From positions 48,349-112,348 of the forward strand of contig CAVOVA010000008.1 in assembly GCA_963699725.1 (NCBI GenBank): DNA of 64,000 nt. The letters are read 5' to 3'. Position 1 is the first letter of the stretch; each line of letters opens with the position of its first letter. Below the pieces are notes generated by a model. That model saw nothing but the letters and a program-made list of their open reading frames with translations. It was not told the DNA's origin and did not search any database. This document shows, one piece after another, positions 1 through 64,000 of the stretch. This stretch comes from an uncultured Thermoleophilia bacterium. Its GTDB lineage: Bacteria > Actinomycetota > Thermoleophilia > UBA2241. The position numbers were made by a program, and so were the translations under genes.

Positions 1-668
1 CCCTGCGCCGGCACCGCGTTCGGCACGCGGAGGCCCTCGATGACCTCGGCGACCATGCCGGCCTTCCCGGCGCCGGTGACCAGGAACCAGACCCGGCGCG
101 CGGCGTTGAGCACCGGCGCCGTCACCGTGATCCGCGGCGAGCCGTCCGGCGTCGTCGTCGCGACGCTGAAGCGGTCCTCGACCGCGAGCGCGTCGCTGTG
201 CGGGAAGAGCGAGGCCGTGTGGCCGTCGGTACCGAGCCCGAGCAGCACGAGATCGAGGACGGGCACGTCGACCCGCGGCCGCGACTGAGCCGCCAGGTCG
301 CGCAGCCCGGCGTCGTACGCCTGCGCGGCCTCCTCCGGCGGATCCTCGCCGCGCATCCGGTGCACGTTGGCGTCCGCGATGGGCACGTGCTTGATGAACG
401 AGTCACGCGCCATGCCGTAGTTGCTCTGCGGGTCGTCGGGCGGCACGCAGCGCTCGTCGCCCCAGTACAGCTGGACGCGGCGCCACGGTACCTTCTGGCT
501 GAACTGTTGACGGGCGAGCAGGCGGTAGAAGGCTCGCGGCGTCTCGCCGCCGCAGAGCGCGACGGCGAAGCGGCCACGCGCCGCCGCCGCCTCCTGAGCC
601 GCCAGCGCGAAGAGATCGGCGGCACGCAGTGCGAGCGCGTCGCCGTCCGGCAGGATCTCGATGCTCAT
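1..668 (-). CDS. pgl: 6-phosphogluconolactonase (3' end beyond window edge)
   Basis: Frame absent from ORF track (no stop in window). ATG 668-666 overlaps zwf stop (ATGA). Own translation MSIEILPDGDALALRAADLF..VALCGGETPRAFYRLL..LYWGDERCVPPDDPQSNY..LLGLGTDGHTASLFP fits Pgl/NagB-fold signatures. Last gene of the PPP operon. Confidence 0.85.
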   Translation of the reverse strand, partial: MSIEILPDGDALALRAADLFALAAQEAAAARGRFAVALCGGETPRAFYRLLARQQFSQKVPWRRVQLYWGDERCVPPDDPQSNYGMARDSFIKHVPIADANVHRMRGEDPPEEAAQAYDAGLRDLAAQSRPRVDVPVLDLVLLGLGTDGHTASLFPHSDALAVEDRFSVATTTPDGSPRITVTAPVLNAARRVWFLVTGAGKAGMVAEVIEGLRVPNAVPAQ

Positions 669-2338
669 CGTTCGTCTCCCTTCGTTGGCCGGCGCCAGGA
701 GTGACCGTCGCGCGCGATGAGCGCGTCCGCGGACTCCGGCCCCCAGCTGCCGGCCTCGTAGATCGATAGGTCACGCTCCGGTCGCTTCGCCCAGGCGTCG
801 AGGACGGGCCCGACGATGCGCCACGCCTCCTCCGCCTGGTCGCCTCGCGTGAACAGGGTCATGTCACCCTCCATGGCGTCCACGAGCACCGTCTCGTAGG
901 CGCTGAAGGGGAGTTCGTTCAACGTCGTACCGTACGAGAAGTCCATGGCCACCGGCTGCAGCGCCACGGCGTGGCCGGGACGCTTGGACTCGATGGTCAG
1001 CGAGAACCCTTCGTCCGGCTGGACGCGGAGCACGAGCACGTTGGGCTGCAGGCCGCCGCCCGCGGCGGCGTCGCGGAAGAGCGCCACGGGCGGCCGCTTG
1101 AAGTGGATGGCGATCTCGGTGACGCGGCGCGCCATCCGCTTGCCGGTGCGAAGGTAGAACGGCACGCCCTGCCAGCGCCAGTTGTCGACGACGAGCTTGA
1201 GCGCCGCGTACGTCTCCGTGTACGAGTCCGGCGCCACCCGCTCCTCACCGCGGTAGGCCGGGACGTCTTCTCCGTCGACCCGGCCCTGGACGTACTGCGC
1301 GCGCACCGCCCACTCTTCGATCGACCGGGTCGGGATCGGTCGAACCGCGCGCAGCACCTTCATCTTCTCGTCGCGCACACCGTCCGCATCGAACGACGCC
1401 GGGGGCTCCATCGCCACGAGAGAGAACAGCTGGATGAGGTGCGGCGTGATCATGTCACGCAGCGCGCCGGCCTCCTCATAGTATGGGCCGCGGTGCTCGA
1501 CGCCCAGCGTCTCCGCGGCGGTGATCTCGACGAAGTCGACGTAGCGCCGGTTCCACACCGGCTCGAAGATGCCGTTGGCGAAACGCAGGACCAGCAGGTT
1601 CTGAACGGTCTCCTTGGCGAGGTAGTGGTCGATGCGGTAGACCTGCCGCTCGTCGAAGACCTTGCCGATGACCGCGTCGAGCTCGTGGGCCGTCTCGAGG
1701 TCGCGCCCGAACGGCTTCTCGATGACGACCCGGGTCCAGCCCGGGCGGGGTTCTCCGGCGGCGTGCTCGCGATCGAAGGCGCCGGGGCGCGCCAGTCCGG
1801 CGTCGCCCAGCTGGCGGACGATGACCTCGAACTGGCTCGGCGGCGTGGCCAGGTAGAACATGCGGTTGCCGCGCGCGCCCGTGCCATCGAGTTCCTCCAG
1901 CGCGGCGGCCAGGCGCCGGTACCCGTCGGGGTCGTCGAACTGCCCCTGCACGTAGCGCGGCGCCTGGAGGAGGCGGTCGCACGTGGAGCCATCGACGACC
2001 TCCGCCCCGTAGTGATCGTCGATCGCCGCGCGCATCAGGTCGCGGAATTCCTCGTCGCTGAGCTCCTGGCGGCCGTAGCCGACCAGCGTCGTGCCGAACG
2101 GCAGCACGCCATGACAGCCGAGGTCGTAGAGAGCCGGTATCAGCTTGCGGTGAGCGAGGTCCCCTGTGACCCCGAACATGACGAGGCTGCAGGGATCCGG
2201 GTGACGCTCGCCGCCGAACGGCGAGGCAGACCCGGCTGCCTTGCCACGCCCGGCTACGTGGATCCCGCCGTCCTCCGAGAGGTCGTCGGGTTCGTCGTAG
2301 CTGAGGCGCCCGCCGACGGCCCCATCGTCCACCGTCAC
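665..2338 (-). CDS. zwf: glucose-6-phosphate 1-dehydrogenase
   Basis: Track ORF 665..3154 contains FGVTGDLAHRKL, RIDHYLAKETVQNL, EKPFG motifs. Trimmed to GTG 2338, which overlaps the gnd stop (GTGA). An internal Met (MFGVTGD, ~2176) is an alternative start. Confidence 0.93.
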   Translation of the reverse strand: MTVDDGAVGGRLSYDEPDDLSEDGGIHVAGRGKAAGSASPFGGERHPDPCSLVMFGVTGDLAHRKLIPALYDLGCHGVLPFGTTLVGYGRQELSDEEFRDLMRAAIDDHYGAEVVDGSTCDRLLQAPRYVQGQFDDPDGYRRLAAALEELDGTGARGNRMFYLATPPSQFEVIVRQLGDAGLARPGAFDREHAAGEPRPGWTRVVIEKPFGRDLETAHELDAVIGKVFDERQVYRIDHYLAKETVQNLLVLRFANGIFEPVWNRRYVDFVEITAAETLGVEHRGPYYEEAGALRDMITPHLIQLFSLVAMEPPASFDADGVRDEKMKVLRAVRPIPTRSIEEWAVRAQYVQGRVDGEDVPAYRGEERVAPDSYTETYAALKLVVDNWRWQGVPFYLRTGKRMARRVTEIAIHFKRPPVALFRDAAAGGGLQPNVLVLRVQPDEGFSLTIESKRPGHAVALQPVAMDFSYGTTLNELPFSAYETVLVDAMEGDMTLFTRGDQAEEAWRIVGPVLDAWAKRPERDLSIYEAGSWGPESADALIARDGHSWRRPTKGDER

Positions 2339-3240
2339 TCCTTCTCCTTGACGGCGTGCCCGCCGAACTCGTTGCGGAGCGCCGCCAGTACCTTGCCGCT
2401 GAACGTGTCGGCCTGGCGCGAGCGGAAGCGCATGAACAGCGCGGAGGTGATCGCCGGCATGGGCACCGAGTGGGCGATCCCCTGTTCCACCGTCCAGCGG
2501 CCTTCGCCGGTGTCCTCCACGTAGCCGGTGATGTGCTCGAGCCCCGGGTCCTTCTTCAGCGCGTCGGCGGCCAGCTCGAGCAGCCAGCTGCGCACCACGC
2601 TGCCCTGGTTCCAGAGATCGGCGATCGCGGCGAGGTCGAGGTCCCAATCGGTCGCCTCGAGGAGCTCGAAGCCCTCGGCGTAGGCCTGCATCATGCCGTA
2701 CTCGATGCCGTTGTGGACCATCTTGACGAAGTGGCCGGAGCCGTGACCGCCGCAGTACTGGTAGCCGTGACCGGGCGGCGCCAGCGTCGCGAGAAGCGGC
2801 TCGATGTGCCCGAACGCCGAGCGGTCGCCCCCGACCATGAGGCAGTAGCCCACCTCGAGGCCCCACACCCCGCCGCTGGTGCCGGCGTCGAGGTAGCGGA
2901 CGCCGAGTGGCGCGAGCTGGGCGCCGCGCTCGATGTCGTGCTGGAACGGTGAGTTGCCGCCGTCCACGAGGATGTCGCCCTGGTCGAGCAACGGCGTCAG
3001 CTCGTCGATCGCCGCCTGCGTGGCGTCCCCGTACGGCAGCATGATCCAGATGACGCGGGGCGCCTCGAGCGCGGCGACGACGTCGGTGAGCCGGCGGACC
3101 GGCTCGGCGCCCTCGCCGCCGAGCTCCTCCGCCTTGGCGTACGTGCGATTCCACACGACCACGCGGTGACCGCCGCGCAACAGACGGCGGGCCATGTTGC
3201 CACCCATGCGACCGAGCCCGACCATGGCGATGTCCATCAC
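2335..3240 (-). CDS. gnd: 6-phosphogluconate dehydrogenase, short (~300 aa, decarboxylating) form
   Basis: MVGLGRMGGNMARRL Rossmann N-terminus, GGHGSGHFVKMVHNGIEYGMMQAYAEG core. Sits between pgi and zwf. Confidence 0.9.
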   Translation of the reverse strand: MMDIAMVGLGRMGGNMARRLLRGGHRVVVWNRTYAKAEELGGEGAEPVRRLTDVVAALEAPRVIWIMLPYGDATQAAIDELTPLLDQGDILVDGGNSPFQHDIERGAQLAPLGVRYLDAGTSGGVWGLEVGYCLMVGGDRSAFGHIEPLLATLAPPGHGYQYCGGHGSGHFVKMVHNGIEYGMMQAYAEGFELLEATDWDLDLAAIADLWNQGSVVRSWLLELAADALKKDPGLEHITGYVEDTGEGRWTVEQGIAHSVPMPAITSALFMRFRSRQADTFSGKVLAALRNEFGGHAVKEKE

Positions 3241-3279
3241 GTCCTCCTCGTCCTGCCGGGTCAGACCGGCTGCGCAGTG

Positions 3280-4971
3280 CTAGTTCGCAAGCGTGGCGAC
3301 GACGAGTTCCGTGAGGCGCTTCACGCCCTTCCGCACGTCGTCACCGAGACACACACGGAGCGCGCGGCAGCCGTGCGCCCGCAGGGCACCGAGGTCGCCG
3401 CGCGCCTGAGCTCGCTTCAGCACGCTGAAGCTGTACGGCTGGCCCGGGATGTCAACGTCGACGGGGTCGTGCCCCACCAGCTGGAGGAACAAACCCCGGT
3501 TCGGCCCGCCCTTGTGGAGCTGACCGGTCGAGTGCAGGAAGCGCGGGCCGTAGCCCAGCGTCGTGGCGAGGCGCAACCGGTCGCGGAGCTCCTGCCGCAG
3601 CTTCTGGAGGTCAGCCCAGACGGAGTCACCAGGGGCCACGTATGCCTGCAACGCCACGTAGTCACCCGGCGCGGCCCGCGCGAAGAAGGCGGTGAGCGCC
3701 GCCGGCAGATCCTCGTCGCGTACAGGGAACGCCACGCGGCCGTCGCCGGCCGGGAGATCCTCGAGCAGCTCGCCGCTGGCGATGTAGCCGGCGAGCAGCC
3801 GCTTGGTGTTGTCCTTGCTCTCCTGCACGTTGGGCTGGTCGAACGGGTCGATGCCGAGCACGTGCCCGGCGGTCGCCACAGCGATCTCCCAGCGCAGGAA
3901 CTCCCCGCCGAGGTCGTAGGCGCCGTCCATCGCGTGGCCGATCACCGGGTGACCGGCGGCGGCCAGGTCCATCAGCCGCTGCGCCGCGCCGCTCGCGGCC
4001 ACGCTGGTGAGGCCGACGGCGACGAACGCGCGGTCTGCTCCGTACACGCCGGAGTCGCCGACCTGCTCGAGGTCCACCGGCAGGATGCCCGTGCCCTCCT
4101 TGCCGGTGCTCTCTGCGACGAGCTGCTCCACCCAGGCGCCGAGCGCACGCAGCGGCGGCTCGGCGACGATGGTGAGCTTGTCGCGGCCGGCCAGAGCCGC
4201 CTCGCCGAGGACGGCGCCAAGACGCAGGCCCGGGTTCTCGGGCGCAGGCACGTCAGGCCCGCAGGCCACGGCGACATCGCGCACGCCGTCGAGAAGCCGC
4301 TCCAGATCGGCGCCGATGAGCGCCGCCGGCACCATGCCGAAGAAGCTGAGCGCCGAGTAGCGGCCGCCGATGTCCGAGGGGTTCACGAAGACGGCGCGGA
4401 AGCCTTGCGCCAGCGCCTCCTCCTGGAGCGACGTGCCCTCGTCGGTGATGGCGATGAAGTGCTGCCCGGCGTGGTCACCGCAGTGCTCCCGAACGCGCTC
4501 GAAGAAGTAGGCATGGAAGCTCGCCGTCTCCGTGGTGCCACCCGACTTGCTGGAGACGACGAAGACCGTTGACTCGAGATCGACGGCCCCCTCGACGGCG
4601 AGGACGGCGGCCGGGTCGGTGGAGTCGAGCACGTGGAGCTTGAGGTAGCCTTCCGTGGTCCCGAGCACGGCCTCGAGTACTTCGGGCGCGAGGCTCGAGC
4701 CGCCCATGCCGAGCAGGACGGCGGAGCGAAAGCCCTCGGCACGCAGCTCGTCGACGAACTCGCTGACTCCCTCGGCCTGCTCGCGCACGCCCTCGAAGAC
4801 GCTGAGCCAGCCGAGGGCGTTCCCGATGATGGCCTGATGCGCTTCGTCGTCAGGCTTCCACAGACTCGCGTCCGCCTCCCAGAGGCGCTCGGCATACCGC
4901 TCCGCGGCCAAGCGCTCGAGACGCCCGGCTACGGCCGTGTCCAGCCAGGCGGGCAGCAACAACTGGTCCAC
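3280..4971 (-). CDS. pgi: glucose-6-phosphate isomerase
   Basis: LLGMGGSSLAPEV, VVSSKSGGTTET, DIGGRYSALS, ESTGKEG motifs. Start set to GTG 4971 (VDQLLLPAWLD), 1 nt after the tal stop; the upstream part of track ORF 3280..5142 overlaps tal. Confidence 0.9.
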   Translation of the reverse strand: MDQLLLPAWLDTAVAGRLERLAAERYAERLWEADASLWKPDDEAHQAIIGNALGWLSVFEGVREQAEGVSEFVDELRAEGFRSAVLLGMGGSSLAPEVLEAVLGTTEGYLKLHVLDSTDPAAVLAVEGAVDLESTVFVVSSKSGGTTETASFHAYFFERVREHCGDHAGQHFIAITDEGTSLQEEALAQGFRAVFVNPSDIGGRYSALSFFGMVPAALIGADLERLLDGVRDVAVACGPDVPAPENPGLRLGAVLGEAALAGRDKLTIVAEPPLRALGAWVEQLVAESTGKEGTGILPVDLEQVGDSGVYGADRAFVAVGLTSVAASGAAQRLMDLAAAGHPVIGHAMDGAYDLGGEFLRWEIAVATAGHVLGIDPFDQPNVQESKDNTKRLLAGYIASGELLEDLPAGDGRVAFPVRDEDLPAALTAFFARAAPGDYVALQAYVAPGDSVWADLQKLRQELRDRLRLATTLGYGPRFLHSTGQLHKGGPNRGLFLQLVGHDPVDVDIPGQPYSFSVLKRAQARGDLGALRAHGCRALRVCLGDDVRKGVKRLTELVVATLAN

Positions 4972-4972
4972 G

Positions 4973-6133
4973 TCAGCTCCCTTCGCCTTCGAGCAGGCGC
5001 GCGCGCTTGTCTTCCACGATGCCGAGCAGCCGGTCGTAGGCGTCGACGAAGAGATCGACGCCCTCGGTCTGCAGCTGGGCGCCCACGCGCTCCAGATCGA
5101 TCCCGGCCTGGGCCAGCTCGCGCACCAGACGATGCGCCTCATCGAGGCGCCGGTCGACGCTGCGAGTCAGGGTGCCATGGTCCTTGAACGCCTGCCAGGT
5201 CACCTCGGGGAGCGTCGTGACGGTGTGCTCTCCGATGAGCTCGTCCACGTACAGCGTGTCCGGATAGGCGGGGTCCTTGACGCCGGTGCTGGCCCAGAGA
5301 ACCCGCTGGACCTTGGCGCCCGAGGCGGCGATGAGCTGCCAATCGCGTCCGTTGAGATAGCTGCGGAAGCGCTCGTAGACGACCTTGGCGTTGGCGACCC
5401 CCGCGCGCCCTTTGAGCGCCGCGTAACGGCGTTGTTCCGCCGGGTCGGCGGATGCCTCCACCCGCGCGTCCAGCAGTTCGTCGACGAGCGTGTCGACGCG
5501 CGAGACGAAGAGGCTCGCGACCGATGAGGTCGCGCGGATGGTGAGGTCACGGCCGAGCCGGTACTCGAGGGCGTCGATGTACGCATCGGCGACGGCCTCG
5601 TACTGAGTCAGCGAGAAGAGCAGGGTGATGTTGACGTTGAGGCCGTCACGCAGGCAGCGCAGGATCGCCGGGACGCCCTCCCGGGTGCCCGGGATCTTGA
5701 CCAGCACGTTGGGCCTGTCCACAGCGGTGAAGAGGCGGTGCGCCTCCTCGACCGACCTCTCGGTGTCGTAGGCGAGGTGTGGCGAGACCTCGATGCTGAC
5801 GAAACCGTCCTCGCCGCCGCTGCCGAGGTAGACGGGAGCGAGCACGTCGCAGGCCGCGCGCACGTCGTCGAGCGTCAGCCGGTCGAGGATCGCGGGCGCG
5901 TCCAGGCCCTGCCTGGCCAGCGTCAGGATCTCCTCATCGTACTCTGTGCCGCCGCCGATGGACTTCTCGAAGATCGCCGGATTGGTGGTGACGCCCCCGA
6001 GGCCGTCGCGTTCGACCATCTTCTGGAGGCCGCCGCGCACGATCAGAGTCCGGTTGATGTAGTCGAACCAGGGACTCTGACCGAGACGGTGAAGCCCGGT
6101 GATCCGGCTCTCGGCAGGGGGCACGGCGATCAC
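4973..6133 (-). CDS. tal: transaldolase
   Basis: SPWFDYI, GVTTNPAIFEK, VSIEVSP, LVKIPGT motifs; full-length track ORF. Confidence 0.93.
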   Translation of the reverse strand: MIAVPPAESRITGLHRLGQSPWFDYINRTLIVRGGLQKMVERDGLGGVTTNPAIFEKSIGGGTEYDEEILTLARQGLDAPAILDRLTLDDVRAACDVLAPVYLGSGGEDGFVSIEVSPHLAYDTERSVEEAHRLFTAVDRPNVLVKIPGTREGVPAILRCLRDGLNVNITLLFSLTQYEAVADAYIDALEYRLGRDLTIRATSSVASLFVSRVDTLVDELLDARVEASADPAEQRRYAALKGRAGVANAKVVYERFRSYLNGRDWQLIAASGAKVQRVLWASTGVKDPAYPDTLYVDELIGEHTVTTLPEVTWQAFKDHGTLTRSVDRRLDEAHRLVRELAQAGIDLERVGAQLQTEGVDLFVDAYDRLLGIVEDKRARLLEGEGS

Positions 6134-6326
6134 TCTCCTTCTCGCCTGGCGGGCTGTGGCCCGGGCGTGTCGTTGTCGTCGGCGTCACGATGGCCGCACG
6201 GTGCGGCCGGCGCGGTGCGCCGGCCCTCCGCACGGCCTCAGACTTGTCAATTCCCGCTGGGCCGCGATTTCAAGGATGTGGCCGGGCCGGCTTCGTCCGC
6301 CGGCCCGCAGCGGCCCTGCCCACGGT

Positions 6327-6701
6327 TCAGTAGTCGCCGCCCTCCGGGACGATGCACACAAAGGAGAGCGGCGCGTCCGCCGCCGCACGGAACTGATGCT
6401 CGTGATTCGGCGGGACGTAGGCGTACGCGCCGGCCTCGAGCGTGTGCTCCACACCGTCCAGCAACAGCACGCCGCTCCCGCCGGCCACGAAGTTGATGTG
6501 CGGCCAGTCGTGCGCGTGCCTGGGGGTGTGCCCGCCCGGCCCCACGTCGAAGAGCCTCATCACCCAACCGTCCCACCCTTGCTCGGGCGAGACCAGCACG
6601 CGCTTGACGACGCCCTCGATGCCGTCGCCGGCCATCGCCTTCGCGGCGACGTCCGCCTTCTTCCCCACCACCCAACGCTCGCTCATCAGGCTCCAGTCCA
6701 T
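6327..6701 (-). CDS. cupin domain protein
   Basis: HTPRHAHDWPH..GG.G..........L.AG.Y.YVPPNHEHQF two-motif cupin signature. Confidence 0.75.
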   Translation of the reverse strand: MDWSLMSERWVVGKKADVAAKAMAGDGIEGVVKRVLVSPEQGWDGWVMRLFDVGPGGHTPRHAHDWPHINFVAGGSGVLLLDGVEHTLEAGAYAYVPPNHEHQFRAAADAPLSFVCIVPEGGDY

Positions 6702-6728
6702 GGCCGATCCGTCATCTCTGCGCTGACT

Positions 6729-7118
6729 CTACCCCTTCGCGCCCGCGGCTCCTACGCCCCCGCCGGCGCTCTCCGCTACCCTGAACTCCACCATCCGGCG
6801 GATCAGCTCGGAGGGCAGCGGTTCGTTCAGCGGGAACTGCACGGAGCCTTTTGCGCTCTTGTAGTCCGCCAACTCGTCCGCGAACGCCGCGATCCCGCTC
6901 GAACCCGGATACAACCCTACGTGCTTCGCGTAGCCGGCGAAGTGCACCAGATGCCCGCCGTTGAGATCGAACGTCGGGATCGCATAGCTGATGGTCTCTA
7001 CGGCGCCTGGGGCCGCAGCCCTGATGACGCCGCGCACCTCACGCAGCACGGCCTGCGTCCCGGGCGGGAACTCGGCGATGTACTCGTCGATGGTCGCGGC
7101 CGTCGATCGCTTCGTCAT
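6729..7118 (-). CDS. DUF1801 (YdhG-like) domain protein
   Basis: TIDEYIAEFPPGTQAVLREVRGVI..ETISYAIPTF..HFAGYAKHVGLYP..GSVQFPL pattern typical of DUF1801. Confidence 0.7.
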   Translation of the reverse strand: MTKRSTAATIDEYIAEFPPGTQAVLREVRGVIRAAAPGAVETISYAIPTFDLNGGHLVHFAGYAKHVGLYPGSSGIAAFADELADYKSAKGSVQFPLNEPLPSELIRRMVEFRVAESAGGGVGAAGAKG

Positions 7119-7160
7119 TCCGCACCTGCCAGTCCGCTACGGCGCCGTGCCGGGGCGTAA

Positions 7161-7730
7161 TCACTGCTTCCTCCGGCGCCGCACTTCCTCTTCCCTCAAC
7201 GCGACGTTCTTCACCCCAGAGGCGATGAGCGCACGTCTGACGCCCGGGGCCGGGCGCCGGCGATGGCTGCGCTGGGGCGGTCGTCGTCCGGGCACGCGCC
7301 CGTGTCCGGCGCCAGGCTCTCGGCTTCGGGCAGCACGACCGCGAAGCGCTCGCGCCCGGACCTGCTGCGTCAGCAGCCACACGACGCGGTCGTACGAGGT
7401 CACGTAGTGCACGAGGACCACCGCGCCCACGGCAAGGCTCAGCCAGTATGCCCCGACGTCGTACAGAGCCCACGTCGCGAGCGCGAACATCGCCACCTCC
7501 AGAGCGAGCCTGACGAACCCGGGCACGGCAATGGGAGCGCTCCCAGAGCGGCTGGGATCGCCGGCCACGGCGAATGTGCCCCACACGACGGCCGCCAGAA
7601 CTGGAAGGCCGACCGCAAGGGCGATCGCGGTCCAGCCGTCGCCTCGCTGCCAGCCCCAGACTGCGAGTGCAGCAAGCACCGCCAGCTCGAGCACGAAGCG
7701 GACGGCAAGGTTGACCGGATGCGATCCCAT
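7161..7730 (-). CDS. DUF2568 (YrdB-like) membrane protein with Arg-rich C-terminal tail
   Basis: N-terminal ~120 aa form four hydrophobic helices (NLAVRFVLELAVLAALAVWGW..). The last ~65 aa are low-complexity Arg/Pro-rich, so the true stop may have been lost. Confidence 0.55.
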   Translation of the reverse strand: MGSHPVNLAVRFVLELAVLAALAVWGWQRGDGWTAIALAVGLPVLAAVVWGTFAVAGDPSRSGSAPIAVPGFVRLALEVAMFALATWALYDVGAYWLSLAVGAVVLVHYVTSYDRVVWLLTQQVRARALRGRAARSREPGAGHGRVPGRRPPQRSHRRRPAPGVRRALIASGVKNVALREEEVRRRRKQ

Positions 7731-7733
7731 GGC

Positions 7734-8024
7734 CTACATCGAGGCCACTTCGTAGACTCGAATGCTCGCGATGAACGGGTTGCTCTGGGCAAGCTTCTCC
7801 GCAGCGTCGAGGCTCTCCGCCTCGATGACCGTGTAGCCGGTGATGGACTCCATGGTCAACGGCAGGTCCTTGGTTCCGCTCTTCGATATCTCCCGGCCAC
7901 CGCTGAAATGCCCGCCCTGGTCGACTATCTTGTCGGAGATCGAGGCAAACCAATCCCCCCAGGCCTTCATGATCTCCGGGGTCGGTTCCTCGAATCCGAT
8001 ATGCAGGTACAGAAACCGCTTCAC
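7734..8024 (-). CDS. YCII-related domain protein
   Basis: GTG 8024 preceded by GGAGAG. FLYLH..EPTPEIMKAWGDWF....GYTVIEAESLDAAEKLAQSNPF..IRVYEV resembles YCII/DGPF fold proteins. Visibly more A/T-rich than neighbours. Confidence 0.65.
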   Translation of the reverse strand: MKRFLYLHIGFEEPTPEIMKAWGDWFASISDKIVDQGGHFSGGREISKSGTKDLPLTMESITGYTVIEAESLDAAEKLAQSNPFIASIRVYEVASM

Positions 8025-8050
8025 GACTCTCTCCTGGTCCGTGGGTGTTC

Positions 8051-8903
8051 TCAGAGGATTGCCGTCGGGCGGAGTCCGGCAAACGTGCGTGGGGATGCGC
8101 GAGCGGACACGCCCGCTCCGAGGGCGCTCCGCATGATGAAACGTCGTCGCGCCCTCCGCTCTCGTCCACGAGGGCCTCGTCGCCCCTGGCGCCGCTCTGC
8201 GCGCGCACTCCTCAGCCTCTCCCAGAAGCGCTTGCACAGGAAGCTGCCTTCGTCCAGCTCGCAGAGCTGTCGGAACATCGGCCGATTCACCGTGAAGGCC
8301 AGGATGTCGGAGGGCAGGTGCTCTCTCATCGCGATGTCCGCGGCGCCGACCATGGCCTTGGGGATCTCGGACCCCAGGTCCCCCAGCAGGGCCGCCATCT
8401 GCCCGCAGCCGGAGCCGAACGCGAGCGTCACCGGACGGTCCTCGAGCGACGCGGTGCGGTACTCGGCACCGAGGACCAGGAGGCTGAGCTAGTCGGGATT
8501 CACGGAGAACGTGACGGTCTTGAGGTAGTCGTACTGGTCGGCCCGCAGGGCACCGATCACGACGTGATCGTTCTCCATCACGTGCGGAGCTTGATTCTCG
8601 AGCCACTCGTACATCAGCTGGTCCGAGGACTTGAACCCTTCCCGCTGGTTCAGGGTGCGGGCGAAGTCCTCGCGGGTCGTGAACCCCAGACCGCCGACCC
8701 AGTTGCCGCCGCTGCTGCAGGTGGCTTCGCCCCGGGCGATGCGCACGCTCGCTCCCCTGAGCCAATCCTCGTAGCACGCGAACTGACACTGCGTGGGCTC
8801 TGCAAACGGCGCGAACGGCGTCGGATCGGACACATCGCTAGAGGCCGATCGGAGGTGTCTCGATGCCCGCCGCCTCGAGAAGCCTCGTGGGATCCGGGTC
8901 CAT
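8051..8903 (-). pseudogene. DUF169-like gene disrupted by a frameshift (~8838) and an in-frame TAG (8489-8491)
   Basis: Three pieces align as one protein: MDPDPTRLLEAAGIETPPIGL / ..PFAPFAEPTQCQFACYEDWLRG..CSSGGNWVGGLGFTT..VTFSVNPD* / LVLGAEYR..LAFGSGCGQMAALLGDLG..FTVNRPMFRQL. ORFs 8489..8983 and 8051..8431 share a frame. Confidence 0.5.
8068..8217 (-). repeat. possible fossil attC (family B-like arms, cores eroded)
   Basis: GGCAAAC..GATGCGCGAGCGGACACGCC ... CCTGGCGCCGCTCTGCGCGCGCAC..CTCAGCC loosely parallels family-B attC arms; overlaps the 3' tail of the DUF169 pseudogene. Confidence 0.2.
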
Positions 8904-8931
8904 GCTGGCCCCTCCGGGGCGCGCGACGTCG

Positions 8932-9017
8932 GCCTGACGTGGAGCGCACGAGCGGACGCGCGTGCGCTCTCCACTCTGTGCACCGTCCTGGCCTTCTGCT
9001 CGATGCACTGGCCGGGC
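8932..9017 (-). repeat. eroded attC (family B)
   Basis: Left core GCCTGAC + GGAGCGCACGAGCGGACGCG; right arm CCTGGCCTTCTGCTCGATGCAC + GCCGGGC. Arms match family B (cf. 32132) but AAC/GTT cores are mutated. Confidence 0.4.
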
Positions 9018-9039
9018 AGGAGTGCCGAGGCTGGAGGCT

Positions 9040-9411
9040 CTAGACGTGCTGATCGACCAGGATGGGGTTGCCGTCGGGGTCGACTGCGAGGAAGCTGCCC
9101 GGGCCCGCCGTGGACTCATCGGCCTCGCTCACCAACGGCACCCCGTCCGCCTTCAGACGGCGCTGCAGTTCGCGCACATCGGTGAAAGCGTCGAGCTTCT
9201 CAGCGCTGCTGTCCCAGCCCGGATTGAAGGTCAGGATGTTCTTCTCGAACATGCCGTGGAAGAGGCCGATGGTGGCGTCGCCGTTCCTCATGATGAGCCA
9301 GTTCTCAGATGCTTCGCCCCCGACGACCGCGAAGCCGAACTTCTCATAGAACGACTTCGAGACCTGAAGATCCTGGACTGCCAGGCTGATCGAGAATGCG
9401 CCAAGTTCCAT
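9040..9411 (-). CDS. VOC (glyoxalase/bleomycin-resistance fold) family protein
   Basis: Single ~120-aa VOC module: ISLAVQDLQVSKSFY..LGF......WLIMRNGD..IGLF....LAVDPDGNPILVDQH. Confidence 0.8.
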   Translation of the reverse strand: MELGAFSISLAVQDLQVSKSFYEKFGFAVVGGEASENWLIMRNGDATIGLFHGMFEKNILTFNPGWDSSAEKLDAFTDVRELQRRLKADGVPLVSEADESTAGPGSFLAVDPDGNPILVDQHV

Positions 9412-9445
9412 GTGTACCCCCGGATACCCCGTACCGTCGTTCTCC

Positions 9446-9531
9446 GCCTGCCGTAGTTGCGCATGAGCCGCAGCGCACGCGCTACAGGACGGATACTACC
9501 TGACGCCGTCACCTCGACGCACTTGATGGGC
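9446..9531 (-). repeat. eroded attC (family D)
   Basis: GCCTGCC GTAGTTGCGCATGAGC ... CCTCGACGCACTT GATGGGC; arms parallel the attC at 34864 (GCCTAACGTTGTTGCGCATGAGC...CTCGATGCGCTTGTTCGCC). Confidence 0.45.
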
Positions 9532-9569
9532 GGCTGTCACCGGCACCCCGGCAGCTGCGCTTCACGCAC

Positions 9570-10034
9570 TCACTCCGGCGCGATGTCGAAGTGCAGGACG
9601 TCTTCTCGCGCTCCAAGCTTGGTGTAGAGCGCTACGGCAGGTTCGTCGTCCGGCTCCGCCTGCACGAAGATGACCCAGGCTCCGCGTGCCGCCGCGATCC
9701 GCGTGAGCTCTTCGATCAGAGCGGTCGCGATACCTCGTCGTCGGTGCGCCTCCGCGACCGCCAGATCGTAGATATAGATCTCACTGCGTTCCTGCTCGAA
9801 CTTCTGCAGTTCGTAGGCGGCGAGGCCGCCGACGACAGCGTCGCCCTCGAACGCGGCGAGCGCGATGAAGCAGTCGCTGCCGAGCAACCGCTCCAGGTAG
9901 TCGAGACCGGGCTGCGCACCGCAGTACGTCTCTTTGTCCTCGAACGCCTCGCCGAGGACCCCCAGGAGGGCTCTCATCGACTCGATATCCCGGGGGCCCA
10001 GAGAGCGCATCGTGAACGAGCCAGCATTCATCAT
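9570..10034 (-). CDS. AAC(3)-I family aminoglycoside N-acetyltransferase-like GNAT
   Basis: Colinear with my recollection of AAC(3)-Ia: [91 protein letters not shown]. Confidence 0.8.
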
Positions 10035-10086
10035 GGCGAGATCGATCCCCAGCCGCTGTCAGCGCCCGTCGCTGCGCACGGTCCCA

Positions 10087-10172
10087 GCCGACCCACCGCG
10101 CAGAGCCTGCGCGGGCTGCGCCGCCAACGGTGTGTGTCGGCTGGGCACGCCAGGTCGACGCGCTTGTCGGGC
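10087..10172 (-). repeat. eroded attC (family C)
   Basis: GCCGACC CACCGCGCAGAGCCTGCGCGGGCTGCG ... CGCCAGGTCGACGCGCTT GTCGGGC; matches family C (38475) apart from mutated cores. Confidence 0.55.
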
Positions 10173-10179
10173 AGCAGCT

Positions 10180-10647
10180 TCACAGTTCCAGCTCGAGATA
10201 GCGGGCCGCTTCGAACGGGTTGTGCCGATACGCGTCGATATCGCGAAAGCCGAGACGCGCATACAGGCGCAGCGCTGCCTGCATCGACGACAGGGTGTCG
10301 AGGCGGACTCTCGCGAACCCGGCCGCGCGGGCCGCGTCGAGCGCCGCTTCGGTCAATCGAACGCCGAGGCCTCCGTTCCGCGCCGTCGGAACGACGTAGA
10401 GGCGCTTGAGCTCGGCGATGACCGGCGGCTCGAGCGGGCGCAGCGCCACGCAGCCAAGGGCGTCGTCGCCGTCCATCGCGAGGAGCAGCACGCCGGAAGG
10501 AGGTGCGTACTCTCCGGGGAGTCCCTCGAGCTCCGACGAGAAGCTCTGGAAGCCGAGGTCGATCTCCAGGGAGGCCGCGTAGTCCTCGAACAGACGCCTG
10601 GCGGCGTCCACGTGCGCGGACGATGTGGTCTGGAGGATCTCGGTCAA
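10180..10647 (-). CDS. GNAT family N-acetyltransferase
   Basis: LKRLYVVPTARNGGLGVRLTEAALDAARAAGF..RLDT....AALRLYARLGF acetyl-CoA binding motif; TTG start after GGAG. Confidence 0.8.
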   Translation of the reverse strand: MTEILQTTSSAHVDAARRLFEDYAASLEIDLGFQSFSSELEGLPGEYAPPSGVLLLAMDGDDALGCVALRPLEPPVIAELKRLYVVPTARNGGLGVRLTEAALDAARAAGFARVRLDTLSSMQAALRLYARLGFRDIDAYRHNPFEAARYLELEL

Positions 10648-10670
10648 CGATCACCGCTCCGGTGCACCCG

Positions 10671-10750
10671 ACGTCACGGGGGCGAGCAGGCGCGCATGCC
10701 CTCGCAGGTCAGTCTGCATTCTGCCGTTGTGCTCGACGCTCTGGTTGGGC
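10671..10750 (-). repeat. eroded attC (family B)
   Basis: ACGTCAC..GCGAGCAGGCGCGCATGCCC ... GCCGTTGTGCTCGACGCTCTG GTTGGGC; the cupin ORF runs ~40 nt into it. Confidence 0.5.
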
Positions 10751-11104
10751 ATGCTCCGGGGTCTCAACGGTGCGTTCGTTCCGGACATTGCCGGTATTGC
10801 GGGTGCCGGCAGGCTCGAACAGAAGGACGTGTACCTCCTGCGCCGCGACCGGCTGGTGCTCCACGCCGCGTGGAACGATCAGGAACTCACCCTCATCGAT
10901 GACGATCTCTGAGTCTGGCAGCCGCATCAGCAGAGAGCCGCGGAGGACGAAGAACATCTCGTCCTCGACATCGTGATGGTGCCACACGAACTCGCCTTGA
11001 AGCTTCACCACCTTCACCTGCTGCCCATTGAGCTCGCCGACGATCCGCGGGCTCCAGCACTCAGAGAACTGGGCCAGCTGGAGCGCCACGTTCACCTTGT
11101 CCAT
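10709..11104 (-). CDS. cupin domain protein
   Basis: Start trimmed to MDKVNV (GGAGG upstream). WHHHDVEDEMFFVLRG...GEFLIVPRGVEHQPVA cupin motifs. Confidence 0.8.
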   Translation of the reverse strand: MDKVNVALQLAQFSECWSPRIVGELNGQQVKVVKLQGEFVWHHHDVEDEMFFVLRGSLLMRLPDSEIVIDEGEFLIVPRGVEHQPVAAQEVHVLLFEPAGTRNTGNVRNERTVETPEHAQPERRAQRQNAD

Positions 11105-11222
11105 CAGACCTCCGATGCTGAGGTGGATTGCCGAGAGCGGCGGCGTCACGACCTGGGCCACGCGGCTCGGTGCATGACAACCGGAGAGACGCCGCACAGC
11201 AGACTCCCGCCGCTGTTGCCAT

Positions 11223-11308
11223 GCCCGGCGCACCGCGCGCAGCCCGCGCGGGCTGCGCCCACAGCCGAGTGTATCGCCCGGCGCGTCAGGTTGATGCGCA
11301 TGTCGGAT
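11223..11308 (-). repeat. eroded attC (family C)
   Basis: GCCCGGC GCACCGCGCGCAGCCCGCGCGGGCTGCG ... GGCGCGTCAGGTTGATGCGCAT GTCGGAT. Confidence 0.55.
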
Positions 11309-11315
11309 GCGACGC

Positions 11316-11816
11316 TCACTGCCCGCTGCCCCCCACCGTCGCAGGGCCGATGCTGCGCTGCAGGAACCAGCTGTCGGTCGAGGACGAGTCGCCCGGCGGC
11401 CGCTCGGCGCGGACGAAGCCGAGGTCGGAGTAGAGGGTCGCCGCAGCCGCGTTGTCGCGGTAGACGTACAGGGTGACCAGCGTGAATCCGGCCTTGGCGG
11501 CCCGCGAGAGCAGCGCCTCGACGAGCGCCCTGCCCATGCCCTGCCGGCGAACGTCGGGACGGACGATCACGCGCGCCAGGTGGGCGCGAGCGGGCGACCG
11601 CGGGATGGCCTGGCCGAATGCGGCGAGGCCCTGCCCATCGACAAGTGCGACGTTCATCGCGCCCGGCATCTCGATCTGCGCGGGAAGCGCGGACGGCTCG
11701 AGCGGGAAGGGAACGCCCGGCCCGGCCCAGAGCTCGCACTCGCGCTTCGATCCGATCCAGGAGGCGACGACCTCAAGGTCGATGGGTACGGCGTTCCGGC
11801 TATGCACAGAGACCAA
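11316..11816 (-). CDS. GNAT family N-acetyltransferase
   Basis: LARVIVRPDVRRQGMGRALVEALLSRAAKAGF..VTLYVYRDNAAAATLYSDLGF. Start TTG 11816 or GTG 11807; the upstream part of the track ORF crosses an attC. Confidence 0.75.
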   Translation of the reverse strand: MVSVHSRNAVPIDLEVVASWIGSKRECELWAGPGVPFPLEPSALPAQIEMPGAMNVALVDGQGLAAFGQAIPRSPARAHLARVIVRPDVRRQGMGRALVEALLSRAAKAGFTLVTLYVYRDNAAAATLYSDLGFVRAERPPGDSSSTDSWFLQRSIGPATVGGSGQ

Positions 11817-11825
11817 CCTGCCTGC

Positions 11826-11909
11826 ACCTGGCGTTGTTGCGCATGACCGGCGTTCACGCGCGATGGCACCAGTGTAGCGTGGGGCGCCCGCTCGATGCGC
11901 TTGCAGGAT
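11826..11909 (-). repeat. eroded attC (family D)
   Basis: ACCTGGC GTTGTTGCGCATGACC ... GCCCGCTCGATGCGCTT GCAGGAT. Confidence 0.45.
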
Positions 11910-12069
11910 GGCCGCCAGCGCCGTGAGACTCCAGGCGTGTAGCGGTTGAGCCACCGAGGCGCGCGGGTATCACACACGAGCCCATGGCATACCGCGGCCC
12001 CGAACGAGGGTGCGCACGACGACCTGACTTGGATCCACCACGGACAACGCACGGGAGGCGGCAGTCTCG

Positions 12070-12465
12070 ATGGCCGAGAACGAGGCGGGCAAGGAGGCGG
12101 CGAAGAAGACCGCGAAGCCGGCTGCGAAGAAGGCCGGCGGCGAGGCCGCGGCGCTCGCGAAGATCGCCGCGATGCCGGAACCCTACCGCGCCATCGGCGA
12201 GCGCCTCCACGCGCTCATCCTGCGCAGCGCACCGGCACTCCAGCCGACCACGTGGTACGGCATGCCGGCGTACGCGAAGCACGGCAAGGTCGTCTGCTTC
12301 TTCCGCGCGGATTCCTACATGACGTTCGGCCTCACCGACAGGGCGAACCTCACCCTCGAGGAGGGCGCGCCGCACCAGCTCCGTGAATCCGCGTGGTTCT
12401 TCTCCGCACTGGACGACGCGACCGAGGCCAAGCTCGCCGCGATCGTGAGCAAGGCCGCGAGCTGA
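12070..12465 (+). CDS. DUF1801 (YdhG-like) domain protein, reverse-oriented in its cassette
   Basis: Lys/Ala-rich N-tail, then PEPYRAIGERLHALILRSAP.L.PTTWYGMPAYAKHGKVVCFF.....YMTFGL. Confidence 0.7.
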   Translation: MAENEAGKEAAKKTAKPAAKKAGGEAAALAKIAAMPEPYRAIGERLHALILRSAPALQPTTWYGMPAYAKHGKVVCFFRADSYMTFGLTDRANLTLEEGAPHQLRESAWFFSALDDATEAKLAAIVSKAAS

Positions 12466-12502
12466 GGGCGCGCCGGCGGGCTTGACCGCTGCCTTCCGTC
12501 CG

Positions 12503-12583
12503 CCGTCACGGGCATGAACAGACGCGGCATGCCCTCGCAGGTCAGCGTACGTTCTGGGGTCTGGCTCGATGCCCTTCTTGGGC
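12503..12583 (-). repeat. eroded attC (family B)
   Basis: CCGTCAC GGGCATGAACAGACGCGGCATGCCC ... GGGGTCTGGCTCGATGCCCTT CTTGGGC. Confidence 0.5.
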
Positions 12584-12596
12584 AGGTGCACCTCCT

Positions 12597-13145
12597 TCAG
12601 ACCTCCGCGCACAGTGCCGCCAGCTTCCTGGCCGTGTTGACGTTTCGCGTGGTCATTCGAGCGTAGGAGCTGTGGCCCACGATCTTCGTGATCTGGCTAC
12701 GGTTGTAGTTCTCTCGCTTGATGTTCCAGACGATGGCTTCGTGCGCGTAGAAGATGCTCATGAACTGGCTCTTGACCGGCAATTCCGAGACGAGACTGGG
12801 CTTGGCGACATCACTGAACAAGTACGCCACGTAGGTCTGTTCACCGTCGTCGTTGCCCCACTCGCTCGGTATTGACTCCGCGATCTCGATCATCTCGGTC
12901 GACGTCTTCACCAGGGTAGGGATCTTCTCGCCAAACGCCCGCTCGAGCTCTTCTTCGATGAGTCGCGTCAGCTCGGAGGCGCCAAGCCCTGACTCGAACA
13001 CCGCGTTCCCGGAGTTCAGATAGGTGACCACGTTGCTGAGCCCGAGTCCCTCCAGGAGACCCTTCAGGGTCTTCATGGGCACGCGAACGCCTTTGCCGAC
13101 ATTGATGCCGCGCAACAAGACGACGTACTTCAAGGGCGCCTCCAC
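12597..13145 (-). CDS. DUF1697 domain protein
   Basis: YVVLLRGINVGKGVRVPMKTLKGLLEGLG...V.TYLNSGNAVF is the DUF1697 N-terminal signature; gene is visibly more A/T-rich than flanks. Confidence 0.8.
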   Translation of the reverse strand: MEAPLKYVVLLRGINVGKGVRVPMKTLKGLLEGLGLSNVVTYLNSGNAVFESGLGASELTRLIEEELERAFGEKIPTLVKTSTEMIEIAESIPSEWGNDDGEQTYVAYLFSDVAKPSLVSELPVKSQFMSIFYAHEAIVWNIKRENYNRSQITKIVGHSSYARMTTRNVNTARKLAALCAEV

Positions 13146-13283
13146 TGCTCTTCGCCTGACGGGAGTGTCAACCGGCGACGACCGTCACGCGTCTGGAACC
13201 GAGTGCGACCGGCCGCAGCAGCTCAATGCGTCGGGCACCGAGGTTGTCACGTCACGCCAGTCGCTCCGCCTGCACGCTCGTCC

Positions 13284-13370
13284 GCCCAACGCACCGAGGA
13301 TACGCTGCGAGGGCCGCGGCTCATCCTAACCGCGACGCTTCGGCGCGTCAGGTTGATGCGCTTGTTCGGC
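13284..13370 (-). repeat. attC site
   Basis: GCCCAAC GCACCGAGGATACGCTGCGAGGGCCGCGGC ... GCGACGCTTCGGCGCGTCAGGTTGATGCGCTT GTTCGGC; intact AAC/GTT cores. Confidence 0.8.
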
Positions 13371-13375
13371 CGCGA

Positions 13376-13717
13376 TCATCGGTAGTGAAGCAGCGCGACA
13401 GCGATGCTGGGCAGACCGACGACAAGCGGGTCGACCGAGTTGAGCCGCGAGCGGGTGCCTGGGTCGACCGGATCGTCGATCTGATGGTCTCCCGCAGACG
13501 CTGGATGCTGCGTCATCGCCGCCCGTGACGGATAGCCGTTACCCAGGGACAACCTCCCGGACATGACGACGGCGCTGGCCACGCAAACCAGCGCGACCAC
13601 CGCGCAGCCCTGGAAGAAGCGCGCGTCGGTGCCCGTGGCCAGCGCGACGATGCCGGCGATCCCCACCAGCACCGCTCCGATGATCAGAGCGATGCCGATG
13701 CGCCTCACTATCCTCAT
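13376..13717 (-). CDS. hypothetical membrane protein (cassette ORF)
   Basis: Trimmed to MRIVRRIGIALIIGAVLVGIAGIVALA.. (GGGAG upstream); two predicted TM helices; no family recognised. Confidence 0.55.
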   Translation of the reverse strand: MRIVRRIGIALIIGAVLVGIAGIVALATGTDARFFQGCAVVALVCVASAVVMSGRLSLGNGYPSRAAMTQHPASAGDHQIDDPVDPGTRSRLNSVDPLVVGLPSIAVALLHYR

Positions 13718-13738
13718 GCCCACGCTCCCGCCGCGTCG

Positions 13739-13775
13739 GCCCAACGCACCGCGGACAAGCTGCGAGCGCCGCGGC
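13739..13775 (-). repeat. half attC (R'-proximal arm only), truncated
   Basis: GCCCAACGCACCGCGGACAAGCTGCGAGCGCCGCGGC is identical to the left arm of the attC at 29554, then runs straight into transposase coding sequence. No right arm is present. Confidence 0.8.
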
Positions 13776-13776
13776 A

Positions 13777-14315
13777 ACGCCGGCCACCGCTCGACCACCG
13801 ACCCCGAGGCCCGCCTCGCGCGCAAGGGGAGCGGCAAGGTGGCGCGGCTCTGCTACGCCGGCCACAGCCTGACCGAGAACCGCAACGGCCTGATCGTCGA
13901 GTGCGAGCTCACTGCGGCCACCGGCACCGGCGAGCGCGAGGCCGGCCTGCGGCTCGTGGCCCGCAGGTGCGGCCGAAAGCGCCGGCGCCTCACCGTGGGC
14001 GCCGACCGGGGCTACGACGCCAGGGACTTCGTCGCCGGGCTGCGTGCCCTAGTTGCCACCCTGCAGGTGGCCCGCAAGAAGCGCTTCCGCGCCCTCGACG
14101 GGCGCACCACCCGGCATGCCGGCTACGTGCTCAGCCGGCGGCGACGCAAGCTCGTCGAGGAACCCCACGGCAGGATGAAGGCCGTCGGCCGTCTCGGCAA
14201 GCTACGTCACCGCGGCAAGGCCAAGGCGACCGCGGTCTTCACCTTCGCTTGCGCCGCCTACAAACTGGTGCGCTTGCGAGGCTGGCTGGCGGAGCCGGCT
14301 CCGGCGTTGAGGTAG
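13777..14315 (+). mobile_element. 5'-truncated IS5/IS4-superfamily DDE transposase fragment
   Basis: ..TDPEARLARKGSGKVARLCYAGHSLTENRNGLIVECELTAATGTGEREAG..LTVGADRGYDARDFVAGLR..GRLGKLRHRG resembles the C-terminal half of IS5-family transposases. The N-terminal half and left IR are absent. Confidence 0.7.
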
Positions 14316-14441
14316 GAGTCCAAGAACGGACCCGTGCGGGCCCGCCCGAGGGCTCGAGGGGTGCCGGGACCGCCGGCTCCCCCTCACCGCCGCTCTGCCC
14401 GGCAACTGCGCTCCTCTCAAGCCTGCTTCTTCAGCAGCCTG

Positions 14442-14729
14442 CTAGGCCTTCTGCAGGGCGAGGCGCCGGTGCGCAGCGACGACCTCGTCGAGGTGCCGAT
14501 CGACGTCCTCCGGCAGCGGCAGGACCTCGTGCGACGCCAGGAGCTCGCGCGCCCGTTCGAGCGCGTCCTGGACGAGCGTGCGGCCGTGATAGGCCTCGAA
14601 GGCGCCGCGACGCAGCACGGCCGGCTGCCAGGCGTCGTGCGCGTGCCGGCGCGTGCTGGCCCGCGCCATGTAGTGACCGCCCGGCCCCACCGCGCGGATG
14701 TCGTCGAGCAGGCACGCGGCCGGGTCGAA
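14442..14729. repeat. ~288-nt tract near-identical to 17406..17693
   Basis: Manual alignment shows one mismatch (cgcgacgcag vs cgcggcgcag); covers the 3' ends of paralogues A and C. Confidence 0.85.
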
Positions 14730-15863
14730 GGGGACGTCGGCGAGACGTCTCCTGATGAGGCCGACGCCGTCGTGATGCAGGACGATCGTGGCCAGGCTGG
14801 TGGCCTCGGCGCTGCCGAAGCAGCCCAGCCCGACGAGTGAGTCGGCGCCCAGGAGCGCGTCCAGGACCCCCGGCGCCTCGATGCCGTCCTGGAAGTCGGG
14901 CGCCTTGGCGTCGCTGCCCATGCCGAGACCCAGCGTGGGCAGTCCGTAGACCTGCTTGGCCATCTCCACACCGGCGAGCGAGGCAGCGGCGGCCTCGGGC
15001 GAGGTGGACACGTAGAACCCGCTGCGCAGGTCGGCTGACGCCGGCTCCGGCGCGGCGATGAGCGGGCAACCGGGCGCCGCGAGCTGGAAGAGCACGACCG
15101 CCGACAGCAGCTCGGCGAGCGCCACGACGGTCGCTCCCGCCACCGTCATCGGCGCCGTGGTGCCCATCAGCGGCATGGGCATGATCACGAGGGGCACGCC
15201 GGCGCGAGCCAGGGCGATGCTCGCCTCGGTCGTTACGGCGTCGTGCGCGAGCGGCGCGACGGTGCAGTTGACGGCCGAGAAGATCGGTCGTTCGGCCGCC
15301 GGCGCGCCGGCCACGGCGGCGATCATCTCGAGCAGCGGGGCCACGTACTGCGGTCCGCGGACGCCTGTCTGGACGTGTTTGGCACAGGAGCGGAACGCGA
15401 TGGCCGCGGTCTCGAGGTTGGCCGTCCTGGGGTCGAGGTCGCGGGGCGAGACCGTGGCCCACGCGTAGTCCAGGTCGGGCAGGGCATCGAGGAGGCGCAT
15501 GATCGTGCGCAGGTCCGCGGCACTGCCCTCGCGCAGCTCGCCGGTCTCGTCGTCGAGCACGTAGGTCGCCGTGCCGTCGCTCGTGAAGCTCAGGCTGCCG
15601 TCACCCAGCCGTACGTCGTGCGCGGGGTCGCGGGCGGCGAGCAGCACCGTGCGCGGCGCCGTCTCCAGGCAGCGCCCGACCAGCTCTCGCGGCAGGCGCG
15701 CCGTGAGCCGCTCGCGGTCGAGGACCGCCCCGGTCCCCTCGAGCAGGTCCATGGCCGCCGGCGTGTTGTAGGCGACGCCCACCTCTTCGAGCACCGCCAG
15801 CGTCTGCTCGTGCAACGTCTCACGGTCGGCCTTATCGAGCAAGCTCACCGTCAATCTCGCCAT
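14442..15863 (-). CDS. MttB-superfamily (trimethylamine methyltransferase-like, non-Pyl) methyltransferase, paralogue A
   Basis: 473-aa uninterrupted ORF; N-terminus ..TLHEQTLAVLEEVGV.....A.DLL...GA.VD and C-terminus ..IRAVGPGGHYM....T typical of the MttB family; no in-frame TAG. Confidence 0.85.
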   Translation of the reverse strand: MARLTVSLLDKADRETLHEQTLAVLEEVGVAYNTPAAMDLLEGTGAVLDRERLTARLPRELVGRCLETAPRTVLLAARDPAHDVRLGDGSLSFTSDGTATYVLDDETGELREGSAADLRTIMRLLDALPDLDYAWATVSPRDLDPRTANLETAAIAFRSCAKHVQTGVRGPQYVAPLLEMIAAVAGAPAAERPIFSAVNCTVAPLAHDAVTTEASIALARAGVPLVIMPMPLMGTTAPMTVAGATVVALAELLSAVVLFQLAAPGCPLIAAPEPASADLRSGFYVSTSPEAAAASLAGVEMAKQVYGLPTLGLGMGSDAKAPDFQDGIEAPGVLDALLGADSLVGLGCFGSAEATSLATIVLHHDGVGLIRRRLADVPFDPAACLLDDIRAVGPGGHYMARASTRRHAHDAWQPAVLRRGAFEAYHGRTLVQDALERARELLASHEVLPLPEDVDRHLDEVVAAHRRLALQKA

Positions 15864-15967
15864 GTGACCAGCCTCCTTGAGTCGGTCTCTCCCGGGCGCC
15901 TGATCTCAGGGCAGGCACGCAGGCCAGTCGCCCTGCCCGCCGTTGCGCGACGCTCTCGATCGGTGCG

Positions 15968-17398
15968 TCACACGGTCGCCCGCAGGGCTCTCAAGCGCAG
16001 CTCCTCGAGCGCGCGTTCCACGTCCTCGCCGAGGGCGGGCGGCTCGTGACGGGCAAGGATGTCCTCCACCAGGGCGCGCGCTTCCGCCATGATGTCGGGG
16101 GCTCCGGCGGCGGCCCAGGTGTTGTAGGAGTCGTGCACGCCAAGCTGAGGCAGCAGCCACTCACCCTCGCGCACGTTGCTCCGCGTCGACGTTTCGCCGA
16201 GGAACTGCCCGCCCGGGCCGACGCGCTCGAGCACGTCGCTGAGCCAGCGATCCTCCTGCACAGCGACACCCTCGTGCGTCTTGCGGCAGAGGCGCCAGAC
16301 CTCCACGTCGATGAGCGTCTGTTCGAAGCTGAAGACGGTGGCTTCGGCCAGCGTTCCGGGGCCGACCAGGATGTCGGGCCAGGCGAGACAGCCGAAGGCC
16401 GTCCCGATCGCCTTCTCGTAGGCGGCCTGGATGCCCGGCGCGTAGGCGTCGCAGCCTGGCCCGCTGCCCATCGCCGGCAGGCCGTAGAAACGGGCCATCT
16501 CGACACCCGCGGCGTTCAGGGCGGCGTGCGGCGCATTGCCCGCCACCCGGCCGCTGCGCGGGTCCATCGTGGCCAGCGTCGGCGCGTGGATGAACGGCAC
16601 GCCGGGCTCGGCGGTCTCGACCAGGCAGAGCGTGCCGAGCGTCTCGCAGTTGCCCACCAGCACCGTGGCGAGCAGGCTGCCGGGCGCCGTGGCGCCCATG
16701 ATCGGCATCGGCATGGCGGCCACCGGGATGTCGTAGCCGCGCAGCGCCAGCCACGCGTCGATCTCCCAGCGCTCGAGGACCAGCGGCGAGACCGGGCAGA
16801 TCAGGAACGAGTAGGGATGCAGACGCCGGATCTCGCGGCGACCGCCGAAGACGATCTCCAGCACCTCGAGGGTCCACGGCGCGAGCGCCGCGTCCTCGAA
16901 CGAATCCTGCACGTGCCGCGAGAAGTTGCGCAACGTCTCCGTCATGGAGCTCACCCAGTCGGCGGGTGTATCGCCGAGCACCTTGCCCTCTACAGGGCTC
17001 CACCACATGCCGATCTCCTCGAGGGCATCGCAGAGCTGCGTCGCCTCAAGCCAGTCGGTGTGCGTGCTTGGGCGACGCTCGCCGGACTGCCGGTCCAACA
17101 CCAGCGTCGGCCCCCCGTCGAGACAGAGGCTCGACTCGCCGGCGTTCATCGGCAGGCCCCAGCCTGGTCGGCGACCCCCGAGGGCGAATCTCCGCGGGGC
17201 CGCTGCGAGAGCGTGCTCCACCAGCTCGGGGGGGAAGCGGACGATGCGCGTCGCCTCGTCCACGCGGGCGCCGGCGCCCCTGAGGATGCGTCGTCCCTCG
17301 TCGCTGTCGACGCGCATCCCCGTGCGCTCGAGGATGTGCAGCGTACGCTCGTGCACCTGCGCGCGCTGGTCGTTGGTGAGGACCTCGAGGCTCGTCAT
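15968..17398 (-). CDS. MttB-superfamily methyltransferase, paralogue B
   Basis: Trimmed to ATG 17398 (MTSLEVLTNDQRAQVHERTLHILERTGM..). The track ORF extends upstream into paralogue C in a non-coding frame. C-terminus ..VGPGGQFLGETST. Confidence 0.85.
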   Translation of the reverse strand: MTSLEVLTNDQRAQVHERTLHILERTGMRVDSDEGRRILRGAGARVDEATRIVRFPPELVEHALAAAPRRFALGGRRPGWGLPMNAGESSLCLDGGPTLVLDRQSGERRPSTHTDWLEATQLCDALEEIGMWWSPVEGKVLGDTPADWVSSMTETLRNFSRHVQDSFEDAALAPWTLEVLEIVFGGRREIRRLHPYSFLICPVSPLVLERWEIDAWLALRGYDIPVAAMPMPIMGATAPGSLLATVLVGNCETLGTLCLVETAEPGVPFIHAPTLATMDPRSGRVAGNAPHAALNAAGVEMARFYGLPAMGSGPGCDAYAPGIQAAYEKAIGTAFGCLAWPDILVGPGTLAEATVFSFEQTLIDVEVWRLCRKTHEGVAVQEDRWLSDVLERVGPGGQFLGETSTRSNVREGEWLLPQLGVHDSYNTWAAAGAPDIMAEARALVEDILARHEPPALGEDVERALEELRLRALRATV

Positions 17399-17405
17399 GG
17401 CCGGA

Positions 17406-17693
17406 CTAGGCCTTCTGCAGGGCGAGGCGCCGGTGCGCAGCGACGACCTCGTCGAGGTGCCGATCGACGTCCTCCGGCAGCGGCAGGACCTCGTGCGACG
17501 CCAGGAGCTCGCGCGCCCGTTCGAGCGCGTCCTGGACGAGCGTGCGGCCGTGATAGGCCTCGAAGGCGCCGCGGCGCAGCACGGCCGGCTGCCAGGCGTC
17601 GTGCGCGTGCCGGCGCGTGCTGGCCCGCGCCATGTAGTGACCGCCCGGCCCCACCGCGCGGATGTCGTCGAGCAGGCACGCGGCCGGGTCGAA
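17406..17693. repeat. ~288-nt tract near-identical to 14442..14729
   Basis: See partner repeat. Confidence 0.85.
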
Positions 17694-18827
17694 CGACACC
17701 TCGCGCAGCCGCTCCTTGACGAGCGCGGCGGCGTCGTCGTGCAGGACGATCGTCGCCAGGCTGGTGATCTGGACGCCGTCGATGCAGCCCAGACCGACGA
17801 GCGAGTCGGCGCCCAGGAGCGCATCGAGGAGGCCGCCCGCCTCGATGCCGTTCTGGAAGTCGGGCGCCTTCGCGTCGCCGCCGATGCCGCCGCCCTGGGT
17901 GGGCAGGCCATAGTGCCGTTTGGCCATTTCCACGCCGGCGAGCGTGGCGGCTCTTGCCTCGGGCGAGGCGGAGAGGAAGAACCCGCTGCGCAGGTCGGCG
18001 GCGGCCGGGACCGGCGCGGCGATGAGCGGGCAACCAGGCGCCGCGAGCTGGAAGAGCACGACCGCCGAGAGCAGCTCGGCCATCGCCACGACCGTGGTTC
18101 CCGCCACGCTGACGGGCCCGGTCGTGCCCATCAGCGGCAGCGGCATGATGACGATCGGCACGCCGGCCCGCGCCAAGGCGATGCTGGCTTCCGTCATCGG
18201 GCCGTCGTGGGCGAGCGGCGCGAGAGTGCAGTTGATCGTCGAGAACACGGGCCGTTCGGCCACCGGCGCGCCGCCCACGGCGGCGATCATCTCGAGCAAT
18301 GGGGCCACGAACTCGGGACTGCGCACCTCGTCCTGCACGTGCTTGGCGCAGGAGCGGAACGAGATGGCCTCGATCTCGAGGTTGGCCGTCAGCGGGTCCA
18401 GGTCGCGGGCCGAGACGATGGGCCACACGTAGTCGGCGTTGGGCAGGGCGTCGAACAAGGGCATCAGCGTGCGCAGATCCGCGGCGGACGCTTCGTGACG
18501 CTCGCCGCTCTCGTCGTCGACGACGTAGGTCACCGTGCCGTCCGTGGTGAAGCTCAGGCTGCCGTTACCCACCCACACGTCGTGGGCGGGGTCGCGGGCG
18601 GCGAGCAGCAGCTTCCGGGGCGTCGTCTCCAGGCAGCGCGCGACCAGCTCTCGCGGCAGGCGCGCCGTGAGCCGCTCGCGGTCGAGGACCGCCCCGGTCC
18701 CCTCGAGCAGGTCCATGGCCGCCGGCGTGTTGTAGGCGACGCCCACCTCCTCGAGCACGGTCAGTGTCTGCTCGTCGAGCGTGTCGCGCTCCGCAGCACC
18801 GAGGAGACTCGCCTGCAACCTCGTCAT
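17406..18827 (-). CDS. MttB-superfamily methyltransferase, paralogue C
   Basis: Trimmed to ATG 18827 (MTRLQASLL.., AAGGAG upstream). Colinear with paralogue A, with identical N- and C-terminal blocks. Confidence 0.85.
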   Translation of the reverse strand: MTRLQASLLGAAERDTLDEQTLTVLEEVGVAYNTPAAMDLLEGTGAVLDRERLTARLPRELVARCLETTPRKLLLAARDPAHDVWVGNGSLSFTTDGTVTYVVDDESGERHEASAADLRTLMPLFDALPNADYVWPIVSARDLDPLTANLEIEAISFRSCAKHVQDEVRSPEFVAPLLEMIAAVGGAPVAERPVFSTINCTLAPLAHDGPMTEASIALARAGVPIVIMPLPLMGTTGPVSVAGTTVVAMAELLSAVVLFQLAAPGCPLIAAPVPAAADLRSGFFLSASPEARAATLAGVEMAKRHYGLPTQGGGIGGDAKAPDFQNGIEAGGLLDALLGADSLVGLGCIDGVQITSLATIVLHDDAAALVKERLREVSFDPAACLLDDIRAVGPGGHYMARASTRRHAHDAWQPAVLRRGAFEAYHGRTLVQDALERARELLASHEVLPLPEDVDRHLDEVVAAHRRLALQKA

Positions 18828-18936
18828 CAGGATCAGCTCCTTCTCTTGGTCCTCACGGAGCCACACGTGCGCCGGCTACGGTCGGGACGGCTCTCCCGGC
18901 GCCGGTGGTCCTGTCTCAGCCCTGCGGCGACCGCGC

Positions 18937-20379
18937 TCAGGAATCGAACCCGAGGCCCAGGCGGTCGAGCGCGCGCAACCACAGATTGCGACGTCCTTCT
19001 CGCGCGTCGGCACGGCCGAGCGACCACGACGTCATGCCGACGACGGCCAGGCGCAGGGGCTCGGGCGGCCACGCCATCGGCTGCGTCGCCGTGAGCCTCA
19101 GCCTGGTGAGCTCGCTGCCGTCTCCTTCCAGGAGATGCAGCCCGACCAGCGCGCCGAAGCGAGACTCGCCGACACCGTTGCCCGTGTAGCCCAGCGCATA
19201 GGCGACCCGGCCGCCGTGGGCCGTACCCCAGAACTGGCAGAGACGGGTGCAGGTGTCGACCGCGCCCCCCCAGGCGTGCGTGAAGCGCACCCCGGCGAGC
19301 TGCGGGAAGGTCGTGAAGAAGTGGGCGGCGAGCTTCTCGAACGTCTGCGGTCGCTGCTCGAACTCCGCCCTCATGCCGCTGCCGTAGTGGTAGATGGCGT
19401 CGTAGCCTCCCCACAGGATGCGGCCGTCGGCCGTGCGTCGGTAGTAGTGGAAACGGTTGGCGGCGTCGCCGACGCCCTGGTACCTCGGCCAGCCGACGGT
19501 GGCCCACTGGTCGTCGCTCAGCGGCTCCGTCATGAGAGCCTGGTCGTACACGGGTACGACGCGGCGGCGCATCGCCGGGAGCAGAGCGGAGCACGCGTTG
19601 GTGGCCAGCATGACGCGGCGTGCGGCCAAGCGGCCATCGGGGGTCGTCAGCAGCATGCCGGCCCCCCGGCGTTCCAGCTTCTCGACGCGGGTGTGCTCGT
19701 GGAGGCGCACCCCGAGGTCGCGGGCGGCGCGGGCCAATCCCCAGACCAACCGCGCCGGGTCGACCATCGCGCAGCCGTCCTTGTTCCAGAGGCCGGCCAG
19801 GTACGTCGGCGAAGCGATCTCCGCCCGCATCGCGGGACCGTCCAGCCACTCGACGTTCTGACCGGCGGCGACCATCCGGTCGCGGGTAGAGGCAAGCTCG
19901 TCGACCTGCCAGGGTGCGATGGCCGCGCCGATCTCACCCGATCGCCGCCAGTCGCAGTCGATGCCGTAGCGAGCGACGGCGCGCTCGACTTCGTCCAGGT
20001 TCTCGAGGCCGAGCCGATCCAGCGTCTCCAGCTCTTCTGGGAAGTGACTGAGACCGTTGTTGATGCCGTGCGTCAGCGTGGCCATGCAGAAGCCGCCGTT
20101 GCGGCCGGAGGCCTGCCAGCCGACGCGGCCGCCCTCGAGGAGCACGACGTCGCGATCGGGGTCGCGCTCCTTGGCGAGCAGGGCCGTCCACACCCCGGTC
20201 AGGCCCGCCCCGACGACGACGAGGTCGCACTCGTCGCGGCCGTAGAAGGGCGTGGCGGGCTCGGGCGCCTGCGGGCTGTCGAGCCAGAACGAAAGGGGAG
20301 AGGCGTCGGCAAGAGCACGCGTGGCGAGCCCTGCGCTTGCAGTGCGCCGCGTCACGGCCGTGGACTCATTCGTGCCCAT
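18937..20379 (-). CDS. FAD-dependent oxidoreductase (DAO / glycine-sarcosine oxidase-like family)
   Basis: LVVVGAGLTGVWTALLA..DVVLLE......ASGRNGGF dinucleotide-binding N-terminus; 480 aa. Confidence 0.8.
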   Translation of the reverse strand: MGTNESTAVTRRTASAGLATRALADASPLSFWLDSPQAPEPATPFYGRDECDLVVVGAGLTGVWTALLAKERDPDRDVVLLEGGRVGWQASGRNGGFCMATLTHGINNGLSHFPEELETLDRLGLENLDEVERAVARYGIDCDWRRSGEIGAAIAPWQVDELASTRDRMVAAGQNVEWLDGPAMRAEIASPTYLAGLWNKDGCAMVDPARLVWGLARAARDLGVRLHEHTRVEKLERRGAGMLLTTPDGRLAARRVMLATNACSALLPAMRRRVVPVYDQALMTEPLSDDQWATVGWPRYQGVGDAANRFHYYRRTADGRILWGGYDAIYHYGSGMRAEFEQRPQTFEKLAAHFFTTFPQLAGVRFTHAWGGAVDTCTRLCQFWGTAHGGRVAYALGYTGNGVGESRFGALVGLHLLEGDGSELTRLRLTATQPMAWPPEPLRLAVVGMTSWSLGRADAREGRRNLWLRALDRLGLGFDS

Positions 20380-20515
20380 TCACGAATCATCATCCCCCAC
20401 GATATCGGGCCGGGTCGATCGCCACAACATGTGGCGATGCTGGTCACGGGCGGCGAGCGCGTCCGCAGGCAGGACCCGAGGCCGCCACCCGCCGAAGGCC
20501 ACTCGATCCGTCCTG

Positions 20516-22081
20516 TCACTCAGGGTCTGACCCTCCAGAGCGTGTGGTCGAGTCGAAGGCCTGTCCGTGTTCGTCGGCTCCCTGGACTCCTCCGCTCTCC
20601 CTGCGGCGAGCGAAGGTGGTCATGCGAGTGACCCGTTCGGCCAAAGGAGCGATCTGGACCCCCTTGGGCAGCGAAAGGCCGAGGGCTCGACGCAGGGCCC
20701 TTGATGCCGGATCCGGTACGCGGCCGGCGTCTTCTCGCTCTTCGCACCTGATGACGGCGCCCCGTACGAGACGTGCACCCGCGGATCTGAGCGGTTCGAT
20801 CGGCAGATACGAGGGTGGGTCGGAGACGAGCGGAGATCGGGAGTAGTCGTCGTCCAGGCCCAGGGTCACAGAGGCCAGCGTGCGCCCTATCACGTGTGAG
20901 GGTACGACGCCGTTGCCGGTATAGCCGACGCCGTAGTGGATGTTGCGGTGCCGGCCGATGCCGCCGACCCAGGGCATGCCGTGCTGGGACCGGTCTATCG
21001 GCCCTCCCCACGCCCAGTCGACTCGAGCCGACGTCAGCGCCGGCAGCATCCGCTGCATGTCCGCCGCGATCTCTTGTGTCTCACGACGATCGTGGAAATG
21101 CTCGGGGATGATGCGCCCCGCGAACCCGAGGCGCCCACCCCCGCGGCCGAAGACCATGCGGTGATCGGCGGTCCTCTGAGCGTAGTGGACCGCCGTCCGT
21201 GCATCGGCGAACGGGCGCCCTTGCGTCCATCCGAGTGCATCCAGCTCGGCTTCACACGGCTCGGTCGCGATGACGTGGGTCGGGATGATGAACAAGGTGC
21301 GACGCAGCTCGGAGACGCGGGCAAGCCACGACCCGCACGCGAGGATGACCTGGTCGGCGATGACCGAGCCGGCGAGCGTGTCGACCACGGCGGGTGCGTC
21401 GCGGTGGAGCTTCACCATGGGAGACGCCTCGAACACCTGGACGCCGGCGGCCTCGACAAGGCGTCTCAGGCCTTGAGCGAGGAGCGCCGGCTGGACCGAA
21501 CCCGCGTGCTCGAGGAGGTAGCCGCCGGAGGCCTCGGAGATGCCCGACAGCTGCCTCGCCTCTTCGGCCGAGAGGAGCCTGATCAGACTCCCTCTCCCCG
21601 CCGCTTCCATGCCGGCCACGGTCTCCAGCAGACCGCCGAGCTGGGCCTCGGACGTCGCGACGATCAAGCCTCCCCCCATCGCCAGGTCGCAATCGATCGC
21701 CCCGTCACTGACCACCTGCGTCAGGTCGCTCAGACTTCGGTGCGACAGGTCGAGCACGGCGAGGGCGTCGCTGTGGCCGTAGAGCCCGGTAAGCGTCGGC
21801 AGAACGTCGTCCCAGGCGTTGAGCCAGCCGCCGTTTCTCCCCGAGGCCCCATGCCCGCAGTAGGTCTGTTCGACGAGCACGACGTCCAGTTCGCCGGCCA
21901 GCTTCTTGAGCGACAGAGCCGACCACAGGCCCGTGAACCCACCGCCTATGACGCAGACGTCCGCGCGGATGGTCCGCGTGAGGGGCGTGATGGAGCGGAC
22001 CGCGTCCCACCGAGGATCACCCCCCTGCCAGAAGACGCCGTCGTTGACCGCGACACCTCGTTGACCTTCACTGCGTTCCAC
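20516..22081 (-). CDS. FAD-dependent oxidoreductase (DAO family), second paralogue
   Basis: VCVIGGGFTGLWSALSL..DVVLVE.....GASGRNGGW; 521 aa; GGAGAGGGGAGGG upstream of the GTG start. Confidence 0.8.
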   Translation of the reverse strand: MERSEGQRGVAVNDGVFWQGGDPRWDAVRSITPLTRTIRADVCVIGGGFTGLWSALSLKKLAGELDVVLVEQTYCGHGASGRNGGWLNAWDDVLPTLTGLYGHSDALAVLDLSHRSLSDLTQVVSDGAIDCDLAMGGGLIVATSEAQLGGLLETVAGMEAAGRGSLIRLLSAEEARQLSGISEASGGYLLEHAGSVQPALLAQGLRRLVEAAGVQVFEASPMVKLHRDAPAVVDTLAGSVIADQVILACGSWLARVSELRRTLFIIPTHVIATEPCEAELDALGWTQGRPFADARTAVHYAQRTADHRMVFGRGGGRLGFAGRIIPEHFHDRRETQEIAADMQRMLPALTSARVDWAWGGPIDRSQHGMPWVGGIGRHRNIHYGVGYTGNGVVPSHVIGRTLASVTLGLDDDYSRSPLVSDPPSYLPIEPLRSAGARLVRGAVIRCEEREDAGRVPDPASRALRRALGLSLPKGVQIAPLAERVTRMTTFARRRESGGVQGADEHGQAFDSTTRSGGSDPE

Positions 22082-22352
22082 TCGCCCTCCCCTCTCCGGC
22101 TTGTCGCACGTGACTCGACCGCCGATTCATTGGTCCGCTGTTCATGCTAAGTCCCATCAACGGCTTCGGGGTCAGGACCGCCGAGCCCTCTCCGCGGGGA
22201 GGCGACACGCGTCCACGACTCCGCTCGTCCCCCGTGCAGGATGGTGGGAGGGCTCGCAGTGCATCGACGCGGATCGCTCACGCGGGTCGTTGCTGGGGGG
22301 TCCCCAGCCGGCGCGATGCGGCCAGTCGTGAGGTGGCGGCGGAGGGGTCGTG

Positions 22353-22588
22353 ATGGCGACCATTCGGCGAGCCGACGTGATCGTCGCAGATCCTGGGACT
22401 TCCGTGCGTTGGACGGAGCGTGACGAATCCTGCGCCGTCAGCACCACCATCCTTCGACTGGTCGACAGCGACGGCGTGGGGGGCATCGCCGGCTCAGACT
22501 GATCCACATTCGGGCGTGCGGACCGCTCCACGCTCGAGGCCGTTCGCTCGATGTGGCCCTGGCTCGAGGGACGCTCGATCGCCCGCCG
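22353..22588 (+). pseudogene. 5' fragment of an enolase-superfamily (MR/MLE-like) gene with in-frame TGA at 22500
   Basis: GGAGGGG then ATG 22353: MATIRRADVIVADPGTSVRWTERDESCAVSTTILRLVDSDGVGGIAGSD*STFGRADRSTLEAVRSMWPWLEGRSIARREAL. This fits the N-terminal capping-domain pattern (..L.L..DG..G.G..). It ends where the antisense antitoxin remnant begins. Confidence 0.4.
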
Positions 22589-22640
22589 GGAGGCGCTCGG
22601 CGAGGGAGAGCTTGCTGAGGTCGAGGTCGGTTGTGCGCAT
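22494..22640 (-). pseudogene. remnant of addiction-module antitoxin (only the first ~17 codons are homologous)
   Basis: MRTTDLDLSKLSLAERL matches MRSTDLDISALSLAERI of the antitoxin at 32749, with GGGAGG upstream. Similarity stops after ..gccgagcgc (~22590). Confidence 0.45.
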
Positions 22641-22713
22641 GAGCTCAGCCTCCCTCGCGCGCCCCGCAGGCGCAGCACCAGAGGGGTGGACATCGGCCTC
22701 ACGACCTGTGTGC

Positions 22714-22815
22714 CGCTACCACCGTGGCGTCAAGCTGCGGGCGCTTCTGTCGCCCTGGGTGCGTAGGCAGCCAGGGCGACAGAGGCGATCTGCCGGCTGC
22801 AACCGCTTCTTAGGC
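22714..22815 (-). repeat. attC site with partly eroded cores
   Basis: CGCTACC ACCGTGGCGTCAAGCTGCGGGCG .. internal palindrome CTGTCGCCCTGG/CCAGGGCGACAG .. GGCTGCAACCGCTT CTTAGGC; the methyltransferase TAA stop lies in the right core. Confidence 0.5.
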
Positions 22816-23589
22816 AGCCGACACGGTACCTGCGCCTCCCCCGGCGCGATGCCTGAAGACGTAGATCGCCCAGCCGACAGTGTCTCGGCCCCACCGGAGG
22901 TAAGCTGCCTTGTTCCTTGCCACCCGCTCACCCACGTCCACCAGGTCCGGATCATCCGGATGGGCGCGAGCGTACTCGGCCGTCGCGTACCATTGAAGGC
23001 CCTCGTATCTGTCCCAATCGTCCTTGCTGCTCACGAAGGTGTGAACGAGTTCCAGACCTCGCTGGTCGCCCGCTTCAACGTTGGAGACGTGAGTGCCGAA
23101 GTCCTCCCTCGTCAACCCCGAGGAGTGCAAGTAGCTCTCTGGTGGCTCCTGCAGCCAATAGGGTTCGCCTACGATCACCCAGCCGCCAGGCTCGACCATT
23201 CTGGCCAACGCATCCAAGGTTCCGGCGTGCCCGCCGAAGACCCAACTGGCGCCGATACAGGCGGCGAGAGTGAAGCTGTCTGATTCGCCGGTGCGGAAGT
23301 CGGCGCCGTCCATCTGCGTGAAGGTCGCCTTCGCGTTCGGCACCCGTTCCTTCACGCTCCGCTTCGCGTCGGCGATGAAGAATGGAGAGATGTCGATGCC
23401 CAGCACACGAACGCCGTAGGCTTCGGCCAAGCGGATCAGGAACTCGCCCTTTCCACAGGCTATGTCAATCGCACTCGCGTCGGCCGAGAGCCGGACGAGC
23501 TCGACGAGACGCGCGAGCTTCTCTTCGCTCGTCGGGTTGCACACGATGTGCTCACGGTGAGTGATGTCGTAGAACTTCCGCATGTCCAT
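22810..23589 (-). CDS. class I SAM-dependent methyltransferase
   Basis: AIDIACGKGEFLIRLAEAYG.RVLGIDISP motif I / post-I; 259 aa. Confidence 0.8.
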   Translation of the reverse strand: MDMRKFYDITHREHIVCNPTSEEKLARLVELVRLSADASAIDIACGKGEFLIRLAEAYGVRVLGIDISPFFIADAKRSVKERVPNAKATFTQMDGADFRTGESDSFTLAACIGASWVFGGHAGTLDALARMVEPGGWVIVGEPYWLQEPPESYLHSSGLTREDFGTHVSNVEAGDQRGLELVHTFVSSKDDWDRYEGLQWYATAEYARAHPDDPDLVDVGERVARNKAAYLRWGRDTVGWAIYVFRHRAGGGAGTVSAA

Positions 23590-23610
23590 GGCGTGGCTCT
23601 CTATCTGTCA

Positions 23611-23693
23611 GGCGTCCGGGCGTTGAGTTGCGCCCGCCGACCACGAAGGATATCGCAGATCTTCTGGTCGTCTGCTCAAACGCCTTGTTGCGC
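23611..23693 (-). repeat. possible eroded attC
   Basis: GGCGTCC GGGCGTTGAG..GCCGACCA ... CTTCTGGTCGTCTGCTCAAACGCCTT GTTGCGC; the right arm resembles family B, the left arm is only partly complementary. Confidence 0.3.
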
Positions 23694-23858
23694 GTCGGGC
23701 CACACGCCGTGCCGACCAAGGCGCTCGAGGAGCTCGCAAACCAGCAGCCGGGGTTGCGATTCCCCGCTGCCCGATGGACGCTTCATCGTCTACGGCTGCG
23801 CTTCGTCGGTCCCCCCTGGTGCGAGCAGCAGGGCGGCGGCGAGAGAGTGCCTCACCGT

Positions 23859-24494
23859 CTAGCCAAGCCGAATCGAAGCCGGGACTGTCCAAGGCCGCAG
23901 GACATCACATCGGCTGAGCGGCACGAGACCCAGCCGGACGTTGTCGACGGCCTGTCGGCCCAGGTTGAACTCCCGCAGCGGGACAAGGATCTCACGCAGC
24001 TCCTGGGGGTTGCCCGCCGCAGTGGGCAGCGCGACGGCGAGGTGGGGCAGGAAGGTGCTCAGGTCCTCGTCGGGCAGGAGGCGATGGGCCAGCTCGGCCA
24101 GGTGTCCTCTGTCGCCTTCCGCCTCGGCCACGACCGCATTGTGGAAGCAGTTCAGTCGTGGGAAGTCGATGGTGAAGGTGCCCAAGTTGCGCAGCGCCTC
24201 GCGCCCCCGCTCCACCCATTCCTCCGTCGCTTCGGTCGGCCAGGACATCGCCCACCCAAGGGAGCCTAGCCAGAGGTGCTGCAGGTGCACCGGATAGGGT
24301 CGCAGCCAGTCGACCGGGCGAAGGCATCGTTGGAGCGCTTCCACTGCGGGCCACAACGCAGAGTCGAGGGGGATGAACCAGCCTGCCAGGAGACACGGCG
24401 ACTCGGGAAACTGGTCGGTGAACGCCTCCAGCGGTTCGTCGCGCTGCAGGAAGTGGAGCCAGCTCGCCTCGAAGCTCGTGAAGAGCTCACCCAT
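23859..24494 (-). CDS. hypothetical protein (weak 2H-phosphoesterase-like H-x-x-x pairs)
   Basis: 211-aa ORF with good codon bias. VHLQHLWLG and FLPHLAVAL loosely recall the two H-x-[TS]-x motifs of the 2H fold, but the T/S positions are not conserved. Confidence 0.5.
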   Translation of the reverse strand: MGELFTSFEASWLHFLQRDEPLEAFTDQFPESPCLLAGWFIPLDSALWPAVEALQRCLRPVDWLRPYPVHLQHLWLGSLGWAMSWPTEATEEWVERGREALRNLGTFTIDFPRLNCFHNAVVAEAEGDRGHLAELAHRLLPDEDLSTFLPHLAVALPTAAGNPQELREILVPLREFNLGRQAVDNVRLGLVPLSRCDVLRPWTVPASIRLG

Positions 24495-24496
24495 GT

Positions 24497-24616
24497 TCAG
24501 GCCGCGCTTCCACGACGACCTTTCCTGGCGGCCTGCGCAGCCTGTCCATCACCGGTTGCGTGCGGGGTCAGAAGGCTGATCGCGCCCGCCACCGTCGCTG
24601 CCAAGATCAGCACCAC
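24497..24616 (-). CDS. 39-aa hydrophobic peptide (below ORF-track cutoff)
   Basis: AAGGAGACA then GTG: VVLILAATVAGAISLLTPHATGDGQAAQAARKGRRGSAA; stop is 2 nt before the next ATG (24494). Confidence 0.35.
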   Translation of the reverse strand: MVLILAATVAGAISLLTPHATGDGQAAQAARKGRRGSAA

Positions 24617-24646
24617 TGTCTCCTTCTGCCCGGAGAGGATGCGGCC

Positions 24647-24736
24647 GCCCAACGTACCGCGGACAAGCTGCGAGCGCGCCGATCGCCGATGACACGGTCG
24701 GCGCTGCGGCGAGCCAGCTTCATCCACTTGTTCGAC
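24647..24736 (-). repeat. attC site
   Basis: GCCCAAC GTACCGCGGACAAGCTGCGAGCGCGCCGATCG ... GCTGCGGCGAGCCAGCTTCATCCACTT GTTCGAC. Confidence 0.85.
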
Positions 24737-24747
24737 AAGAGCCGCTA

Positions 24748-24939
24748 TCAGCCGGGCAAGACACGCTTATGGCCGACCATCTCGCCGTCCTCGAGCGGCA
24801 TCTCGACTACCTCGCGCAGGTTCTGCTGTAGTTCGTCGCTGTCGGCGCCCTGGCTGTGAGCGCCGGGCCGGCCGGGCACGTCGCCGATCAGCACGTTGGT
24901 GTCGGGGTCACGCTCTACGACGGAGTCGTACGACCGCAT
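24748..24939 (-). CDS. hicB: HicB-like antitoxin domain protein (solo)
   Basis: YDSVVERDPDTNVLIGDVPGRPGAHSQGADSDELQQNLREVVEM fits the HicB N-domain pattern (Y.v.ie.D.....ig.vP.lPGc.SqG.t.eE...N.rEai). No hicA lies in the cassette. Confidence 0.65.
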   Translation of the reverse strand: MRSYDSVVERDPDTNVLIGDVPGRPGAHSQGADSDELQQNLREVVEMPLEDGEMVGHKRVLPG

Positions 24940-24962
24940 TGTCGCGCCTCCTTGCGACCCTT

Positions 24963-25403
24963 CTACGATAGCCCAGCCTCAAGCGAGGACGCCAGACCTA
25001 CCGGCGAACGTCCACCAAACGCGCCGCGCATGAGCAGACGCCGCTGACCCGCCACCGTGCGGCAGACCTTCTGGCGTTCTCCTCGATGCGCTTGTTGGTC
25101 ACGCCTCACGTCCTCCGGCTCTCCGGGGAGCTGGGCTGAGCGCCAAGCCGCGACCACCCACACCGAGTCGTCCTTCACGCGGGAGAAGAAACGGTAGGGC
25201 GGCACGACGACCTCGCGGAACGGCAGGTCGGGGAACTCCGGCAGCACGCGCCCCGACTCCGGGTAGTCGGCGAGGCGGGAGAGCGAGTCGGCCGCACGGT
25301 CGCGCAGGCTACACGCCGCGGCCGGGTCGTCGGCGACGACGTTGGCGAGCGCCGCGAGGAACTGCTCGCGGGCGGCGGGCGTGAAGAGGACCCTGCGGCT
25401 CAC
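24963..25403 (-). CDS. parE: ParE/RelE-family toxin with ~45-aa extension through its attC
   Basis: GTG 25403 overlaps the antitoxin stop (GTGA). FTPAAREQF..L..YPESGRVLPEFPDLPFREVVVPPYRFFSRVKDDSVWVVAAWRSAQ. The ORF has no stop until 24963, past attC 25014..25100. Confidence 0.7.
   Translation of the reverse strand: MSRRVLFTPAAREQFLAALANVVADDPAAACSLRDRAADSLSRLADYPESGRVLPEFPDLPFREVVVPPYRFFSRVKDDSVWVVAAWRSAQLPGEPEDVRRDQQAHRGERQKVCRTVAGQRRLLMRGAFGGRSPVGLASSLEAGLS
25014..25100 (-). repeat. attC site (family B)
   Basis: ACCAAAC GCGCCGCGCATGAGCAGACGCCGCTGACC ... GGCAGACCTTCTGGCGTTCTCCTCGATGCGCTT GTTGGTC. Confidence 0.85.
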
Positions 25404-25675
25404 GGCCTGCTGAGCAGCTCGTCCGCCTCGGCGAGCACGTCGGCGAGGGCGTGGCCGGAGCCGGCCTCGATCTCGGCCTCGCCGCGGGCGAGCAGGCGCA
25501 GGATCTCGAGCTCGTGCTGCGTGCGCTCGTAGGCCCTCGCGCTGACCAAGACGGCGGCGGCACGCCCGCGCTGGGTGATGAACACCGGCTGCTGCGTGTC
25601 GGCCGCGCGCTTGATCACGCCCGAGGCGTCCTGACGCAGGTCGGTGATGGGCACGATGTCCGGTACTGATGCCAT
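25400..25675 (-). CDS. Phd/YefM-family antitoxin
   Basis: VPITDLRQDASGVIKRAADTQQPVFITQRGRAAAVLVS.RAYE.....LEILRLLARGE. Confidence 0.8.
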   Translation of the reverse strand: MASVPDIVPITDLRQDASGVIKRAADTQQPVFITQRGRAAAVLVSARAYERTQHELEILRLLARGEAEIEAGSGHALADVLAEADELLSRP

Positions 25676-25744
25676 TAACGCTACCTCCTATGCTACTGGC
25701 AACGGTACCACTAACGTACCCTCGCGACCAGTGGAGAAGGCTGT

Positions 25745-25834
25745 ACCCAACGCACCGCGCGTAGCCTGCGCGGGCGACGGTACCCGATGACAACATCGGC
25801 GTAGCGGTGAGTCAGGTTGATCCGCTTGTTAGCC
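25745..25834 (-). repeat. attC site (family C)
   Basis: ACCCAAC GCACCGCGCGTAGCCTGCGCGGGCGACGG ... GCGGTGAGTCAGGTTGATCCGCTT GTTAGCC; the GNAT TAA stop lies in the right core. Confidence 0.85.
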
Positions 25835-26353
25835 GTCCCCACCGTCCACAAGCGCGAAGACGACCCGGTCGAGGAGTTGGCCGTCTTTGGAGACGCTCGC
25901 GCGGGAGACACCCTCGCGCGCGAAGCCGCACTTCTCAAGGACGCGCATCGAAGCGGGGTTACGGGCAAGAACGGCGGCTTCCAGCCGGCAGAGGCCGAAA
26001 CGCTTCATGGCGTACGGGACGACGGCGCGCACCGCTTCGGTCATGATGCCGCGGCCCCAGAAGGGCTCGGCAAGCCAGTAGCCGAGGTCTGCCGAACGCG
26101 CGAACACCCCCTCGCCGAGCTCGACGCCAATGCCGCCGGCGGCCGCACCGTCGAGCTCGATGGCCCAGTGCGTCGGCTCGGGCATCTCGGCCAGACGGGC
26201 GAACCACTGGTCGGCGTCTGACTCGGTGTAGGGCGAGGCGAAACGATGAGTCATGTTGCGTGAGACCTCGCGGTTGTCGGCCGCGCGTACCAGGGCCTCC
26301 CGGTCGCCGGGCGACCAGTCGCGCACGATGCAGTGCTCGCATTCGAGTCTCAT
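25829..26353 (-). CDS. GNAT acetyltransferase (RimJ/RimL-like)
   Basis: LGYWLAEPFWGRGIMTEAVRAVV.YA......RLEA.V...N.AS.RVLEK.GF..EG. Confidence 0.8.
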   Translation of the reverse strand: MRLECEHCIVRDWSPGDREALVRAADNREVSRNMTHRFASPYTESDADQWFARLAEMPEPTHWAIELDGAAAGGIGVELGEGVFARSADLGYWLAEPFWGRGIMTEAVRAVVPYAMKRFGLCRLEAAVLARNPASMRVLEKCGFAREGVSRASVSKDGQLLDRVVFALVDGGDG

Positions 26354-26369
26354 CTCGACGCCATGGTAC

Positions 26370-26456
26370 GGCTAACGCATCGCGGATAGGCTGCGAGCGC
26401 CGCGGCTTCGACTTGCCGCGAGGCTTTGGCGAGCCAGCTTGATCCGCTTGTCAGCC
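26370..26456 (-). repeat. attC site (family A')
   Basis: GGCTAAC GCATCGCGGATAGGCTGCGAGCGCCGCGGC ... GCGAGGCTTTGGCGAGCCAGCTTGATCCGCTT GTCAGCC (right core GTC). Confidence 0.8.
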
Positions 26457-26460
26457 GCAC

Positions 26461-26757
26461 TCACCGGCGACCCTCCCAGTAGAACGGCCGGCGTCTCTGA
26501 TGGGCGACCGCGAGGATGCGAACCTCATCGCTGCGCAACGAGTAGAGGAGCGCGTAAGGGAACGTGTGCAGGAGGCGCCGACGCACCCCGTGACGGAGCG
26601 GCTCCGCCGCCTCAGGGACTTTCTCGACCTGCGTGAGCGCGTGCTCGAGCTCAGCGAGGAAGACGTCGCCAAGGCCGGGGCTCTCGAGGTCTTAGAAGTC
26701 GACCGCCTCGTTCAGCTCACGCTCCGCCGCAGCGTCGAAGCGCAGCGCGCGGCTCAT
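26461..26757 (-). pseudogene. parE: ParE/RelE-family toxin with in-frame TAA (26692-26694)
   Basis: ATG 26757 overlaps the antitoxin stop (ATGA). MSRALRFDAAAERELNEAVDF*DLESPGLGDVFLAELEHALTQV...RRRLLHTFPYALLYSLRSDEVRILAVAHQRRRPFYW. Confidence 0.7.
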
Positions 26758-27014
26758 CCGCGGCGGGCACGCGCCCTGGCGAGGACCTCGTCGGCCGGAT
26801 GGGTGGCAGCGCCCGCGTCGATCTCGGCGTCGCGGCGCGCCGCCTCAGCGAGCCAGAGTTGCTCGACCTCGGCCTCGGAGAGTTCGTCGAGGCTGTCGAG
26901 CAGCCGGTGGGCGAGACGGGCCCGGCCCTGGGGGTCGAGGGTGAGCGCCTCGCGCATGAGTTCGTCGATGGTCACGCCTGCCACCTCGCTTTCACATCGC
27001 GCCGACACCTGCAT
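26754..27014 (-). CDS. addiction-module antitoxin (TIGR02574-like component)
   Basis: TIDELMREALTLDPQGRARLAHRLLDSLDE.SEAEVEQLWLAEAARRDAEIDAG; start ATG 27014 or an internal GTG. Confidence 0.65.
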   Translation of the reverse strand: MQVSARCESEVAGVTIDELMREALTLDPQGRARLAHRLLDSLDELSEAEVEQLWLAEAARRDAEIDAGAATHPADEVLARARARRG

Positions 27015-27061
27015 TGTACCGCCGCGCCCAGACGGCGGACAGATAGCAATGGGGGTGTTGC

Positions 27062-27150
27062 GGCCAGCGCACCGCGGATAGGCTGCGAGCGCGCTGGCCT
27101 CCCGTGAGGCCGCCGGCGCCGCACGAGTAAGCCTGATCCGCTCATTGGGC
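27062..27150 (-). repeat. attC site (family A, both cores mutated)
   Basis: GGCCAGC GCACCGCGGATAGGCTGCGAGCGCGCTGGCCTCCCGTGAGGCCGCCGGCGCC..GTAAGCCTGATCCGCTC ATTGGGC. Confidence 0.65.
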
Positions 27151-27157
27151 GACCCGC

Positions 27158-27460
27158 TCACGTCGGCAGGTCGGGCAATCGCTCACTGCGCCAGACGCGC
27201 ACCGCGCGGACCCGGTCCTGGTCGAAGCGATAGACGAGCCGGAAGGGCGGGTGGATGATCTCGCGCAGCTGCACGAGCCCGAACTCCGGCACCATGCGGC
27301 CGCTCTCGGGGAAGTCGGCGAGCCGTTCGACGTGCGCGACGATCTCGCGCAGCAGGCGCTCACCGACCTCGGGGGCCTGTTGGCCGCCGTACCAGGAGCG
27401 GATCGCCTCGAGGTCCGCGACGGCGGAGGCGGCGAAGCTGATGCGCGCTCGGGCCGGCAC
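27158..27460 (-). CDS. parE: ParE/RelE-family toxin
   Basis: ISFAASAVADLEAIRSWY......VGERLLREIVAHVERLADFPESGRMVPEFG...LREIIHPPFRLVYRFDQDRVRAVRVWRSER. Confidence 0.8.
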   Translation of the reverse strand: MPARARISFAASAVADLEAIRSWYGGQQAPEVGERLLREIVAHVERLADFPESGRMVPEFGLVQLREIIHPPFRLVYRFDQDRVRAVRVWRSERLPDLPT

Positions 27461-27462
27461 GC

Positions 27463-27738
27463 TTACTCGAGGCCGAGCCGCTGCTTGACGTCGCCGAGGT
27501 CGAGCTCGCGCCCCGCCTCGAGGTCGACGATGCCTTCGACGACGGCGCGCAGGAAGGAGCGCTCCTCGGCCTCGGCCTCGTACTCCGTGAGCGCCTGCAC
27601 GACGGCGACGCCCCGGCCGCGACTGGTGAGCAGCACCGGCCGGTGGGTCTCGTCGACCTGGCGCACCACCCGACCAGGGTTGGCTTTCAGGTCGCTGAGC
27701 GGCACGACATCCTCCGAGAACTTGGGTGCGCTACGCAA
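27463..27738 (-). CDS. Phd/YefM-family antitoxin
   Basis: VVPLSDLKANPGRVVRQVDETHRPVLLTSRGRGVAVVQ.L.EYE; sits 2 nt upstream of parE. Confidence 0.8.
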   Translation of the reverse strand: MRSAPKFSEDVVPLSDLKANPGRVVRQVDETHRPVLLTSRGRGVAVVQALTEYEAEAEERSFLRAVVEGIVDLEAGRELDLGDVKQRLGLE

Positions 27739-27843
27739 GTGGAACCTCCCGCCTTAAGTCCAGTGAACGGTACCGAATATAGCACCACTTAACAGTATCG
27801 TGAAGAGGGCCGTCCAACTGCGCTGGCGCTGGGATTAGGGTTC

Positions 27844-27930
27844 GCCCAACGCACCGCGCATAACCTGCGCGCCACGCCGTTGGAGTCTATCTCGGCGCTC
27901 CGGCGCTTCAGGTTGATGTGCTTGCTGGAC
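27844..27930 (-). repeat. attC site (family C, right core GCT)
   Basis: GCCCAAC GCACCGCGCATAACCTGCGCGCC ... GGCGCTTCAGGTTGATGTGCTT GCTGGAC; the GNAT 3' end overlaps it by ~23 nt. Confidence 0.7.
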
Positions 27931-28384
27931 GGCCGACCGGCTTGCGCATCGCCACGCGAGGCAGCGAGTCCAGCCCACGCGCGGCCTCTGCCTCTAGCCG
28001 CGCCGCCAGCTCGACACCGAGGTCCTCGGGTCGCACCACTCCGTAGCCGAGACGCCTGTAGAAAGGCCCGTTCCAAGGTACGTCACGGTAGGTCGTCAGA
28101 TTCACCTCGGCGAAGCCGTGGGCGACGGCCCAACGCTCGATATCCCGCACGAGGGCCGCCCCGACGCCGCGCCTTCCGTGCTCGGGACGGACGTCGAGTT
28201 CTTTGAGGTGAAGACACTCGCCCCATGGTTCGAAGAGCCCGAAGCCCACGCAAGCGCCGCTCGAAGAGAGCGCGACCCGCAGATGGCCTGAAGCCTGGGC
28301 ATCGGCAAACACCGAAAGCGGCGTCGTCTCCGTGAACAGCGTCTGTGGGACGTCGTACCCGCGAAAGCGCGAGGCCGCCGCCAA
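27908..28384 (-). CDS. GNAT family N-acetyltransferase (start uncertain)
   Basis: LHLKELDVRPEHGRRGVGAALVRDIERWAVAHGF.EV.LTTY..VPWNGPFYRRLGY. The frame stays open upstream to the attC core (..VALESFDYTIDAAALCHLEDLPLIEL) with no ATG/GTG/TTG. Confidence 0.7.
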   Translation of the reverse strand: MAAASRFRGYDVPQTLFTETTPLSVFADAQASGHLRVALSSSGACVGFGLFEPWGECLHLKELDVRPEHGRRGVGAALVRDIERWAVAHGFAEVNLTTYRDVPWNGPFYRRLGYGVVRPEDLGVELAARLEAEAARGLDSLPRVAMRKPVGRPASTST

Positions 28385-28470
28385 CTCGATGAGAGGGAGA
28401 TCCTCGAGGTGGCATAGCGCGGCAGCGTCGATGGTGTAGTCAAATGACTCCAGCGCGACTCCCGTGGTCC

Positions 28471-28558
28471 GTCCAACGTGGTGCGCATCAGCAGACGCCG
28501 ATCAACCGCTCTTCCGCAGTCTACCGTTGCAGCGTTCTGCTGGATGCGCTTGTTAGGC
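28471..28558 (-). repeat. attC site (family B)
   Basis: GTCCAAC GTGGTGCGCATCAGCAGACGCCG ... GCAGCGTTCTGCTGGATGCGCTT GTTAGGC. Confidence 0.85.
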
Positions 28559-28559
28559 C

Positions 28560-29021
28560 TCAGATCCAGCGGCGGACCCGCTTCGAGTAGTCGCGGTAGT
28601 CCTGGCCGAGCGAGACCGACAAGACCAGCTCCTCCGGCCGTATCTGGAAACGGGCGATGTAGGCGACGAAGAGCGCGGACACCAGGGCGGCTGCCGGACT
28701 GGCCAACAGCACCGACCAGCCCAAGAGCACGATCTCCATTCCAAGGTAGGTCGGGTTGCGACTGAACCGGTAGACCCCGGAGGTGACTAGAGCCGTGGTG
28801 CGTCCGGGCTCGGTCGGGTGCCACGTCGTACCTGCGCGACTGAGTGCGACGCGGGCCGCGACTATGAGCGCCGTGCCGACAGCAATGAGAATCAACGCGA
28901 CCGGGCCTCGAAGTGTCTCTGGGACGCCGAATCCCGCAGTCACCCGGGAGGCAAGCCACATCAGCCCTGCAGCCGCCACCCAGACCACGTCGGGCGGAAT
29001 CCTCAGCTCAAGACTCGACAT
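28560..29021 (-). CDS. isoprenylcysteine carboxyl methyltransferase (ICMT/PEMT) family membrane protein
   Basis: Trimmed to MSSLELRIPP (AGAGGAG upstream); LVTSGVYRFSRNPTYLGMEIVLLGW signature; four TM segments. Confidence 0.8.
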   Translation of the reverse strand: MSSLELRIPPDVVWVAAAGLMWLASRVTAGFGVPETLRGPVALILIAVGTALIVAARVALSRAGTTWHPTEPGRTTALVTSGVYRFSRNPTYLGMEIVLLGWSVLLASPAAALVSALFVAYIARFQIRPEELVLSVSLGQDYRDYSKRVRRWI

Positions 29022-29036
29022 CGGACTCCTCTGTAG

Positions 29037-29088
29037 GCCCAACGTCTCAGCGCATAACCTGCGCGTCAGGTTGATGCGCCTGTTAGGA
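29037..29088 (-). repeat. short attC site (52 bp, family C arms)
   Basis: GCCCAAC GTCTCAGCGCATAACCTGCGCGTCAGGTTGATGCGCCT GTTAGGA; the TAA stop of the upstream ORF lies in the right core. Confidence 0.75.
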
Positions 29089-29505
29089 CGCTCCCGCATC
29101 CATGTAGACATACGCTCGGATGTGGGCGATCCGCCAGCAGCCGTTGCGCCGCACGAAGACGTCGGTGAAATCGTGCACGATCGGTCGCGGAAGATTCGGG
29201 CCTGCGATTGTGGCCTGACCGTCGAAGAGCGCCACGTCGTCAGTGACGAAACTGACGCGTTTGCACCGCGAGGTGTGGGTCGAGCTAGCACCTTCGCCCG
29301 CCAGGAATTCGCCGAGGAGCCGTCGAGCCTCAGACGCGCCGACCGATGTCCCGCCCCTGGGATCGAGGATGACGACGTCGGGCTCGAGCACCGACATAAG
29401 ACGAGTCAGGTCAGCCGAACCCCAGGCGTTGTCGTAGTCCGCCTCGATCGCGCGGATTTCCGCCTCGTCGCGGCCCCGGTCGGGCTCTGGATCTGGGCGG
29501 CTCAC
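29083..29505 (-). CDS. NTF2-like (SnoaL/DUF4440, SgcJ/EcaC-type) protein
   Basis: AAGGAGG then GTG; EAEIRAIEADYDNAWGSADLTRLMSVLEPDVV......FDGQATI......DVFVRRNGCWRIAHIRAY. Confidence 0.75.
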   Translation of the reverse strand: MSRPDPEPDRGRDEAEIRAIEADYDNAWGSADLTRLMSVLEPDVVILDPRGGTSVGASEARRLLGEFLAGEGASSTHTSRCKRVSFVTDDVALFDGQATIAGPNLPRPIVHDFTDVFVRRNGCWRIAHIRAYVYMDAGAS

Positions 29506-29553
29506 AGTCCGAAACCTCCTTCATCCGCCCTGGCCGACGCTACTGGAGCGTCG

Positions 29554-29640
29554 TCCTAACGCACCGCGGACAAGCTGCGAGCGCCGCGGCCTTGTCTTGC
29601 CGCGACGCTGTGGCGAGCCAGCTTGATCCGCTTGTTGGGT
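29554..29640 (-). repeat. attC site (family A')
   Basis: TCCTAAC GCACCGCGGACAAGCTGCGAGCGCCGCGGCCTTG ... GCCGCGACGCTGTGGCGAGCCAGCTTGATCCGCTT GTTGGGT. Confidence 0.9.
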
Positions 29641-29642
29641 CG

Positions 29643-30281
29643 CTACTCCCGAGTCCCCTCCAGATACACGGCCATCATGGGCATTCCTTCAACGGGCTCC
29701 ACTGTGCATCGGTCCACCACGTATCCGGCCGCCACGGCCCAGTCGCGAATCTCGCGCTCACTGTATCGTAGCGCCACGACGTCGGACTCCTCCCCGTAGT
29801 CAATCGGGCCCGCGCCCTCCCAAGTGGCCGCCAAGAGCTGACCGCCTGGACGAAGAACGCGCCGCCACTCCTGAAAGGCGGACAGGATCTTGTCGGGATC
29901 GAGATGGTGAAGCGCGAAGAAGCTCACCACTGCGGCCGAAGACGCCGACTCGACTTGTCCCAAGTCTCGCATGTCGCCCGCTAGAACGTTGGCACTGCGG
30001 CCCAGCCTGCCTTTGGCGAGTGCCACCATGCGCGGCGACAGGTCCACACCCACCAGCGATCGATCGGGATCATACTGATCCCGATATCTCAACAACATGT
30101 GTCCCGACCCACAGGACGTATCAACGACCGGGCCCCGGATGGCAGCGATCCGCTCAGCCAGACGGCTAAGGGTGTCCGAGTACATGGGGAGGTCTATCTC
30201 GGAGTCCATCATCTGGGCGTATGAGTCCGCCGTGGAGTCATAGAACTCGCGGACCTTCGACTCTGGCGATACTCTCATCAT
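29643..30281 (-). CDS. class I SAM-dependent methyltransferase
   Basis: Trimmed to MMRVSPESKVREFYD; VVDTSCGSGHMLL..VGVDLSPRMV..GDMRDL..FALHHL motifs. The upstream part of track ORF 29643..30836 crosses an attC. Confidence 0.8.
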   Translation of the reverse strand: MMRVSPESKVREFYDSTADSYAQMMDSEIDLPMYSDTLSRLAERIAAIRGPVVDTSCGSGHMLLRYRDQYDPDRSLVGVDLSPRMVALAKGRLGRSANVLAGDMRDLGQVESASSAAVVSFFALHHLDPDKILSAFQEWRRVLRPGGQLLAATWEGAGPIDYGEESDVVALRYSEREIRDWAVAAGYVVDRCTVEPVEGMPMMAVYLEGTRE

Positions 30282-30299
30282 GTTCGTGTTCCCCTGTCG

Positions 30300-30389
30300 A
30301 CTCAACGCACCGCGGATAAGCTGCGAGCGCGCCGGCCTCCCGTGAGACCGCCGGCGCTTCTGCGAGCCAGCTTGATCCGCTTGTTCGGC
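30300..30389 (-). repeat. attC site (family A)
   Basis: ACTCAAC GCACCGCGGATAAGCTGCGAGCGCGCCGGCCTCCCGTGAGACCGCCGGCGCTTCTGCGAGCCAGCTTGATCCGCTT GTTCGGC. Confidence 0.9.
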
Positions 30390-30403
30390 GAGACCCGCAA
30401 CCG

Positions 30404-30811
30404 CTAGCCCTCCCAGACCTCCAGCTCGAGGCCCGGCACGCGTGAGAACTCGCGCACGTTGCCCGTGACCATCGTGAGGCCGTGCGCGACGCAGGTGGCG
30501 GCGAGCCAGAGGTCGTGCGGGCCGATCAGCGTCCCCGCACGGCTGAGCTCGGCCCAGAGCTGTGCGTGGGCGCGCGCGCAGGCGAGGTCCACGGCGAGCA
30601 GCGGGAAGCGCTCGAGGACGCCCTCGACGAACGCCGAGCGGCGGGCGCGCACGTCGGGCCCGGCGGCGCGATGCACGCCGTGGAGGAGCTCGCTCGCGGT
30701 GACGACGCTGAGGAAGGCCTCGTCCTCGCCGTGGCGTGCGACGTGCGGCTCGAGGTGGAGGCGGCCGCGCTCCGCCTCGATGAGGATGCTGGCGTCGATC
30801 AGGACTGCCAT
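30404..30811 (-). CDS. vapC: VapC-type PIN-domain toxin
   Basis: MAVLIDASILIE...........FLSVVTASELLHG......R...F......P.L..D...A...A.L...L...G..IG..DL.LAATCVAHGLTMVTGNVREF. Confidence 0.85.
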   Translation of the reverse strand: MAVLIDASILIEAERGRLHLEPHVARHGEDEAFLSVVTASELLHGVHRAAGPDVRARRSAFVEGVLERFPLLAVDLACARAHAQLWAELSRAGTLIGPHDLWLAATCVAHGLTMVTGNVREFSRVPGLELEVWEG

Positions 30812-31069
30812 GCGTCCCGCGCCTCGCCGAGCTCATCGCGGGAGGCGTCGAGGTCCGCCGCCAGGTCGCCGGCCTCGGCTTCGGTGAGCCGCGGCAGTGA
30901 GGCGAGCAGGCCGGGTAGCTCGGAGAGGCGCGCGCCGGTGGGCAGCGGACGCAGCTCGGCCAGCGGCTTTCTTGCCGCGCAGGAGGGTGAACGACTCGCG
31001 CCGGTAGGCGACGCGGTTGACGTACTCGGCGAAGTTGCGAGCGACTTGGGTGACGGTCACGTCGGACAT
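30799..31069 (-). pseudogene. vapB: VapB/Phd-type antitoxin with +1 frameshift near 30966-30972
   Basis: GAGGAG then ATG 31069: MSDVTVTQVARNFAEYVNRVAYRRESFTLLRGKK. The sensible continuation PLAELRPLPTGARLSELPGLLASLPRLTEAEAGDLAADLDASRDELGEARDAWQS* is one frame over (run AAGAAAG). Length 271 nt (3n+1). Confidence 0.7.
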
Positions 31070-31144
31070 GGACGACTCCTCGGCAGACATCTGATAATCA
31101 GATTACATGATTCCCGGCTCGCTGTCACGCAACGCCTTGGGTCT

Positions 31145-31229
31145 GCCGAACGCACCGCGGATAGGCTGCGAGCGCGCCGGCCTCCCGTGTGGCCGGCGGC
31201 GCGCGGCGAGCTTGATCTGCTTGTTCGAC
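31145..31229 (-). repeat. attC site (family A)
   Basis: GCCGAAC GCACCGCGGATAGGCTGCGAGCGCGCCGGCCTCCCGTGTGGCCGGCGGCGCGCGGCGAGCTTGATCTGCTT GTTCGAC. Confidence 0.9.
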
Positions 31230-31286
31230 ATGGCTGAGGTGCGAGCGTCGCGGGGACGCACCGGCAGTTCGCGCGCAGGGCCTCGC

Positions 31287-31406
31287 TCACGCAGTCGAGG
31301 ATGTCGCAGCGGTACTCCGCCAAGCTGCCGCGCCGAGCGGACGTAGTCGAGCGCCTGCGTTCCAGATGCGCTCGTAGAACTGCTGAACCAGCGTGGGGGT
31401 GCTCAT
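31287..31406 (-). pseudogene. remnant of a SnoaL-like (ester-cyclase type) gene in a 199-bp cassette
   Basis: AAGGAG then ATG: MSTPTLVQQFYERIWNAG matches the conserved N-terminus (..V.rFYe.vWN.Gd) of SnoaL-like proteins, then degenerates. The cassette is too short for the ~130-aa domain. Confidence 0.45.
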
Positions 31407-31427
31407 GGAGAACTTCTCCTTTGCTCT

Positions 31428-31517
31428 GTCGAACGCACCGCGGATAAGCTGCGAGCGCGCCGGCCTCCCGTGAGACCGCCGGCGCTTCTGCGAGTCAGCT
31501 TGATCCGCTTGTTGGGC
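31428..31517 (-). repeat. attC site (family A)
   Basis: GTCGAAC GCACCGCGGATAAGCTGCGAGCGCGCCGGCCTCCCGTGAGACCGCCGGCGCTTCTGCGAGTCAGCTTGATCCGCTT GTTGGGC. Confidence 0.9.
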
Positions 31518-31531
31518 GCCTCGACCACGCC

Positions 31532-32065
31532 TCAGGTCGCCCGTGCGACGTTGCGCGGCTGCCGATGGCGCGCCCGCCGCGACGCGAGCGTGACGACCAG
31601 CGTCAACGTGAGGAGAGACGCGCCGCACGCGGCGTAGAGCCACGAGAGCGCCGCCATGCGCTCGGCCCAGGGCGTGAACACGCCGAGCAGCAGATCCCGG
31701 CCCTCGCCGTGTGCGTAGACGCCGAAGCGGGCCTGCAGGTCGGGGCTCGCCGGATCGAGCGTGAGCGCGGCGAGGAGGCCGGCGACGGTCACAAGCGCGG
31801 GGCAGGTTAGACGCACAGCGACCCGCAGGCGTGGCCGCCAAGAGGCGTAGAGGCTGGCGATGACGAGGGCGCTGAGGGCGGCCGCGACGAGAGCGGCGAA
31901 GACGGCGTCCCCGACGGAGGCCTGCACGGCGACCTGAGCGGAGAGCGTCGGGTCGTCAAGCGGCGATGCGATGTAGACGGCGGCAAGGGCCACGGCCACG
32001 CCGACGGCGAGAAGGGCGAGGATGAGAGAAGCGAGAGTGATGCCGTGTCGCGGTGAGTCAGCCAT
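31532..32065 (-). CDS. hypothetical polytopic membrane protein (cassette ORF)
   Basis: 177 aa, ~5 hydrophobic helices (ITLASLILALLAVGVAVALAAVYI..); no family recognised. Confidence 0.6.
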   Translation of the reverse strand: MADSPRHGITLASLILALLAVGVAVALAAVYIASPLDDPTLSAQVAVQASVGDAVFAALVAAALSALVIASLYASWRPRLRVAVRLTCPALVTVAGLLAALTLDPASPDLQARFGVYAHGEGRDLLLGVFTPWAERMAALSWLYAACGASLLTLTLVVTLASRRARHRQPRNVARAT

Positions 32066-32131
32066 GGGTAGCTCTCTTCGCGTCGACGTGCGTCAGCCTA
32101 GCACGAGCATTTCGCGGACCTTCGGTAGTGC

Positions 32132-32218
32132 GCCCAACGCAACGCGCATGAGCAGACGCGGCTGACCTGCCGGCTTGCGGCAGACCTCCTGGCGTTCTGC
32201 TCGATGCGCTTGTTAGTG
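32132..32218 (-). repeat. attC site (family B)
   Basis: GCCCAAC GCAACGCGCATGAGCAGACGCGGCTGACCTGCCGGCTTGCGGCAGACCTCCTGGCGTTCTGCTCGATGCGCTT GTTAGTG; the toxin TAA stop lies in the right core. Confidence 0.9.
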
Positions 32219-32515
32219 GTCAGCTTCGCTGCGCTCCCGCCAATGCCTCGGGTCGCGCCGCGCGTGCAGGCAGGCGAAGACGCTGACGAGCTCAGGGGTG
32301 GCGACGAAGTAGACCGCGTAGGGGAAACGGCGCAGGAGGGCACGGCGCGCCTTGCCGTGGACTACCGGGTAATGGTCGGGCATGCGCGTGATCTCAGCGA
32401 GGGCAACATCGACCGCGCGCAGGAACTCCGAGCTGAGCCCAGGTGAGCGCTGCTCGTACCAGCGTGCGGCTTCGGCGATGTCCGCCTCGGCCGCCTCGCG
32501 GACGACGAGGCGCAC
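32213..32515 (-). CDS. parE: ParE/RelE-family toxin
   Basis: VVREAAEADIAEAARWYEQRSPGLSSEFLRAVDVALAEI.R.P..YPVVHGKARRALLRRFPYAVYFV......VSVFACLHARRDP..W. Confidence 0.8.
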   Translation of the reverse strand: MRLVVREAAEADIAEAARWYEQRSPGLSSEFLRAVDVALAEITRMPDHYPVVHGKARRALLRRFPYAVYFVATPELVSVFACLHARRDPRHWRERSEADH

Positions 32516-32518
32516 GCC

Positions 32519-32749
32519 TCAGCCGGCCTTGTCCAGGCGCTGCTCGATGCGGGCGCGAACGACCGGCCAGCTCTCACCGGCATCCGGGTCGCGCTCGAGG
32601 TCGGCAAGGCGACGATCGAGTTCGGCGGCCTGCGCCTCGGTGATCGGCAGGTCGCCGGTCTCGGCGGCGACGCTGTCCCAGAGGTCCTCGGCGAGCTGGA
32701 TGCGCTCAGCCAGGGAGAGAGCGGAGATGTCGAGGTCGGTGCTTCGCAT
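32519..32749 (-). CDS. addiction-module antitoxin (TIGR02574-like component)
   Basis: LSLAERIQLAEDLWDSVAAE...LPITEAQAAELDRRLADLERDP..GESW..V.ARIE. Confidence 0.75.
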   Translation of the reverse strand: MRSTDLDISALSLAERIQLAEDLWDSVAAETGDLPITEAQAAELDRRLADLERDPDAGESWPVVRARIEQRLDKAG

Positions 32750-32824
32750 GGCTTCAGTCTCCCCCGCGCACCGGACAGACGCAACACCCGAGTGGTGGAC
32801 ATTGCCCTCACGATCCTGCTGTAC

Positions 32825-32922
32825 CGCTAACGTGTTTGCGCTTCAGCTGTGGTGCGCCCCCACGCACTTCCATGCCGAGGATACCCGACAGGCGCACCAT
32901 CTGCTGGAAGCGCGGGTTAGAC
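32825..32922 (-). repeat. attC site (unique arms)
   Basis: CGCTAAC GTGTTTGCGCTTCAGCTGTGGTGCGCC ... GGCGCACCATCTGCTGGAAGCGCGG GTTAGAC; the right arm carries 2 extra bases relative to the left. Confidence 0.75.
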
Positions 32923-33186
32923 CGCCGTAGTCCCCAATCCGCTCCTGTTCAGGAGATTCTTCAATCGGGAGCTGTGCTGCTTCAGGGCGTCGTAGTCCAA
33001 TACCACCCGGGCGGCCTTCGAGGGCGCGGGCAACATCCCCGCGGCTTTCAGCTGAGCGCTATGAGTATGCAAGACGCAACCCGTGGAAGAGGAAGCGGCT
33101 AAGCGGCCTGCGGCTGGCATCGCCGCTGCAATTCGTTGGGTATACACGGCGATAGACGTCTGCGAGACAAAGAAGGGACCGACACC

Positions 33187-34263
33187 ATGGCAGAAGATGA
33201 CTTTGAGGCACAGGTAGAAGACTACATTCGAAAGTTCCCGTACCAGAACACGCATGCCTACGCCATGCAGTTCACCGGCGGAGACGCCAGAAAGCTGAAC
33301 AAATGGGGCCAGGCAGCGCGGGACCTGCTTAAGGCCGGTGAGGACAAGATCGTCCGGAGCAACAACGACACCCTCTACAAGACGGCGTTCGTCTATCTCG
33401 GGGATGGGCCGGTGGTGCTTCGATCGGATTCGCCTTCGAAGGAGCGATTCAGCTCGTTTCAGCTACAGGATGACCGGAATGCGAACTACCGCAACATCAT
33501 CGGTCCGGACGGTAGCTATACGCTCTACCATGGCGAGAAACCCGAGACCGTCACGGGAGAGGCTGTTGAGGTGCCGTCGCTCCTGTCCGCTGTCGTCACG
33601 CGGATTGAAGTGAAGGATCAGAATGACGCTGCCGACATGGCGGGCGCACAAGCTGTTTTCGACGGCATCACGATTGACGGTCCGACAATCGGCGAGATGC
33701 CCTCAGTCGATCTCCTGAGCGGTTTCGACGAGCGGGTGGAGCAGGAAGCCAACAGGCGCATGGATGAGACGGCGGGGTCCGTGCCGTTTACGAAGATGAT
33801 CGTCGGACCAGGCCAGGAGCCCGGCAAGGACGTCCCCTATCTCTACCACTCTGCCGGCACCAAGGTGGGCTGGGGGGGACCATCAACCTCGCACAGCGCC
33901 TACGATTCGATGTTCACCGACGAGTCCGGTGAGACCCTTGATGGCTGGAAGGGCGAGTACGTGCTGACTACGGAGGCGCCTCCGGTCAACGCCTTCTGGT
34001 CGGTCACTGCCTATGACTCCACTACCGGTCGTTTCCACCCCAACGACGACAACCGCTACCACATCAACAACACGACGGCCGTCAAGAATGAGGACGGCTC
34101 CTTCACGTTCCGTTTCAAGGTGAAGTGCGAAGACGGCGACCAGAATTGCCTCAAGGTTCCCGCCGGGCCGTTCGACGTGGCCGCACGCTACTACCTTCCG
34201 AAGCCGGAGATCATGAGTGGCGAGTGGACGATGTCGAAGCTGGTTCTAAAGAAGCCCGGCTGA
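33187..34263 (+). CDS. DUF1254/DUF1214 two-domain protein, reverse-oriented in its cassette
   Basis: Start trimmed to MAEDDFEAQ. VRSNNDTLYKTAFV (DUF1254-type) and PVNAFWSVTAYD...RF.PN..NRY.IN (DUF1214-type) motifs; clearly more A/T-rich than the flanks. Confidence 0.8.
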   Translation: MAEDDFEAQVEDYIRKFPYQNTHAYAMQFTGGDARKLNKWGQAARDLLKAGEDKIVRSNNDTLYKTAFVYLGDGPVVLRSDSPSKERFSSFQLQDDRNANYRNIIGPDGSYTLYHGEKPETVTGEAVEVPSLLSAVVTRIEVKDQNDAADMAGAQAVFDGITIDGPTIGEMPSVDLLSGFDERVEQEANRRMDETAGSVPFTKMIVGPGQEPGKDVPYLYHSAGTKVGWGGPSTSHSAYDSMFTDESGETLDGWKGEYVLTTEAPPVNAFWSVTAYDSTTGRFHPNDDNRYHINNTTAVKNEDGSFTFRFKVKCEDGDQNCLKVPAGPFDVAARYYLPKPEIMSGEWTMSKLVLKKPG

Positions 34264-34348
34264 TTGCCAGGAAACCGCCACCCCGATCGTGCGTCTCCGT
34301 CGGCGTCGGCTTCACCGAGGCTGCCAGTTCTCCCCTCCGGCTGCGTGC

Positions 34349-34438
34349 GTCTAACGCACCGCGGATAAGCTGCGAGCGCGCCGGCCTCCCGCGAGGCCGC
34401 CTGCGCTGCGGCGAGTCAGCTTGATCCGCTTGTTAGGC
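34349..34438 (-). repeat. attC site (family A)
   Basis: GTCTAAC GCACCGCGGATAAGCTGCGAGCGCGCCGGCCTCCCGCGAGGCCGCCTGCGCTGCGGCGAGTCAGCTTGATCCGCTT GTTAGGC; the ankyrin TAA stop lies in the right core. Confidence 0.9.
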
Positions 34439-34855
34439 GGATGGCCGACGACCGTCCCCTGCCGCCACGAGCAGCTGATAGACCGCCGGGCCATCCCCAC
34501 GCTTGCGGTCCCTCGCCTTGTCCAATGCGCTGAGCTGCATCCAGCCGCGAATCGTGGGGTCGGCTCCGGCGTCGACCAGAAGCTTCGCCATCTGCAGTGA
34601 GCAGGTGGCTGCCACCTCGCCGAGTGGCGTGTTGCCGATCACGCTCTCGTCATGCGCGTTGACGTCGGCACCAGACTGGATCAGATACGCCGCAACATCG
34701 ATGTGATCGTTCTCGACCGCGTAGTGTAGAGGGGTCTTGCCCAGATCATCGATGGCGTCGACGGGATGTCCGAGGGCGACGAGCTGGCGTACCGCCTTGA
34801 GATCGCCCGACTGGGCGAGGAAATGGAGTTGTGCGCCCTCGAACTGCGAGTCCAT
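34433..34855 (-). CDS. ankyrin-repeat protein
   Basis: Trimmed to MDSQFEG. Three ANK units: G.TPLHYAVENDHIDVAAYLIQSGADVNA, GNTPLGEVAATCSLQMAKLLVDAGADP. Confidence 0.8.
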   Translation of the reverse strand: MDSQFEGAQLHFLAQSGDLKAVRQLVALGHPVDAIDDLGKTPLHYAVENDHIDVAAYLIQSGADVNAHDESVIGNTPLGEVAATCSLQMAKLLVDAGADPTIRGWMQLSALDKARDRKRGDGPAVYQLLVAAGDGRRPSA

Positions 34856-34863
34856 TGTGTTCC

Positions 34864-34953
34864 GCCTAACGTTGTTGCGCATGAGCTGCGCGGGTTCCGG
34901 ATACCGCGAAGCGGGGCGCGCTTTGGCGCGTCAGCTCGATGCGCTTGTTCGCC
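34864..34953 (-). repeat. attC site (family D)
   Basis: GCCTAAC GTTGTTGCGCATGAGCTGCGCGGG ... GCGCTTTGGCGCGTCAGCTCGATGCGCTT GTTCGCC. Confidence 0.85.
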
Positions 34954-35108
34954 CGACGGTTGGTCACGAATCGACTGGCGGGCCGTCAGGATCGCTCGCT
35001 CCAACTCTGGCACCTCGTGGGAATACATGAGGTACGCGCCCCCGAGGTCGCGTACCAGCACCGGCTTGCGGGAGCGGCGGACAACGAAGCGAGAGAGGAG
35101 GGGTAGCG

Positions 35109-35588
35109 ATGCTCGGAGTGGGTGACGAATCTCCGGCGATGGTCGTCAGGTCGCACGATGGCCGGGAAGTCGATCTTGGCGCTCCAGGGCGGCGCACAGC
35201 ACTGTGGTTCTCCCCGAAAGGCGGGCGCTTTGACGAGTACTTCGACAGGCTCATACCGAGCTTGAGTGGGTGAACGATCGTAGCCGCTGAGTTCAGCGGC
35301 CTGCACGACAGGTTCGAGGCTCTCGACGTTCAGATCGTCGGATCGACGGTCGACAAGCCGGAGATACACACAAAGTGGGCGGCCAGGCGCGGGGTGGACT
35401 TCCCGATAATCGACGACTCTGACTGGGCTGTCTCGAAGGCCTTCGGCGTGGCGCGACCGCTCGGTGGCCTGAAATCCGTCACCTTTCTCATCGACCCCGA
35501 CGGCACGTTGCGTGGGGTATATCCCAAGCGAAAGGACAAGGGGCACGCGGCGATAGTGCTTGAAGGCTGTCGGGGCATCTGGGGCTAG
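35109..35588 (+). CDS. BCP/PrxQ-type peroxiredoxin with in-frame TGA (35271-35273) at the peroxidatic-Cys position: candidate selenoprotein or pseudogene
   Basis: GAGGAGGGG then ATG 35109. ...SLSG[TGA]TIVAAEFSGLHDRFEALDVQIVGSTVDKPEIHTKWAARRGVDFPIIDDSDWAVSKAFGV aligns gap-free with E. coli BCP GCTVQACGLRDNMDELKKAGVDVLGISTDKPEKLSRFAEKELLNFTLLSDED..FGV (from memory). Same frame both sides of the TGA. Confidence 0.5.
35283..35300 (+). other. SECIS-like hairpin 9 nt downstream of the in-frame TGA
   Basis: GCCGCUG-AGUU-CAGCGGC: 7-bp G/C-rich stem with a 4-nt loop containing GU; loop G/U sit ~21-22 nt from the U of UGA. Confidence 0.35.
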
Positions 35589-35616
35589 AGCCCATCGCTG
35601 CGATGCGCCCCGTTCG

Positions 35617-35706
35617 GGCGAACGCACCGCGGATAAGCTGCGAGCGCGACGGCCTCCTGTGAGGCCGCCGGCGCTGCGGCGAGTCAGCTTCATCCGCTTG
35701 TTCGAA
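35617..35706 (-). repeat. attC site (family A)
   Basis: GGCGAAC GCACCGCGGATAAGCTGCGAGCGCGACGGCCTCCTGTGAGGCCGCCGGCGCTGCGGCGAGTCAGCTTCATCCGCTT GTTCGAA. Confidence 0.9.
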
Positions 35707-35755
35707 GCACCGCCACTACCCTTGCAGCCCCTGCACCGCACCTCGTACAAGTGGT

Positions 35756-35914
35756 TCAATCGACCTGGTTCCGCTCGCGCTCCAATCGCTCGAGTCGGTC
35801 GTCGATCACGTTGAGGCCGCGAATCACTTCGTTCATGCCTCTGCGCACGGAGTAGAAGACGCCGCCAATCCATACGAGAGCGATGCAGATTAGGACAACG
35901 ATGATGATCTCCAC
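35756..35914 (-). CDS. 52-aa single-pass membrane protein (below ORF-track cutoff), sole ORF of a 234-bp cassette
   Basis: GTG 35914: VEIIIVVLICIALVWIGGVFYSVRRGMNEVIRGLNVIDDRLERLERERNQVD. An N-terminal TM helix is followed by a charged helix. Confidence 0.5.
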   Translation of the reverse strand: MEIIIVVLICIALVWIGGVFYSVRRGMNEVIRGLNVIDDRLERLERERNQVD

Positions 35915-35940
35915 GACTGACGCCCCCTCAGGTCGGTTGC

Positions 35941-36030
35941 TTCGAACGCACCGTGGATAAGCTGCGAGCGCTCACGCCACGAAGTGTACCGTAGAGCTGC
36001 CGGCGAGCCAGCTTGATCCGCTTGTTAGAG
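35941..36030 (-). repeat. attC site (family A-like)
   Basis: TTCGAAC GCACCGTGGATAAGCTGCGAGCGCTCACGCC ... GCTGCCGGCGAGCCAGCTTGATCCGCTT GTTAGAG. Confidence 0.9.
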
Positions 36031-36040
36031 CTGCCGACGC

Positions 36041-36454
36041 TCATCGCGCCTGCGTCGCGCTTGGTCGGGGCCGCGTCAGCAACTGCAGGAGGGAGAGCGC
36101 AACGAGGCACAGCGGGGCAACCATGAGCTCGCCGAACCCCCAGGTGACGAGGTAGTAGAGGCCGATCGCGCTGAGGACGAGGCCGCAGGCCAGGAGGATG
36201 CTCCAGGTCACGCTGCCGCCGCGCCTCGTGAGCGCGAGCACGACCGCAGCCGCGTAGGCGACCGCCGGCGCTAGGCTGATGGCGAGGTTGATGATGTAGT
36301 ACCGCAACGACTGGTCTGCGACGCCGAGCTCCCACACCGCCATGCGGACGAGGACGACCACCGCGGCCGCGAGGACGACCACCAGCAGCCAGCGCAAAGC
36401 GACCAACGCCCCTGACGCGCCGGCTCCGACCCTGTCTCCTTGTGCCTGCATCAC
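36041..36454 (-). CDS. hypothetical polytopic membrane protein (cassette ORF)
   Basis: 137 aa, four hydrophobic helices (LVALRWLLVVVLAAAVVVLV.., YYIINLAISLAPAVAYAAAVVLAL..). Confidence 0.6.
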   Translation of the reverse strand: MMQAQGDRVGAGASGALVALRWLLVVVLAAAVVVLVRMAVWELGVADQSLRYYIINLAISLAPAVAYAAAVVLALTRRGGSVTWSILLACGLVLSAIGLYYLVTWGFGELMVAPLCLVALSLLQLLTRPRPSATQAR

Positions 36455-36471
36455 GCCCCCAGCGCTGCTAG

Positions 36472-36558
36472 CTCTAACGCACCGCGCATGAGCAGACGCG
36501 GCTGACCTGCCGGTTCACGGCAGACCTTCTGGCGTTCTGCTCGATGCGCTTGTTGGAC
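36472..36558 (-). repeat. attC site (family B)
   Basis: CTCTAAC GCACCGCGCATGAGCAGACGCGGCTGACCTGCCGGTTCACGGCAGACCTTCTGGCGTTCTGCTCGATGCGCTT GTTGGAC. Confidence 0.9.
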
Positions 36559-36569
36559 CGCACCGTGAT

Positions 36570-37763
36570 TCATGTCGAGTGTAGTGGCGCTCGCTTCGAT
36601 GCGAGCCTGTCGAGCAGCGCGACACCGTACTCGGGCCCCGGCAGAGCGGCGATCTCATCCCGAAGGCGCACCGCGGGCCCTCGGAAGCCGTCGTCGGCAA
36701 GCACGCGCGACACTGCTGCGCGTACCATCTCCGGCGTTGCGCTCAGAGCGTCGAGCACCTCCGCGACTCCCAGCGCCCGGCATCGCGCCGCATTGAGCGG
36801 CTGGTCTGCCCCGATTGGGATCAACACCATCGGTAGCCCGTGCGCCAAGGCTCCCAGGACGCTGCCCGAGCCGGCGTGCGACACAACCAGGTCACAGTGA
36901 GGCAGGAGCGCCGACTGAGGCACGAACCGCTCGATGTGAACGTTGGCCGCCTGCCGACCCAACTCATCCGGGTCGAGGTTTCGTCCCACCGTGACGATGA
37001 GGTTGATCGGCAGGTCGCGGAGTCCCGCCAGCACGCGCTGGAATAGGTCGCCGGACTCCAGGTTGTAGACCGTGCCGAGCGTGAGGTACACGGTCGGCGC
37101 GCGGTGTCGGCGGGCCAGCCACGGGAGATCGGCTTCGTTGCTTGTCGCGTCGAAGCTGACCAGGCGCACGTGATGTGCCGTGGGCGGCGAAGGAAGGTCG
37201 GGGTCGCGGAGGCTCGGCGGAAAGGGCGTGAGAAGGAGATAGCGGCTGAGCATGGCGAGGCTGGGATCGCGGGGCAGACCGTGTTCAGCGCGGACTTCAT
37301 CCAGCGGGCCGGCGACGAACTCGTTGCGCACGAAGGCGCCGGTGGCGCTGACGAGCACCGTCGCGTACGGCAGTCCGAGCCGCTCGGCGACGAGCATCGC
37401 GCCGAAGTCAAATTCCTCACACACGAGGAGGTCGGGTCGCCACTCGGCGCACAGCGAGAGGATGTCGGCTGTCCGCTCGCGCGCGATCCGATGACCGAAG
37501 CCGCTACCCACATCACGCATGTCCTGGTCCAGATTCACCTCGGCCAGCGGCAACCGTTCTGGCGTGAGGCCGGCATCTGATCCGGCGGGGAATGCCAGGA
37601 ATCCGGCGGCCTCGACCTGGGGGGTCATCCAGGGGCGGCCTGCGAAGGCGACTGAGTGACGCTCCGTCTCTGCCGCGCGGGCCAGGGGGATGAGCGGCTC
37701 CAAGTGCCCGCTGCCACCCGCGAAGGTGAAGAGCATGCGCTTGGGGATTGGTCTTCCGTGCAT
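36570..37763 (-). CDS. GT1-family UDP-glycosyltransferase (macrolide/MGT-like)
   Basis: FAGGSGHLEPLIPLARA N-terminus and C-terminal donor motif VPQSALLPHCDLVVSHAGSGSVLGALAHGLPMVLIPIGADQPLNA. Confidence 0.8.
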   Translation of the reverse strand: MHGRPIPKRMLFTFAGGSGHLEPLIPLARAAETERHSVAFAGRPWMTPQVEAAGFLAFPAGSDAGLTPERLPLAEVNLDQDMRDVGSGFGHRIARERTADILSLCAEWRPDLLVCEEFDFGAMLVAERLGLPYATVLVSATGAFVRNEFVAGPLDEVRAEHGLPRDPSLAMLSRYLLLTPFPPSLRDPDLPSPPTAHHVRLVSFDATSNEADLPWLARRHRAPTVYLTLGTVYNLESGDLFQRVLAGLRDLPINLIVTVGRNLDPDELGRQAANVHIERFVPQSALLPHCDLVVSHAGSGSVLGALAHGLPMVLIPIGADQPLNAARCRALGVAEVLDALSATPEMVRAAVSRVLADDGFRGPAVRLRDEIAALPGPEYGVALLDRLASKRAPLHST

Positions 37764-37786
37764 CCGAACACCGCGCCTTCGTGGCG

Positions 37787-37876
37787 GTCTAACGCCCGGC
37801 GCATAAGCTGCGAGCGCCTACGCTACGGCCTTCCACGTAGAGCTTACTGCGAGCCAGCTTGATGCGCTTGTTAGGC
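37787..37876 (-). repeat. attC site (family A-like)
   Basis: GTCTAAC GCCCGGCGCATAAGCTGCGAGCGCCTACGC ... AGCTTACTGCGAGCCAGCTTGATGCGCTT GTTAGGC. Confidence 0.9.
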
Positions 37877-37890
37877 GCGAACAACTCCGG

Positions 37891-38460
37891 TCACCCTTCG
37901 TCGAGAGAGGCTGGGGCGGGCGACGCGGCGGCGGGCGGCTGCGGAGCTGGCGCAGCGGCCTCGTCTCGCCAGAGGCGGCGGCTGAGCCGCTCCGAGAAGA
38001 AGACGAGGAGCAGGCCCACGCCCAGCTCGACGAGCGGGTAGACGCCGCCGTGGAGCCAGTTGATCCAGTGCCACGAGACCTGCGTCGTCATGCCGAAGCC
38101 GTCGCCGCTCGACGACTCGACGACGCCGTAGGTCGCCGCCTGGCACAGCCCGGGGACGGCGAGCGCGACGAGGACGACCCCGGCGACCAGCAGCGCGAGG
38201 CGCAGGACGATGCGCGCCTGCGGCGGCGAGCCCGGCGGTGAGTCGTCGAACCAGCGGGCGGCGAGGCGGCCGCCCCACAGGACGAGCGCGAGGCCGACGA
38301 GTAGCTGAACGAGCACCGTCGCCCAGGCCAGCAGTGTGACCACCAGCGGGGAGTCGGGGCCTTCGAGGGACCACAACATGGCCGTCTGGATGAGGCCGAG
38401 GGCGCCGACCATGACGAACAGGCCGACACACTTGAGCGCGACTGCGGCAAGGCCTCTCAC
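37891..38460 (-). CDS. hypothetical polytopic membrane protein with Ala/Pro-rich tail (cassette ORF)
   Basis: 189 aa, GTG start, 4-5 TM helices; no family recognised. Confidence 0.55.
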   Translation of the reverse strand: MRGLAAVALKCVGLFVMVGALGLIQTAMLWSLEGPDSPLVVTLLAWATVLVQLLVGLALVLWGGRLAARWFDDSPPGSPPQARIVLRLALLVAGVVLVALAVPGLCQAATYGVVESSSGDGFGMTTQVSWHWINWLHGGVYPLVELGVGLLLVFFSERLSRRLWRDEAAAPAPQPPAAASPAPASLDEG

Positions 38461-38474
38461 TGCGCCCCCTCTGC

Positions 38475-38564
38475 GCCTAACGCACCGCGCGTAACCTGCG
38501 CGGGCTGCGGTCCCAAGTTACTACAGGAACCGTCGGCCGCGTCAGGTTGACGCGCTTGTTGGGC
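38475..38564 (-). repeat. attC site (family C)
   Basis: GCCTAAC GCACCGCGCGTAACCTGCGCGGGCTGCGGTCCCAAGTTACTACAGGAACCGTCGGCCGCGTCAGGTTGACGCGCTT GTTGGGC. Confidence 0.9.
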
Positions 38565-38577
38565 ATGGGTTTCACCC

Positions 38578-39642
38578 TCACTGGACCACGGCAATGTCTC
38601 CGGCGTAGGGCATCGCTGCCGAGTCGAGTTGTGCCTGACGCTGCCAGGTCCGCCCGCCGTCGTTAGTGCCGTAGACGACGCAGCCGCTCGACTCGTCGTT
38701 CACCCGCCAGCCGGTGCTCGCGTCGGCGAAGGCGAGGCGGGACCCGCCCTGGCCGCGGATGCGCAGCCAGTGGGCGCCGCCGTCCACGCTGCGGTAGAGG
38801 TCGCCGCCGGCGAGAGCCCAGACGTGATGGTCATCAGTAGCGCAGAGGTCGTCGATGCCGACGCCGGTCGTCTCCAGCTGGCGCTTCCACGTGCGACCGC
38901 CGTCGCTGCTCACGAGCACGGCGCCGGCGACTTCGTCGGGCTGGGGCTGGGCGGTGATGCTGCCCGCCACCCAGACGCGGTCAGTGGCCGCGGCGACCTG
39001 GCCGAACGACAAGGCGCTGCGTGCGGGGACCTCGCGGACCTGCACGGTCCAGTGCAGGCCGCCGTCGCTCGTGCCGAGGACCTGCCAGCCGGCGGCAGCC
39101 CAACCGCGTGAGGCATCGGCGAAGTCGATGGCGTGGACCCGGGCCGGGGACGACCCGGGGGCGAGGAACGCCTGGGTCCTCTCCCAGTCGCCACCGCCGT
39201 CCACGGTCCGCAGTGCGGCGCCGGCGCCGACCGTCCAGGCTTCATCCGGAGCCAGGCAGGCAACCGAGGTCAGGGATCGCTCCGAGCCCTCGAGGCCTGA
39301 GGTCTGCTCCTGCCAGTTTGCACCGCCGTCCGACGTGCAGAGGATGGTGCCGTCGGTGCCGACCGCGAAGCCCGAGCGGTCGGACGCGAAGTCTGCGGCC
39401 AAGAGGGTCGCCTGCGTACCGGAGGTACTCTGTTGCCAGTGCTCGCCGTCGATGGTGAGGAAGACGGCTCCCGCGTCACCCACCACGCACGCGAGCGGGG
39501 TCAGCGCCGCCTGCGAGGAGGTCGGATTCGGGGCGGGAGGAGGCGCCTCGCCGCCGCAGGCCGAGAGCCCGACAGCAGCGGCAGCGGTGAACAGCAGCGC
39601 GAATGACGCGAGCCAACGAGCAGTGACGAGACGAGCCCCCAT
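38578..39642 (-). CDS. BNR/Asp-box repeat beta-propeller lipoprotein (Ycf48/sialidase-like fold)
   Basis: Trimmed to MGARLVTARWL..LSAC lipobox. Six Asp-boxes: TSDGGANW, TVDGGGDW, TSDGGLHW, SSDGGRTW, SVDGGAHW, TNDGGRTW. Confidence 0.8.
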   Translation of the reverse strand: MGARLVTARWLASFALLFTAAAAVGLSACGGEAPPPAPNPTSSQAALTPLACVVGDAGAVFLTIDGEHWQQSTSGTQATLLAADFASDRSGFAVGTDGTILCTSDGGANWQEQTSGLEGSERSLTSVACLAPDEAWTVGAGAALRTVDGGGDWERTQAFLAPGSSPARVHAIDFADASRGWAAAGWQVLGTSDGGLHWTVQVREVPARSALSFGQVAAATDRVWVAGSITAQPQPDEVAGAVLVSSDGGRTWKRQLETTGVGIDDLCATDDHHVWALAGGDLYRSVDGGAHWLRIRGQGGSRLAFADASTGWRVNDESSGCVVYGTNDGGRTWQRQAQLDSAAMPYAGDIAVVQ

Positions 39643-39654
39643 GACGCCCCCTAT

Positions 39655-39741
39655 GCCCAACGCACCGCGGATAAGCTGCGAGCGCCGCGGCTCTTCTTAG
39701 CCGCGACGCTTTGGCGAGCCAGCTTGATTCGCTTGTTGGGC
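39655..39741 (-). repeat. attC site (family A')
   Basis: GCCCAAC GCACCGCGGATAAGCTGCGAGCGCCGCGGCTCTT ... GCCGCGACGCTTTGGCGAGCCAGCTTGATTCGCTT GTTGGGC. Confidence 0.9.
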
Positions 39742-39763
39742 CGCAACCCCAGCATCGCTTCTC

Positions 39764-40165
39764 CTACGGAACCGGCGTCGGGGTGCCAGTGCTGTCCGAG
39801 AGCTTGGTCAAAGTCGTGGTGATGGGACTGCTCAGGCCCTCGCCGGATACGACGAAGTCGATGTGCTCGCCCGAGTCGTCGATGGCGAGGTCCATCTGCC
39901 CCTCCACGCTGCTGGTGACCAGCCCGGTGCCGCGCAGGTGACTCCCCTGGCGGTCGAGCATGGCGATCGACATGTAGTTCGACCCGCCGGGCGACCCCTG
40001 GAACAGCGTGTGCTTGCCGTCCTGCTCCGCGATGACGATGCGAACGTGGTCTCCCGATTCCATGCGCCATGTTCCGACGAAGGGGTCGGTCTGCGCGGGG
40101 GAGCCGCCACACGCTGCGAGCACCACCACCGCTCCGACGACCAACGCCATGACCACCGTCTTCAC
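39764..40165 (-). CDS. hypothetical lipoprotein (cassette ORF)
   Basis: GTG 40165: VKTVVMALVVGAVVVLAAC lipobox; lipocalin-sized soluble domain; the track start (TTG 40186) lies inside the attC core. Confidence 0.6.
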   Translation of the reverse strand: MKTVVMALVVGAVVVLAACGGSPAQTDPFVGTWRMESGDHVRIVIAEQDGKHTLFQGSPGGSNYMSIAMLDRQGSHLRGTGLVTSSVEGQMDLAIDDSGEHIDFVVSGEGLSSPITTTLTKLSDSTGTPTPVP

Positions 40166-40180
40166 GTTCGCCCCCTGTCG

Positions 40181-40270
40181 GCCCAACGCACCGCGCGTAA
40201 CCTGCGCGGGCTGCGGTCTGAGGTTACTACAGGAACCGTTGGGCGCGTCAGGTTGACGCGCTTGTTAGCC
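40181..40270 (-). repeat. attC site (family C)
   Basis: GCCCAAC GCACCGCGCGTAACCTGCGCGGGCTGCGGTCTGAGGTTACTACAGGAACCGTTGGGCGCGTCAGGTTGACGCGCTT GTTAGCC; the TAA stop of the upstream ORF lies in the right core. Confidence 0.9.
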
Positions 40271-40666
40271 AGTGGCGCCGACATTCTCCTCTGCGCAGTA
40301 GGCTCGAACGGCAGGCACGAAGAGCAGAACGGCTGCGACGAAGATGCTGGTCACGCCCACCGTGATGAAGTAGGCCCCGAACCGGAGTTCCCCGGACAAG
40401 AGGTCGATCAGGCCGAAGATCAGAGCCGGCGAGCCGAGCACGGAGAGGAGGCCGAGCAGCGAGCGAGCCCAGTTGGCGCCACGGTAGAGGAAGACGCAGA
40501 GTGCCAGGCTGACCAGGAGGCCGATCAGGGAGCCGGCAAGACCTCCCATGGGGGAGCCGGCGTGGAAGATGCGAGAGATGGGCCACTCCGCCAACACAAC
40601 GACGATCACCGCGATGACCCACACGCGACCTGCGTCCTTCCGTGGCATCCTCTGCACCCTCTGCAT
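40265..40666 (-). CDS. hypothetical polytopic membrane protein (cassette ORF)
   Basis: Trimmed to MQRVQRMPRK (or ATG 40648); four TM helices (VWVIAVIVVVLAEW.., LAGSLIGLLVSLALCVFLY..). Confidence 0.6.
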   Translation of the reverse strand: MQRVQRMPRKDAGRVWVIAVIVVVLAEWPISRIFHAGSPMGGLAGSLIGLLVSLALCVFLYRGANWARSLLGLLSVLGSPALIFGLIDLLSGELRFGAYFITVGVTSIFVAAVLLFVPAVRAYCAEENVGATG

Positions 40667-40668
40667 CT

Positions 40669-40758
40669 GGCTAACGCACCGCGGATAAGCTGCGAGCGCG
40701 CCGGCCTCCCGTGAGGCCGCCGGCGCTGCGGCGAGACAGCTTGATCCGCATGTTAGGA
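40669..40758 (-). repeat. attC site (family A)
   Basis: GGCTAAC GCACCGCGGATAAGCTGCGAGCGCGCCGGCCTCCCGTGAGGCCGCCGGCGCTGCGGCGAGACAGCTTGATCCGCAT GTTAGGA; the methyltransferase TAA stop lies in the right core. Confidence 0.9.
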
Positions 40759-41517
40759 GGCTCTCCGGCCCACGTAGGCGAACCCGGTGAGGGCGTAGAA
40801 GTAGCGACCCTCGGAGTCGAGCTCGCGCTGCTCGGCGAGGAAGCGCTCGCACTCTTCGGCGGTGACCAGGCCATCCCCGACCAGTTCATGGAAGTCGTGG
40901 GCGCGCTCGTGGCCGTAGGCGCCGGGCGCGAAGCGGGTCTCGATGAGCGTGCGGGAGACGACCTCGCCGTGGAAAACGCCGCCGGCGCTGCACAGGCCCC
41001 AGAGCCGCCTCCCGAGCCAGGGGTCAACACAGGCCATCCACGCCTGGCGGCGGTCGGCGAAGCCCTGTACGAGGCGGCGCACGAGGGTACGATCGCTGCC
41101 GTCGAAGAGCTGCGTATCCCAGTCCCAGTGGGCGAGGACGACGGTGCCGCCGGAGCGCACGACCCGGGCCAGCTCGGCGAGGAGCGCGGCCGGCTCGCGC
41201 AGACACTCGAGCAGGTTGTGCGAGTAGGCGCATTCGAAGGCGCCGTCGGCGAACGGCAAGCCTTGGTCGAGGTCGGCGAGGACGAACTTCGCGCGCCGGT
41301 CGGCGCCGGCCGCAGCCCTGGCGGCCGCGAGCGCGTCCGGCGAGCAGTCAACGCCGACGAAACGCGAGCCGGGATCGGGACGGCGGGCCGCGAGCTCGAT
41401 GAGGTCGGGACCCGCGCCGCAGCCGAGGTCGAGGAACGTCAGCGGCTCGGCCTGCGGTACGAACGACAGCAGCCACTCGCGATGCGCGCCTACCGACTCC
41501 GGTACGGCTGTCACCAA
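40753..41517 (-). CDS. class I SAM-dependent methyltransferase
   Basis: TTG 41517 / GTG 41514 after AGGAGG, which is formed at the attC R' junction. FLDLGCGAGPDLIELA..FVGVDCSP..ADLD..PFADGAFECAYSHNLL. Confidence 0.8.
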   Translation of the reverse strand: MVTAVPESVGAHREWLLSFVPQAEPLTFLDLGCGAGPDLIELAARRPDPGSRFVGVDCSPDALAAARAAAGADRRAKFVLADLDQGLPFADGAFECAYSHNLLECLREPAALLAELARVVRSGGTVVLAHWDWDTQLFDGSDRTLVRRLVQGFADRRQAWMACVDPWLGRRLWGLCSAGGVFHGEVVSRTLIETRFAPGAYGHERAHDFHELVGDGLVTAEECERFLAEQRELDSEGRYFYALTGFAYVGRRAS

Positions 41518-41526
41518 CCCCTGTCC

Positions 41527-41616
41527 TCCTAACGCACCGCGGATAAGCTGCGAGCGTGCCGGCCTCCCGTGAGGCCGCCGGCGCCGCGGCGAGTCAGCTT
41601 GATCCGCTTGTTGGGC
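41527..41616 (-). repeat. attC site (family A), first in the array
   Basis: TCCTAAC GCACCGCGGATAAGCTGCGAGCGTGCCGGCCTCCCGTGAGGCCGCCGGCGCCGCGGCGAGTCAGCTTGATCCGCTT GTTGGGC. Confidence 0.9.
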
Positions 41617-41662
41617 ACCCGCGCACATTGAGCCACCGACCCTGATCGGCGCAGGGTGCACC

Positions 41663-41968
41663 TCACTCTTTGACCTTGCCGTCGACCGAGTAGCTGACGC
41701 CTGGATGCTCAGCCAGCATGCGGTCAACCGTCTTCAGGTCGAGATACGGCACGGTGTAGGTCGAGCCGTCGGTGAGCTTGACCGAGAGGATCTGGTAGGC
41801 AGTCGTCGCCGCTACGGATGTGACCTTGCCGCTCGTGAGGTCGGCCGTGAAGCTCTTCGGACCGGAGAACACCGGCCCGGCGGAAGTGGTCGTGGAGGAG
41901 CATGCAGTGACCGCCGCAAGCATGAGCAGTAGGGCCGCGAGCGCCAAGCCCAGGTACCGCATCCTCAT
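41663..41968 (-). CDS. hypothetical small lipoprotein, first cassette ORF
   Basis: Trimmed to MRMRYLGLALAALLLMLAAVTAC (lipobox); 101 aa. The upstream part of the track ORF lies in the candidate attI. Confidence 0.6.
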   Translation of the reverse strand: MRMRYLGLALAALLLMLAAVTACSSTTTSAGPVFSGPKSFTADLTSGKVTSVAATTAYQILSVKLTDGSTYTVPYLDLKTVDRMLAEHPGVSYSVDGKVKE

Positions 41969-42005
41969 GACGTCCCCCCAACGTTCGGACTTCGGTGTGC
42001 CTAAC

Positions 42006-42284
42006 TGCATTTCTGCAGGAGGGGTGGGCGACCCGCTGCTGCAGCTGACTTCTGCTGTCTGTTTCGGCATGGCGCCGGGCGGGCTGGATATGCAGACTGC
42101 GAGAGACGTGTGCCTTGCGCAGCCGACTCCCTTGGGCCCCGTCGGTCCGTCGTGCACTAGCAAGTTAGGATAACACCCGGCGCGCCGGCTGCAAGTGCCC
42201 CGTCGGTCTCGTCGTCGGGACGGCGGGGGTGCACGAATGAGCCGCGAATCACCGCCTGCTCGTCCGGGCTTCGCTCGTGCGTGA
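42006..42284 (-). other. candidate attI region between the intI stop and the first cassette
   Basis: Non-coding 279 bp. On the minus strand it ends ..CCTGCAGAAATGCA|GTTAGGC (core at 42005-41999), where the first cassette begins. Contains inverted repeat CTGCA/TGCAG (42005-42018) and a GTTAGGATAAC core-like palindrome (42164-42174). Confidence 0.45.
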
Positions 42285-43250
42285 TCACAACGTGTCCAGC
42301 GGGCTGCGGACGCCCTGTCCTCCGCGCTGCAGGACGTGGGTGTAGACCATCGTCGTGCCCACGTCCTTGTGGCCGAGGAGTTCCTGGATGGTGCGGATGT
42401 CGTAGCCGGTCTCGAGCAGGTGCGTCGCGAAGGAGTGGCGGAAGGTGTGACACGTGGCGTGCTTGTCGACGCCGGCGCAGCGGACGGCGTCCTTCACGGC
42501 GCGCTGCACGATGGTCGGATGGACGTGGTGCCGGCCCTGGCGGCCGCTGCGCTGGTCCGTCCACCGGCGCTGCTGTGGGAACACCCACTGCCAGCGCCAG
42601 TCGTAGGGGGCGCGCGGGTACTTGCGCTCCAGGGCGGCGGGCAGCTCGACCGCGCCCCACCCGTCGGCCAGGTCGCGCTCGTGGACGAGCTTGGCGTGGC
42701 GCAGCTGCTCGCGAAGGTCGGGGACGAGCGCGCGCGGGAGCGTCGTGGCGCGGTCCTTGCCGCCTTTGCCTGAGCGCACGGTGACCTCGCCTCGGGCCAG
42801 GTCGAGGTCGAGCACGCGCAGACGCAGGCATTCGGTCAGGCGCAGGCCGGCGCCGTAGAGCAGCGAGGCGATGAGCCAGACCTGACGGTCGTCGCGGTCG
42901 AGCTCGCGGAGGACGGCGCGCACCTCTTCCCTGCTCAGGACGACGGGAAGATGCGGCTGTTTGCGCGCACGCACGAGTTCGTGCAGTGCGCCGACCTCCT
43001 GATGGAGCACGTGCCGGTACAGGAACAGGAGCGCGCTGAGCGCCTGGGACTGCGTCGAGGGGCTGACGTGCTCGTCCACGGCGAGGTGGGTGACGAACGC
43101 GTTGATCTCGGGCTCCGCCATCTCGGCGGGGTGGCGGAGCCCGTGGAAGCGCACGTAGCGCCGCACCCAGCGGCAGTAGGCCTGCACGGTGCGGCGGCTG
43201 TAGTGACGGGCGCGCAGCGCCTGCTCGAGCTGGTCGATGAGCACGGACAC
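42285..43250 (-). CDS. intI: integron integrase (tyrosine recombinase, IntI family)
   Basis: 321 aa, GTG start. [13 protein letters not shown] (R), [12 protein letters not shown] (H..R), TTMVYTHV (Y). The IntI-specific insertion [31 protein letters not shown] compares with IntI1 [22 protein letters not shown]-terminus GVRSPLDTL. Confidence 0.93.
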
Positions 43251-43542
43251 CGCTCAAGCGTGGCCGCATCCGCCCTTCGGTTCAACGGGTGACGGCCAAC
43301 GTCAACCGGCCACACGCGCCGGCGACGCCTGATCACGTGGCGGCACGCAGGCCCGGGCGTGCGTCCGAACGCCCCATGGCGTTCCTGGGCGTACGTCCGG
43401 AAGCACGCCTCGCGGACGTACAGCGGTGCAGCCGGGACTATCCGACGAGGCGATCCGCCGGTACGTCGCCGGCCAGACTCGGGTGAGAAGCCGGGAGGCG
43501 TCGTACAGCCCGCCGGCCACCGCCCGTCGGGCCCGCCATCGG

Positions 43543-44917
<1,375 letters not shown>

Positions 44918-44928
<11 letters not shown>

Positions 44929-45256
44929 CGCCGCCGCCCTTCGCCTCGGCGGCCGCGGCGGCGCCCTTCTTCTGGTCGCCACTGCTCTTGAACATCTCGA
45001 GCATGCGCTCGGTCACGGCGTAGCCGCCGACGGCATTGGCTGCGCCCAGGAGCACCGCGAGGAAGCCGACGATGCGCTCTGGGGTCGTGTTCGCCGCTCC
45101 GAGCGCCACCATGGCGCCCACGACGACGATGCCGTGAATGAAGTTGGAACCGCTCATCAGCGGGGTGTGCAGGATCACCGGCACCCGCGAGATCACCTCG
45201 TAGCCGACGAAGGCCGCGAGGATGAAGATGTAGACCGCGGCGAAGCCCTCGATCAT
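44918..45256 (-). CDS. pntAB: NAD(P) transhydrogenase subunit alpha part 2 (membrane)
   Basis: YIFILAAFVGYEVISRVP.ILHTPLMSGSNFIHGIVVVGA signature; ATGA overlap with pntAA. Confidence 0.9.
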
Positions 45257-46485
45257 GATGCGCCTCCCGCGTCTTCGGGCGCGTCTTCAGAGGTGTCGTG
45301 CGCCGGCTCGACCTCTGCCGCGGCGGTCGCAGGAGGTTCGATGGCGGGCGCCGGCGCCTCCGGGCCTTCGATCCGCTCGCGCACGCCCTTGTTGACGATG
45401 GCGCCGTCGCGCGTGAGTACGCTGCCGGCGAGCACCTCGTCGTTCCAGTCGAGCGTGAGCTCGCCGTCCTTGATGAACGGCGTGAGGAAGTGCATGAGGT
45501 TCCGCGCGTACTGGTCGCTGGCGTGCACCGGCAGCATGCCGGGGATGTTGAGCGGCCCGTAGATGAACACGCCATTGGGATGGTTGTACTGCTCGCCGGG
45601 CCGGGTGAGTTCGCAGTTGCCGCCGCCCTCGGCGGCCATGTCGATGATCACCGCGCCCGGCTTCATCTTCTCGACCACGTCGGCCGTGATGAGCTTCGGC
45701 GACGGCCGCCCCGGGATGGCAGCCGTCGTGATCACGGCATCGGCCTCCACGATGTGGCCGTCGACGATCTCCTTGGCTTTGGCCTTCTCCTCGTCGGTGA
45801 GCTCGCGCGCGTAGCCACCTTCGGTCTCGGCGTCGATGCCGGTGTCGATGAAGCGGCCGCCCAGCGACTGGACCTGCTCTTTGGTCACCGAGCGCACATC
45901 GTAGGCCTCGACGACGGCGCCGAGGCGCCGGGCGGTGGCGATCGCCTGCAGCCCGGCCACGCCGACGCCGAGCACGAGGACCTTTGCCGGCCGCAGCGTG
46001 CCTGCCGGTGTCGTGAGCATCGGGAAGTAGCGGCCGGCCATGCACGCCGACATCAGCACCGCCTTGTAGCCGGCGATGGAGGCCTGCGAGGTCAGCGCGT
46101 CCATGGACTGCGCGCGACTGATGCGCGGCAACAGCTCCAGGGCGAAGCTCGTGATCCCGCCGTCTCGGAGCGCCTTGATGGCGTCGTCCGCCTTGTAGGG
46201 CTGGAGGAGGCCGATGACGACGGCGCCGGCGCGCATCTGCGCGGTCTCCGCCGGCGTCGGCGGGTCGACCTTCAGGATGACGTCGGCGGCGAAGACCTCG
46301 GCGGCGCCGTCGACGAGCTTGGCCGCCGCGAACTCCTCGTCACGAAGATGACTCAGCTGACCGGCGCCGCGCTCCACGAGCACCTCAGCGCCCAGTGCCT
46401 CGTACTTCTCGGCCACGCTCGGGACGAGCGCCACGCGCGTCTCTCCCGTCGCCGTCTCCGTGGGCACGCCGATGCGGACTGCCAT
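45253..46485 (-). CDS. pntAA: NAD(P) transhydrogenase subunit alpha part 1 (NAD(H)-binding)
   Basis: RIGVPTET..GETRVALVP, VLVLGVGVAGLQAIATARRLGA, ITTAAIPGRPSPKLI motifs (alanine-dehydrogenase-like fold). Confidence 0.93.
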   Translation of the reverse strand: MAVRIGVPTETATGETRVALVPSVAEKYEALGAEVLVERGAGQLSHLRDEEFAAAKLVDGAAEVFAADVILKVDPPTPAETAQMRAGAVVIGLLQPYKADDAIKALRDGGITSFALELLPRISRAQSMDALTSQASIAGYKAVLMSACMAGRYFPMLTTPAGTLRPAKVLVLGVGVAGLQAIATARRLGAVVEAYDVRSVTKEQVQSLGGRFIDTGIDAETEGGYARELTDEEKAKAKEIVDGHIVEADAVITTAAIPGRPSPKLITADVVEKMKPGAVIIDMAAEGGGNCELTRPGEQYNHPNGVFIYGPLNIPGMLPVHASDQYARNLMHFLTPFIKDGELTLDWNDEVLAGSVLTRDGAIVNKGVRERIEGPEAPAPAIEPPATAAAEVEPAHDTSEDAPEDAGGAS

Positions 46486-46611
46486 CGATCCCTCCTCGTG
46501 CGACGAGCCCGGGTCCGGGCTCGAGGGTCACCTTCCCTCGGCGAGGCGGGGAAAAACCTTCCGGGCCAGTGGAAACCGACCGCCGCGCGCGGCCTGGAGC
46601 CGCCGCCGGCG

Positions 46612-48402
46612 TCAGCCGGGCAGGCGGCGCACGGCCACGGTCACGGAGCCGAGGCCGACGTGCGTGGTGAGGACGGCGCCGGCGCGCACCACGGGCACCT
46701 CGCCGCCGAGGCGCTCACGGAGGCGGGCGGCAACGAAGTCCGCGCCCGCCTGGTCGCCGCTGTGCACCACCAAGGCGCGGGCCGGCGCGCCGTCGGCGTA
46801 CTGCACGGCGCGCTTGACGATCGCGTTGAGGGCGCGGTCGAAACCCAGTGCCGCGCCTGCCTTCTGCGCCTTGCCCGTCTGGTCGAAGGTGATGATCGGC
46901 GCGAGGTGAAGCCGGGTCAGCGTGCGCGCCATGCGCGGGCTCACGCGCCCGCCGCGGACGGCGAAGTCGAGCGAAGCCACGGTGCCGAAGATCTTGATCT
47001 CACCCTTGACGCGCTCGGCGACCCGCTCGATCTCGTCGAGATCCGCGCCCGAGGCGATGACCTCGCCGACGGCGTCCAGCAGCAGACCGGCCCCGATCGA
47101 GACCAGGCACGAGTCGATCACGCGGATACGCTCCGGGTCCACCTCTCGGGCGGCCGCGCGCGCCGCCTGCACCGTCCCGGACATGGCGCCGGCGATGTGC
47201 ACCGACACGACGCCCTCGCGGTACTCGAGCAACCGGCGGTAGGTCTGGGCGAAGTCGGCCACCGCGGGCTGCGAGGAGCGCGGAACGCCGCTTCCGCTGA
47301 CGATGCGGTGCACGAAGCCGTCCAGGGTGATGTCCACGCCGTCGAGGTACTCCTCGTCGCCCAGCGAGAGCGTTAGCGGCACGGCCACGACGCCGAGACG
47401 GAACGCGACGTCCTCGGGGAGGTCGGTGGTCGAATCAGTGACGATCGCCACCGCGGCCTCGCGGCCGGCCAGCTGCTGCAGCACCATGTCGTCGATCTTG
47501 CTGCGCTCGATCACGCCGAGGTCGGCGACCGCGGCGAGGAAGCGCTGCGGTTCGTTGGTGTGGATGTGCACCCGGACCCGCGCCTCGCCGCCGGCCACGA
47601 CTATCGACTCGCCGAGCCCGGCGACGCGCATCATGACGGCGTCCCGGGATAGCGAGGCTTCGCCGCGCGGCGTCAGGAGCGCCTCGGTACAGAAGCGGTA
47701 GCGCTCGTCGATCTCATCGTGGTCCTCGGAAAACGGTGGCAGCCCGTGCGCAGGGGCCTCGCTGGGCACCCACGCCGCCTCATGGCCGCCGCGCAGCGAA
47801 TCTATGAGGCCTTCGAGGAAGTAGACGAAGCCCTGGCCTCCGGCGTCGACAACGTGGCTGCGGGCGAGCACCTCGAGCTGGCGCGGGGTGGCGGCAAGGG
47901 CTTCGCGGGCCGCCACCAGCCCGCTGTGCATGAGTTCGGGCAGGTCCTCTTCGTGCGCGCGTCCGCTGAGCTCGTGCGACCACGCGCGCAGCACCGAGAG
48001 GATGGTGCCCTCGCGCGGCTCCTGCAGGGCCGAATAGGCGGACTCGGTGCCGCTCACGGCCGCGGCCGCGAACTGCGTCCCGTCCACCATCCGCAGCCGT
48101 TCCATCGAGGAGGCAAGTCCGTGGAGGAACTGCGCGAAGATCGCGCCGGAGTTGCCGCGGGCGCCGTCGAGAGCGCCGTCGGCGGCGACGCGGGCGGCGT
48201 CGCCGACTGAGTCGGGAGCTTCACTCCCCAGCCTCGACGCCGCCGCTCTGAGCGTCGCCGCGAGGTTGGCGCCCGTGTCCGCGTCGCGCACCGGGAACAC
48301 GTTGATGCGATTGAGGGTCTCCTGCTGGCGCACGACGGCCAGCGCGCCCGCGCGCACCACGCGCGAGAACCCCGTGCCGCTCAGCTTCGTCGTGTGGTCC
48401 AC
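46612..48402 (-). CDS. DAK2-domain / DegV-domain fusion protein
   Basis: N-half: LNRINVFPVRDADTGANL..GARGNSG (YloV/DAK2-like). C-half: VAIVTDSTTDLPEDVAFRLGVVAVPL...G.EEYLDGVDI (DegV lipid-binding). Confidence 0.85.
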   Translation of the reverse strand: MDHTTKLSGTGFSRVVRAGALAVVRQQETLNRINVFPVRDADTGANLAATLRAAASRLGSEAPDSVGDAARVAADGALDGARGNSGAIFAQFLHGLASSMERLRMVDGTQFAAAAVSGTESAYSALQEPREGTILSVLRAWSHELSGRAHEEDLPELMHSGLVAAREALAATPRQLEVLARSHVVDAGGQGFVYFLEGLIDSLRGGHEAAWVPSEAPAHGLPPFSEDHDEIDERYRFCTEALLTPRGEASLSRDAVMMRVAGLGESIVVAGGEARVRVHIHTNEPQRFLAAVADLGVIERSKIDDMVLQQLAGREAAVAIVTDSTTDLPEDVAFRLGVVAVPLTLSLGDEEYLDGVDITLDGFVHRIVSGSGVPRSSQPAVADFAQTYRRLLEYREGVVSVHIAGAMSGTVQAARAAAREVDPERIRVIDSCLVSIGAGLLLDAVGEVIASGADLDEIERVAERVKGEIKIFGTVASLDFAVRGGRVSPRMARTLTRLHLAPIITFDQTGKAQKAGAALGFDRALNAIVKRAVQYADGAPARALVVHSGDQAGADFVAARLRERLGGEVPVVRAGAVLTTHVGLGSVTVAVRRLPG

Positions 48403-48526
48403 GCCCTGGCTCCTGACCGTAGCTGGGTCATCGTGATGCGGGGGTCTGTCTCGCGGGATCCTCTGCCCCGCGCCGATCGAGCGAGCGCTCGCCGGTGGCC
48501 GTGCCTGCCATCATGGGCCGCCCTTC

Positions 48527-49036
48527 TCAGCTCGCGCCCGGAGGCGAGCGTAGTTGTTTCAGCGACTTGCGCGCGGCGTTGACGACCGCGGGGTCGACAT
48601 CGCCGAGCGCGCGTTGCAGCAGGTCCGTGGCCTCAGGGTCGCCGATCTTGCCGAGCGCCTCGACGACGATCGTGCGCAGCAGCGGATCCGGGTTGTGCAT
48701 CGCGACGCAGAGCGGCTTGACCGCGACGGGGTCCTTCATCATGCCGAGCACGTAGGCGGCATCCTGGCGCCGGTGCAGGTGGCCGTGCTGAAGCACGTAG
48801 ATGAGCCGGTCGCGCGCCGGCGGGCCGATGAGCACCAGCGCATCTCGCGACGTGCTCAACTGCACCATGTTCTTGGTGTCCAGCCGCTGGATGATCCGGT
48901 CGAGATACCCCTCGAGCGCCTGGCGCGCAGCCTCGGCGACCTCGGGGTCCTTCTTGTATCTGGCGGCGCGGACGAGACCGTCGATCTTCCCGGCGGCGTC
49001 GAGCTTCGCGACGTTGGGTGGGCCGAACAGCCCCAC
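48527..49036 (-). CDS. HEAT-repeat protein
   Basis: Repeated ..D..VR..A..ALG..GDP.A...L-type units (RQDAAYVLGMMKDPVAVKPL, LLRTIVVEALGKIGDPEATDLL, DVDPAVVNAARKSL). Confidence 0.7.
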   Translation of the reverse strand: MGLFGPPNVAKLDAAGKIDGLVRAARYKKDPEVAEAARQALEGYLDRIIQRLDTKNMVQLSTSRDALVLIGPPARDRLIYVLQHGHLHRRQDAAYVLGMMKDPVAVKPLCVAMHNPDPLLRTIVVEALGKIGDPEATDLLQRALGDVDPAVVNAARKSLKQLRSPPGAS

Positions 49037-49132
49037 AGGCCACTCCTCGCGGTCATCACGGGCGCCCCCACGGCGCCCGCGCGTCAGTCTATCGCAGGAC
49101 GAGGCGGACGGCCCGTGAGAGGAGGGGCAACC

Positions 49133-49936
49133 CTAGCGGAGGATGCGGTTGGCGACGTCCAGGAGGCGCACGGGCAGGTCGCGGAACGTGCGCACCGGGA
49201 AGACGTCTCCGTGGCCGGCGTCGGCCAGCCGCCGGCAAAGCTCCGGGTTCATCTTGTAGTCCTCGGTGAGGAGCACGAAGAGGTGCGGAAAGCGGTGCGC
49301 CAGCGGCACGGGGTCCCCTCCGGCCGTCACCACGCCGTCGGTGATGAGCAGGCCGCTGCGGCGGGGGTTGCGGCCGCGCTCCAGCTCGGCTGCGCCGAGC
49401 GCCAGCGCGGCCTCGATGTTGGTGTAGCCGCGCACCGGCTGGTCGAGCATGCGGCGCACCACCTCGTCGGCCGGGTCGGGGACGTCGAGGTGCGTCACTG
49501 CGTTCGCCTTGTCCTCGAAGACGACCACGGAGAGGTCCTCGGGGTGCATCTTGAGCGCCAGCACCGCCGCGGCCACGGCGGCGATGGCCATGTTCTCGCC
49601 CGACATGCTCAGCGACGTGTCCACCATGAGCACCACCTGGTGCCGCCGGTCGACACGGTGCTGGACGATCCAGTCCCCCGGTTCTGGGTAGGCCTTGCCG
49701 ACGATGTTGTCCACCGTCGACTCGACGTCGAGCTCGCCGCCCCAGGGCTCACGCAGCGGCTCGCGTACCGTTCGCGTCGCGGACTGCAGGGGACCTACGA
49801 GGCGACCGGCGCGCTGCAGGACGGCCCGCGCCGCCAGCTTCTCGGCGTAGAACCGCAGGCCGGGGTCGGCGATGCGGCAGCCGCTGCGCGTCAGGTTGAT
49901 GGCGACCGTCCACCCGTCGAGCGCTTCCTGGTCCAC
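49133..49936 (-). CDS. VWA-domain protein (partner of the upstream MoxR ATPase)
   Basis: MIDAS-type VVLMVDTSLSMSG....A......L........L.VV.F......GYTNIEAAL; the start may lie further upstream (gap to MoxR is 122 bp). Confidence 0.75.
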   Translation of the reverse strand: MDQEALDGWTVAINLTRSGCRIADPGLRFYAEKLAARAVLQRAGRLVGPLQSATRTVREPLREPWGGELDVESTVDNIVGKAYPEPGDWIVQHRVDRRHQVVLMVDTSLSMSGENMAIAAVAAAVLALKMHPEDLSVVVFEDKANAVTHLDVPDPADEVVRRMLDQPVRGYTNIEAALALGAAELERGRNPRRSGLLITDGVVTAGGDPVPLAHRFPHLFVLLTEDYKMNPELCRRLADAGHGDVFPVRTFRDLPVRLLDVANRILR

Positions 49937-50058
49937 GCGGTAGCGACCGGCGAGCGCCGCCAGCGGGGCGTCTCCGGCGGGCGACTCCGAAGTGCACGCA
50001 GGCAGGCCGCGGACTTCGATGCGGCCCTGGTGGTGAACCGGCGCCCCGCCGAGGGGGC

Positions 50059-50967
50059 TCAGGCTTTTGGGGAGTCCGCCGGCGAGAGAGCGACGTCGGG
50101 GTCTTCCCCGCGCTCGACGACGAGGTCCAGCAGTTCGTCGAGCGCCGTACCGAAGTCGGCGTCGATGTCGTCGCGCAGGTCCACGCGCGTCGTGAGGGCG
50201 GCTTCGGCCGCGCGGCGCAGCGTCTCGCGGTTCACGGCGCCGCAGGCGTCGGCTTCCTCGGCCCAGAGCCGCTCGGCGATCGCCACCGTGGCGATGGCGC
50301 CGCGCACCGAGGCGCCCTTGCGAAAGCGTGGGTGCCGCCGCGTCGCCCGCGTGAGGCGCACGGCCGTCCGCACGAGTGCGGCGTCGTCCGAGGCGGTCTC
50401 GGCGACCACGATGCCGGCCTCCTCCGTCGCGTCCTGGTAGTCGAGGGCGAGGTGTTCGAAGCGGTCGCGCAGCGCCTCCGAGAGGTGGCCGGTGGCGACG
50501 TACTCCACGGGATTCTGCGTCGCCACCACCTGGAAGCCGTCGACGGCCCGCACCTCGCCGATGTGCGGCAGTTGCAGGAGGCGCTCGTCGAGCGCCGGAA
50601 GGAGCACGTTCTGCACCGACTCGGGCATACGGTTGAGCTCGTTGATGAAGAGCACGCGCCCCTCACGCATGGCCTCGACCAGCGGCCCCGGGAAGAACGC
50701 CTCTTCCCCATACCCTGCCTTGAGCACGAGCGGCGGGTCGAACCAGCCGGTGAGCTTGCTCTCGGAGTAGCGGTCGTCGCCGTCCACGCGCACGGTGTCG
50801 CGCTTGAGGTGACCGCAGACGGCGAGGGCGACGGTGGTCTTGCCCACGCCGACAGGACCCTCGAGCAGCAGGTGACGCCCGGTACCGAGCACGGCCAGAG
50901 CCGTCGCCAGCTCGCGCTCGCGCCCGATGATGCCGTGCTGCCGCTGGATCTGGTCTATGGGGGTCAT
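50059..50967 (-). CDS. MoxR-family AAA+ ATPase
   Basis: Walker A LLEGPVGVGKTT, Walker B VLFINELNRMPESVQNVLLPALDER, VVATQNP, LSEALRDRF. Confidence 0.88.
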   Translation of the reverse strand: MTPIDQIQRQHGIIGRERELATALAVLGTGRHLLLEGPVGVGKTTVALAVCGHLKRDTVRVDGDDRYSESKLTGWFDPPLVLKAGYGEEAFFPGPLVEAMREGRVLFINELNRMPESVQNVLLPALDERLLQLPHIGEVRAVDGFQVVATQNPVEYVATGHLSEALRDRFEHLALDYQDATEEAGIVVAETASDDAALVRTAVRLTRATRRHPRFRKGASVRGAIATVAIAERLWAEEADACGAVNRETLRRAAEAALTTRVDLRDDIDADFGTALDELLDLVVERGEDPDVALSPADSPKA

Positions 50968-51028
50968 CTCGCCAACCTCCGTTCGCGGGTGTCGAGGGGC
51001 ACGGCCGTCATGTGCGGGTCCTCCCTGC

Positions 51029-51598
51029 TCAGTCCACGAGGACGAGCGCGTACCGATGATAAGGCTCGTCCGCCGCGGGCACCACTTCGAGCGACCAGCC
51101 GGCGTTGGCGCTGGTGGCGAAGATGTCGATGCCGCAGCCGGCGGGCCCCGGCCGCAGACGCTCGTTGGAGGCGCACGTCTCCGGCGCCTCGCACGCCTCC
51201 GTCAGGCCGCAAGGCCGCCCGCCGGCGATGGCGAACGCCTTGTAATGACCCTCCAGAAAGAGCTCGCGCTCGAGGCGAAGAGCGGCCTCGAGCACCCACG
51301 CGGACACTCTCACCCACTCGGAGCGTTCGGGATGGACGTCGAAACGCAGGAGCAGGATGGTCGCGTACTCGTCGAGCAGGCGGCGCGTCTGCTCGGGCGT
51401 GGGCGCGTGCGGCGGGCAGGTGAGACAGCGGCCCGCCGCCCCGCACCCGTACAAGCACTTCCAGCGGACCCATTGGGCCGTGACGACCTGCCCGGGGCGC
51501 AGGACGGCCGCGGCGCCGGCGCCGGCCGCGAGCGCTCGCTCGATCAGGGCATCCGGGGAGACCCCGCCTCTGCGCCACATCTCGTCCATGACGCTCAT
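51029..51598 (-). CDS. DUF2284-like Cys-rich metal-binding protein
   Basis: Trimmed to MSVMDEMW. WVRWKCLYGCGAAGRCLTCPPH..P...........LL......CGLTEACEAPETC....RLRPGPAGCGIDIF pattern. The long track ORF 51029..52435 is an antisense extension over the TIM-barrel gene. Confidence 0.7.
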   Translation of the reverse strand: MSVMDEMWRRGGVSPDALIERALAAGAGAAAVLRPGQVVTAQWVRWKCLYGCGAAGRCLTCPPHAPTPEQTRRLLDEYATILLLRFDVHPERSEWVRVSAWVLEAALRLERELFLEGHYKAFAIAGGRPCGLTEACEAPETCASNERLRPGPAGCGIDIFATSANAGWSLEVVPAADEPYHRYALVLVD

Positions 51599-51694
51599 GG
51601 TCTCAGCCCAGCAAGCGGTCCGCCACCTCGGGCACGGGGCGCGCCGATCGCTCCCCATCAGCGGGGTTCCCGGACGCATGGGTACACTCCCGCC

Positions 51695-52468
51695 ATGAAC
51701 CTGCCCCCCGACATCGGCCTTCCCAGCGACGCCTGGTACCGGATGCCGCTGGCGGAGTCGCTCGAGCGGATCTCTCGCTACGCCACGCTGGCCGAGATCG
51801 CGTCGGTCGACGATCACAGTCTGCTGTCGGGGCCGAATCGCAGAGCCGCCCTCGCGAGCGGCCTGCGGCTCACCGTCCATGGGCCCTGGGACGGTCTCGA
51901 GCCGGGTAGCCGGCGCGAGCGGGACCGCCGTCACGCGCTCGCCGTCCACCGCCGTCAGCTCGAGGCGGCGGCGGAGATCGGCGCCGAGACCTACGTCGTC
52001 CATCCCGACTATCAGGGCTGTACGACGCCTCGCGATCCTCGCGTCGTGGACGCGCTCCGGCGGTCGTTCGCCGAGCTCGAGGAGTACCAGCGCGAGTTCG
52101 GCGTGCGTATCGTCATCGAGAACATGCCGGGCGTCGGCTACTCGCACTTCGGCGGGCCCGGCGACCTCGACCTCGGCGAGCTCGGCCTCATTCTCGACAC
52201 CGGACACGCCGCCATCTGCGGGACCCTGCACGACTTCCTGCGCGAGCCGCGCGCGAAGCTCGCGCACGTCCACCTCCACGACAATCGCGGGCCGGTCGAC
52301 AGCGGCGACCCGCACCTTCCCCTCGGCCGCGGGGTGGTCGACGCCGGCGCCGTGATCCGCGTGGCGCGAGCCAGCGACGCGACGATCATCCTCGAACTGC
52401 CGGACGAGGCGAGCATCGTCGAGAGCATCGCACACCTGGAGCGCAAAGGGCTGATGGACGCGGTCTGA
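51695..52468 (+). CDS. xylose-isomerase-like TIM-barrel (sugar phosphate isomerase/epimerase superfamily), paralogue 1
   Basis: VHGPW, VVHPD, VIENMPG..YSHFGGPGDLDL..LGLILDTGHA, HVHLHDNRG..DPHLPLGRGVVDA motifs. Confidence 0.8.
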   Translation: MNLPPDIGLPSDAWYRMPLAESLERISRYATLAEIASVDDHSLLSGPNRRAALASGLRLTVHGPWDGLEPGSRRERDRRHALAVHRRQLEAAAEIGAETYVVHPDYQGCTTPRDPRVVDALRRSFAELEEYQREFGVRIVIENMPGVGYSHFGGPGDLDLGELGLILDTGHAAICGTLHDFLREPRAKLAHVHLHDNRGPVDSGDPHLPLGRGVVDAGAVIRVARASDATIILELPDEASIVESIAHLERKGLMDAV

Positions 52469-52526
52469 GTCGTCGCGAGGTCTGGCTCCCGGTCGGGCGG
52501 CGCACGCCGCCGCTGTCTGCGCCCGG

Positions 52527-53654
52527 CTACCTCGCGAAGGCGAACCCGAAGCCCGGCCCCTGATAGGCGAGCGGCTGCAGCGGGCTCGGCGGCACGCCGG
52601 GGCGCGCCTCGCCGTGGTAGTCCCGCGGCGCGACGTCGTTGGGGCCCTCGGCGTAGAAGAGGCCGGCCAGCGCCTGGATCTGGTCGCGGCCGATGCCGAG
52701 CTCGAACTGGCCGCCGCCGTAGAGGGTGATACCGGACGTGTCCGCGTGCTCGACGCAGGAAAGCAGCGCGCTCACGCTGCCGAACCGCGATGGCTTGATG
52801 TTCAGGTGACCAAGGCGGAAGCGGGAGCAGTCGACGCACTCCGCCTCGACCCGGGCCGAGACCGCGAGCACGTCGTCCCACGAGTGGATGGGCGCGTCGA
52901 AGCTGAAGCGCGCCTCCTGCCCGCGCAGCGCCCGCCGCGCCGGTCCCTCCAGCACCGGGTCCTCGAGGACCGTCCCGGGGAACGTCTCGCTGACCAGCCG
53001 GTACTGCACGGGATCCGCCGGGTTGTCGACGGGAGATCCCTCGTAGAAGGACTTGAAGTCCAGTACCCGCACGCGGCCGGTGGCGGCGATGTCGGTCATG
53101 AGGCCGGCGTCCCACTCGGGGGTCGGATCGAGCTTGAACTCGAGCCGTGGGTCCACCGCCAGCCACGGCTTGATGTCGAGGCGCGTGCTGAGCACGAAGC
53201 GCACCGGCCTGTAGCTCCGCCCGAGCGCCTCGCCCAGATTCAGCTTCGCCTGGCGCAGGGCGAGGTCGAGGGCCGCGCTCTCGAAGCCCCAGCGCCGATA
53301 CATACGGCAGAACTCCTGTTGCAGCGGCCTGCCCAGGTGCAGGTCCAAGCGGCCGAGATGCTGCGAGAAGCCATCGAAGGTCCACTCCCCCGCAAGCGGC
53401 AGTTCCGCGGGGTAGTCGTCGTGGTCCTCGGCCGCGTAGGTGACGTCCTCGCCGCGGCCTTCGAGCCCGCCGCCGGTGAGCACGATCTCCGTGGTCACGC
53501 GACGGAACCCGCTCGAGACGTCCAGCTCGCGGCGCTCGGTGCGGTAGCCGTCGATCGCCAGGCCGAGTCCCGCCAGACGCGCGTACGCGCCGTCCGGGAT
53601 CCCCTGCATCCCTTGCGCGACGCCGGGGGCGGCGGTTGTCGGGGGTGATTCCAT
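52527..53654 (-). CDS. enolase-superfamily (MR/MLE-like) protein, function unknown
   Basis: Barrel-domain pattern ..FKLD......, TVLEDPV, FSFDAPIHS, LNIKPSRFGS, LYGGGQFELGIG. Start ATG 53654 (MESPPTT) or downstream; the N-terminal part of the track ORF looks non-coding. Confidence 0.65.
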   Translation of the reverse strand: MESPPTTAAPGVAQGMQGIPDGAYARLAGLGLAIDGYRTERRELDVSSGFRRVTTEIVLTGGGLEGRGEDVTYAAEDHDDYPAELPLAGEWTFDGFSQHLGRLDLHLGRPLQQEFCRMYRRWGFESAALDLALRQAKLNLGEALGRSYRPVRFVLSTRLDIKPWLAVDPRLEFKLDPTPEWDAGLMTDIAATGRVRVLDFKSFYEGSPVDNPADPVQYRLVSETFPGTVLEDPVLEGPARRALRGQEARFSFDAPIHSWDDVLAVSARVEAECVDCSRFRLGHLNIKPSRFGSVSALLSCVEHADTSGITLYGGGQFELGIGRDQIQALAGLFYAEGPNDVAPRDYHGEARPGVPPSPLQPLAYQGPGFGFAFAR

Positions 53655-53784
53655 GGCCGCCTTCTTCCCCGGCCGCACGTATCGCAAGCCCCGCGAAGGC
53701 GGAGGGGCGGCCGGAACTCGGAACGGCCGGCCGTGACGGTGGGGCCAGAAGCTCGCGCGACCGGCCTCTGGCATACTTGAGCGC

Positions 53785-54549
53785 GTGGACCGCGCCTCCG
53801 ACATCGGCATCTCGACGAGTGCCTACGCCGAGCTCCTACTCCCCGCCGCGCTCGAGCGCATCGCCGAGCTGGCACCGGCCGCCGAGATCCGTTCGTTCGG
53901 CCTGCACACGCTGCTGAGCAAGCGCAACCGCGCGGCGGCGCAGGCCGCGGGCCTCGCCTACACGGTCCACGGGCCCTTCGGCCCCACGGGCATCTGGGCT
54001 CTCGACGAGCACGAGCGGCTTGACGCGCTGGACGAGCATCGCCGCCATCTCGAGGCCGGCGCCGAGATCGGGGCGCGACTCTACGTGGCACACCCCGACT
54101 GGCGCCCCGGCCTGGCGCCGCGCGACCCCGCCGTCGTCGTGGCGCTCGAGCGCTCGTTCGGCACGCTGCTCGAGTGGCAGGACGAGTACGGGGTCGAGAT
54201 CGTCGTCGAGAACATGCCGGGCGCCGAGCAGTCGCACTTCACCCACCCCGGCGACCTGGACCTGCGCGGCCTCGGCCTCATCCTCGACGTCGGCCACGCC
54301 AGCATCAGCGGCTGTCTGGATGAGTGGCTGACCGAACCGCAGGCGCCGCTGCGCCACCTGCACGTGCACGACAACCACGGCGAGGGCGATGGCGACGATC
54401 CCCACCTCGGGTTGGGCGCCGGCGTGGTGGACGCGGCCGCCGTCATGGCCGTCGCGCGCGCCGCCGGCGCCTCCGTGGTGCTCGAGCACGACGGCGAACG
54501 GGCTGTGCTGACCAGCCTCGCCCACCTGCGGGAGCTCGGCCTCCTCTGA
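53785..54549 (+). CDS. xylose-isomerase-like TIM-barrel protein, paralogue 2
   Basis: VHGPF, VAHPD, VVENMPG..QSHFTHPGDLDL..LGLILDVGHA, HLHVHDNHG..DPHLGLGAGVVDA; colinear with 51695 and 59224. Confidence 0.8.
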   Translation: MDRASDIGISTSAYAELLLPAALERIAELAPAAEIRSFGLHTLLSKRNRAAAQAAGLAYTVHGPFGPTGIWALDEHERLDALDEHRRHLEAGAEIGARLYVAHPDWRPGLAPRDPAVVVALERSFGTLLEWQDEYGVEIVVENMPGAEQSHFTHPGDLDLRGLGLILDVGHASISGCLDEWLTEPQAPLRHLHVHDNHGEGDGDDPHLGLGAGVVDAAAVMAVARAAGASVVLEHDGERAVLTSLAHLRELGLL

Positions 54550-54591
54550 CAGGTGTCGACGCGTCCGGGCGCAGTCCGGCCCGGGCCGCGC

Positions 54592-55065
54592 TCAGCCCTC
54601 GAGCACCTCGATCAGCTCCTCCTTGATGTCACGCAGCCGCGCGGCGATCACGCCGGCGACCTTCTTCATCACGGCGTATCCAGCGGCAGGCTCGCGCAGG
54701 AGGATGTCCTCCACCTCGTCGGCGGAGATCGCGAGCACGACGCTGTCCTCGAGCGCGCTCGCTTCTGCCACGTACACGTGCGGTGCCACGAGCGACGACC
54801 AACCGGACACGCAGTACTGGCCGACCTCGACGACCTCGATGACGCGGCCGGCCGGCGTGGCCAGTCTGATCGCCAGCCTCCCGCTCTCCACCACAAAGAG
54901 GCTGTGCGCCACCGTGTTCTGATCGAACAGGGCTTCGCCCACGCGCAGGGTGACCATGCGGCTGTGCTCTGCCAGCGCCTCGATCTGGGCCTCGCTCAAG
55001 GGCTCCAGCAGTTCGCAGTGAGCGAGCGTGCTCTCGATGGACAGGTCGGCGGTGGGTGGTCTCAT
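54592..55065 (-). CDS. cyclic-nucleotide-binding domain protein (stand-alone)
   Basis: 157 aa; LL.PLSE.QIEALAEHS..V.L..GE.LF.Q....HSLFVV.SG.L.I......GR is the classic cNMP-binding beta-roll layout. Confidence 0.75.
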   Translation of the reverse strand: MRPPTADLSIESTLAHCELLEPLSEAQIEALAEHSRMVTLRVGEALFDQNTVAHSLFVVESGRLAIRLATPAGRVIEVVEVGQYCVSGWSSLVAPHVYVAEASALEDSVVLAISADEVEDILLREPAAGYAVMKKVAGVIAARLRDIKEELIEVLEG

Positions 55066-55259
55066 GTCGCCCCCCTCGGGTCGGACGTGGCTCGTACGGG
55101 ACTTCTACCCGCATCGCCCGCGTGTCGAGCGTTCGTGCCCGGCACGGCCTCGGTCGGGTGCGCCCGGTGATCACCGGGCGCCGCCGGGGCGTCTGATAGA
55201 ATCCGCGGGGTGCCGCTTCGGCGCCCCCACGCTCGCGCCAACGAAGGAAAGCGCACGCC

Positions 55260-56096
55260 ATGAGCCAGTCGTTCACCTACACGGGCACCAGCGACTACAT
55301 CGCCGCGCCCGATCTCATGCAGACGGTCAACGTCGCCGTCCAGCTCAGCCGCCCGCTGCTCATCAAAGGCGAGCCCGGCACCGGCAAGACGATGCTCGCG
55401 CAGAGCATCGCCCTCGGCCTCGACATGCCGCTGATCGTCTGGAACGTGAAATCGACGACCAAGGCTCAGGACGGCCTCTATGTCTACGACACCGTGCAAC
55501 GCCTCTACGACGGTCAGTTCGGCGACCGCGACGTGAGCGATATCGCCCGGTACATCAAGCCGGGCAAGCTGGGCGAGGCCTTCGCCAGCGAAGAGCGCGT
55601 CGTCCTGCTCATCGACGAGATCGACAAGGCCGACCTCGAGTTCCCCAACGACCTGCTCTGGGAGCTCGACCAGATGGAGTTCCACATCCCCGAGACACAC
55701 GCGACGATCCAGGCCGTGCACAGGCCGATCGTGTTGATCACGTCGAACGCCGAGAAGGAGCTGCCGGACGCCTTCTTGCGCCGCTGCGTGTTCCACTACA
55801 TCGAGTTCCCGGACGAGGAGATGATGGAGCGCATCGTGCGCGTGCACGTGCCGGGCCTGGACGCACGGCTGCTCGACCTCGCGATCCAGGCTTTCTACTG
55901 GCTGCGCGACGTGCCCGGCCTGCAGAAGAGGCCCAGCACCAGCGAACTGATCGACTGGGTGCAGGCGCTGGCGCGCGGCGGCGTCGACCACAACGAGATC
56001 ACCGCGCGCGTGCCCTTCATGGGCGTGCTGCTCAAGAAGGATCACGACGTCGATATCGCCCAGCGCGCCCTGGCCTCCGGTCGCGGCCGCCGCTAG
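55260..56096 (+). CDS. MoxR-family AAA+ ATPase (second copy)
   Basis: Walker A LLIKGEPGTGKTMLA, Walker B VVLLIDEIDKADLEFPNDLLWELD, VLITSN, LPDAFLRRC. Confidence 0.88.
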   Translation: MSQSFTYTGTSDYIAAPDLMQTVNVAVQLSRPLLIKGEPGTGKTMLAQSIALGLDMPLIVWNVKSTTKAQDGLYVYDTVQRLYDGQFGDRDVSDIARYIKPGKLGEAFASEERVVLLIDEIDKADLEFPNDLLWELDQMEFHIPETHATIQAVHRPIVLITSNAEKELPDAFLRRCVFHYIEFPDEEMMERIVRVHVPGLDARLLDLAIQAFYWLRDVPGLQKRPSTSELIDWVQALARGGVDHNEITARVPFMGVLLKKDHDVDIAQRALASGRGRR

Positions 56097-56179
56097 TGTC
56101 ACAAGGCTCACCGTCGCGCGGGCAGCGCGGTGACACCGCACCGTAGCCGCCGCCGCGGCCCAACCAGCGAGGAGACAGC

Positions 56180-56275
56180 ATGAGCAGCGTCGGAGGAGTC
56201 GAGCTCTTCATCGTCATCGTGATCGCCATCGTGGTGGCCGGACTGGTGCTGCGTCAGATCATGTCCAAGCGCTGA
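56180..56275 (+). CDS. 31-aa hydrophobic peptide between the MoxR and VWA genes (below ORF-track cutoff)
   Basis: GAGGAGACAGC then ATG: MSSVGGVELFIVIVIAIVVAGLVLRQIMSKR; single TM helix. Confidence 0.45.
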   Translation: MSSVGGVELFIVIVIAIVVAGLVLRQIMSKR

Positions 56276-56295
56276 CTGACGCGCAGCCCCGGTCC

Positions 56296-57504
56296 GTGTT
56301 CACCGACTTCTTCTTTCTGCTGCGCTTCTACGGCGTGCCGGTGACCGTCACGGAGTGGCTCGCGCTGCTGCGCGGGCTGGCCATGGGCCTGGTGCCTGCC
56401 GGACTCGATCAGTTCTACGCCGTGGCGCGCGGCGTCCTCGTGAAATCGGAGGCGTACTTCGACCAGTACGACCAGGCGTTTGCGGCGATGTTCACGGGCA
56501 TCGAGACACCGGTGGAGATCGCCGACGAGGTCTGGGGCTGGCTCGAGGACCCGCACGAGATGCCCGGCCTGGCCGACGCGGAGCGCCGGCTGCTGGCCGC
56601 CGCGCTCGAGGACGTGGACCTGGAGGCGCTCCAGAAGATGTTCGCGGAGCGCCTCCGCGAGCAGGGCGAGGCCCACCACGGCGGCGACCACTGGGTGGGC
56701 ACCGGCGGCGCCAGCCCGTTCGGCCATTCGGGCTTCCGTCCCGGCGGGATCCGCGTCGGCGGCGAGAGCCGCAGCGGGTCCGCCGTCAAGGTCGCCGGCG
56801 AGCGCCGCTATCGCGGCTACCGCACCGACCAGGAGGTCGGCGTGCGGCAGTTCGAGCTCGCCCTGAGGCGCCTTCGCAGGCTGTCGTCGCGCGACGAAGG
56901 CGTCCCCGACGAGCTCGACCTCGACGAGACCGTCGAGGAGACGGCGAGCAACGCCGGCCGCCTCAGCCTCGTGTGGCGCAAGCGCCGCAAGAACGCCGTC
57001 AAGGTACTGCTGCTCATGGACGTCGGCGGCTCCATGCACCCCTACATCCGCCTCTGCAGCCAGCTCTTCAGCGCCGTGAACCGCAGCAGCCACTTCAAGG
57101 ACCTGCGCTTCTACTACTTCCACAACTGCGTCTACGATTGGCTCTACACGAGCACGCGTATGACGTCGTCAGAGGCGATCTCGACGCGGCGCGTCCTCCA
57201 GGAGCTCCCCGGTGACTACAAGCTGATCGTCGTCGGCGATGCGGCCATGGCCCCCAGCGAGCTCATGGCCCGCGACGGCATCATCTGGTGGGGCTTCGGC
57301 AACGACGAGCCGGGCATCGAGTGGCTCAGGCGGCTGCGCCGTCACTTCGATCATTCAGTCTGGCTGAACACCATCCCGGAGGCCGACTGGAACCGTGCCT
57401 ACGGCAACGTGACCATCCGCAAGGTCCGCGAGGTCTTCCCCATGTTCGAGCTCACGGTGGACGGGCTCACCGCCGCGACGCGCAGACTCATGGTGCGCTA
57501 CTAG
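56296..57504 (+). CDS. VWA-domain protein (CoxE-like, partner of MoxR 55260)
   Basis: N-terminus FFFLLR..GVPVTV.EWL.LL..L; C-terminal VWA VLLLMDVGGSMHP......LFSA......F.DLRFYYFHN. Confidence 0.8.
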   Translation: MFTDFFFLLRFYGVPVTVTEWLALLRGLAMGLVPAGLDQFYAVARGVLVKSEAYFDQYDQAFAAMFTGIETPVEIADEVWGWLEDPHEMPGLADAERRLLAAALEDVDLEALQKMFAERLREQGEAHHGGDHWVGTGGASPFGHSGFRPGGIRVGGESRSGSAVKVAGERRYRGYRTDQEVGVRQFELALRRLRRLSSRDEGVPDELDLDETVEETASNAGRLSLVWRKRRKNAVKVLLLMDVGGSMHPYIRLCSQLFSAVNRSSHFKDLRFYYFHNCVYDWLYTSTRMTSSEAISTRRVLQELPGDYKLIVVGDAAMAPSELMARDGIIWWGFGNDEPGIEWLRRLRRHFDHSVWLNTIPEADWNRAYGNVTIRKVREVFPMFELTVDGLTAATRRLMVRY

Positions 57505-57574
57505 GGGCTCCGCCGGACGGCGAACGGCCCGTTCAAGACGTTCCCTTCGAGGCCGATACCAGTAATGAGAAGGG

Positions 57575-59191
57575 ATGCGGGTCATGGAACACATCGAGAG
57601 CGGTCAGTCCTCTCACGCGCTCGTCCACCAGGATGGAGACAGAGAGCACGCCCTGCTCGGCGACGCCCTCGTCCAGCTCGCCGAGCAGATCGCCACCGCG
57701 CTCGACTGCTCCCAGTGCTGTGTCTACGAGTACATCGCCGAATCCAACGTGCTGAGCGCGCAGGCGCTCTGGTCGCGCGTCCCCACGCCGCACGACATCG
57801 ATTGGGTCGGCGAGACGCACCGGCTGTCCGATACGCCGGGGTTCGCGCGCGTCATCAACGACCGTGAGGTCCTCGTGTCGTACCCAGACACCGAAGCTGG
57901 CGACACCGCGACCGGAGTCGCCAGCGCGGCGCTCAGGGGCGAGAAGGCTGCGATCTGGGCGCCCGTCGTGTACGGCGACGTGGTCCTCGGGCTGCTGGAG
58001 CTCACGGAGAAGGAGCGGGACCGCTCCTTCACCGAGGCCGACGAGCGGCTCGTCGGGCAGATGGCCGGTCTCGCCGCCGTCGCCCTCCACAACGCCCGCC
58101 TCTCGCGTGCGGCCGAGGAGCGCAACCGCCAGCTCTCGGCGCTCATCGGCGCCTCGCGCGCCATGACCTCTACTCTCGACCTCGACGAGCTCCTCGAGGT
58201 CGTGTGCCGTCAGGCGGCTCTCGCCCTGGACACGGGATCGAGCTACATCTACGAGTACGACGCCGAGGCCGACGCCATGGTCTGGCTCGCCGAGCACCAG
58301 AGAGACCCCTCGCACGCCTTCGAGGAGCCGCTCGGGACCGTCTACCCTCTCGAGGACCTCCCGCAGGACCTCGCCGCGGTGCGTACGCGCCGACCGGTCG
58401 AGGTCCGCCTCGACGACCCCGGCCTCGACGACGAGATGCGGCGCCAGCTCCTCGAGTGGAGCGAGCAATCCTCGCTCATGGTCCCGCTCGTCGTCGGTGA
58501 CGCCGTCGTTGGCGCGCTCGAGGTGAGCGAGGCAGTCTACCCGCGACACTTCTCCGAGCAGGAGATCGCGCTCTGCGTCGCGCTGGGCGAGCAGGCAGCC
58601 GTCGCAATGCACAATGCCCAGCTCTACCGCCGCCTGCAGGAGCAGAAGGAGACCATCGAGCGTCAGGCGACCATGGACGGCCTCACCGGGCTCTTCAACC
58701 ACCGCTTCTTCTGGAAACGCCTCCGCGACGAGGTCGCCCGCGCCGACCGGTATGGTCAGCCGCTCTCGCTGCTGATGCTCGACCTCGACGACTTCAAACG
58801 CGTCAACGACCGCTACGGGCACCCCGTGGGCGACGAGCTGCTGCGAACGGTCGGGCGCGCCCTGCAGACGCAGGTCCGCCAAGGCGTGGACTGCGCCGCG
58901 CGCTACGGCGGCGAGGAGTTCGCGGTGATCCTTCCGTCAACCCTCTCGGAGCGGAGCGGCGGCGGCCTCGACGGAGCTGTCACCAGCGCCGAGCGCATCC
59001 GCCGCGCCGTCGCCGACTTGCGCGCGCCGGTCGTGGACGCCGCCTGGCCGGGGATCACGGTGAGCATCGGCGTGGCCACCCTGCCGGTCCACGCCGCCGA
59101 CGCCGAAGAGCTGGTGACAAGAGCGGATCGGGCGCTCTACGAAGCGAAACGCCTCCGCAAGGACCGCGTCGAGGTCTACGCCCCCGGCTGA
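57575..59191 (+). CDS. GAF-GAF-GGDEF diguanylate cyclase
   Basis: Two GAF-like modules, then DGLTGLFNHR.F...L......R......LLMLDLDDFKRVND.YGHP.GD..L and an intact RYGGEEFAVILP active site. Confidence 0.88.
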   Translation: MRVMEHIESGQSSHALVHQDGDREHALLGDALVQLAEQIATALDCSQCCVYEYIAESNVLSAQALWSRVPTPHDIDWVGETHRLSDTPGFARVINDREVLVSYPDTEAGDTATGVASAALRGEKAAIWAPVVYGDVVLGLLELTEKERDRSFTEADERLVGQMAGLAAVALHNARLSRAAEERNRQLSALIGASRAMTSTLDLDELLEVVCRQAALALDTGSSYIYEYDAEADAMVWLAEHQRDPSHAFEEPLGTVYPLEDLPQDLAAVRTRRPVEVRLDDPGLDDEMRRQLLEWSEQSSLMVPLVVGDAVVGALEVSEAVYPRHFSEQEIALCVALGEQAAVAMHNAQLYRRLQEQKETIERQATMDGLTGLFNHRFFWKRLRDEVARADRYGQPLSLLMLDLDDFKRVNDRYGHPVGDELLRTVGRALQTQVRQGVDCAARYGGEEFAVILPSTLSERSGGGLDGAVTSAERIRRAVADLRAPVVDAAWPGITVSIGVATLPVHAADAEELVTRADRALYEAKRLRKDRVEVYAPG

Positions 59192-59223
59192 TCAGGAGCG
59201 ATATCTGCCATACTGTCGACGCG

Positions 59224-59988
59224 GTGTTCGACCATTCTGACATCGGCATCTCGACGGGGGCCTTTGCCGACCTCCCGCTCGCCGCCGTCCTGCTGACGGC
59301 CCGCGAGCTGGCGCCGAGCGTCGAGATCACGTCCTACAGGCGTCACTCGCTCCTCGATGTCAACAACGCCAGAGCGGTGGCGGCCTTCGACCTGCCGTTC
59401 AGCGTGCATGGGCCATTCATAGGTGTGGGCATGGGCAGCACCCGCGAAACCAAACGGCGCGCCGCGATCGAACTGCACCGCCGTCATCTCAAGATCGCCT
59501 CGCTTCTCGGCGCGACGCTGTATCTGGTGCACCCGGACCGGCAGCGCAAGCCGGGCCCCCCAAAGCCCGCAGTCGTTGCTGCGCTACGGCGCTCGTTCAC
59601 AGAACTGCGGGCGCTTCAGGAGCAGTTCGGCACACCCGTCGTCGTCGAGAACATGGCCTACCCCGGCTACTCACACTTCACCGCGCCGGGAGACCTCGAC
59701 CTCTGCGGCCTCGGGCTGGCCCTGGATGTCGGCCACGCGGCCGTTGCGGGTACACTGGCGGCGTGGCTGGACGACCCACACGCCACCTTGAGCCATGTCC
59801 ATCTGCATGACAACCAGGGAGCGCGACACGGCGACCAGCACGCCCCGCTGGGCACGGGCGTCGTCGACGCCGGGGCCGCTATCCTCAAGGCGCGCGAGGC
59901 CGGAGCGTCCATGGTGATCGAGCACAAGAACGGGGACGACGTGCTCCAGAGCCTGTACTACCTCCGGGCCAACGGACTGATCGGGTAG
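59224..59988 (+). CDS. xylose-isomerase-like TIM-barrel protein, paralogue 3
   Basis: VHGPF, LVHPD, VVENMAYPGYSHFTAPGDLDL..LGLALDVGHA, HVHLHDNQG..DQHAPLGTGVVDA; GTG start. Confidence 0.8.
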   Translation: MFDHSDIGISTGAFADLPLAAVLLTARELAPSVEITSYRRHSLLDVNNARAVAAFDLPFSVHGPFIGVGMGSTRETKRRAAIELHRRHLKIASLLGATLYLVHPDRQRKPGPPKPAVVAALRRSFTELRALQEQFGTPVVVENMAYPGYSHFTAPGDLDLCGLGLALDVGHAAVAGTLAAWLDDPHATLSHVHLHDNQGARHGDQHAPLGTGVVDAGAAILKAREAGASMVIEHKNGDDVLQSLYYLRANGLIG

Positions 59989-59992
59989 CCCG

Positions 59993-61804
59993 ATGTCCAC
60001 GCAGAGCAGCGAGGAACGCGCAACGGGGATCGCCCGGTTCCTTTCGCACTACCCGCCTTTCGACCAGATGGATAGGGCGGAGCTCGAGCGGGTGGCCGCG
60101 GTCGCCGTAGAACATCGCGCCGCCGCCGGTGAGGCCGTGCTCGTCGAGAACGGCGCCACCGGAACGTACCTCTATGTCGTCCGCGACGGGACCATGGAAC
60201 TGGATCACAACGGCAACGTGGTCGACGTCGTCACCAGGGGGCAGGTCTTCGGCCATCCAACTCTCGTCACCGGACTGGCTCCGGAGTTCACGGTCCGAGC
60301 CCGAGAGGACACCGTCCTCTACCTCATCCCGCGCGACGTCGCCTTGTCGATCCTCAGCAGTCCCGAGGGCGTCACCTTCGTTGCCCAGACCCTGCGGGAA
60401 CGGATCATCCGCGCGGCCCAGGCGATGCGGTCGCTACCCGATGCCCGCACCGTCCGCGTGACTTCCCTGGTGCGCCGCGGCCCGGTCTACTGCCAGCCGT
60501 CCACGACAGTGCGGGAGGCGGCCCGGCTCATGAGTGATGAACGGGTCACCGCAGTGCTCGTTCGCAGCCGCAGAGGTTTGGGCATCGTCACCGACTCCGA
60601 CCTGCGCAAGAAGGTGCTCGCCGGCGGCCTCCCGCGCGATACGCCGGTCAGCTCGATCATGACGCTGCCGGTCAGGACGGTGGCCGACGACGTGCTGGCG
60701 CCTGAGGCCGGCGTCGAGATGCTGGAGGAAGGCGTGAGCCACCTCCCCGTCGTCGACAAGCGCGGCCATGTCCTCGGCATCGTCTCGGCGGCAAGCCTCA
60801 TGAGTCTCGATGCCATCAGCCCCTTTGCGCTGCGCCGGTCGATCGCCGCGGCGCACGACGAGGACGAGCTGGCGGAAGCGGCCGCGGAGTTGCCGCGGCT
60901 CTTCGTCGCCCTCCTCGACGCCCGCCTGGATGCGTCGGGCCTGACGCGTGTCATCACCCTGCTCAGCGACACCATGACGACCCGCCTGCTCGACTTCGCC
61001 TTCGAGCGTCACGGCCGACCGCCCGTGGCCTTCGCCTGGCTCGCGCTCGGCAGCAGCGCCCGCCACGAGCTCACCCTCGCTTCCGACCAGGACAATGCGC
61101 TCGCCTACGACGATACGAAGGATCCCGAGATCGACGCGTACTTCAAGCTCGTCGGCGAGGTCGTCAACTCCGGCCTCGCGCGCTGCGGATTCAGTCTCGA
61201 CGAGTCCGGCGTGCTGGCCAGCGATGCGCACTGGCGCCTGACGCAGTCTGAATGGCTGGCCGTCTTCAGGCGCTGTCTGGGTGTCTTCGACTGGAAGAAC
61301 CTGCTACGCGCCAGCATCGCCTTCGACTTCCGGCAGGTAGCCGGAGACCTGTCCATCACCGCGCCGCTGAGCGACCTCCTGCGCACGGCGCCTCGCCACG
61401 GAGGCTTCCTCAGCGGGCTTGCGTACATGGCTTCGCAGATACGCTCGCCGCTCGGCTTCCGCCAGCGCCTGACCGGACCCATCGACATCAAGAAGAGCGG
61501 GCTCCTCCCGGTGGAGAACCTGGCCCGCTTCTACGCTTTCGCGCGGGGTATCTCCGCGGGGACGACCGTGGAGCGACTCATCAGCGTCCGGGACGCACGG
61601 AGTGGATCGCAGGAGAACGCGCAAGCGCTGCTCGAGGCGTTCGCCAGCATGTCCCAGGTACGTCTCGACCAGCATGCCCGCCTCATCGAAGAAGGTCGCC
61701 AGCCGCACAACGTGATCGACACCGTGACGTTGAGTCCGCTGACACGCGTATCCGTCCAGGAGGCGCTGCGCGTCGTGGCTGCAGCGCAGAAGCTCCTCCC
61801 CTGA
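59993..61804 (+). CDS. cNMP-binding / CBS-pair / DUF294 putative nucleotidyltransferase signalling protein
   Basis: N-terminal cNMP-binding roll, two CBS motifs (..VTAVLV....LGIVTDSDLR, VSHLPVVD..G.VLGIVS), then FAWLALGSSARHELTLASDQDNAL (DUF294 NTase) and a DUF294_C-like tail. Confidence 0.82.
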   Translation: MSTQSSEERATGIARFLSHYPPFDQMDRAELERVAAVAVEHRAAAGEAVLVENGATGTYLYVVRDGTMELDHNGNVVDVVTRGQVFGHPTLVTGLAPEFTVRAREDTVLYLIPRDVALSILSSPEGVTFVAQTLRERIIRAAQAMRSLPDARTVRVTSLVRRGPVYCQPSTTVREAARLMSDERVTAVLVRSRRGLGIVTDSDLRKKVLAGGLPRDTPVSSIMTLPVRTVADDVLAPEAGVEMLEEGVSHLPVVDKRGHVLGIVSAASLMSLDAISPFALRRSIAAAHDEDELAEAAAELPRLFVALLDARLDASGLTRVITLLSDTMTTRLLDFAFERHGRPPVAFAWLALGSSARHELTLASDQDNALAYDDTKDPEIDAYFKLVGEVVNSGLARCGFSLDESGVLASDAHWRLTQSEWLAVFRRCLGVFDWKNLLRASIAFDFRQVAGDLSITAPLSDLLRTAPRHGGFLSGLAYMASQIRSPLGFRQRLTGPIDIKKSGLLPVENLARFYAFARGISAGTTVERLISVRDARSGSQENAQALLEAFASMSQVRLDQHARLIEEGRQPHNVIDTVTLSPLTRVSVQEALRVVAAAQKLLP

Positions 61805-61814
61805 GGCGCGCTCG

Positions 61815-63374
61815 TCAGCTCGAATCGCCGAGACAGTAGAACCAGCCGTCGCGGCAGCCGATGTAGATGCGTCCGTTCCACATCGTCGGCGTGGACTCGA
61901 AGGCAGCCTCGGCGTAGAACTGGTCGCGCTCTTCCAGCGTCACCGTCCAGTACGTCCCATCGCCGTTGGCGCTGGGCAGCGCGCCGTCGTCGTCCTTCTC
62001 GGCCGGCGCGTACTCGATGTGGAAGAGGTGGACGCGCTGGTCGTAGCTCGCGGCCACCAGCGCGTCGCCCACGATGATCGGCGTGGAGATGGCTCCGCCG
62101 TTCCAGACCTTGGCGACCTGCACCGGGGTCTTCAGGCCCTTCTCGCGGTTGGGGCCGGCGACGGTCTGGTCGCGCATCGTGTCCTGTGAGATCACGTAGA
62201 GGTGGCCGTCGATGGCGCTGAAGGCGCAGATCGCCGGGTACTTGCCGCCGTCGTTGTACTCGTCGTTCACGGCGGCCGAGCCCACGATCCCGCCCTTCCA
62301 CTCGCCGACCTTGCGGTTCCCCGTCGGGAAATACCACGCGGCGGCCTGGGCGGCAGGCTTGGACGGGTCGAGCGCGAGCATGCCGCCCTTGCCCTTGATG
62401 TACTGCTTCTCGACGGCCTGAAGCAGCAGGCCCTTCCTGGTCGGCACCGGCGTGCCGTCGAGGTCGGAGCCGATGTAGTAGTCCCAGACGACGGCGAGGT
62501 CCGAGCGCCGGAGGCCGTACACGTGGCCGGCGCCGGAGGCGATGTAGAGGTTTTCGCCGAGCGCCGACGCCGACGACTCGAGCACGAGATTGCGTCCGTG
62601 GCTCTTCGCCCGCTCGTCGCCGAGAAGCAGTTGCTGGGCCTCGACGACGGGGCTGTCGCCCTCGGCCCACGCCTCCGTCTTCAGAGGGTCGAGCGCGTAG
62701 AAGTACCCACTCTCGACGCCGATGTAGAAGCGGCCGTCGTAGTAGAAGCCGCTGCCGTCGCAGTCGCGGCTGGAGCAGCGTGTCTGCGGCACCGGCAGCC
62801 GCCAGAGCTCCTTGCCGCTGCCGAACGCCAGCGCGCGGAGGGGCGCCACCCGCGGGTCATCGAGCTTGTACGGGTACCCGCGCCGCGACCCCGCGACGAC
62901 GATGTACTTGTCGTCGGGCCCAGTCGGCGAAGGGTTCTGGAACACCGACGGGCTGCTCTTGAGGATGTCGTCGTACTGGTAGGCCCAGACGACCTCGCCG
63001 GTCTGCGCGTCGATGCGGCGGAGCTTGTAGTCGTAGGCACTGGCGATGACGTAGGTCCTGCCGCCGTCGACGACGATGTTGGGCTGGCCGGTCCAGCCGC
63101 TTCCGGCCCACTTGCCCGGCGGGTCCGTATCGAGCTTGCCCGAGCTCCACCCGGCGCCGAGCCTGACCCTCCAGAGAACGTCGAGGCGACTCGGCGCCGG
63201 CCCGAGCCCGTAGAAGCGGCGCCCGTAGTCGCCGAGGAAGGTGCCGACCTTGACGCCGTCGCCGGTGAGCGCGGGACGCGGCGGCGCGGGTATGGGCCCG
63301 GCATCCGTGACCTGGTCCTCCCCCCCGCCGCAGGAGCAGCCGCCGCACGACGACGCACGCCACAGGACAAGCAC
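61815..63374 (-). CDS. PQQ-like (BamB-type) beta-propeller repeat protein, probable lipoprotein
   Basis: Repeated ..G.VVW.Y / G.LY.....G.VY.L propeller blades. The frame is open upstream (..QLRRRRGVALLVLAVLLVLVLWRASSC), suggesting a non-canonical start near 63422. Confidence 0.75.
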   Translation of the reverse strand: MLVLWRASSCGGCSCGGGEDQVTDAGPIPAPPRPALTGDGVKVGTFLGDYGRRFYGLGPAPSRLDVLWRVRLGAGWSSGKLDTDPPGKWAGSGWTGQPNIVVDGGRTYVIASAYDYKLRRIDAQTGEVVWAYQYDDILKSSPSVFQNPSPTGPDDKYIVVAGSRRGYPYKLDDPRVAPLRALAFGSGKELWRLPVPQTRCSSRDCDGSGFYYDGRFYIGVESGYFYALDPLKTEAWAEGDSPVVEAQQLLLGDERAKSHGRNLVLESSASALGENLYIASGAGHVYGLRRSDLAVVWDYYIGSDLDGTPVPTRKGLLLQAVEKQYIKGKGGMLALDPSKPAAQAAAWYFPTGNRKVGEWKGGIVGSAAVNDEYNDGGKYPAICAFSAIDGHLYVISQDTMRDQTVAGPNREKGLKTPVQVAKVWNGGAISTPIIVGDALVAASYDQRVHLFHIEYAPAEKDDDGALPSANGDGTYWTVTLEERDQFYAEAAFESTPTMWNGRIYIGCRDGWFYCLGDSS

Positions 63375-63622
63375 GAGGAGGACGGCGAGGACGAGGAGCG
63401 CGACGCCGCGCCGGCGCCGCAGCTGGCGCTGGCGCTGCGCGGAGCGGCGGCGTGGCGGCCGCCGGTCTGTTCCGGCCGTCGTCTCGATGGCGCAACGATA
63501 CTACGGACCGCGATACGGCTGCTCGCCGGGCGTGTGCCCGCCGGGTCTCGAGAGGGTAGGATGCCTGAGGCCGGCGGGGCAGTCCCGCCGGTGGCCCGAC
63601 CGACGACGACCCCGGAGGGATC

Positions 63623-64000
63623 ATGGCGACCGACCTCGACCTGCTGCGTGAGCTGTGCGCCGCGCCCGCGCCCACGGGGTTCGAAGCCCCCGTCCAGGAT
63701 CTCGTCCGCCGGCGACTCGCCGCGTCCGCGGCGCCCGAAGGCGACCCGCTGGGCAACGTCTGGGGCACGGTCCCCGGACAGGGTGCGCCCGGCGTCGTGG
63801 TCACCGCCCACGCGGACCAGATCGGCCTCATCGTCACCTACGTGGACGAGCACGGCTACGTCTCGTTCGACAAGATCGGCGGTGTGGACCCGCAGCTGCT
63901 CCCCGGCCGCAACCTGATCGTGCACGGCGCCAAGGGCCCGGTGAACGGGGTCGTCGGCCGCCGGCCTTCGCACAAGATGACCAAAGAGGAGCGCGCCAAG
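63623..64000 (+). CDS. M42-family (FrvX/CelM-like) aminopeptidase, 5' part only
   Basis: GGAGGGA then ATG: DLLRELCAAPAPTGFE.PV.DLV...L........D.LGNV....PG.G.P.VVVTAHADQIGL.VTYVDE.GY..F..IGG; runs off the window. Confidence 0.8.
   Translation, partial: MATDLDLLRELCAAPAPTGFEAPVQDLVRRRLAASAAPEGDPLGNVWGTVPGQGAPGVVVTAHADQIGLIVTYVDEHGYVSFDKIGGVDPQLLPGRNLIVHGAKGPVNGVVGRRPSHKMTKEERAK

Follow-up and report, generated by a model that had tools for sequence, protein, structure and literature searches.

Sedentary chromosomal integrons (SCIs) are recognized by the presence of more than 19 attC sites (Cury et al. 2016; PMC4889954). The superintegron of Vibrio cholerae and other SCIs carry such numbers of relatively homogeneous sites at a fixed chromosomal location, with a cargo that is mostly unknown or small and includes several toxin-antitoxin (TA) cassettes, and with cassette contents that vary between close relatives. 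In the classical SCIs intI is divergent from the array and attI is located upstream of intI; in the chromosomal integrons of Treponema denticola and other Treponema spp., i.e. the 'inverted integrase' group, the attC sites lie downstream of intI in the same orientation. Published surveys found Actinomycetota, the phylum of Thermoleophilia, to be almost devoid of integrons.

The window, that is the whole 64-kb stretch of DNA that was analysed, very probably holds a sedentary chromosomal integron that is complete, has the 'inverted integrase' layout and resides in a Thermoleophilia (Actinomycetota) chromosome: a known kind of system, in an unusual phylum. It shares the above features of the SCIs, but it differs from the classical ones in layout and from the V. 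cholerae superintegron in size (about 35-40 cassettes versus about 180). As in Treponema, all attC matches in the window and in its 20 closest relatives come after intI, in its own orientation; however, the phylum is another one, the GC content is about 70%, the attC sites belong to another family, Spirochaetes are not the nearest IntI relatives, and the array combines a clear proximal-to-distal decay with an IS-linked operon insertion. Class 1 integrons have an integrase, IntI1, 54% identical to that of the window and an attC architecture close enough to be detected by our covariance model R1 (see below), but the window lacks a Tn402/Tn21 context, a 3'-CS and resistance cassettes, its intI has the opposite orientation, and its IntI scores 352 bits on the class 1-type equivalog model NF011946, below the cutoff of 435.

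Integrase, attI and proximal attC sites

The intI gene (42285..43250, minus strand) is intact and encodes an integron integrase of 321 amino acids. This protein reached 466.9 bits on TIGR02249 in a profile search (cutoff 265) and aligned over its full length with VchIntIA (2A3V, E 2e-93), the alignment showing that the IntI-specific insert is kept, as are the catalytic residues R, K, HxxR, H and Y. Its nearest relatives come from environmental MAGs of many phyla (55-70% identity). A palindrome, GGTTGAC-GTTGGCC-GTCACCC, followed by GTTGAAC, lies upstream of intI, 30-57 nt from its start (43280..43307, minus strand); the motif (GGGTGACGTTnCCnGTCACCCGTTGAAC) was present in 11 of 12 relatives, irrespective of the upstream gene, and may be an operator or a promoter. 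The intI gene is transcribed toward attI, beyond which the cassette array follows on the minus strand. The attI region (41999..42107, minus strand) was defined by comparison: about 110 nt are conserved in 10 relatives up to a GTTRGGC core (GTTAGGC in the window, 41999..42005), after which the sequences diverge totally into differing first cassettes, which would place the crossover between G42005 and T42004. The cassettes are predicted to be expressed, probably, from a promoter in the 280-nt spacer between intI and attI, or by read-through from intI. Reading of the spacer brought up a motif resembling an extended -10 element and directed at the cassettes, TGTTATCCT (42167..42175, minus strand), as a speculative candidate for Pc; a sigma-70 consensus scan revealed no promoter in this region.

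The proximal array (cassettes C1-C25, 24647..42004, minus strand) is bounded by 25 well-formed attC sites, whose top strands are, as are the cassette genes, on the minus strand. Model R1 was trained only on the well-formed sites of the window, and its scores are given as bits in the 64-kb window. The sites are attC 1 (41527..41616, 97.5 bits), 2 (40669..40758, 96.5), 3 (40181..40270, 82.4), 4 (39655..39741, 91.0), 5 (38475..38564, 82.9), 6 (37787..37876, 79.0), 7 (36472..36558, 77.2), 8 (35941..36030, 81.6), 9 (35617..35706, 95.1), 10 (34864..34953, 70.5), 11 (34349..34438, 101.7), 12 (32825..32922, 44.4; a divergent subtype of 98 nt), 13 (32132..32218, 73.1), 14 (31428..31517, 100.3), 15 (31145..31229, 74.3), 16 (30300..30389, 93.0), 17 (29554..29640, 86.6), 18 (29037..29088, 48.9; 52 nt, with a minimal terminal loop), 19 (28471..28558, 59.8), 20 (27844..27930, 72.5; AAC of R'' changed to AGC), 21 (27062..27150, 74.7; AAC to AAT and GTT to GCT), 22 (26370..26456, 85.7; AAC to GAC), 23 (25745..25834, 72.5), 24 (25014..25100, 67.6) and 25 (24647..24736, 79.6). 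Their length is 52-98 nt (median 90) and their start-to-start spacing 283-1524 nt (median 690). The preliminary description had placed 25 well-formed sites between 24647 and 41616, and all were found where it had put them; in the scan with R1, a model trained on these very sites, they scored 44-102 bits (E 1e-9 to 1e-24, far beyond chance).

Folding supports the assignment. With a manually derived attC structure 90.5% of the cells are paired, versus 26-37% after sliding of the partners; both sides have changed in 10 pairs and 45 cells, the latter number being reached in none of 500 shuffles, and the L box carries compensatory changes. All 25 sites have a single unpaired base within the L box, always in the same column (in 23 of them a top-strand C), and a 3-nt bulge after it; when the plus strand is numbered from the 3' end of R'', these are G16 and T23, the positions named for attC-aadA7 (PMC5027507). 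An Rfam search of the window gave no match, which means only that no Rfam family fits. Perfect complementarity between the R'' box and the R' tail of the site upstream was seen in 17 of the 25 cassettes, as compared with a mean of 2.2 and a maximum of 9 in 100,000 permutations; complementarity of R'' to the R' tail of its own site was seen in only two. Such a pattern is the trace that circular cassettes leave when they have been joined at G|TT.

Two eroded sites follow, as had been proposed: attC 26 (23604..23696, minus strand; 14.5 bits, E 0.16), which ends cassette C26 (a 211-aa orphan protein), and attC 27 (22714..22812, minus strand; below the reporting limit of R1), which ends C27 (a methyltransferase). 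They are weak as sites, but by homology they are real cassette boundaries. Homology with related loci L008 and L081 begins or ends at the two sites: L008 stops at attC 26, whose homologue in L081 scores 17.5 bits, and the breakpoint with L081 is at 22720, in attC 27. The latter aligns along its length with an L008 site (14613-14721, 34.2 bits on R1), from which it differs in its cores (AAC to AAG, GTT to GGT).

R1 was also applied to known integrons. In three class 1 integrons it gave 9 matches, each on the coding strand and directly 3' of a known resistance-cassette gene (aadA1, aadA2, two aac(6')-Ib, catB3, arr-3, qacL, a DUF1010 cassette gene and dfrA12), and nothing else in 45 kb. In a Duganella integron the matches were upstream of intI and on the opposite strand, as in the classical layout.

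If the established biology of integrons applies, the plus strand of the window, i.e. the attC bottom strand, would fold when single-stranded into a hairpin made up of the R box, a central spacer that stays unpaired, the L box, in which a G is extrahelical, and a variable loop. Recombination of two such folded sites by IntI would excise a circular cassette, and recombination of attC with attI, with a cut between G and TT, would insert it beside the integrase. Read in this way, the sequence shows new cassettes accumulating near intI (C1-C27, 22.7-42.0 kb) and old ones drifting distally, where their AAC and GTT cores have decayed and their genes have become fixed (6.7-13.4 kb).

Distal array, its interruption and decay

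The repeats are genuine attC sites adjoining an intact integrase, and together they make up a chromosomal cassette array of roughly 36 kb. The array does not end at 22714, as had been thought, but extends to about 6.7-8.9 kb, with eight more attC sites between 8932 and 13370. A remnant of a 28th cassette (22589..22704, minus strand) resembles the 5' part of the TA cassette C13 (77% identical to 32698-32829). Then comes a non-cassette block (14442..22081, minus strand) encoding, according to Pfam, three MttB-family methyltransferases and two DAO-type FAD oxidoreductases; its GC content of 71.2% is core-like, R1 found no attC inside it, and L081, a close relative with 97.9% identity in the core flank, lacks it. 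Next to it is a 5'-truncated remnant of an IS4/IS5-like DDE transposase (13785..14315, plus strand; 32.4 bits on PF01609, cutoff 23), in which the match begins at residue 90 of the ORF. It is fused to the 3' half (L'-R') of an attC site (13739..13775, minus strand; 11.9 bits as a whole site), of which a stretch of 30-37 nt matches the 3' halves of attC sites, both in the window and in its relatives, at 92-100% identity; the junction was read directly from the sequence. By our reading of the sequence, an IS-associated event destroyed one cassette together with half of its attC site and set an 8.9-kb (about 9 kb) catabolic operon (three MttB and two DAO genes) in the middle of the array.

The distal sites, all on the minus strand, are B1 (13284..13370, 64.2 bits; cores intact, site outside the training set), B2 (12502..12583, 21.5, eroded cores), B3 (11826..11909, 32.7), B4 (11223..11308, 43.4), B5 (10666..10750, 25.2; AAC kept, GTT changed to GTC), B6 (10086..10172, 34.7), B7 (9446..9531, 25.5) and B8 (8932..9017, 38.8), B3, B4 and B6-B8 being eroded, and their scores are biased downward because R1 was trained on proximal sites. 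Further on, small co-oriented genes without recognizable attC (6729..8833, minus strand; two orphans, a DUF2568 and a DUF1801 gene) are probably fossil cassettes; the DUF1801 gene is 76% identical in nucleotide sequence to genes of L004 and L082, located inside their arrays. Taken alone, the distal cluster (8.9-13.4 kb) would be a CALIN by the 4-kb clustering rule, and rearrangement and IS activity are among the proposed origins of CALINs (PMC4889954); the comparison with L081, however, marks it as the tail of the same array, split off by the IS-associated insertion of about 9 kb. The preliminary description had missed the orientation of the integrase, the distal third of the array and its IS-associated interruption.

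Such decay raises the possibility that the integron, although real, is now a relic, whose cassettes are no longer moved and whose array is turning into ordinary chromosomal genes. AAC is retained in two and GTT in one of the eight distal sites, attC 26 and 27 are eroded, the IS remnant and the 8.9-kb foreign block break up the array, the AhpC fragment and a ParE remnant are pseudogene cassettes, and a promoter-like motif near attI (TGnTAnnnT, about 75 nt upstream of the crossover), conserved in the relatives, is mutated in the window. We nevertheless consider a relic unlikely: intI has kept its full length and all catalytic residues, AAC is retained in 22 and GTT in 24 of the 25 proximal sites, the R'' matches to upstream R' tails would decay fast without recent insertion, and cassettes about 90% identical in nucleotide sequence occupy different positions in related genomes. 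These comparative patterns suggest an integron active in recombination.

Chromosomal setting and host

The integron sits between pntAB and a cupin gene that precedes tal-pgi-gnd-zwf. Placement is identical in the L002/L082 genome, in which the distance from intI to tal is 14.7 kb, against 36 kb in the window. Related Thermoleophilia MAGs have common flanks (84-94% identity on the pntAB side) and different or reshuffled cassettes, so that the presence or absence of cassettes indeed varies between related genomes; the blocks of homology start and stop at attC sites, at differing positions in the arrays. Moved cassettes include C3 (in L005), C9 (L006), C22 (L013 and L018), C24 (L002, L006 and L008) and C27 (L008 and L081).

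Judging by MAG labels, on which the taxon rests, the host is a soil actinobacterium of the Thermoleophilia: the closest IntI and flank matches come from nine MAGs labelled Thermoleophilia, from several submitters, one labelled Actinomycetota and one Actinomycetes. Wrong labels or mis-binned contigs, e.g. from Myxococcota, could hide another host, as a GC content near 70% fits several phyla and as L075 (88% IntI identity, on a 968-kb contig) and L007 (87%) are labelled delta proteobacterium and Deltaproteobacteria, respectively. This is quite improbable, because in several of the actinobacterial MAGs the contig with the integron is 190-450 kb long and has flanking genes 80-98% identical in amino acids to those of the window, and the named homologues among the top 120 transaldolase matches are all from Thermoleophilia or Actinomycetota.

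That the integron is a mobile one, on a transposon, plasmid or ICE, is more improbable still. The one IS transposase fragment within the array could be taken that way, and intI is only 83% identical in nucleotide sequence to that of L008, versus 94% for the flanks, which could indicate platform exchange. But core-gene flanks on both sides are common to several species-level relatives, the attC sites number 33 or more, no tni/Tn3 (Tn402/Tn3), conjugation or replication genes were found within the 64 kb, and the class 1 equivalog model stays under its cutoff; the initial view of a sedentary chromosomal rather than a mobile resistance integron is borne out. A family of REP/MITE-like repeats or terminator hairpins adjoining an integrase by coincidence, to which GC-rich imperfect palindromes after ORFs, resembling intrinsic terminators and REPs, could point, has practically no probability left and is already contradicted: the 33 significant R1 sites in the window are all on the minus strand and downstream of intI, with no significant match in the 21 kb on its other side, and the 152 further matches in 20 related loci all show this arrangement, following intI on its own strand, while the 10 kb upstream of intI gave none, so this is not a dispersed repeat; neither T-tracts nor terminator matches turned up when looked for, the complementarity of R'' to the upstream R' is specific to cassette recombination, and R1 recognizes bona fide class 1 attC sites.

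Cassette cargo

No recognized resistance cassette is present in the array, and PADLOC matched no defence family apart from an ankyrin similarity. Among the cassettes Pfam identified three methyltransferases, a PEMT/ICMT protein, a GT1 (EryCIII-like) glycosyltransferase, a SnoaL/NTF2 protein, an ankyrin protein and a DUF1254/DUF1214 protein (its gene on the plus strand), in agreement, as for TA genes, with what had been read from the sequence. The peroxiredoxin reported there is an AhpC/TSA protein, but only a frameshifted fragment on the plus strand, and of two GNATs claimed for 22714..42005 one was found, three more being in the distal cluster. The TA genes comprise two ParE-antitoxin pairs, a PIN gene, a Phd gene, an antitoxin with the ParE remnant and a HicB-like remnant; the TA remnants count, with the peroxiredoxin, among the pseudogenized cassettes. 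The TA cassettes probably stabilize the array.

The attC sites and the joints between cassettes

The preliminary description had listed 25 well-formed attC sites between 24647 and 41616, and when these were extracted from the window all 25 were found at exactly the listed places. In this DNA, of about 70% GC, repeat finding between 20 and 46 kb recovered families of repeats, 29-118 nt long and recurring at intervals of 0.3-1.5 kb, that read xxxAACGCACCGCGGATAAGCTG ... CAGCTTGATCCGCTTGTTxxx on the plus strand. The sites themselves are 52-98 nt long (median 90), are spaced 283-1524 nt apart and retain the core triplets AAC in 22 and GTT in 24 of the 25 cases. Read on the minus strand, they take the form RYYYAAC-AAGCGG-ATCAAGCTG-ACT ... 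CAGCTTAT-CCGCGGTGC-GTTRRRY, and this order, R''-L''...L'-R', is that of the attC top strand.

Folding was assessed on a MAFFT alignment of the 25 sites. RNAalifold found the L box helix only, 5 of whose 10 pairs show compensatory changes. With a structure specified by hand and made of three helices (R box, L box and an inner 2-bp helix), 90.5% of the cells were paired, versus 26-37% when the 3' partners were slid by 1-3 columns; changes on both sides were seen in 10 pairs and 45 cells, a cell count that none of 500 shuffles matched. The sequence subfamilies show the expected co-variation, ATCAAGCTG/CAGCTTAT, ATCAACCTG/CAGGTTAT, ATCGAGCAG/CTGCTCAT and TTCCAGCAG/CAGCTGAA. The L box is broken by one unpaired base, in the identical column of all 25 sites, and is followed on the same arm by a 3-nt bulge, the other arm having neither. 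Counting on the plus strand from the 3' end of the GTTRRRY box, by a numbering convention that we assumed, the unpaired positions are G16 and T23, the very names given to the extrahelical bases of attC-aadA7 by Nivina et al. (2016, PMC5027507), who define the attC hallmarks as the L box, extrahelical bases on the L'' arm, a central spacer that is unpaired and a terminal structure that varies. The bottom strand, which is the recombinogenic one, is thus the plus strand, and the cassettes are coded on the minus strand, with which the orientation of the ORFs agrees.

An AAC...GTT scan followed by a minimum-free-energy filter was abandoned in favour of a covariance model, as it returned few sites plus false positives at 70% GC. 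The Rfam scan at gathering thresholds gave 0 matches, a result that is uninformative, since no Rfam family fits. The covariance model, R1, was built from the 25 sites, which it scores at 44-102 bits, and was used to search the whole window with filters off. It revealed 8 further significant sites outside the training set, all on the minus strand: 13281-13373 (64 bits), 11220-11311 (43 bits), 8929-9020 (39 bits), 10083-10175 (35 bits), 11823-11912 (33 bits), 9443-9534 (25.5 bits), 10663-10753 (25 bits) and 12499-12586 (21.5 bits). Beyond the integrase, between 43 and 64 kb, there was no significant match. The attC tally of the window is 33 R1-significant sites, 2 eroded sites and 1 half site. 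An independent check of the model was provided by three class 1 integrons carried on plasmids of Salmonella, E. coli and Klebsiella: 9 matches to R1 were obtained there, all on the coding strand of a known cassette gene and immediately 3' of it (aadA1, aadA2, aac(6')-Ib twice, catB3, arr-3, qacL, a DUF1010 gene and dfrA12), and the rest of the 45 kb of class 1 DNA held no match except the reverse strand of one of these 9 sites, at an E-value of 0.55. At a Duganella locus, the sole match has the classical divergent layout, upstream of intI and on the strand opposite to it. Both sets of matches support R1 and its strand call. A family of dispersed repeats of the REP or MITE type is rejected, because in the window and in 20 related loci the significant copies are all confined to a single strand and a single side of intI.

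A further argument comes from the joints between cassettes. Cassettes join between G and TT, so that a composite attC ends in bases of the cassette that comes next, and R'' has as its true partner the R' tail that opens its own cassette and is located within the upstream site. At the 4 variable positions, 17 of the 25 cassettes show perfect complementarity of R'' with the upstream R' tail and 2 with the adjacent R' tail of the site itself; the number of perfect matches had a mean of 2.2 and a maximum of 9 over 100,000 permutations. To our knowledge, no hairpin repeat family except attC predicts such a pattern. The cassettes are discrete units joined at G|TT.

Integrase, attI and candidate regulatory motifs

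The ORF at 42285..43250 (-) encodes an integron integrase of 321 aa (TIGR02249, 466.9 bits for a cutoff of 265). It aligns end to end with VchIntIA (PDB 2A3V; E 2e-93) and keeps the catalytic R, K, HxxR, H and Y as well as the IntI-specific insert, 23 aa long, which aligns to that of VchIntIA. Assignment to the mobile integron classes 1-5 is rejected, as the protein is 54% identical to IntI1 and scores under the cutoff of the class 1-type equivalog NF011946 (352 vs 435 bits). The gene shares its strand with the cassettes and is transcribed toward attI, the array beginning about 280 nt past its stop codon. This layout is that of an 'inverted integrase' integron, as described for Treponema (PMC3607928; PMC4889954).

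Alignment of the relatives downstream of intI revealed a block of about 110 nt, kept in 10 of 12 of them and ending in CTGCAGAAATGCAGTTRGGC; past GTTRGGC their sequences are unrelated, i.e. the first cassettes differ. This alignment defines an attI that adjoins intI and has its boundary at GTTRGGC. In the window the core is GTTAGGC, at 41999..42005, so the coordinate at which the preliminary description had ended the array, 42005, corresponds to the G of the attI crossover.

A scan for sigma-70 promoter and terminator consensus sequences around intI-attI gave no match. Two promoter-like motifs were noted. One is TGTTATCCT at 42167-42175, a candidate promoter element. The other, TGnTAnnnT, resembles an extended -10 element and is found in relatives about 75 nt upstream of the attI crossover, where the window has the mutated form TGCCGAAAC; either a cassette promoter would have been lost here, or the motif would be an integrase-binding repeat. 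In the alignment of relatives around attI, the window region that corresponds to the place of this motif is 42040-42075 (-). Three of the relatives, L002, L003 and L018, have additional sequence after the intI stop codon and before the attI block; it encodes a peptide motif, KLKHGIDF, of toxin-like appearance.

On the other side of the gene, 30-57 nt upstream of the intI start, lies the palindrome GGTTGAC-GTTGGCC-GTCACCC followed by GTTGAAC (43280-43307, -). It is kept as GGGTGACGTTnCCnGTCACCCGTTGAAC in 11 of 12 relatives, even where the upstream gene differs, and could be an operator or promoter of intI; compared with the canonical actinobacterial LexA box, it gave no match. A perfect palindrome, GAACGCC-ATGG-GGCGTTC, is located about 120 nt upstream of intI (43367-43384, -). 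With its form GAAC-N10-GTTC it was considered as an actinobacterial LexA box and rejected, since it is not kept in the relatives.

A fixed chromosomal locus with changing cassettes

The IntI search of species-representative genomes gave 80 loci. The closest, at 84-90% identity, are nearly all from MAGs labelled Thermoleophilia, Actinomycetota or Actinomycetes, and several of them sit on contigs that are 190-450 kb long. In 20 related loci, R1 located 152 sites, all downstream of intI and on its strand. Upstream of intI, the gene order pntB-pntA-fakA/degV-HEAT-VWA-AAA is common to the window and six relatives (L002, L005, L006, L008, L009 and L016), with 80-98% amino-acid and 84-94% nucleotide identity, and this homology of the flank ends at the intI stop codon. 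Within the arrays, homology is limited to whole cassettes, which are found at different positions and have their breakpoints on attC sites. Thus, window 26372-27069 matches L013 and L018, 25082-25744 matches the first cassette of L008, and 40185-40700 matches L005 at 10 kb into its array. Window 22729-23607 matches L008 13824-14702, which confirms as cassette boundaries the two eroded sites (22714 and 23611) recognised in the preliminary description; when the outer one, 22714..22812, is aligned with the L008 site, the cores are seen to have decayed in the window.

The far side of the array was reached through homologues of the transaldolase, which among the best 120 matches are, where named, from Thermoleophilia or Actinomycetota. 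They led to two loci, L081 and L082. The latter is the L002 contig (the overlap is 100% identical), where the integron lies between the window's two flanks and the distance from intI to tal is 14.7 kb, versus 36 kb in the window. Over the tal-pgi-gnd-zwf flank, which is common to all three, the former (GCA_942491475.1) has 97.9% identity to the window, with which it also shares the distal cassettes at 90-96% identity. These comparisons show that the integron occupies a fixed chromosomal locus and that its cassettes have been reshuffled among relatives; their excision and insertion would be driven by IntI and probably continue at the present day.

A few features of the relatives call for separate mention. 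The intI segment 42285-43308 is 83% identical in nucleotides to that of L008, and the adjacent 9.9-kb core flank (43543-53450) 94%; intI may evolve faster than its neighbours or may have been exchanged. L075 (1-11062) and L007 have an IntI 87-88% identical to that of the window and come from MAGs labelled delta proteobacterium or Deltaproteobacteria, one of the two copies being at the extreme tip of a contig of 968 kb; the reason may be a wrong label, a chimera at the contig end or horizontal transfer. In L030 (6357-17436), from a Limnochordia MAG, attC-like matches are found on both sides of intI, all on its strand, an unusual layout that may correspond to two arrays or to a rearrangement.

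An integron counts as sedentary if it has more than 19 attC sites or is present in all genomes of a species (Cury et al. 2016, PMC4889954). The element in the window has more than 19 sites and a chromosomal position shared with its relatives, and is a sedentary chromosomal integron on these grounds. The observation of the array made in the preliminary description is confirmed, and its interpretation is supported by the integrase, attC, attI and locus evidence. Linkage to a transposon or plasmid is rejected, as the 64 kb hold one truncated IS fragment as the sole transposition-related gene and no plasmid genes.

Mechanistically, this is an ordinary integron, of a kind that is fully known; what appear to be undescribed are its lineage and host. 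IntegronFinder surveys of complete genomes reported Actinobacteria to be without complete integrons (PMC4889954; PMC9024848), a 2026 permafrost study noted their "virtual absence" from Actinomycetota (PMC13323075), and in the literature that we searched there was no description of integrons of such a kind in Thermoleophilia or Actinomycetota. A 36-kb array with an intact integrase, at one chromosomal site in several Thermoleophilia MAGs, means that at least one actinobacterial class maintains integrons, and it makes experimentally approachable the long-standing question of why most Actinobacteria are without them. We may go further and propose, tentatively and with slightly less than an even chance of being right, that the pntAB/tal locus of Thermoleophilia is home to an old lineage of chromosomal integrons, passed on vertically and active to this day. 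If so, complete sedentary integrons would be well documented in Actinomycetota for the first time, and the reported absence would reflect the sampling of cultured genomes, not a biological incompatibility. On this reading, the window also keeps, at a single locus, the full life history of cassettes, from new insertion beside attI to erosion of the cores with distance and fixation of the genes, together with the IS-mediated splitting of the array into a part that would score as a CALIN.

Interruption of the array, its distal tail and the cassette cargo

Past the outermost eroded attC (22714..22812) there is a remnant of 116 nt, 77% identical to the start of C13, the thirteenth cassette counted from attI. 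Next to it is an 8.9-kb block that encodes, according to Pfam, three MttB-family methyltransferases and two DAO-type FAD oxidoreductases, has a core-like GC content and contains no attC detectable with R1. The MttB/DAO operon spans 14442-22081, and the MttB family is of the trimethylamine/glycine-betaine type. Distally the block ends in a DDE transposase ORF, in which the Pfam match begins at residue 90; direct reading shows that the transposase CDS runs, around 13776-13785, into the L'-R' or 3' half of an attC (13739..13775). The segment 13739-14315 is a 5'-truncated IS4/IS5-like DDE transposase (+) fused to a half attC, i.e. a deletion junction in the array. That the whole block would be one giant cassette is rejected, given its core-like GC and its lack of an attC of its own, and is also ruled out by its two ends, the distal one made of the truncated transposase and the half attC and the proximal one cutting a cassette remnant. 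L081 is without window 12584-22719, which comprises the first two distal cassettes (B1 and B2), the IS remnant and the MttB/DAO block, and has other cassettes there. It follows that the IS-linked interruption of the array is recent and strain-specific, and that the distal cluster is no independent CALIN but belongs to the window's array as its old tail. The locus shows how a block of cassettes can be cut off from its array through an IS event, after which software would report it as a CALIN.

The 8 distal cassettes, which extend down to 8932, encode a membrane protein, DUF1697 and DUF1801 proteins (the latter at 12070-12465, +), three GNATs and a glyoxalase. Most of the attC cores of these cassettes carry mutations, with AAC changed to GAC, ATC or GGC and GTT to GTC, GCC or GGC; AAC is found in 2 and GTT in 1 of the 8 sites. 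This distal decay of the cores makes the locus a clear illustration from nature of how attC sites decay along an array. Further out, 6729..8833 holds four more small co-oriented genes without recognisable attC.

The contents of the proximal cassettes, C1 to C27 from attI, were assigned by Pfam. Lipoproteins and membrane proteins are encoded by C1 (lipoprotein), C3 and C4 (membrane protein and lipoprotein), C5 (BNR/Ycf48-like lipoprotein), C6 and C14 (membrane proteins) and C8 and C9 (small membrane proteins). Enzymes and other assigned proteins include a SAM methyltransferase (C2), a GT1 (EryCIII-like) glycosyltransferase (C7), an ankyrin protein (C11), methyltransferases (C17 and C27), a SnoaL-like protein (C18), a PEMT/ICMT protein (C19) and a GNAT (C23). 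Toxin-antitoxin genes or parts of them are found in C13 (ParE and antitoxin), C16 (PIN protein and antitoxin), C21 (ParE and Phd), C22 (antitoxin and ParE remnant), C24 (Phd) and C25 (HicB-like remnant), and such cassettes may well have a role in the array. C15, of 289 bp, is without a credible ORF, C20 without a convincing one, and C26 encodes an orphan of 211 aa. PADLOC, run on 10 orphan cassette proteins, identified no defence system, the only similarity being of the ankyrin type. The GC content of the array is 67.3%, versus 70-71% for the flanks. The DUF1254/DUF1214 gene of C12 is intact (33136-34263, +); like the distal DUF1801 gene it is oriented against the array, so that both would need their own promoters. 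In C10, the AhpC/TSA peroxiredoxin gene (35109-35588, +) is also antisense to the cassettes and is split by a frameshift into two frames, which makes it either a pseudogene or the product of a sequencing frameshift.

Follow-up and report, generated by a model that had tools for sequence, protein, structure and literature searches.

A divergent PrxQ/BCP-family gene with a predicted selenocysteine codon and SECIS-like hairpin on an integron cassette

The 64,000-nucleotide stretch of DNA analysed here (the window) contains a gene of the peroxiredoxin (Prx) family with one in-frame TGA, and this TGA (35271) is almost certainly the selenocysteine (Sec) codon of an intact, unusual gene, as judged from the sequence and its homologues. 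The fuller reading, in which an integron-borne, intact gene encodes a selenoprotein with a divergent PrxQ/BCP fold and its UGA-55 is decoded as Sec through SelB and a downstream hairpin, is considered likely. A candidate selenoprotein had been proposed in an earlier note on this DNA, and the proposal is supported by the alignment column of the TGA, by a covarying hairpin that is specific to the TGA forms, and by purifying selection. Sec-containing Prx enzymes, which that note mentioned as known, are an established bacterial selenoprotein family, which is defined by the T/SxxU motif and grew from 12 members in 2006 to 91 in 2016 (PMC1794560, PMC5029168). What is unusual here is not the basic phenomenon, which is already known, but the divergence of the active site and the mobile context. 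The features are collected in Table 1.

Table 1. Features of the Prx gene, its cassette and the surrounding integron (window coordinates).
Feature	Position	Strand	Evidence
Cassette array with at least 24 attC sites; coding ORFs mostly on the minus strand	24651-41612	-	Motif scan
attC of the Prx cassette	34868-34951	-	Core motifs, hairpin fold
Integron cassette unit, about 749 bp	34874-35622	-	88% identity to L058 starts and ends at AAC boxes
157-nt region upstream of the gene, travelling with the cassette and conserved in L058 and L004	34952-35108	+	Homology
Shine-Dalgarno-like GAGGAGGGG	35095-35103	+	7 nt from the end of the GGAGG core to ATG; read from the sequence
Divergent PrxQ/BCP-family gene, 159 codons, codon 55 UGA (predicted Sec)	35109-35588	+	Profile and structure matches
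12-codon insertion GRFDEYFDRLIP between the β-strand ALWFSPK and the active-site loop (exact placing alignment-dependent)	35223-35258	+	Alignments
In-frame TGA in the peroxidatic-Cys column, predicted Sec codon	35271-35273	+	Pfam, PDB and homologue alignments
SECIS-like hairpin: stem 35283-35289/35294-35300, loop AGUU 35290-35293	35283-35300	+	Homologue comparison
Cys154 codon; sole Cys of the protein, invariant in the insertion clade	35568-35570	+	Sequence and clade alignment
attC of the neighbouring cassette; its AAC box is the right-hand boundary of the Prx cassette	35615-35702	-	Core motifs, hairpin fold
Integron integrase IntI, co-oriented with the cassettes	42285-43250	-	TIGR02249, 467 bits (cutoff 265); Phage_integrase and SAM_4

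The ORF runs on the plus strand from an ATG at 35109 to a TAG at 35586-35588, and the TGA is its single internal stop, which agrees with the earlier description of a frame with a Shine-Dalgarno site that is open for 159 codons save for one TGA. The GC contents at the three codon positions (GC1/2/3) are 0.64/0.48/0.76, and the window has a GC content of 69%. TGA is the commonest ordinary stop of the window genes (26/40); the genetic code is thus standard, and recoding of the TGA in the Prx gene must therefore be local. No second Prx gene was found in the 64-kb window.

The Pfam profile AhpC-TSA (PF00578) matched the translated protein with 58 bits (E=1e-15), above the curated gathering cutoff of 26 for the peroxiredoxin superfamily, and residues 54-135 were placed on profile positions 40-122 without a break. 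The Redoxin profile also matched residues 4-137 (30.4 bits, cutoff 26.6), and the best solved-structure matches are the PrxQ/BCP proteins of Xanthomonas (5iph and others, E=3e-11). Cys48 of the Xanthomonas campestris PrxQ (XcPrxQ) and the Cys of the Pfam profile both fall on the TGA, where helix α2 begins; because the AhpC-TSA alignment runs through this site unbroken, the TGA stands in the peroxidatic-Cys column. A gap-free alignment to BCP/PrxQ from the active site onward, with the TGA in place of the catalytic Cys, had been suggested before, and both the Pfam and the 5iph alignments bear it out. Like the BCP/PrxQ proteins (E. coli Bcp; X. campestris PrxQ 5iph, 3gkk and 5iiz), the predicted protein has a thioredoxin fold of monomer size, its GCT, TFLID and GHA motifs can be aligned, and PRK09437 (BCP/PrxQ) is its best NCBIfam match. 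The equivalog scores, though, are below the cutoffs, with 53.5 bits against 140 for PRK09437 and 35.7 against 260 for the BCP/PrxQ equivalog NF053650; the canonical Sec form of Thermoleophilia also falls under the BCP/PrxQ equivalog cutoff (89 bits). PrxU of Eubacterium acidaminophilum, which contains Sec, is likewise a thioredoxin-dependent peroxiredoxin, and its profile NF040737 (peroxi_PrxU) is among the weaker matches; however, it represents another Prx subfamily, of which the window protein is no member (25 bits against a cutoff of 270).

A 7-bp hairpin 9 nt after the TGA, with a loop GU 21-22 nt from the UGA, had been noticed earlier, and it was found as described (GCCGCTG-AGTT-CAGCGGC): the pairing is perfect, and the loop G and U lie 21 and 22 nt from the U of the UGA. 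SECIS elements of the fdhF type are in-gene stem-loops soon after the UGA, with an apical-loop G-U about 21-22 nt from it. The window hairpin is also inside the coding sequence and has the same loop spacing; whereas its stem is short (7 bp), its loop AGUU has only 4 nt, and a bulged U is not evident. The folding z-score of the window sequence alone (-0.84) is not significant, in keeping with the earlier caveat that G/C hairpins are common at such GC content. Since the folding of a single sequence cannot decide the matter, the significance of the hairpin can come only from the comparison of homologues. The covariance-model search that had been recommended gave no support, as no Rfam SECIS family was matched in the whole window at the gathering threshold or in 35200-35400 at E≤10, and only chance miRNA/sRNA matches appeared. 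This result carries little weight because Rfam covers few bacterial SECIS elements. No second SECIS-like motif was found in the 64-kb window.

The homologues were collected with one genome per GTDB species, which gave 546 relatives. Of the best 80 of these 546, about 50 are MAGs with the TGA form, their labels being Thermoleophilia, Actinomycetota or Actinomycetes. Altogether, TGA occupies the Cys column in 62 homologous sequences, namely 56 canonical ones from Thermoleophilia/Actinomycetota MAGs and from metagenome contigs (54 unique around the TGA; typically FYPKANTGG*TTEAVEF) and six that comprise the window gene and its relatives with the same insertion. These genes are otherwise intact, save for four frameshifted canonical copies and one truncated copy. 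A single full-length Cys form (P0001, FYPKAATGGCTTEA) came out of the protein search, together with 14 fragments (87-97 residues) that hold the post-TGA part only and one N-terminal fragment (P0003) that ends where the N-terminal ORF of the window gene ends. On the contigs of the fragments, an upstream 42-codon ORF stops in TGA exactly at the Cys column, so the database fragments are split proteins. An abundant Sec-PrxQ family of Thermoleophilia is in this way systematically annotated wrongly, as two short ORFs. The neighbourhood of the Cys form P0001/L102 is the same as that of the Sec forms (MetW-like, Lactamase_B, cupin, Prx, HD). In this family, the UGA is aligned with the Cys of homologues and is flanked by coding sequence on both sides, as is expected of a selenoprotein gene.

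The hairpin is conserved at the RNA level in these sequences. Among the 54 unique canonical sequences, the codons GCC GTT GAG TTC AAC (+4 to +8 after the TGA) show no synonymous variation, even for the rare GTT; whereas the flanking Ala, Val, Leu, Gly and Thr codons vary freely. The pairing of the stem across the clades is 99.1%, and two stem pairs show double-sided compensatory changes: at pair 5, C:G replaces U:A in the window gene, L058 and L004, and the same replacement is seen at pair 6 in L055 and L057, with L056 and L004 showing the U.G intermediate. The observed covariation score was reached in 0 of 500 column shuffles, and the pairing falls to 16-59% when the stem register is slid. 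The stem is also tied to the TGA. All seven pairs are present in 60 of the 62 TGA forms and six of seven in the other two; in contrast, only 1-5 of 7 pairs can be formed at the same place in the 38 TGC/TGT forms (from P0001 and L060-L099), with 2 of 7 in the syntenic Cys orthologue P0001/L102. The comparison of homologues that had been called for earlier, both of the TGA column and of the hairpin, thus came out in favour of recoding: the element is a conserved, covarying stem-loop 3' of the UGA, specific to the UGA forms, as expected for a bacterial SECIS, even though the curated Rfam models do not recognise it. The window hairpin is identical to the canonical Thermoleophilia SECIS in 16/18 nt and has the same position and the same loop; the window gene and its relatives with the insertion therefore share a Sec-containing ancestor with the canonical family. 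As in the Sec-Prx family (PMC1794560, PMC5029168), the AhpC/TSA fold, the UGA at the peroxidatic Cys and an in-gene SECIS right downstream are found together.

The gene had also been placed in a gene cassette, and this part of the earlier description stands, since an attC-bounded unit was delimited (34874-35622); the orientation needs correction, as the cassette lies on the minus strand and the gene is antisense within it. The attC-like sites at 24.6-41.6 kb are 80-90 nt long, have AAC...GTT cores and fold as imperfect hairpins, and the array is next to IntI. In the array orientation, the cassette extends leftwards from the recombination point between G and TTCGCCCG at 35623, takes in the antisense gene and then the attC of the cassette, and closes at the following recombination point. 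It is bounded by RYYYAAC...GTTRRRY cores with complementary inner flanks, where GTTCGCCCG (34947-34955) pairs with CGGGCGAAC (35615-35623); nine neighbouring boundaries were looked over by eye for this pattern. The relative L058 (Actinomycetota MAG BM5_bin.17, 89% protein identity) shares with the window a block at 34868-35623 with 88% identity, which corresponds to the upstream attC plus the gene. The homology breaks off precisely at the AAC of the following attC; outside the block, neither flank is related.

Several observations agree on the minus strand for the array. The ORFs with coding-type GC3 are nearly all on this strand; the neighbouring ankyrin ORF (34433-34855, minus strand) has its TAA stop inside a CCTAAC core; the unpaired base of the attC is in the 5' arm of the minus strand; IntI is to the right of the array; and the L058 block has the corresponding limits. 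The Prx gene is therefore inverted relative to the array. A plus-oriented cassette with the attC downstream of the gene was also considered, and it was rejected by the L058 block, the ORF strands, IntI and the attC fold. Because the gene is antisense to the array, its expression must come from signals inside its own cassette, and the conserved region at 34952-35108 is presumed to be the site of its promoter; a consensus scan of the cassette found no sigma-70 consensus, promoter or terminator.

The attC flanks, the array of at least 24 sites, the IntI and the presence of the cassette in a different context of another genome are all shared with sedentary chromosomal integrons; whereas the antisense Prx ORF and the host, which the relatives closest to the window and its 69% GC place probably in the Actinomycetota, are different. 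The window appears to hold a complete chromosomal integron of a probable Actinomycetota host. This would contrast with the survey of complete genomes by IntegronFinder 2.0, in which no complete integron was found in the Actinomycetota (PMC9024848). The literature search turned up no description of an integron cassette that carries a selenoprotein gene. If the gene does spread between Thermoleophilia genomes in this form, it would be the first case of integron-borne selenoprotein mobility, in a phylum thought to lack complete integrons.

Integron arrays are commonly seen as reservoirs whose cassettes often stay silent. The gene might accordingly be a selenoprotein gene by descent but silent cargo in this genome, through lack of Sec decoding or of transcription, yielding a 54-residue peptide or nothing. 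This is rather improbable, and it is the alternative that survives best. In its favour, no selA, selB, selD or tRNA-Sec gene was found in the 64-kb window. No tRNA-Sec was found in the window plus 52 related loci either, and a tblastn search of the window and related loci (about 0.8 Mb) with E. coli SelA, SelB and SelD gave only one weak SelA-like match (28% identity, E=2e-4), located about 2 kb from the canonical genes in L001, L002 and L005. The antisense position of the gene, the lack of a recognised promoter and the truncation of the related copy L004 point in the same direction. However, 64 kb is too small for the missing sel genes to mean anything, and the Sec-PrxQ family is widely kept by relatives of the presumed host class. 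The MAG SMAG_U14282, which contains the canonical Sec form L049 together with the insertion form L055, indirectly suggests that the window host may be Sec-competent as well. Moreover, the ORF is intact throughout, all pairs of the hairpin are formed, and the dN/dS between the window gene and L058 is 0.32 (Fisher P=6e-4), which indicates selection along the lineages between the two cassette copies.

An expressed selenoprotein gene is therefore still preferred over silent cargo, and a possible course of decoding can be outlined. The hairpin would recruit SelB and Sec-tRNA(Sec), and UGA-55 would be recoded to Sec; this SelB-dependent insertion is predicted from the sequence features described above. 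The product would be 159 residues long, with a PrxQ/BCP (AhpC/TSA) fold in which Sec occupies the peroxidatic position. As the SECIS is inside the coding region, the cassette carries its own recoding signal, which allows a gene that depends on recoding to move in an integron cassette; it would work, and be useful, only in Sec-competent recipients.

The window gene belongs, on sequence grounds, to a small, divergent sister clade of the Thermoleophilia Sec-PrxQ family. In this insertion clade, seven copies were found including the window gene, one of which is truncated and two of which are near-identical (L055 and L085); the other relatives are L058, L004 (partial), L056 and L057, the last two from Thermoleophilia MAGs with about 62% protein identity. 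All the full-length copies (window, L058, L055/L085, L056 and L057) have 159 codons and share the TGA and the 12-codon insertion; the clade pattern is PKGG-hh-D-[ED]-h-x-D-R-h-h-P-[SA]-[LW]-S-[GP]-U (h, hydrophobic). The invariant residues include K37, G38, G39, D42, D46, R47, P50, S53 and C154. The extra segment before the TGA, earlier put at about 10 residues, is thus real, and the alignments give it 12. The dN/dS values (Nei-Gojobori, NG86) are 0.25-0.39 for the whole gene and below 1 separately in the N-terminal part, the insertion and the C-terminal part; for example, the insertion has three synonymous and no non-synonymous changes between the window and L004.

These data bear on the idea that the gene is a decayed Prx pseudogene, in which the TGA would have arisen from the Cys codon by a nonsense mutation, the 36-nt insertion and the missing Thr and Arg would be further signs of decay, and the hairpin would be a chance structure. 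The broken PxxxTxxC motif, the missing catalytic Arg, the frequency of G/C hairpins at such GC content and the other nonsense pseudogenes reported from the array in the earlier note would fit this idea. However, the TGA, the insertion and the length recur in six independent relatives at 61-89% protein identity, and these are not assembly duplicates of one sequence, because their nucleotide divergence is 12-30%. The dN/dS is about 0.3 on either side of the TGA and within the insertion, and the hairpin covaries and is strictly tied to TGA rather than to TGC/TGT. Given the selection on both sides of the TGA and the conservation across the clade, the pseudogene reading was rejected and has a very low probability; the N-terminal region is likewise not the frameshifted or decayed segment that had been feared, as the insertion is length-conserved and the clade is under purifying selection. 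Individual copies do decay, since L004 is truncated after codon ~75.

Readthrough of the UGA without Sec (by near-cognate Trp or Cys), or two polypeptides with an internally initiated C-terminal domain, is hardly credible: the gene callers do split the family into ORFs of 42-54 and 87-97 residues, and Sec insertion is a prediction from sequence, but the UGA lies at the catalytic-Cys column of a single fold, so that neither half would be a viable domain, the C-terminal part has no conserved start codon or Shine-Dalgarno site and the database fragments start variously, the synonymously conserved RNA hairpin at SECIS distance sets the TGA forms apart from the Cys forms, and Sec-Prx is an established family.

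The intact selenoprotein gene favoured here encodes an active site that departs from the Prx pattern. The canonical relatives agree with the PxxxT/SxxC(U) motif (Thr/Ser at -3, Pro at -7) and fit the T/SxxU of the Sec-Prx family, with Thr at -3 in 52/54 unique sequences (TGGU) and Ser in 2/54 (SGGU). In contrast, the window sequence is PKGGRFDEYFDRLIPSLSG-U, in which -3 is Leu, -2 is Ser, the nearest Pro stands at -5, and the Pro of the strand end is at -19. The Thr column is occupied by Leu52, as the earlier note had seen in reporting the absence of Thr at -3; its list of missing residues was incomplete, as the catalytic Arg is also lost. The Arg of the xRxTFxI/L motif is present in the canonical clade (AKRTTWLID) and XcPrxQ (IERSTFLL); whereas the window has LKSVTFLID, with Ser123 in this column as in L058, and His is found in L055-57. 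The canonical clade and the solved PrxQ structures used for comparison conserve both Thr and Arg, and both are absent from every full-length copy of the insertion clade, which has Leu or Trp at -3 and Ser at -2 (SLSGU/AWSPU). Compared with the Sec-Prx family, the window gene thus lacks the T/SxxU motif and the catalytic Arg, has the 12-residue insertion and is located on an integron cassette. Compared with BCP/PrxQ, it has Sec for Cys, Leu for Thr and Ser for Arg, no resolving Cys at +5 or in helix α3 (Cys154 being the only Cys), the 12-residue insertion, and a 7-residue deletion in common with the canonical Thermoleophilia clade.

Without the full classical set of Pro, Thr and Arg, this protein is not classified as a canonical peroxiredoxin. 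The loss of Thr(-3) and Arg and the displaced Pro argue against classical Prx catalysis, and the peroxidase activity of the predicted protein is uncertain; from its sequence, the protein has the Prx fold, and a related redox function is probable. The selenolate of Sec55 may attack peroxide or another oxidised substrate, and the resulting selenenic acid could be resolved by Cys154, a candidate resolving residue, or by an external thiol. The lost Arg and Thr might be replaced by Arg47 and Ser53, two invariant residues in or beside the insertion. Two bolder readings are put forward only tentatively: that a selenoenzyme with the Prx fold has a rewired active site and works without Thr and Arg, and that its SECIS-bearing cassette is spreading between Thermoleophilia genomes.

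The window gene may be regarded as a natural experiment, in which a Prx fold has kept Sec but lost the Thr and Arg on which Prx catalysis is held to depend, and it bears on the questions of why Sec replaces Cys and whether Sec relaxes the requirements of the active site. If the active site is indeed rewired, Thr and Arg would be dispensable for a selenolate, or they would be replaced by Arg47 and Ser53 in a new catalytic architecture; the rewired site might also act on a substrate other than peroxide.

The genomic context of the insertion clade differs at each locus. No conserved neighbours of these genes were found, and no attC motifs of the window type were detected around L055-57, which is consistent with an accessory gene. 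A scan of metagenomes for further members added one new locus, L085, where a single attC-like 3' motif lies some 2.9 kb upstream.

The gene neighbourhood that accompanies the selenocysteine (Sec) forms of the peroxiredoxin (Prx) was also found at locus L102, which encodes a full-length orthologue with cysteine in place of Sec (P0001). The neighbourhood comprises MetW-like methyltransferase, Lactamase_B, cupin, Prx and HD genes, and the hairpin that lies just 3' of the TGA in the Sec forms has been lost from the L102 gene. Comparison of P0001 with the Sec forms shows a clean Sec/Cys exchange in a single syntenic locus.

The canonical Sec-PrxQ (FYPKANTGG-U-TTEAVEF) was found in about 50 species-level MAGs of the Thermoleophilia/Actinomycetota (L001, L003 and L005-L054). 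This selenoprotein is systematically mis-annotated in public gene calls, in which it appears as a 42-residue ORF and a fragment of 87-97 residues named 'thioredoxin-dependent peroxiredoxin'. Four canonical copies look frameshifted (L052, L059, L061 and L062, at about 5001-5447), three of them from MFD-series MAGs. The frameshifts could mark real pseudogenes or reflect indel errors in the assemblies.

A gene weakly similar to SelA lies downstream of the canonical Sec-PrxQ, separated from it by about 4.3 kb in L005 and by about 2 kb in both L001 and L002. The match to the Pfam SelA family is weak, and the identity to the SelA of E. coli is 28% over 124 residues (E=2e-4); instead of a selenocysteine synthase, the gene may encode a PLP enzyme that merely resembles SelA. 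No canonical PrxQ copy was found within the 64 kb of the window, and positions 57990-58300 are about 69% identical to a gene that, in L023, L041 and L059, is found downstream of the canonical Sec-PrxQ at a distance of 4-5 kb.

Coordinates of the genes and recombination sites discussed
Feature	Sequence	Position	Strand	Remark
Cys-containing PrxQ orthologue P0001	L102	3001-3459		
Canonical Sec-PrxQ, example	L001	2827-3273		
Gene weakly similar to SelA	L001	5459-6273	-	
Gene weakly similar to SelA	L005	9751-10083		
attC-like sites, second cluster	window	10090-10168, 11287-11304, 13288-13366, 13743-13764		
DDE transposase ORF	window	13563-14315	+	adjoins second attC-like cluster
Complete integron	window	24651-43250	cassettes -	IntI and at least 24 attC sites
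DUF1254/DUF1214 protein, cassette gene	window	33136-34263	+	inverted relative to array, like Prx gene
Ankyrin-repeat protein, cassette gene	window	34433-34855	-	
Integrase IntI	window	42285-43250	-	passes TIGR02249

The IntI and cassettes of the window's integron are co-oriented, not divergent. Judging from its relatives and a GC content of 69%, the genome probably belongs to the Actinomycetota/Thermoleophilia. No complete integron was reported by IntegronFinder 2.0 in complete genomes of Actinobacteria (PMC9024848). The cassettes neighbouring that of the Prx code for the DUF1254/DUF1214 protein and the ankyrin-repeat protein, and the TAA stop of the ankyrin-repeat gene falls within the attC core CCTAAC.

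In L058 (1-2800), the closest relative, the GAAC core marks the exact end of the same Prx cassette, which is followed by unrelated DNA and then by gltX and tRNA-Gln/tRNA-Glu genes. This cassette may stand first beside an attI or alone at a secondary site, or the arrangement may stem from mis-assembly. Another insertion-clade relative, L004 (653-937), has a nucleotide identity of 84% and retains the insertion as well as the TGA and the hairpin, which contains a U.G pair. Beyond about codon 75 the homology is entirely gone; either this copy is truncated or the 937-bp contig of L004 is chimeric.

Another small group of attC-like sites was observed at 10090-13764 of the window, which could be a separate integrase-less attC cluster or a fragment displaced from the array.
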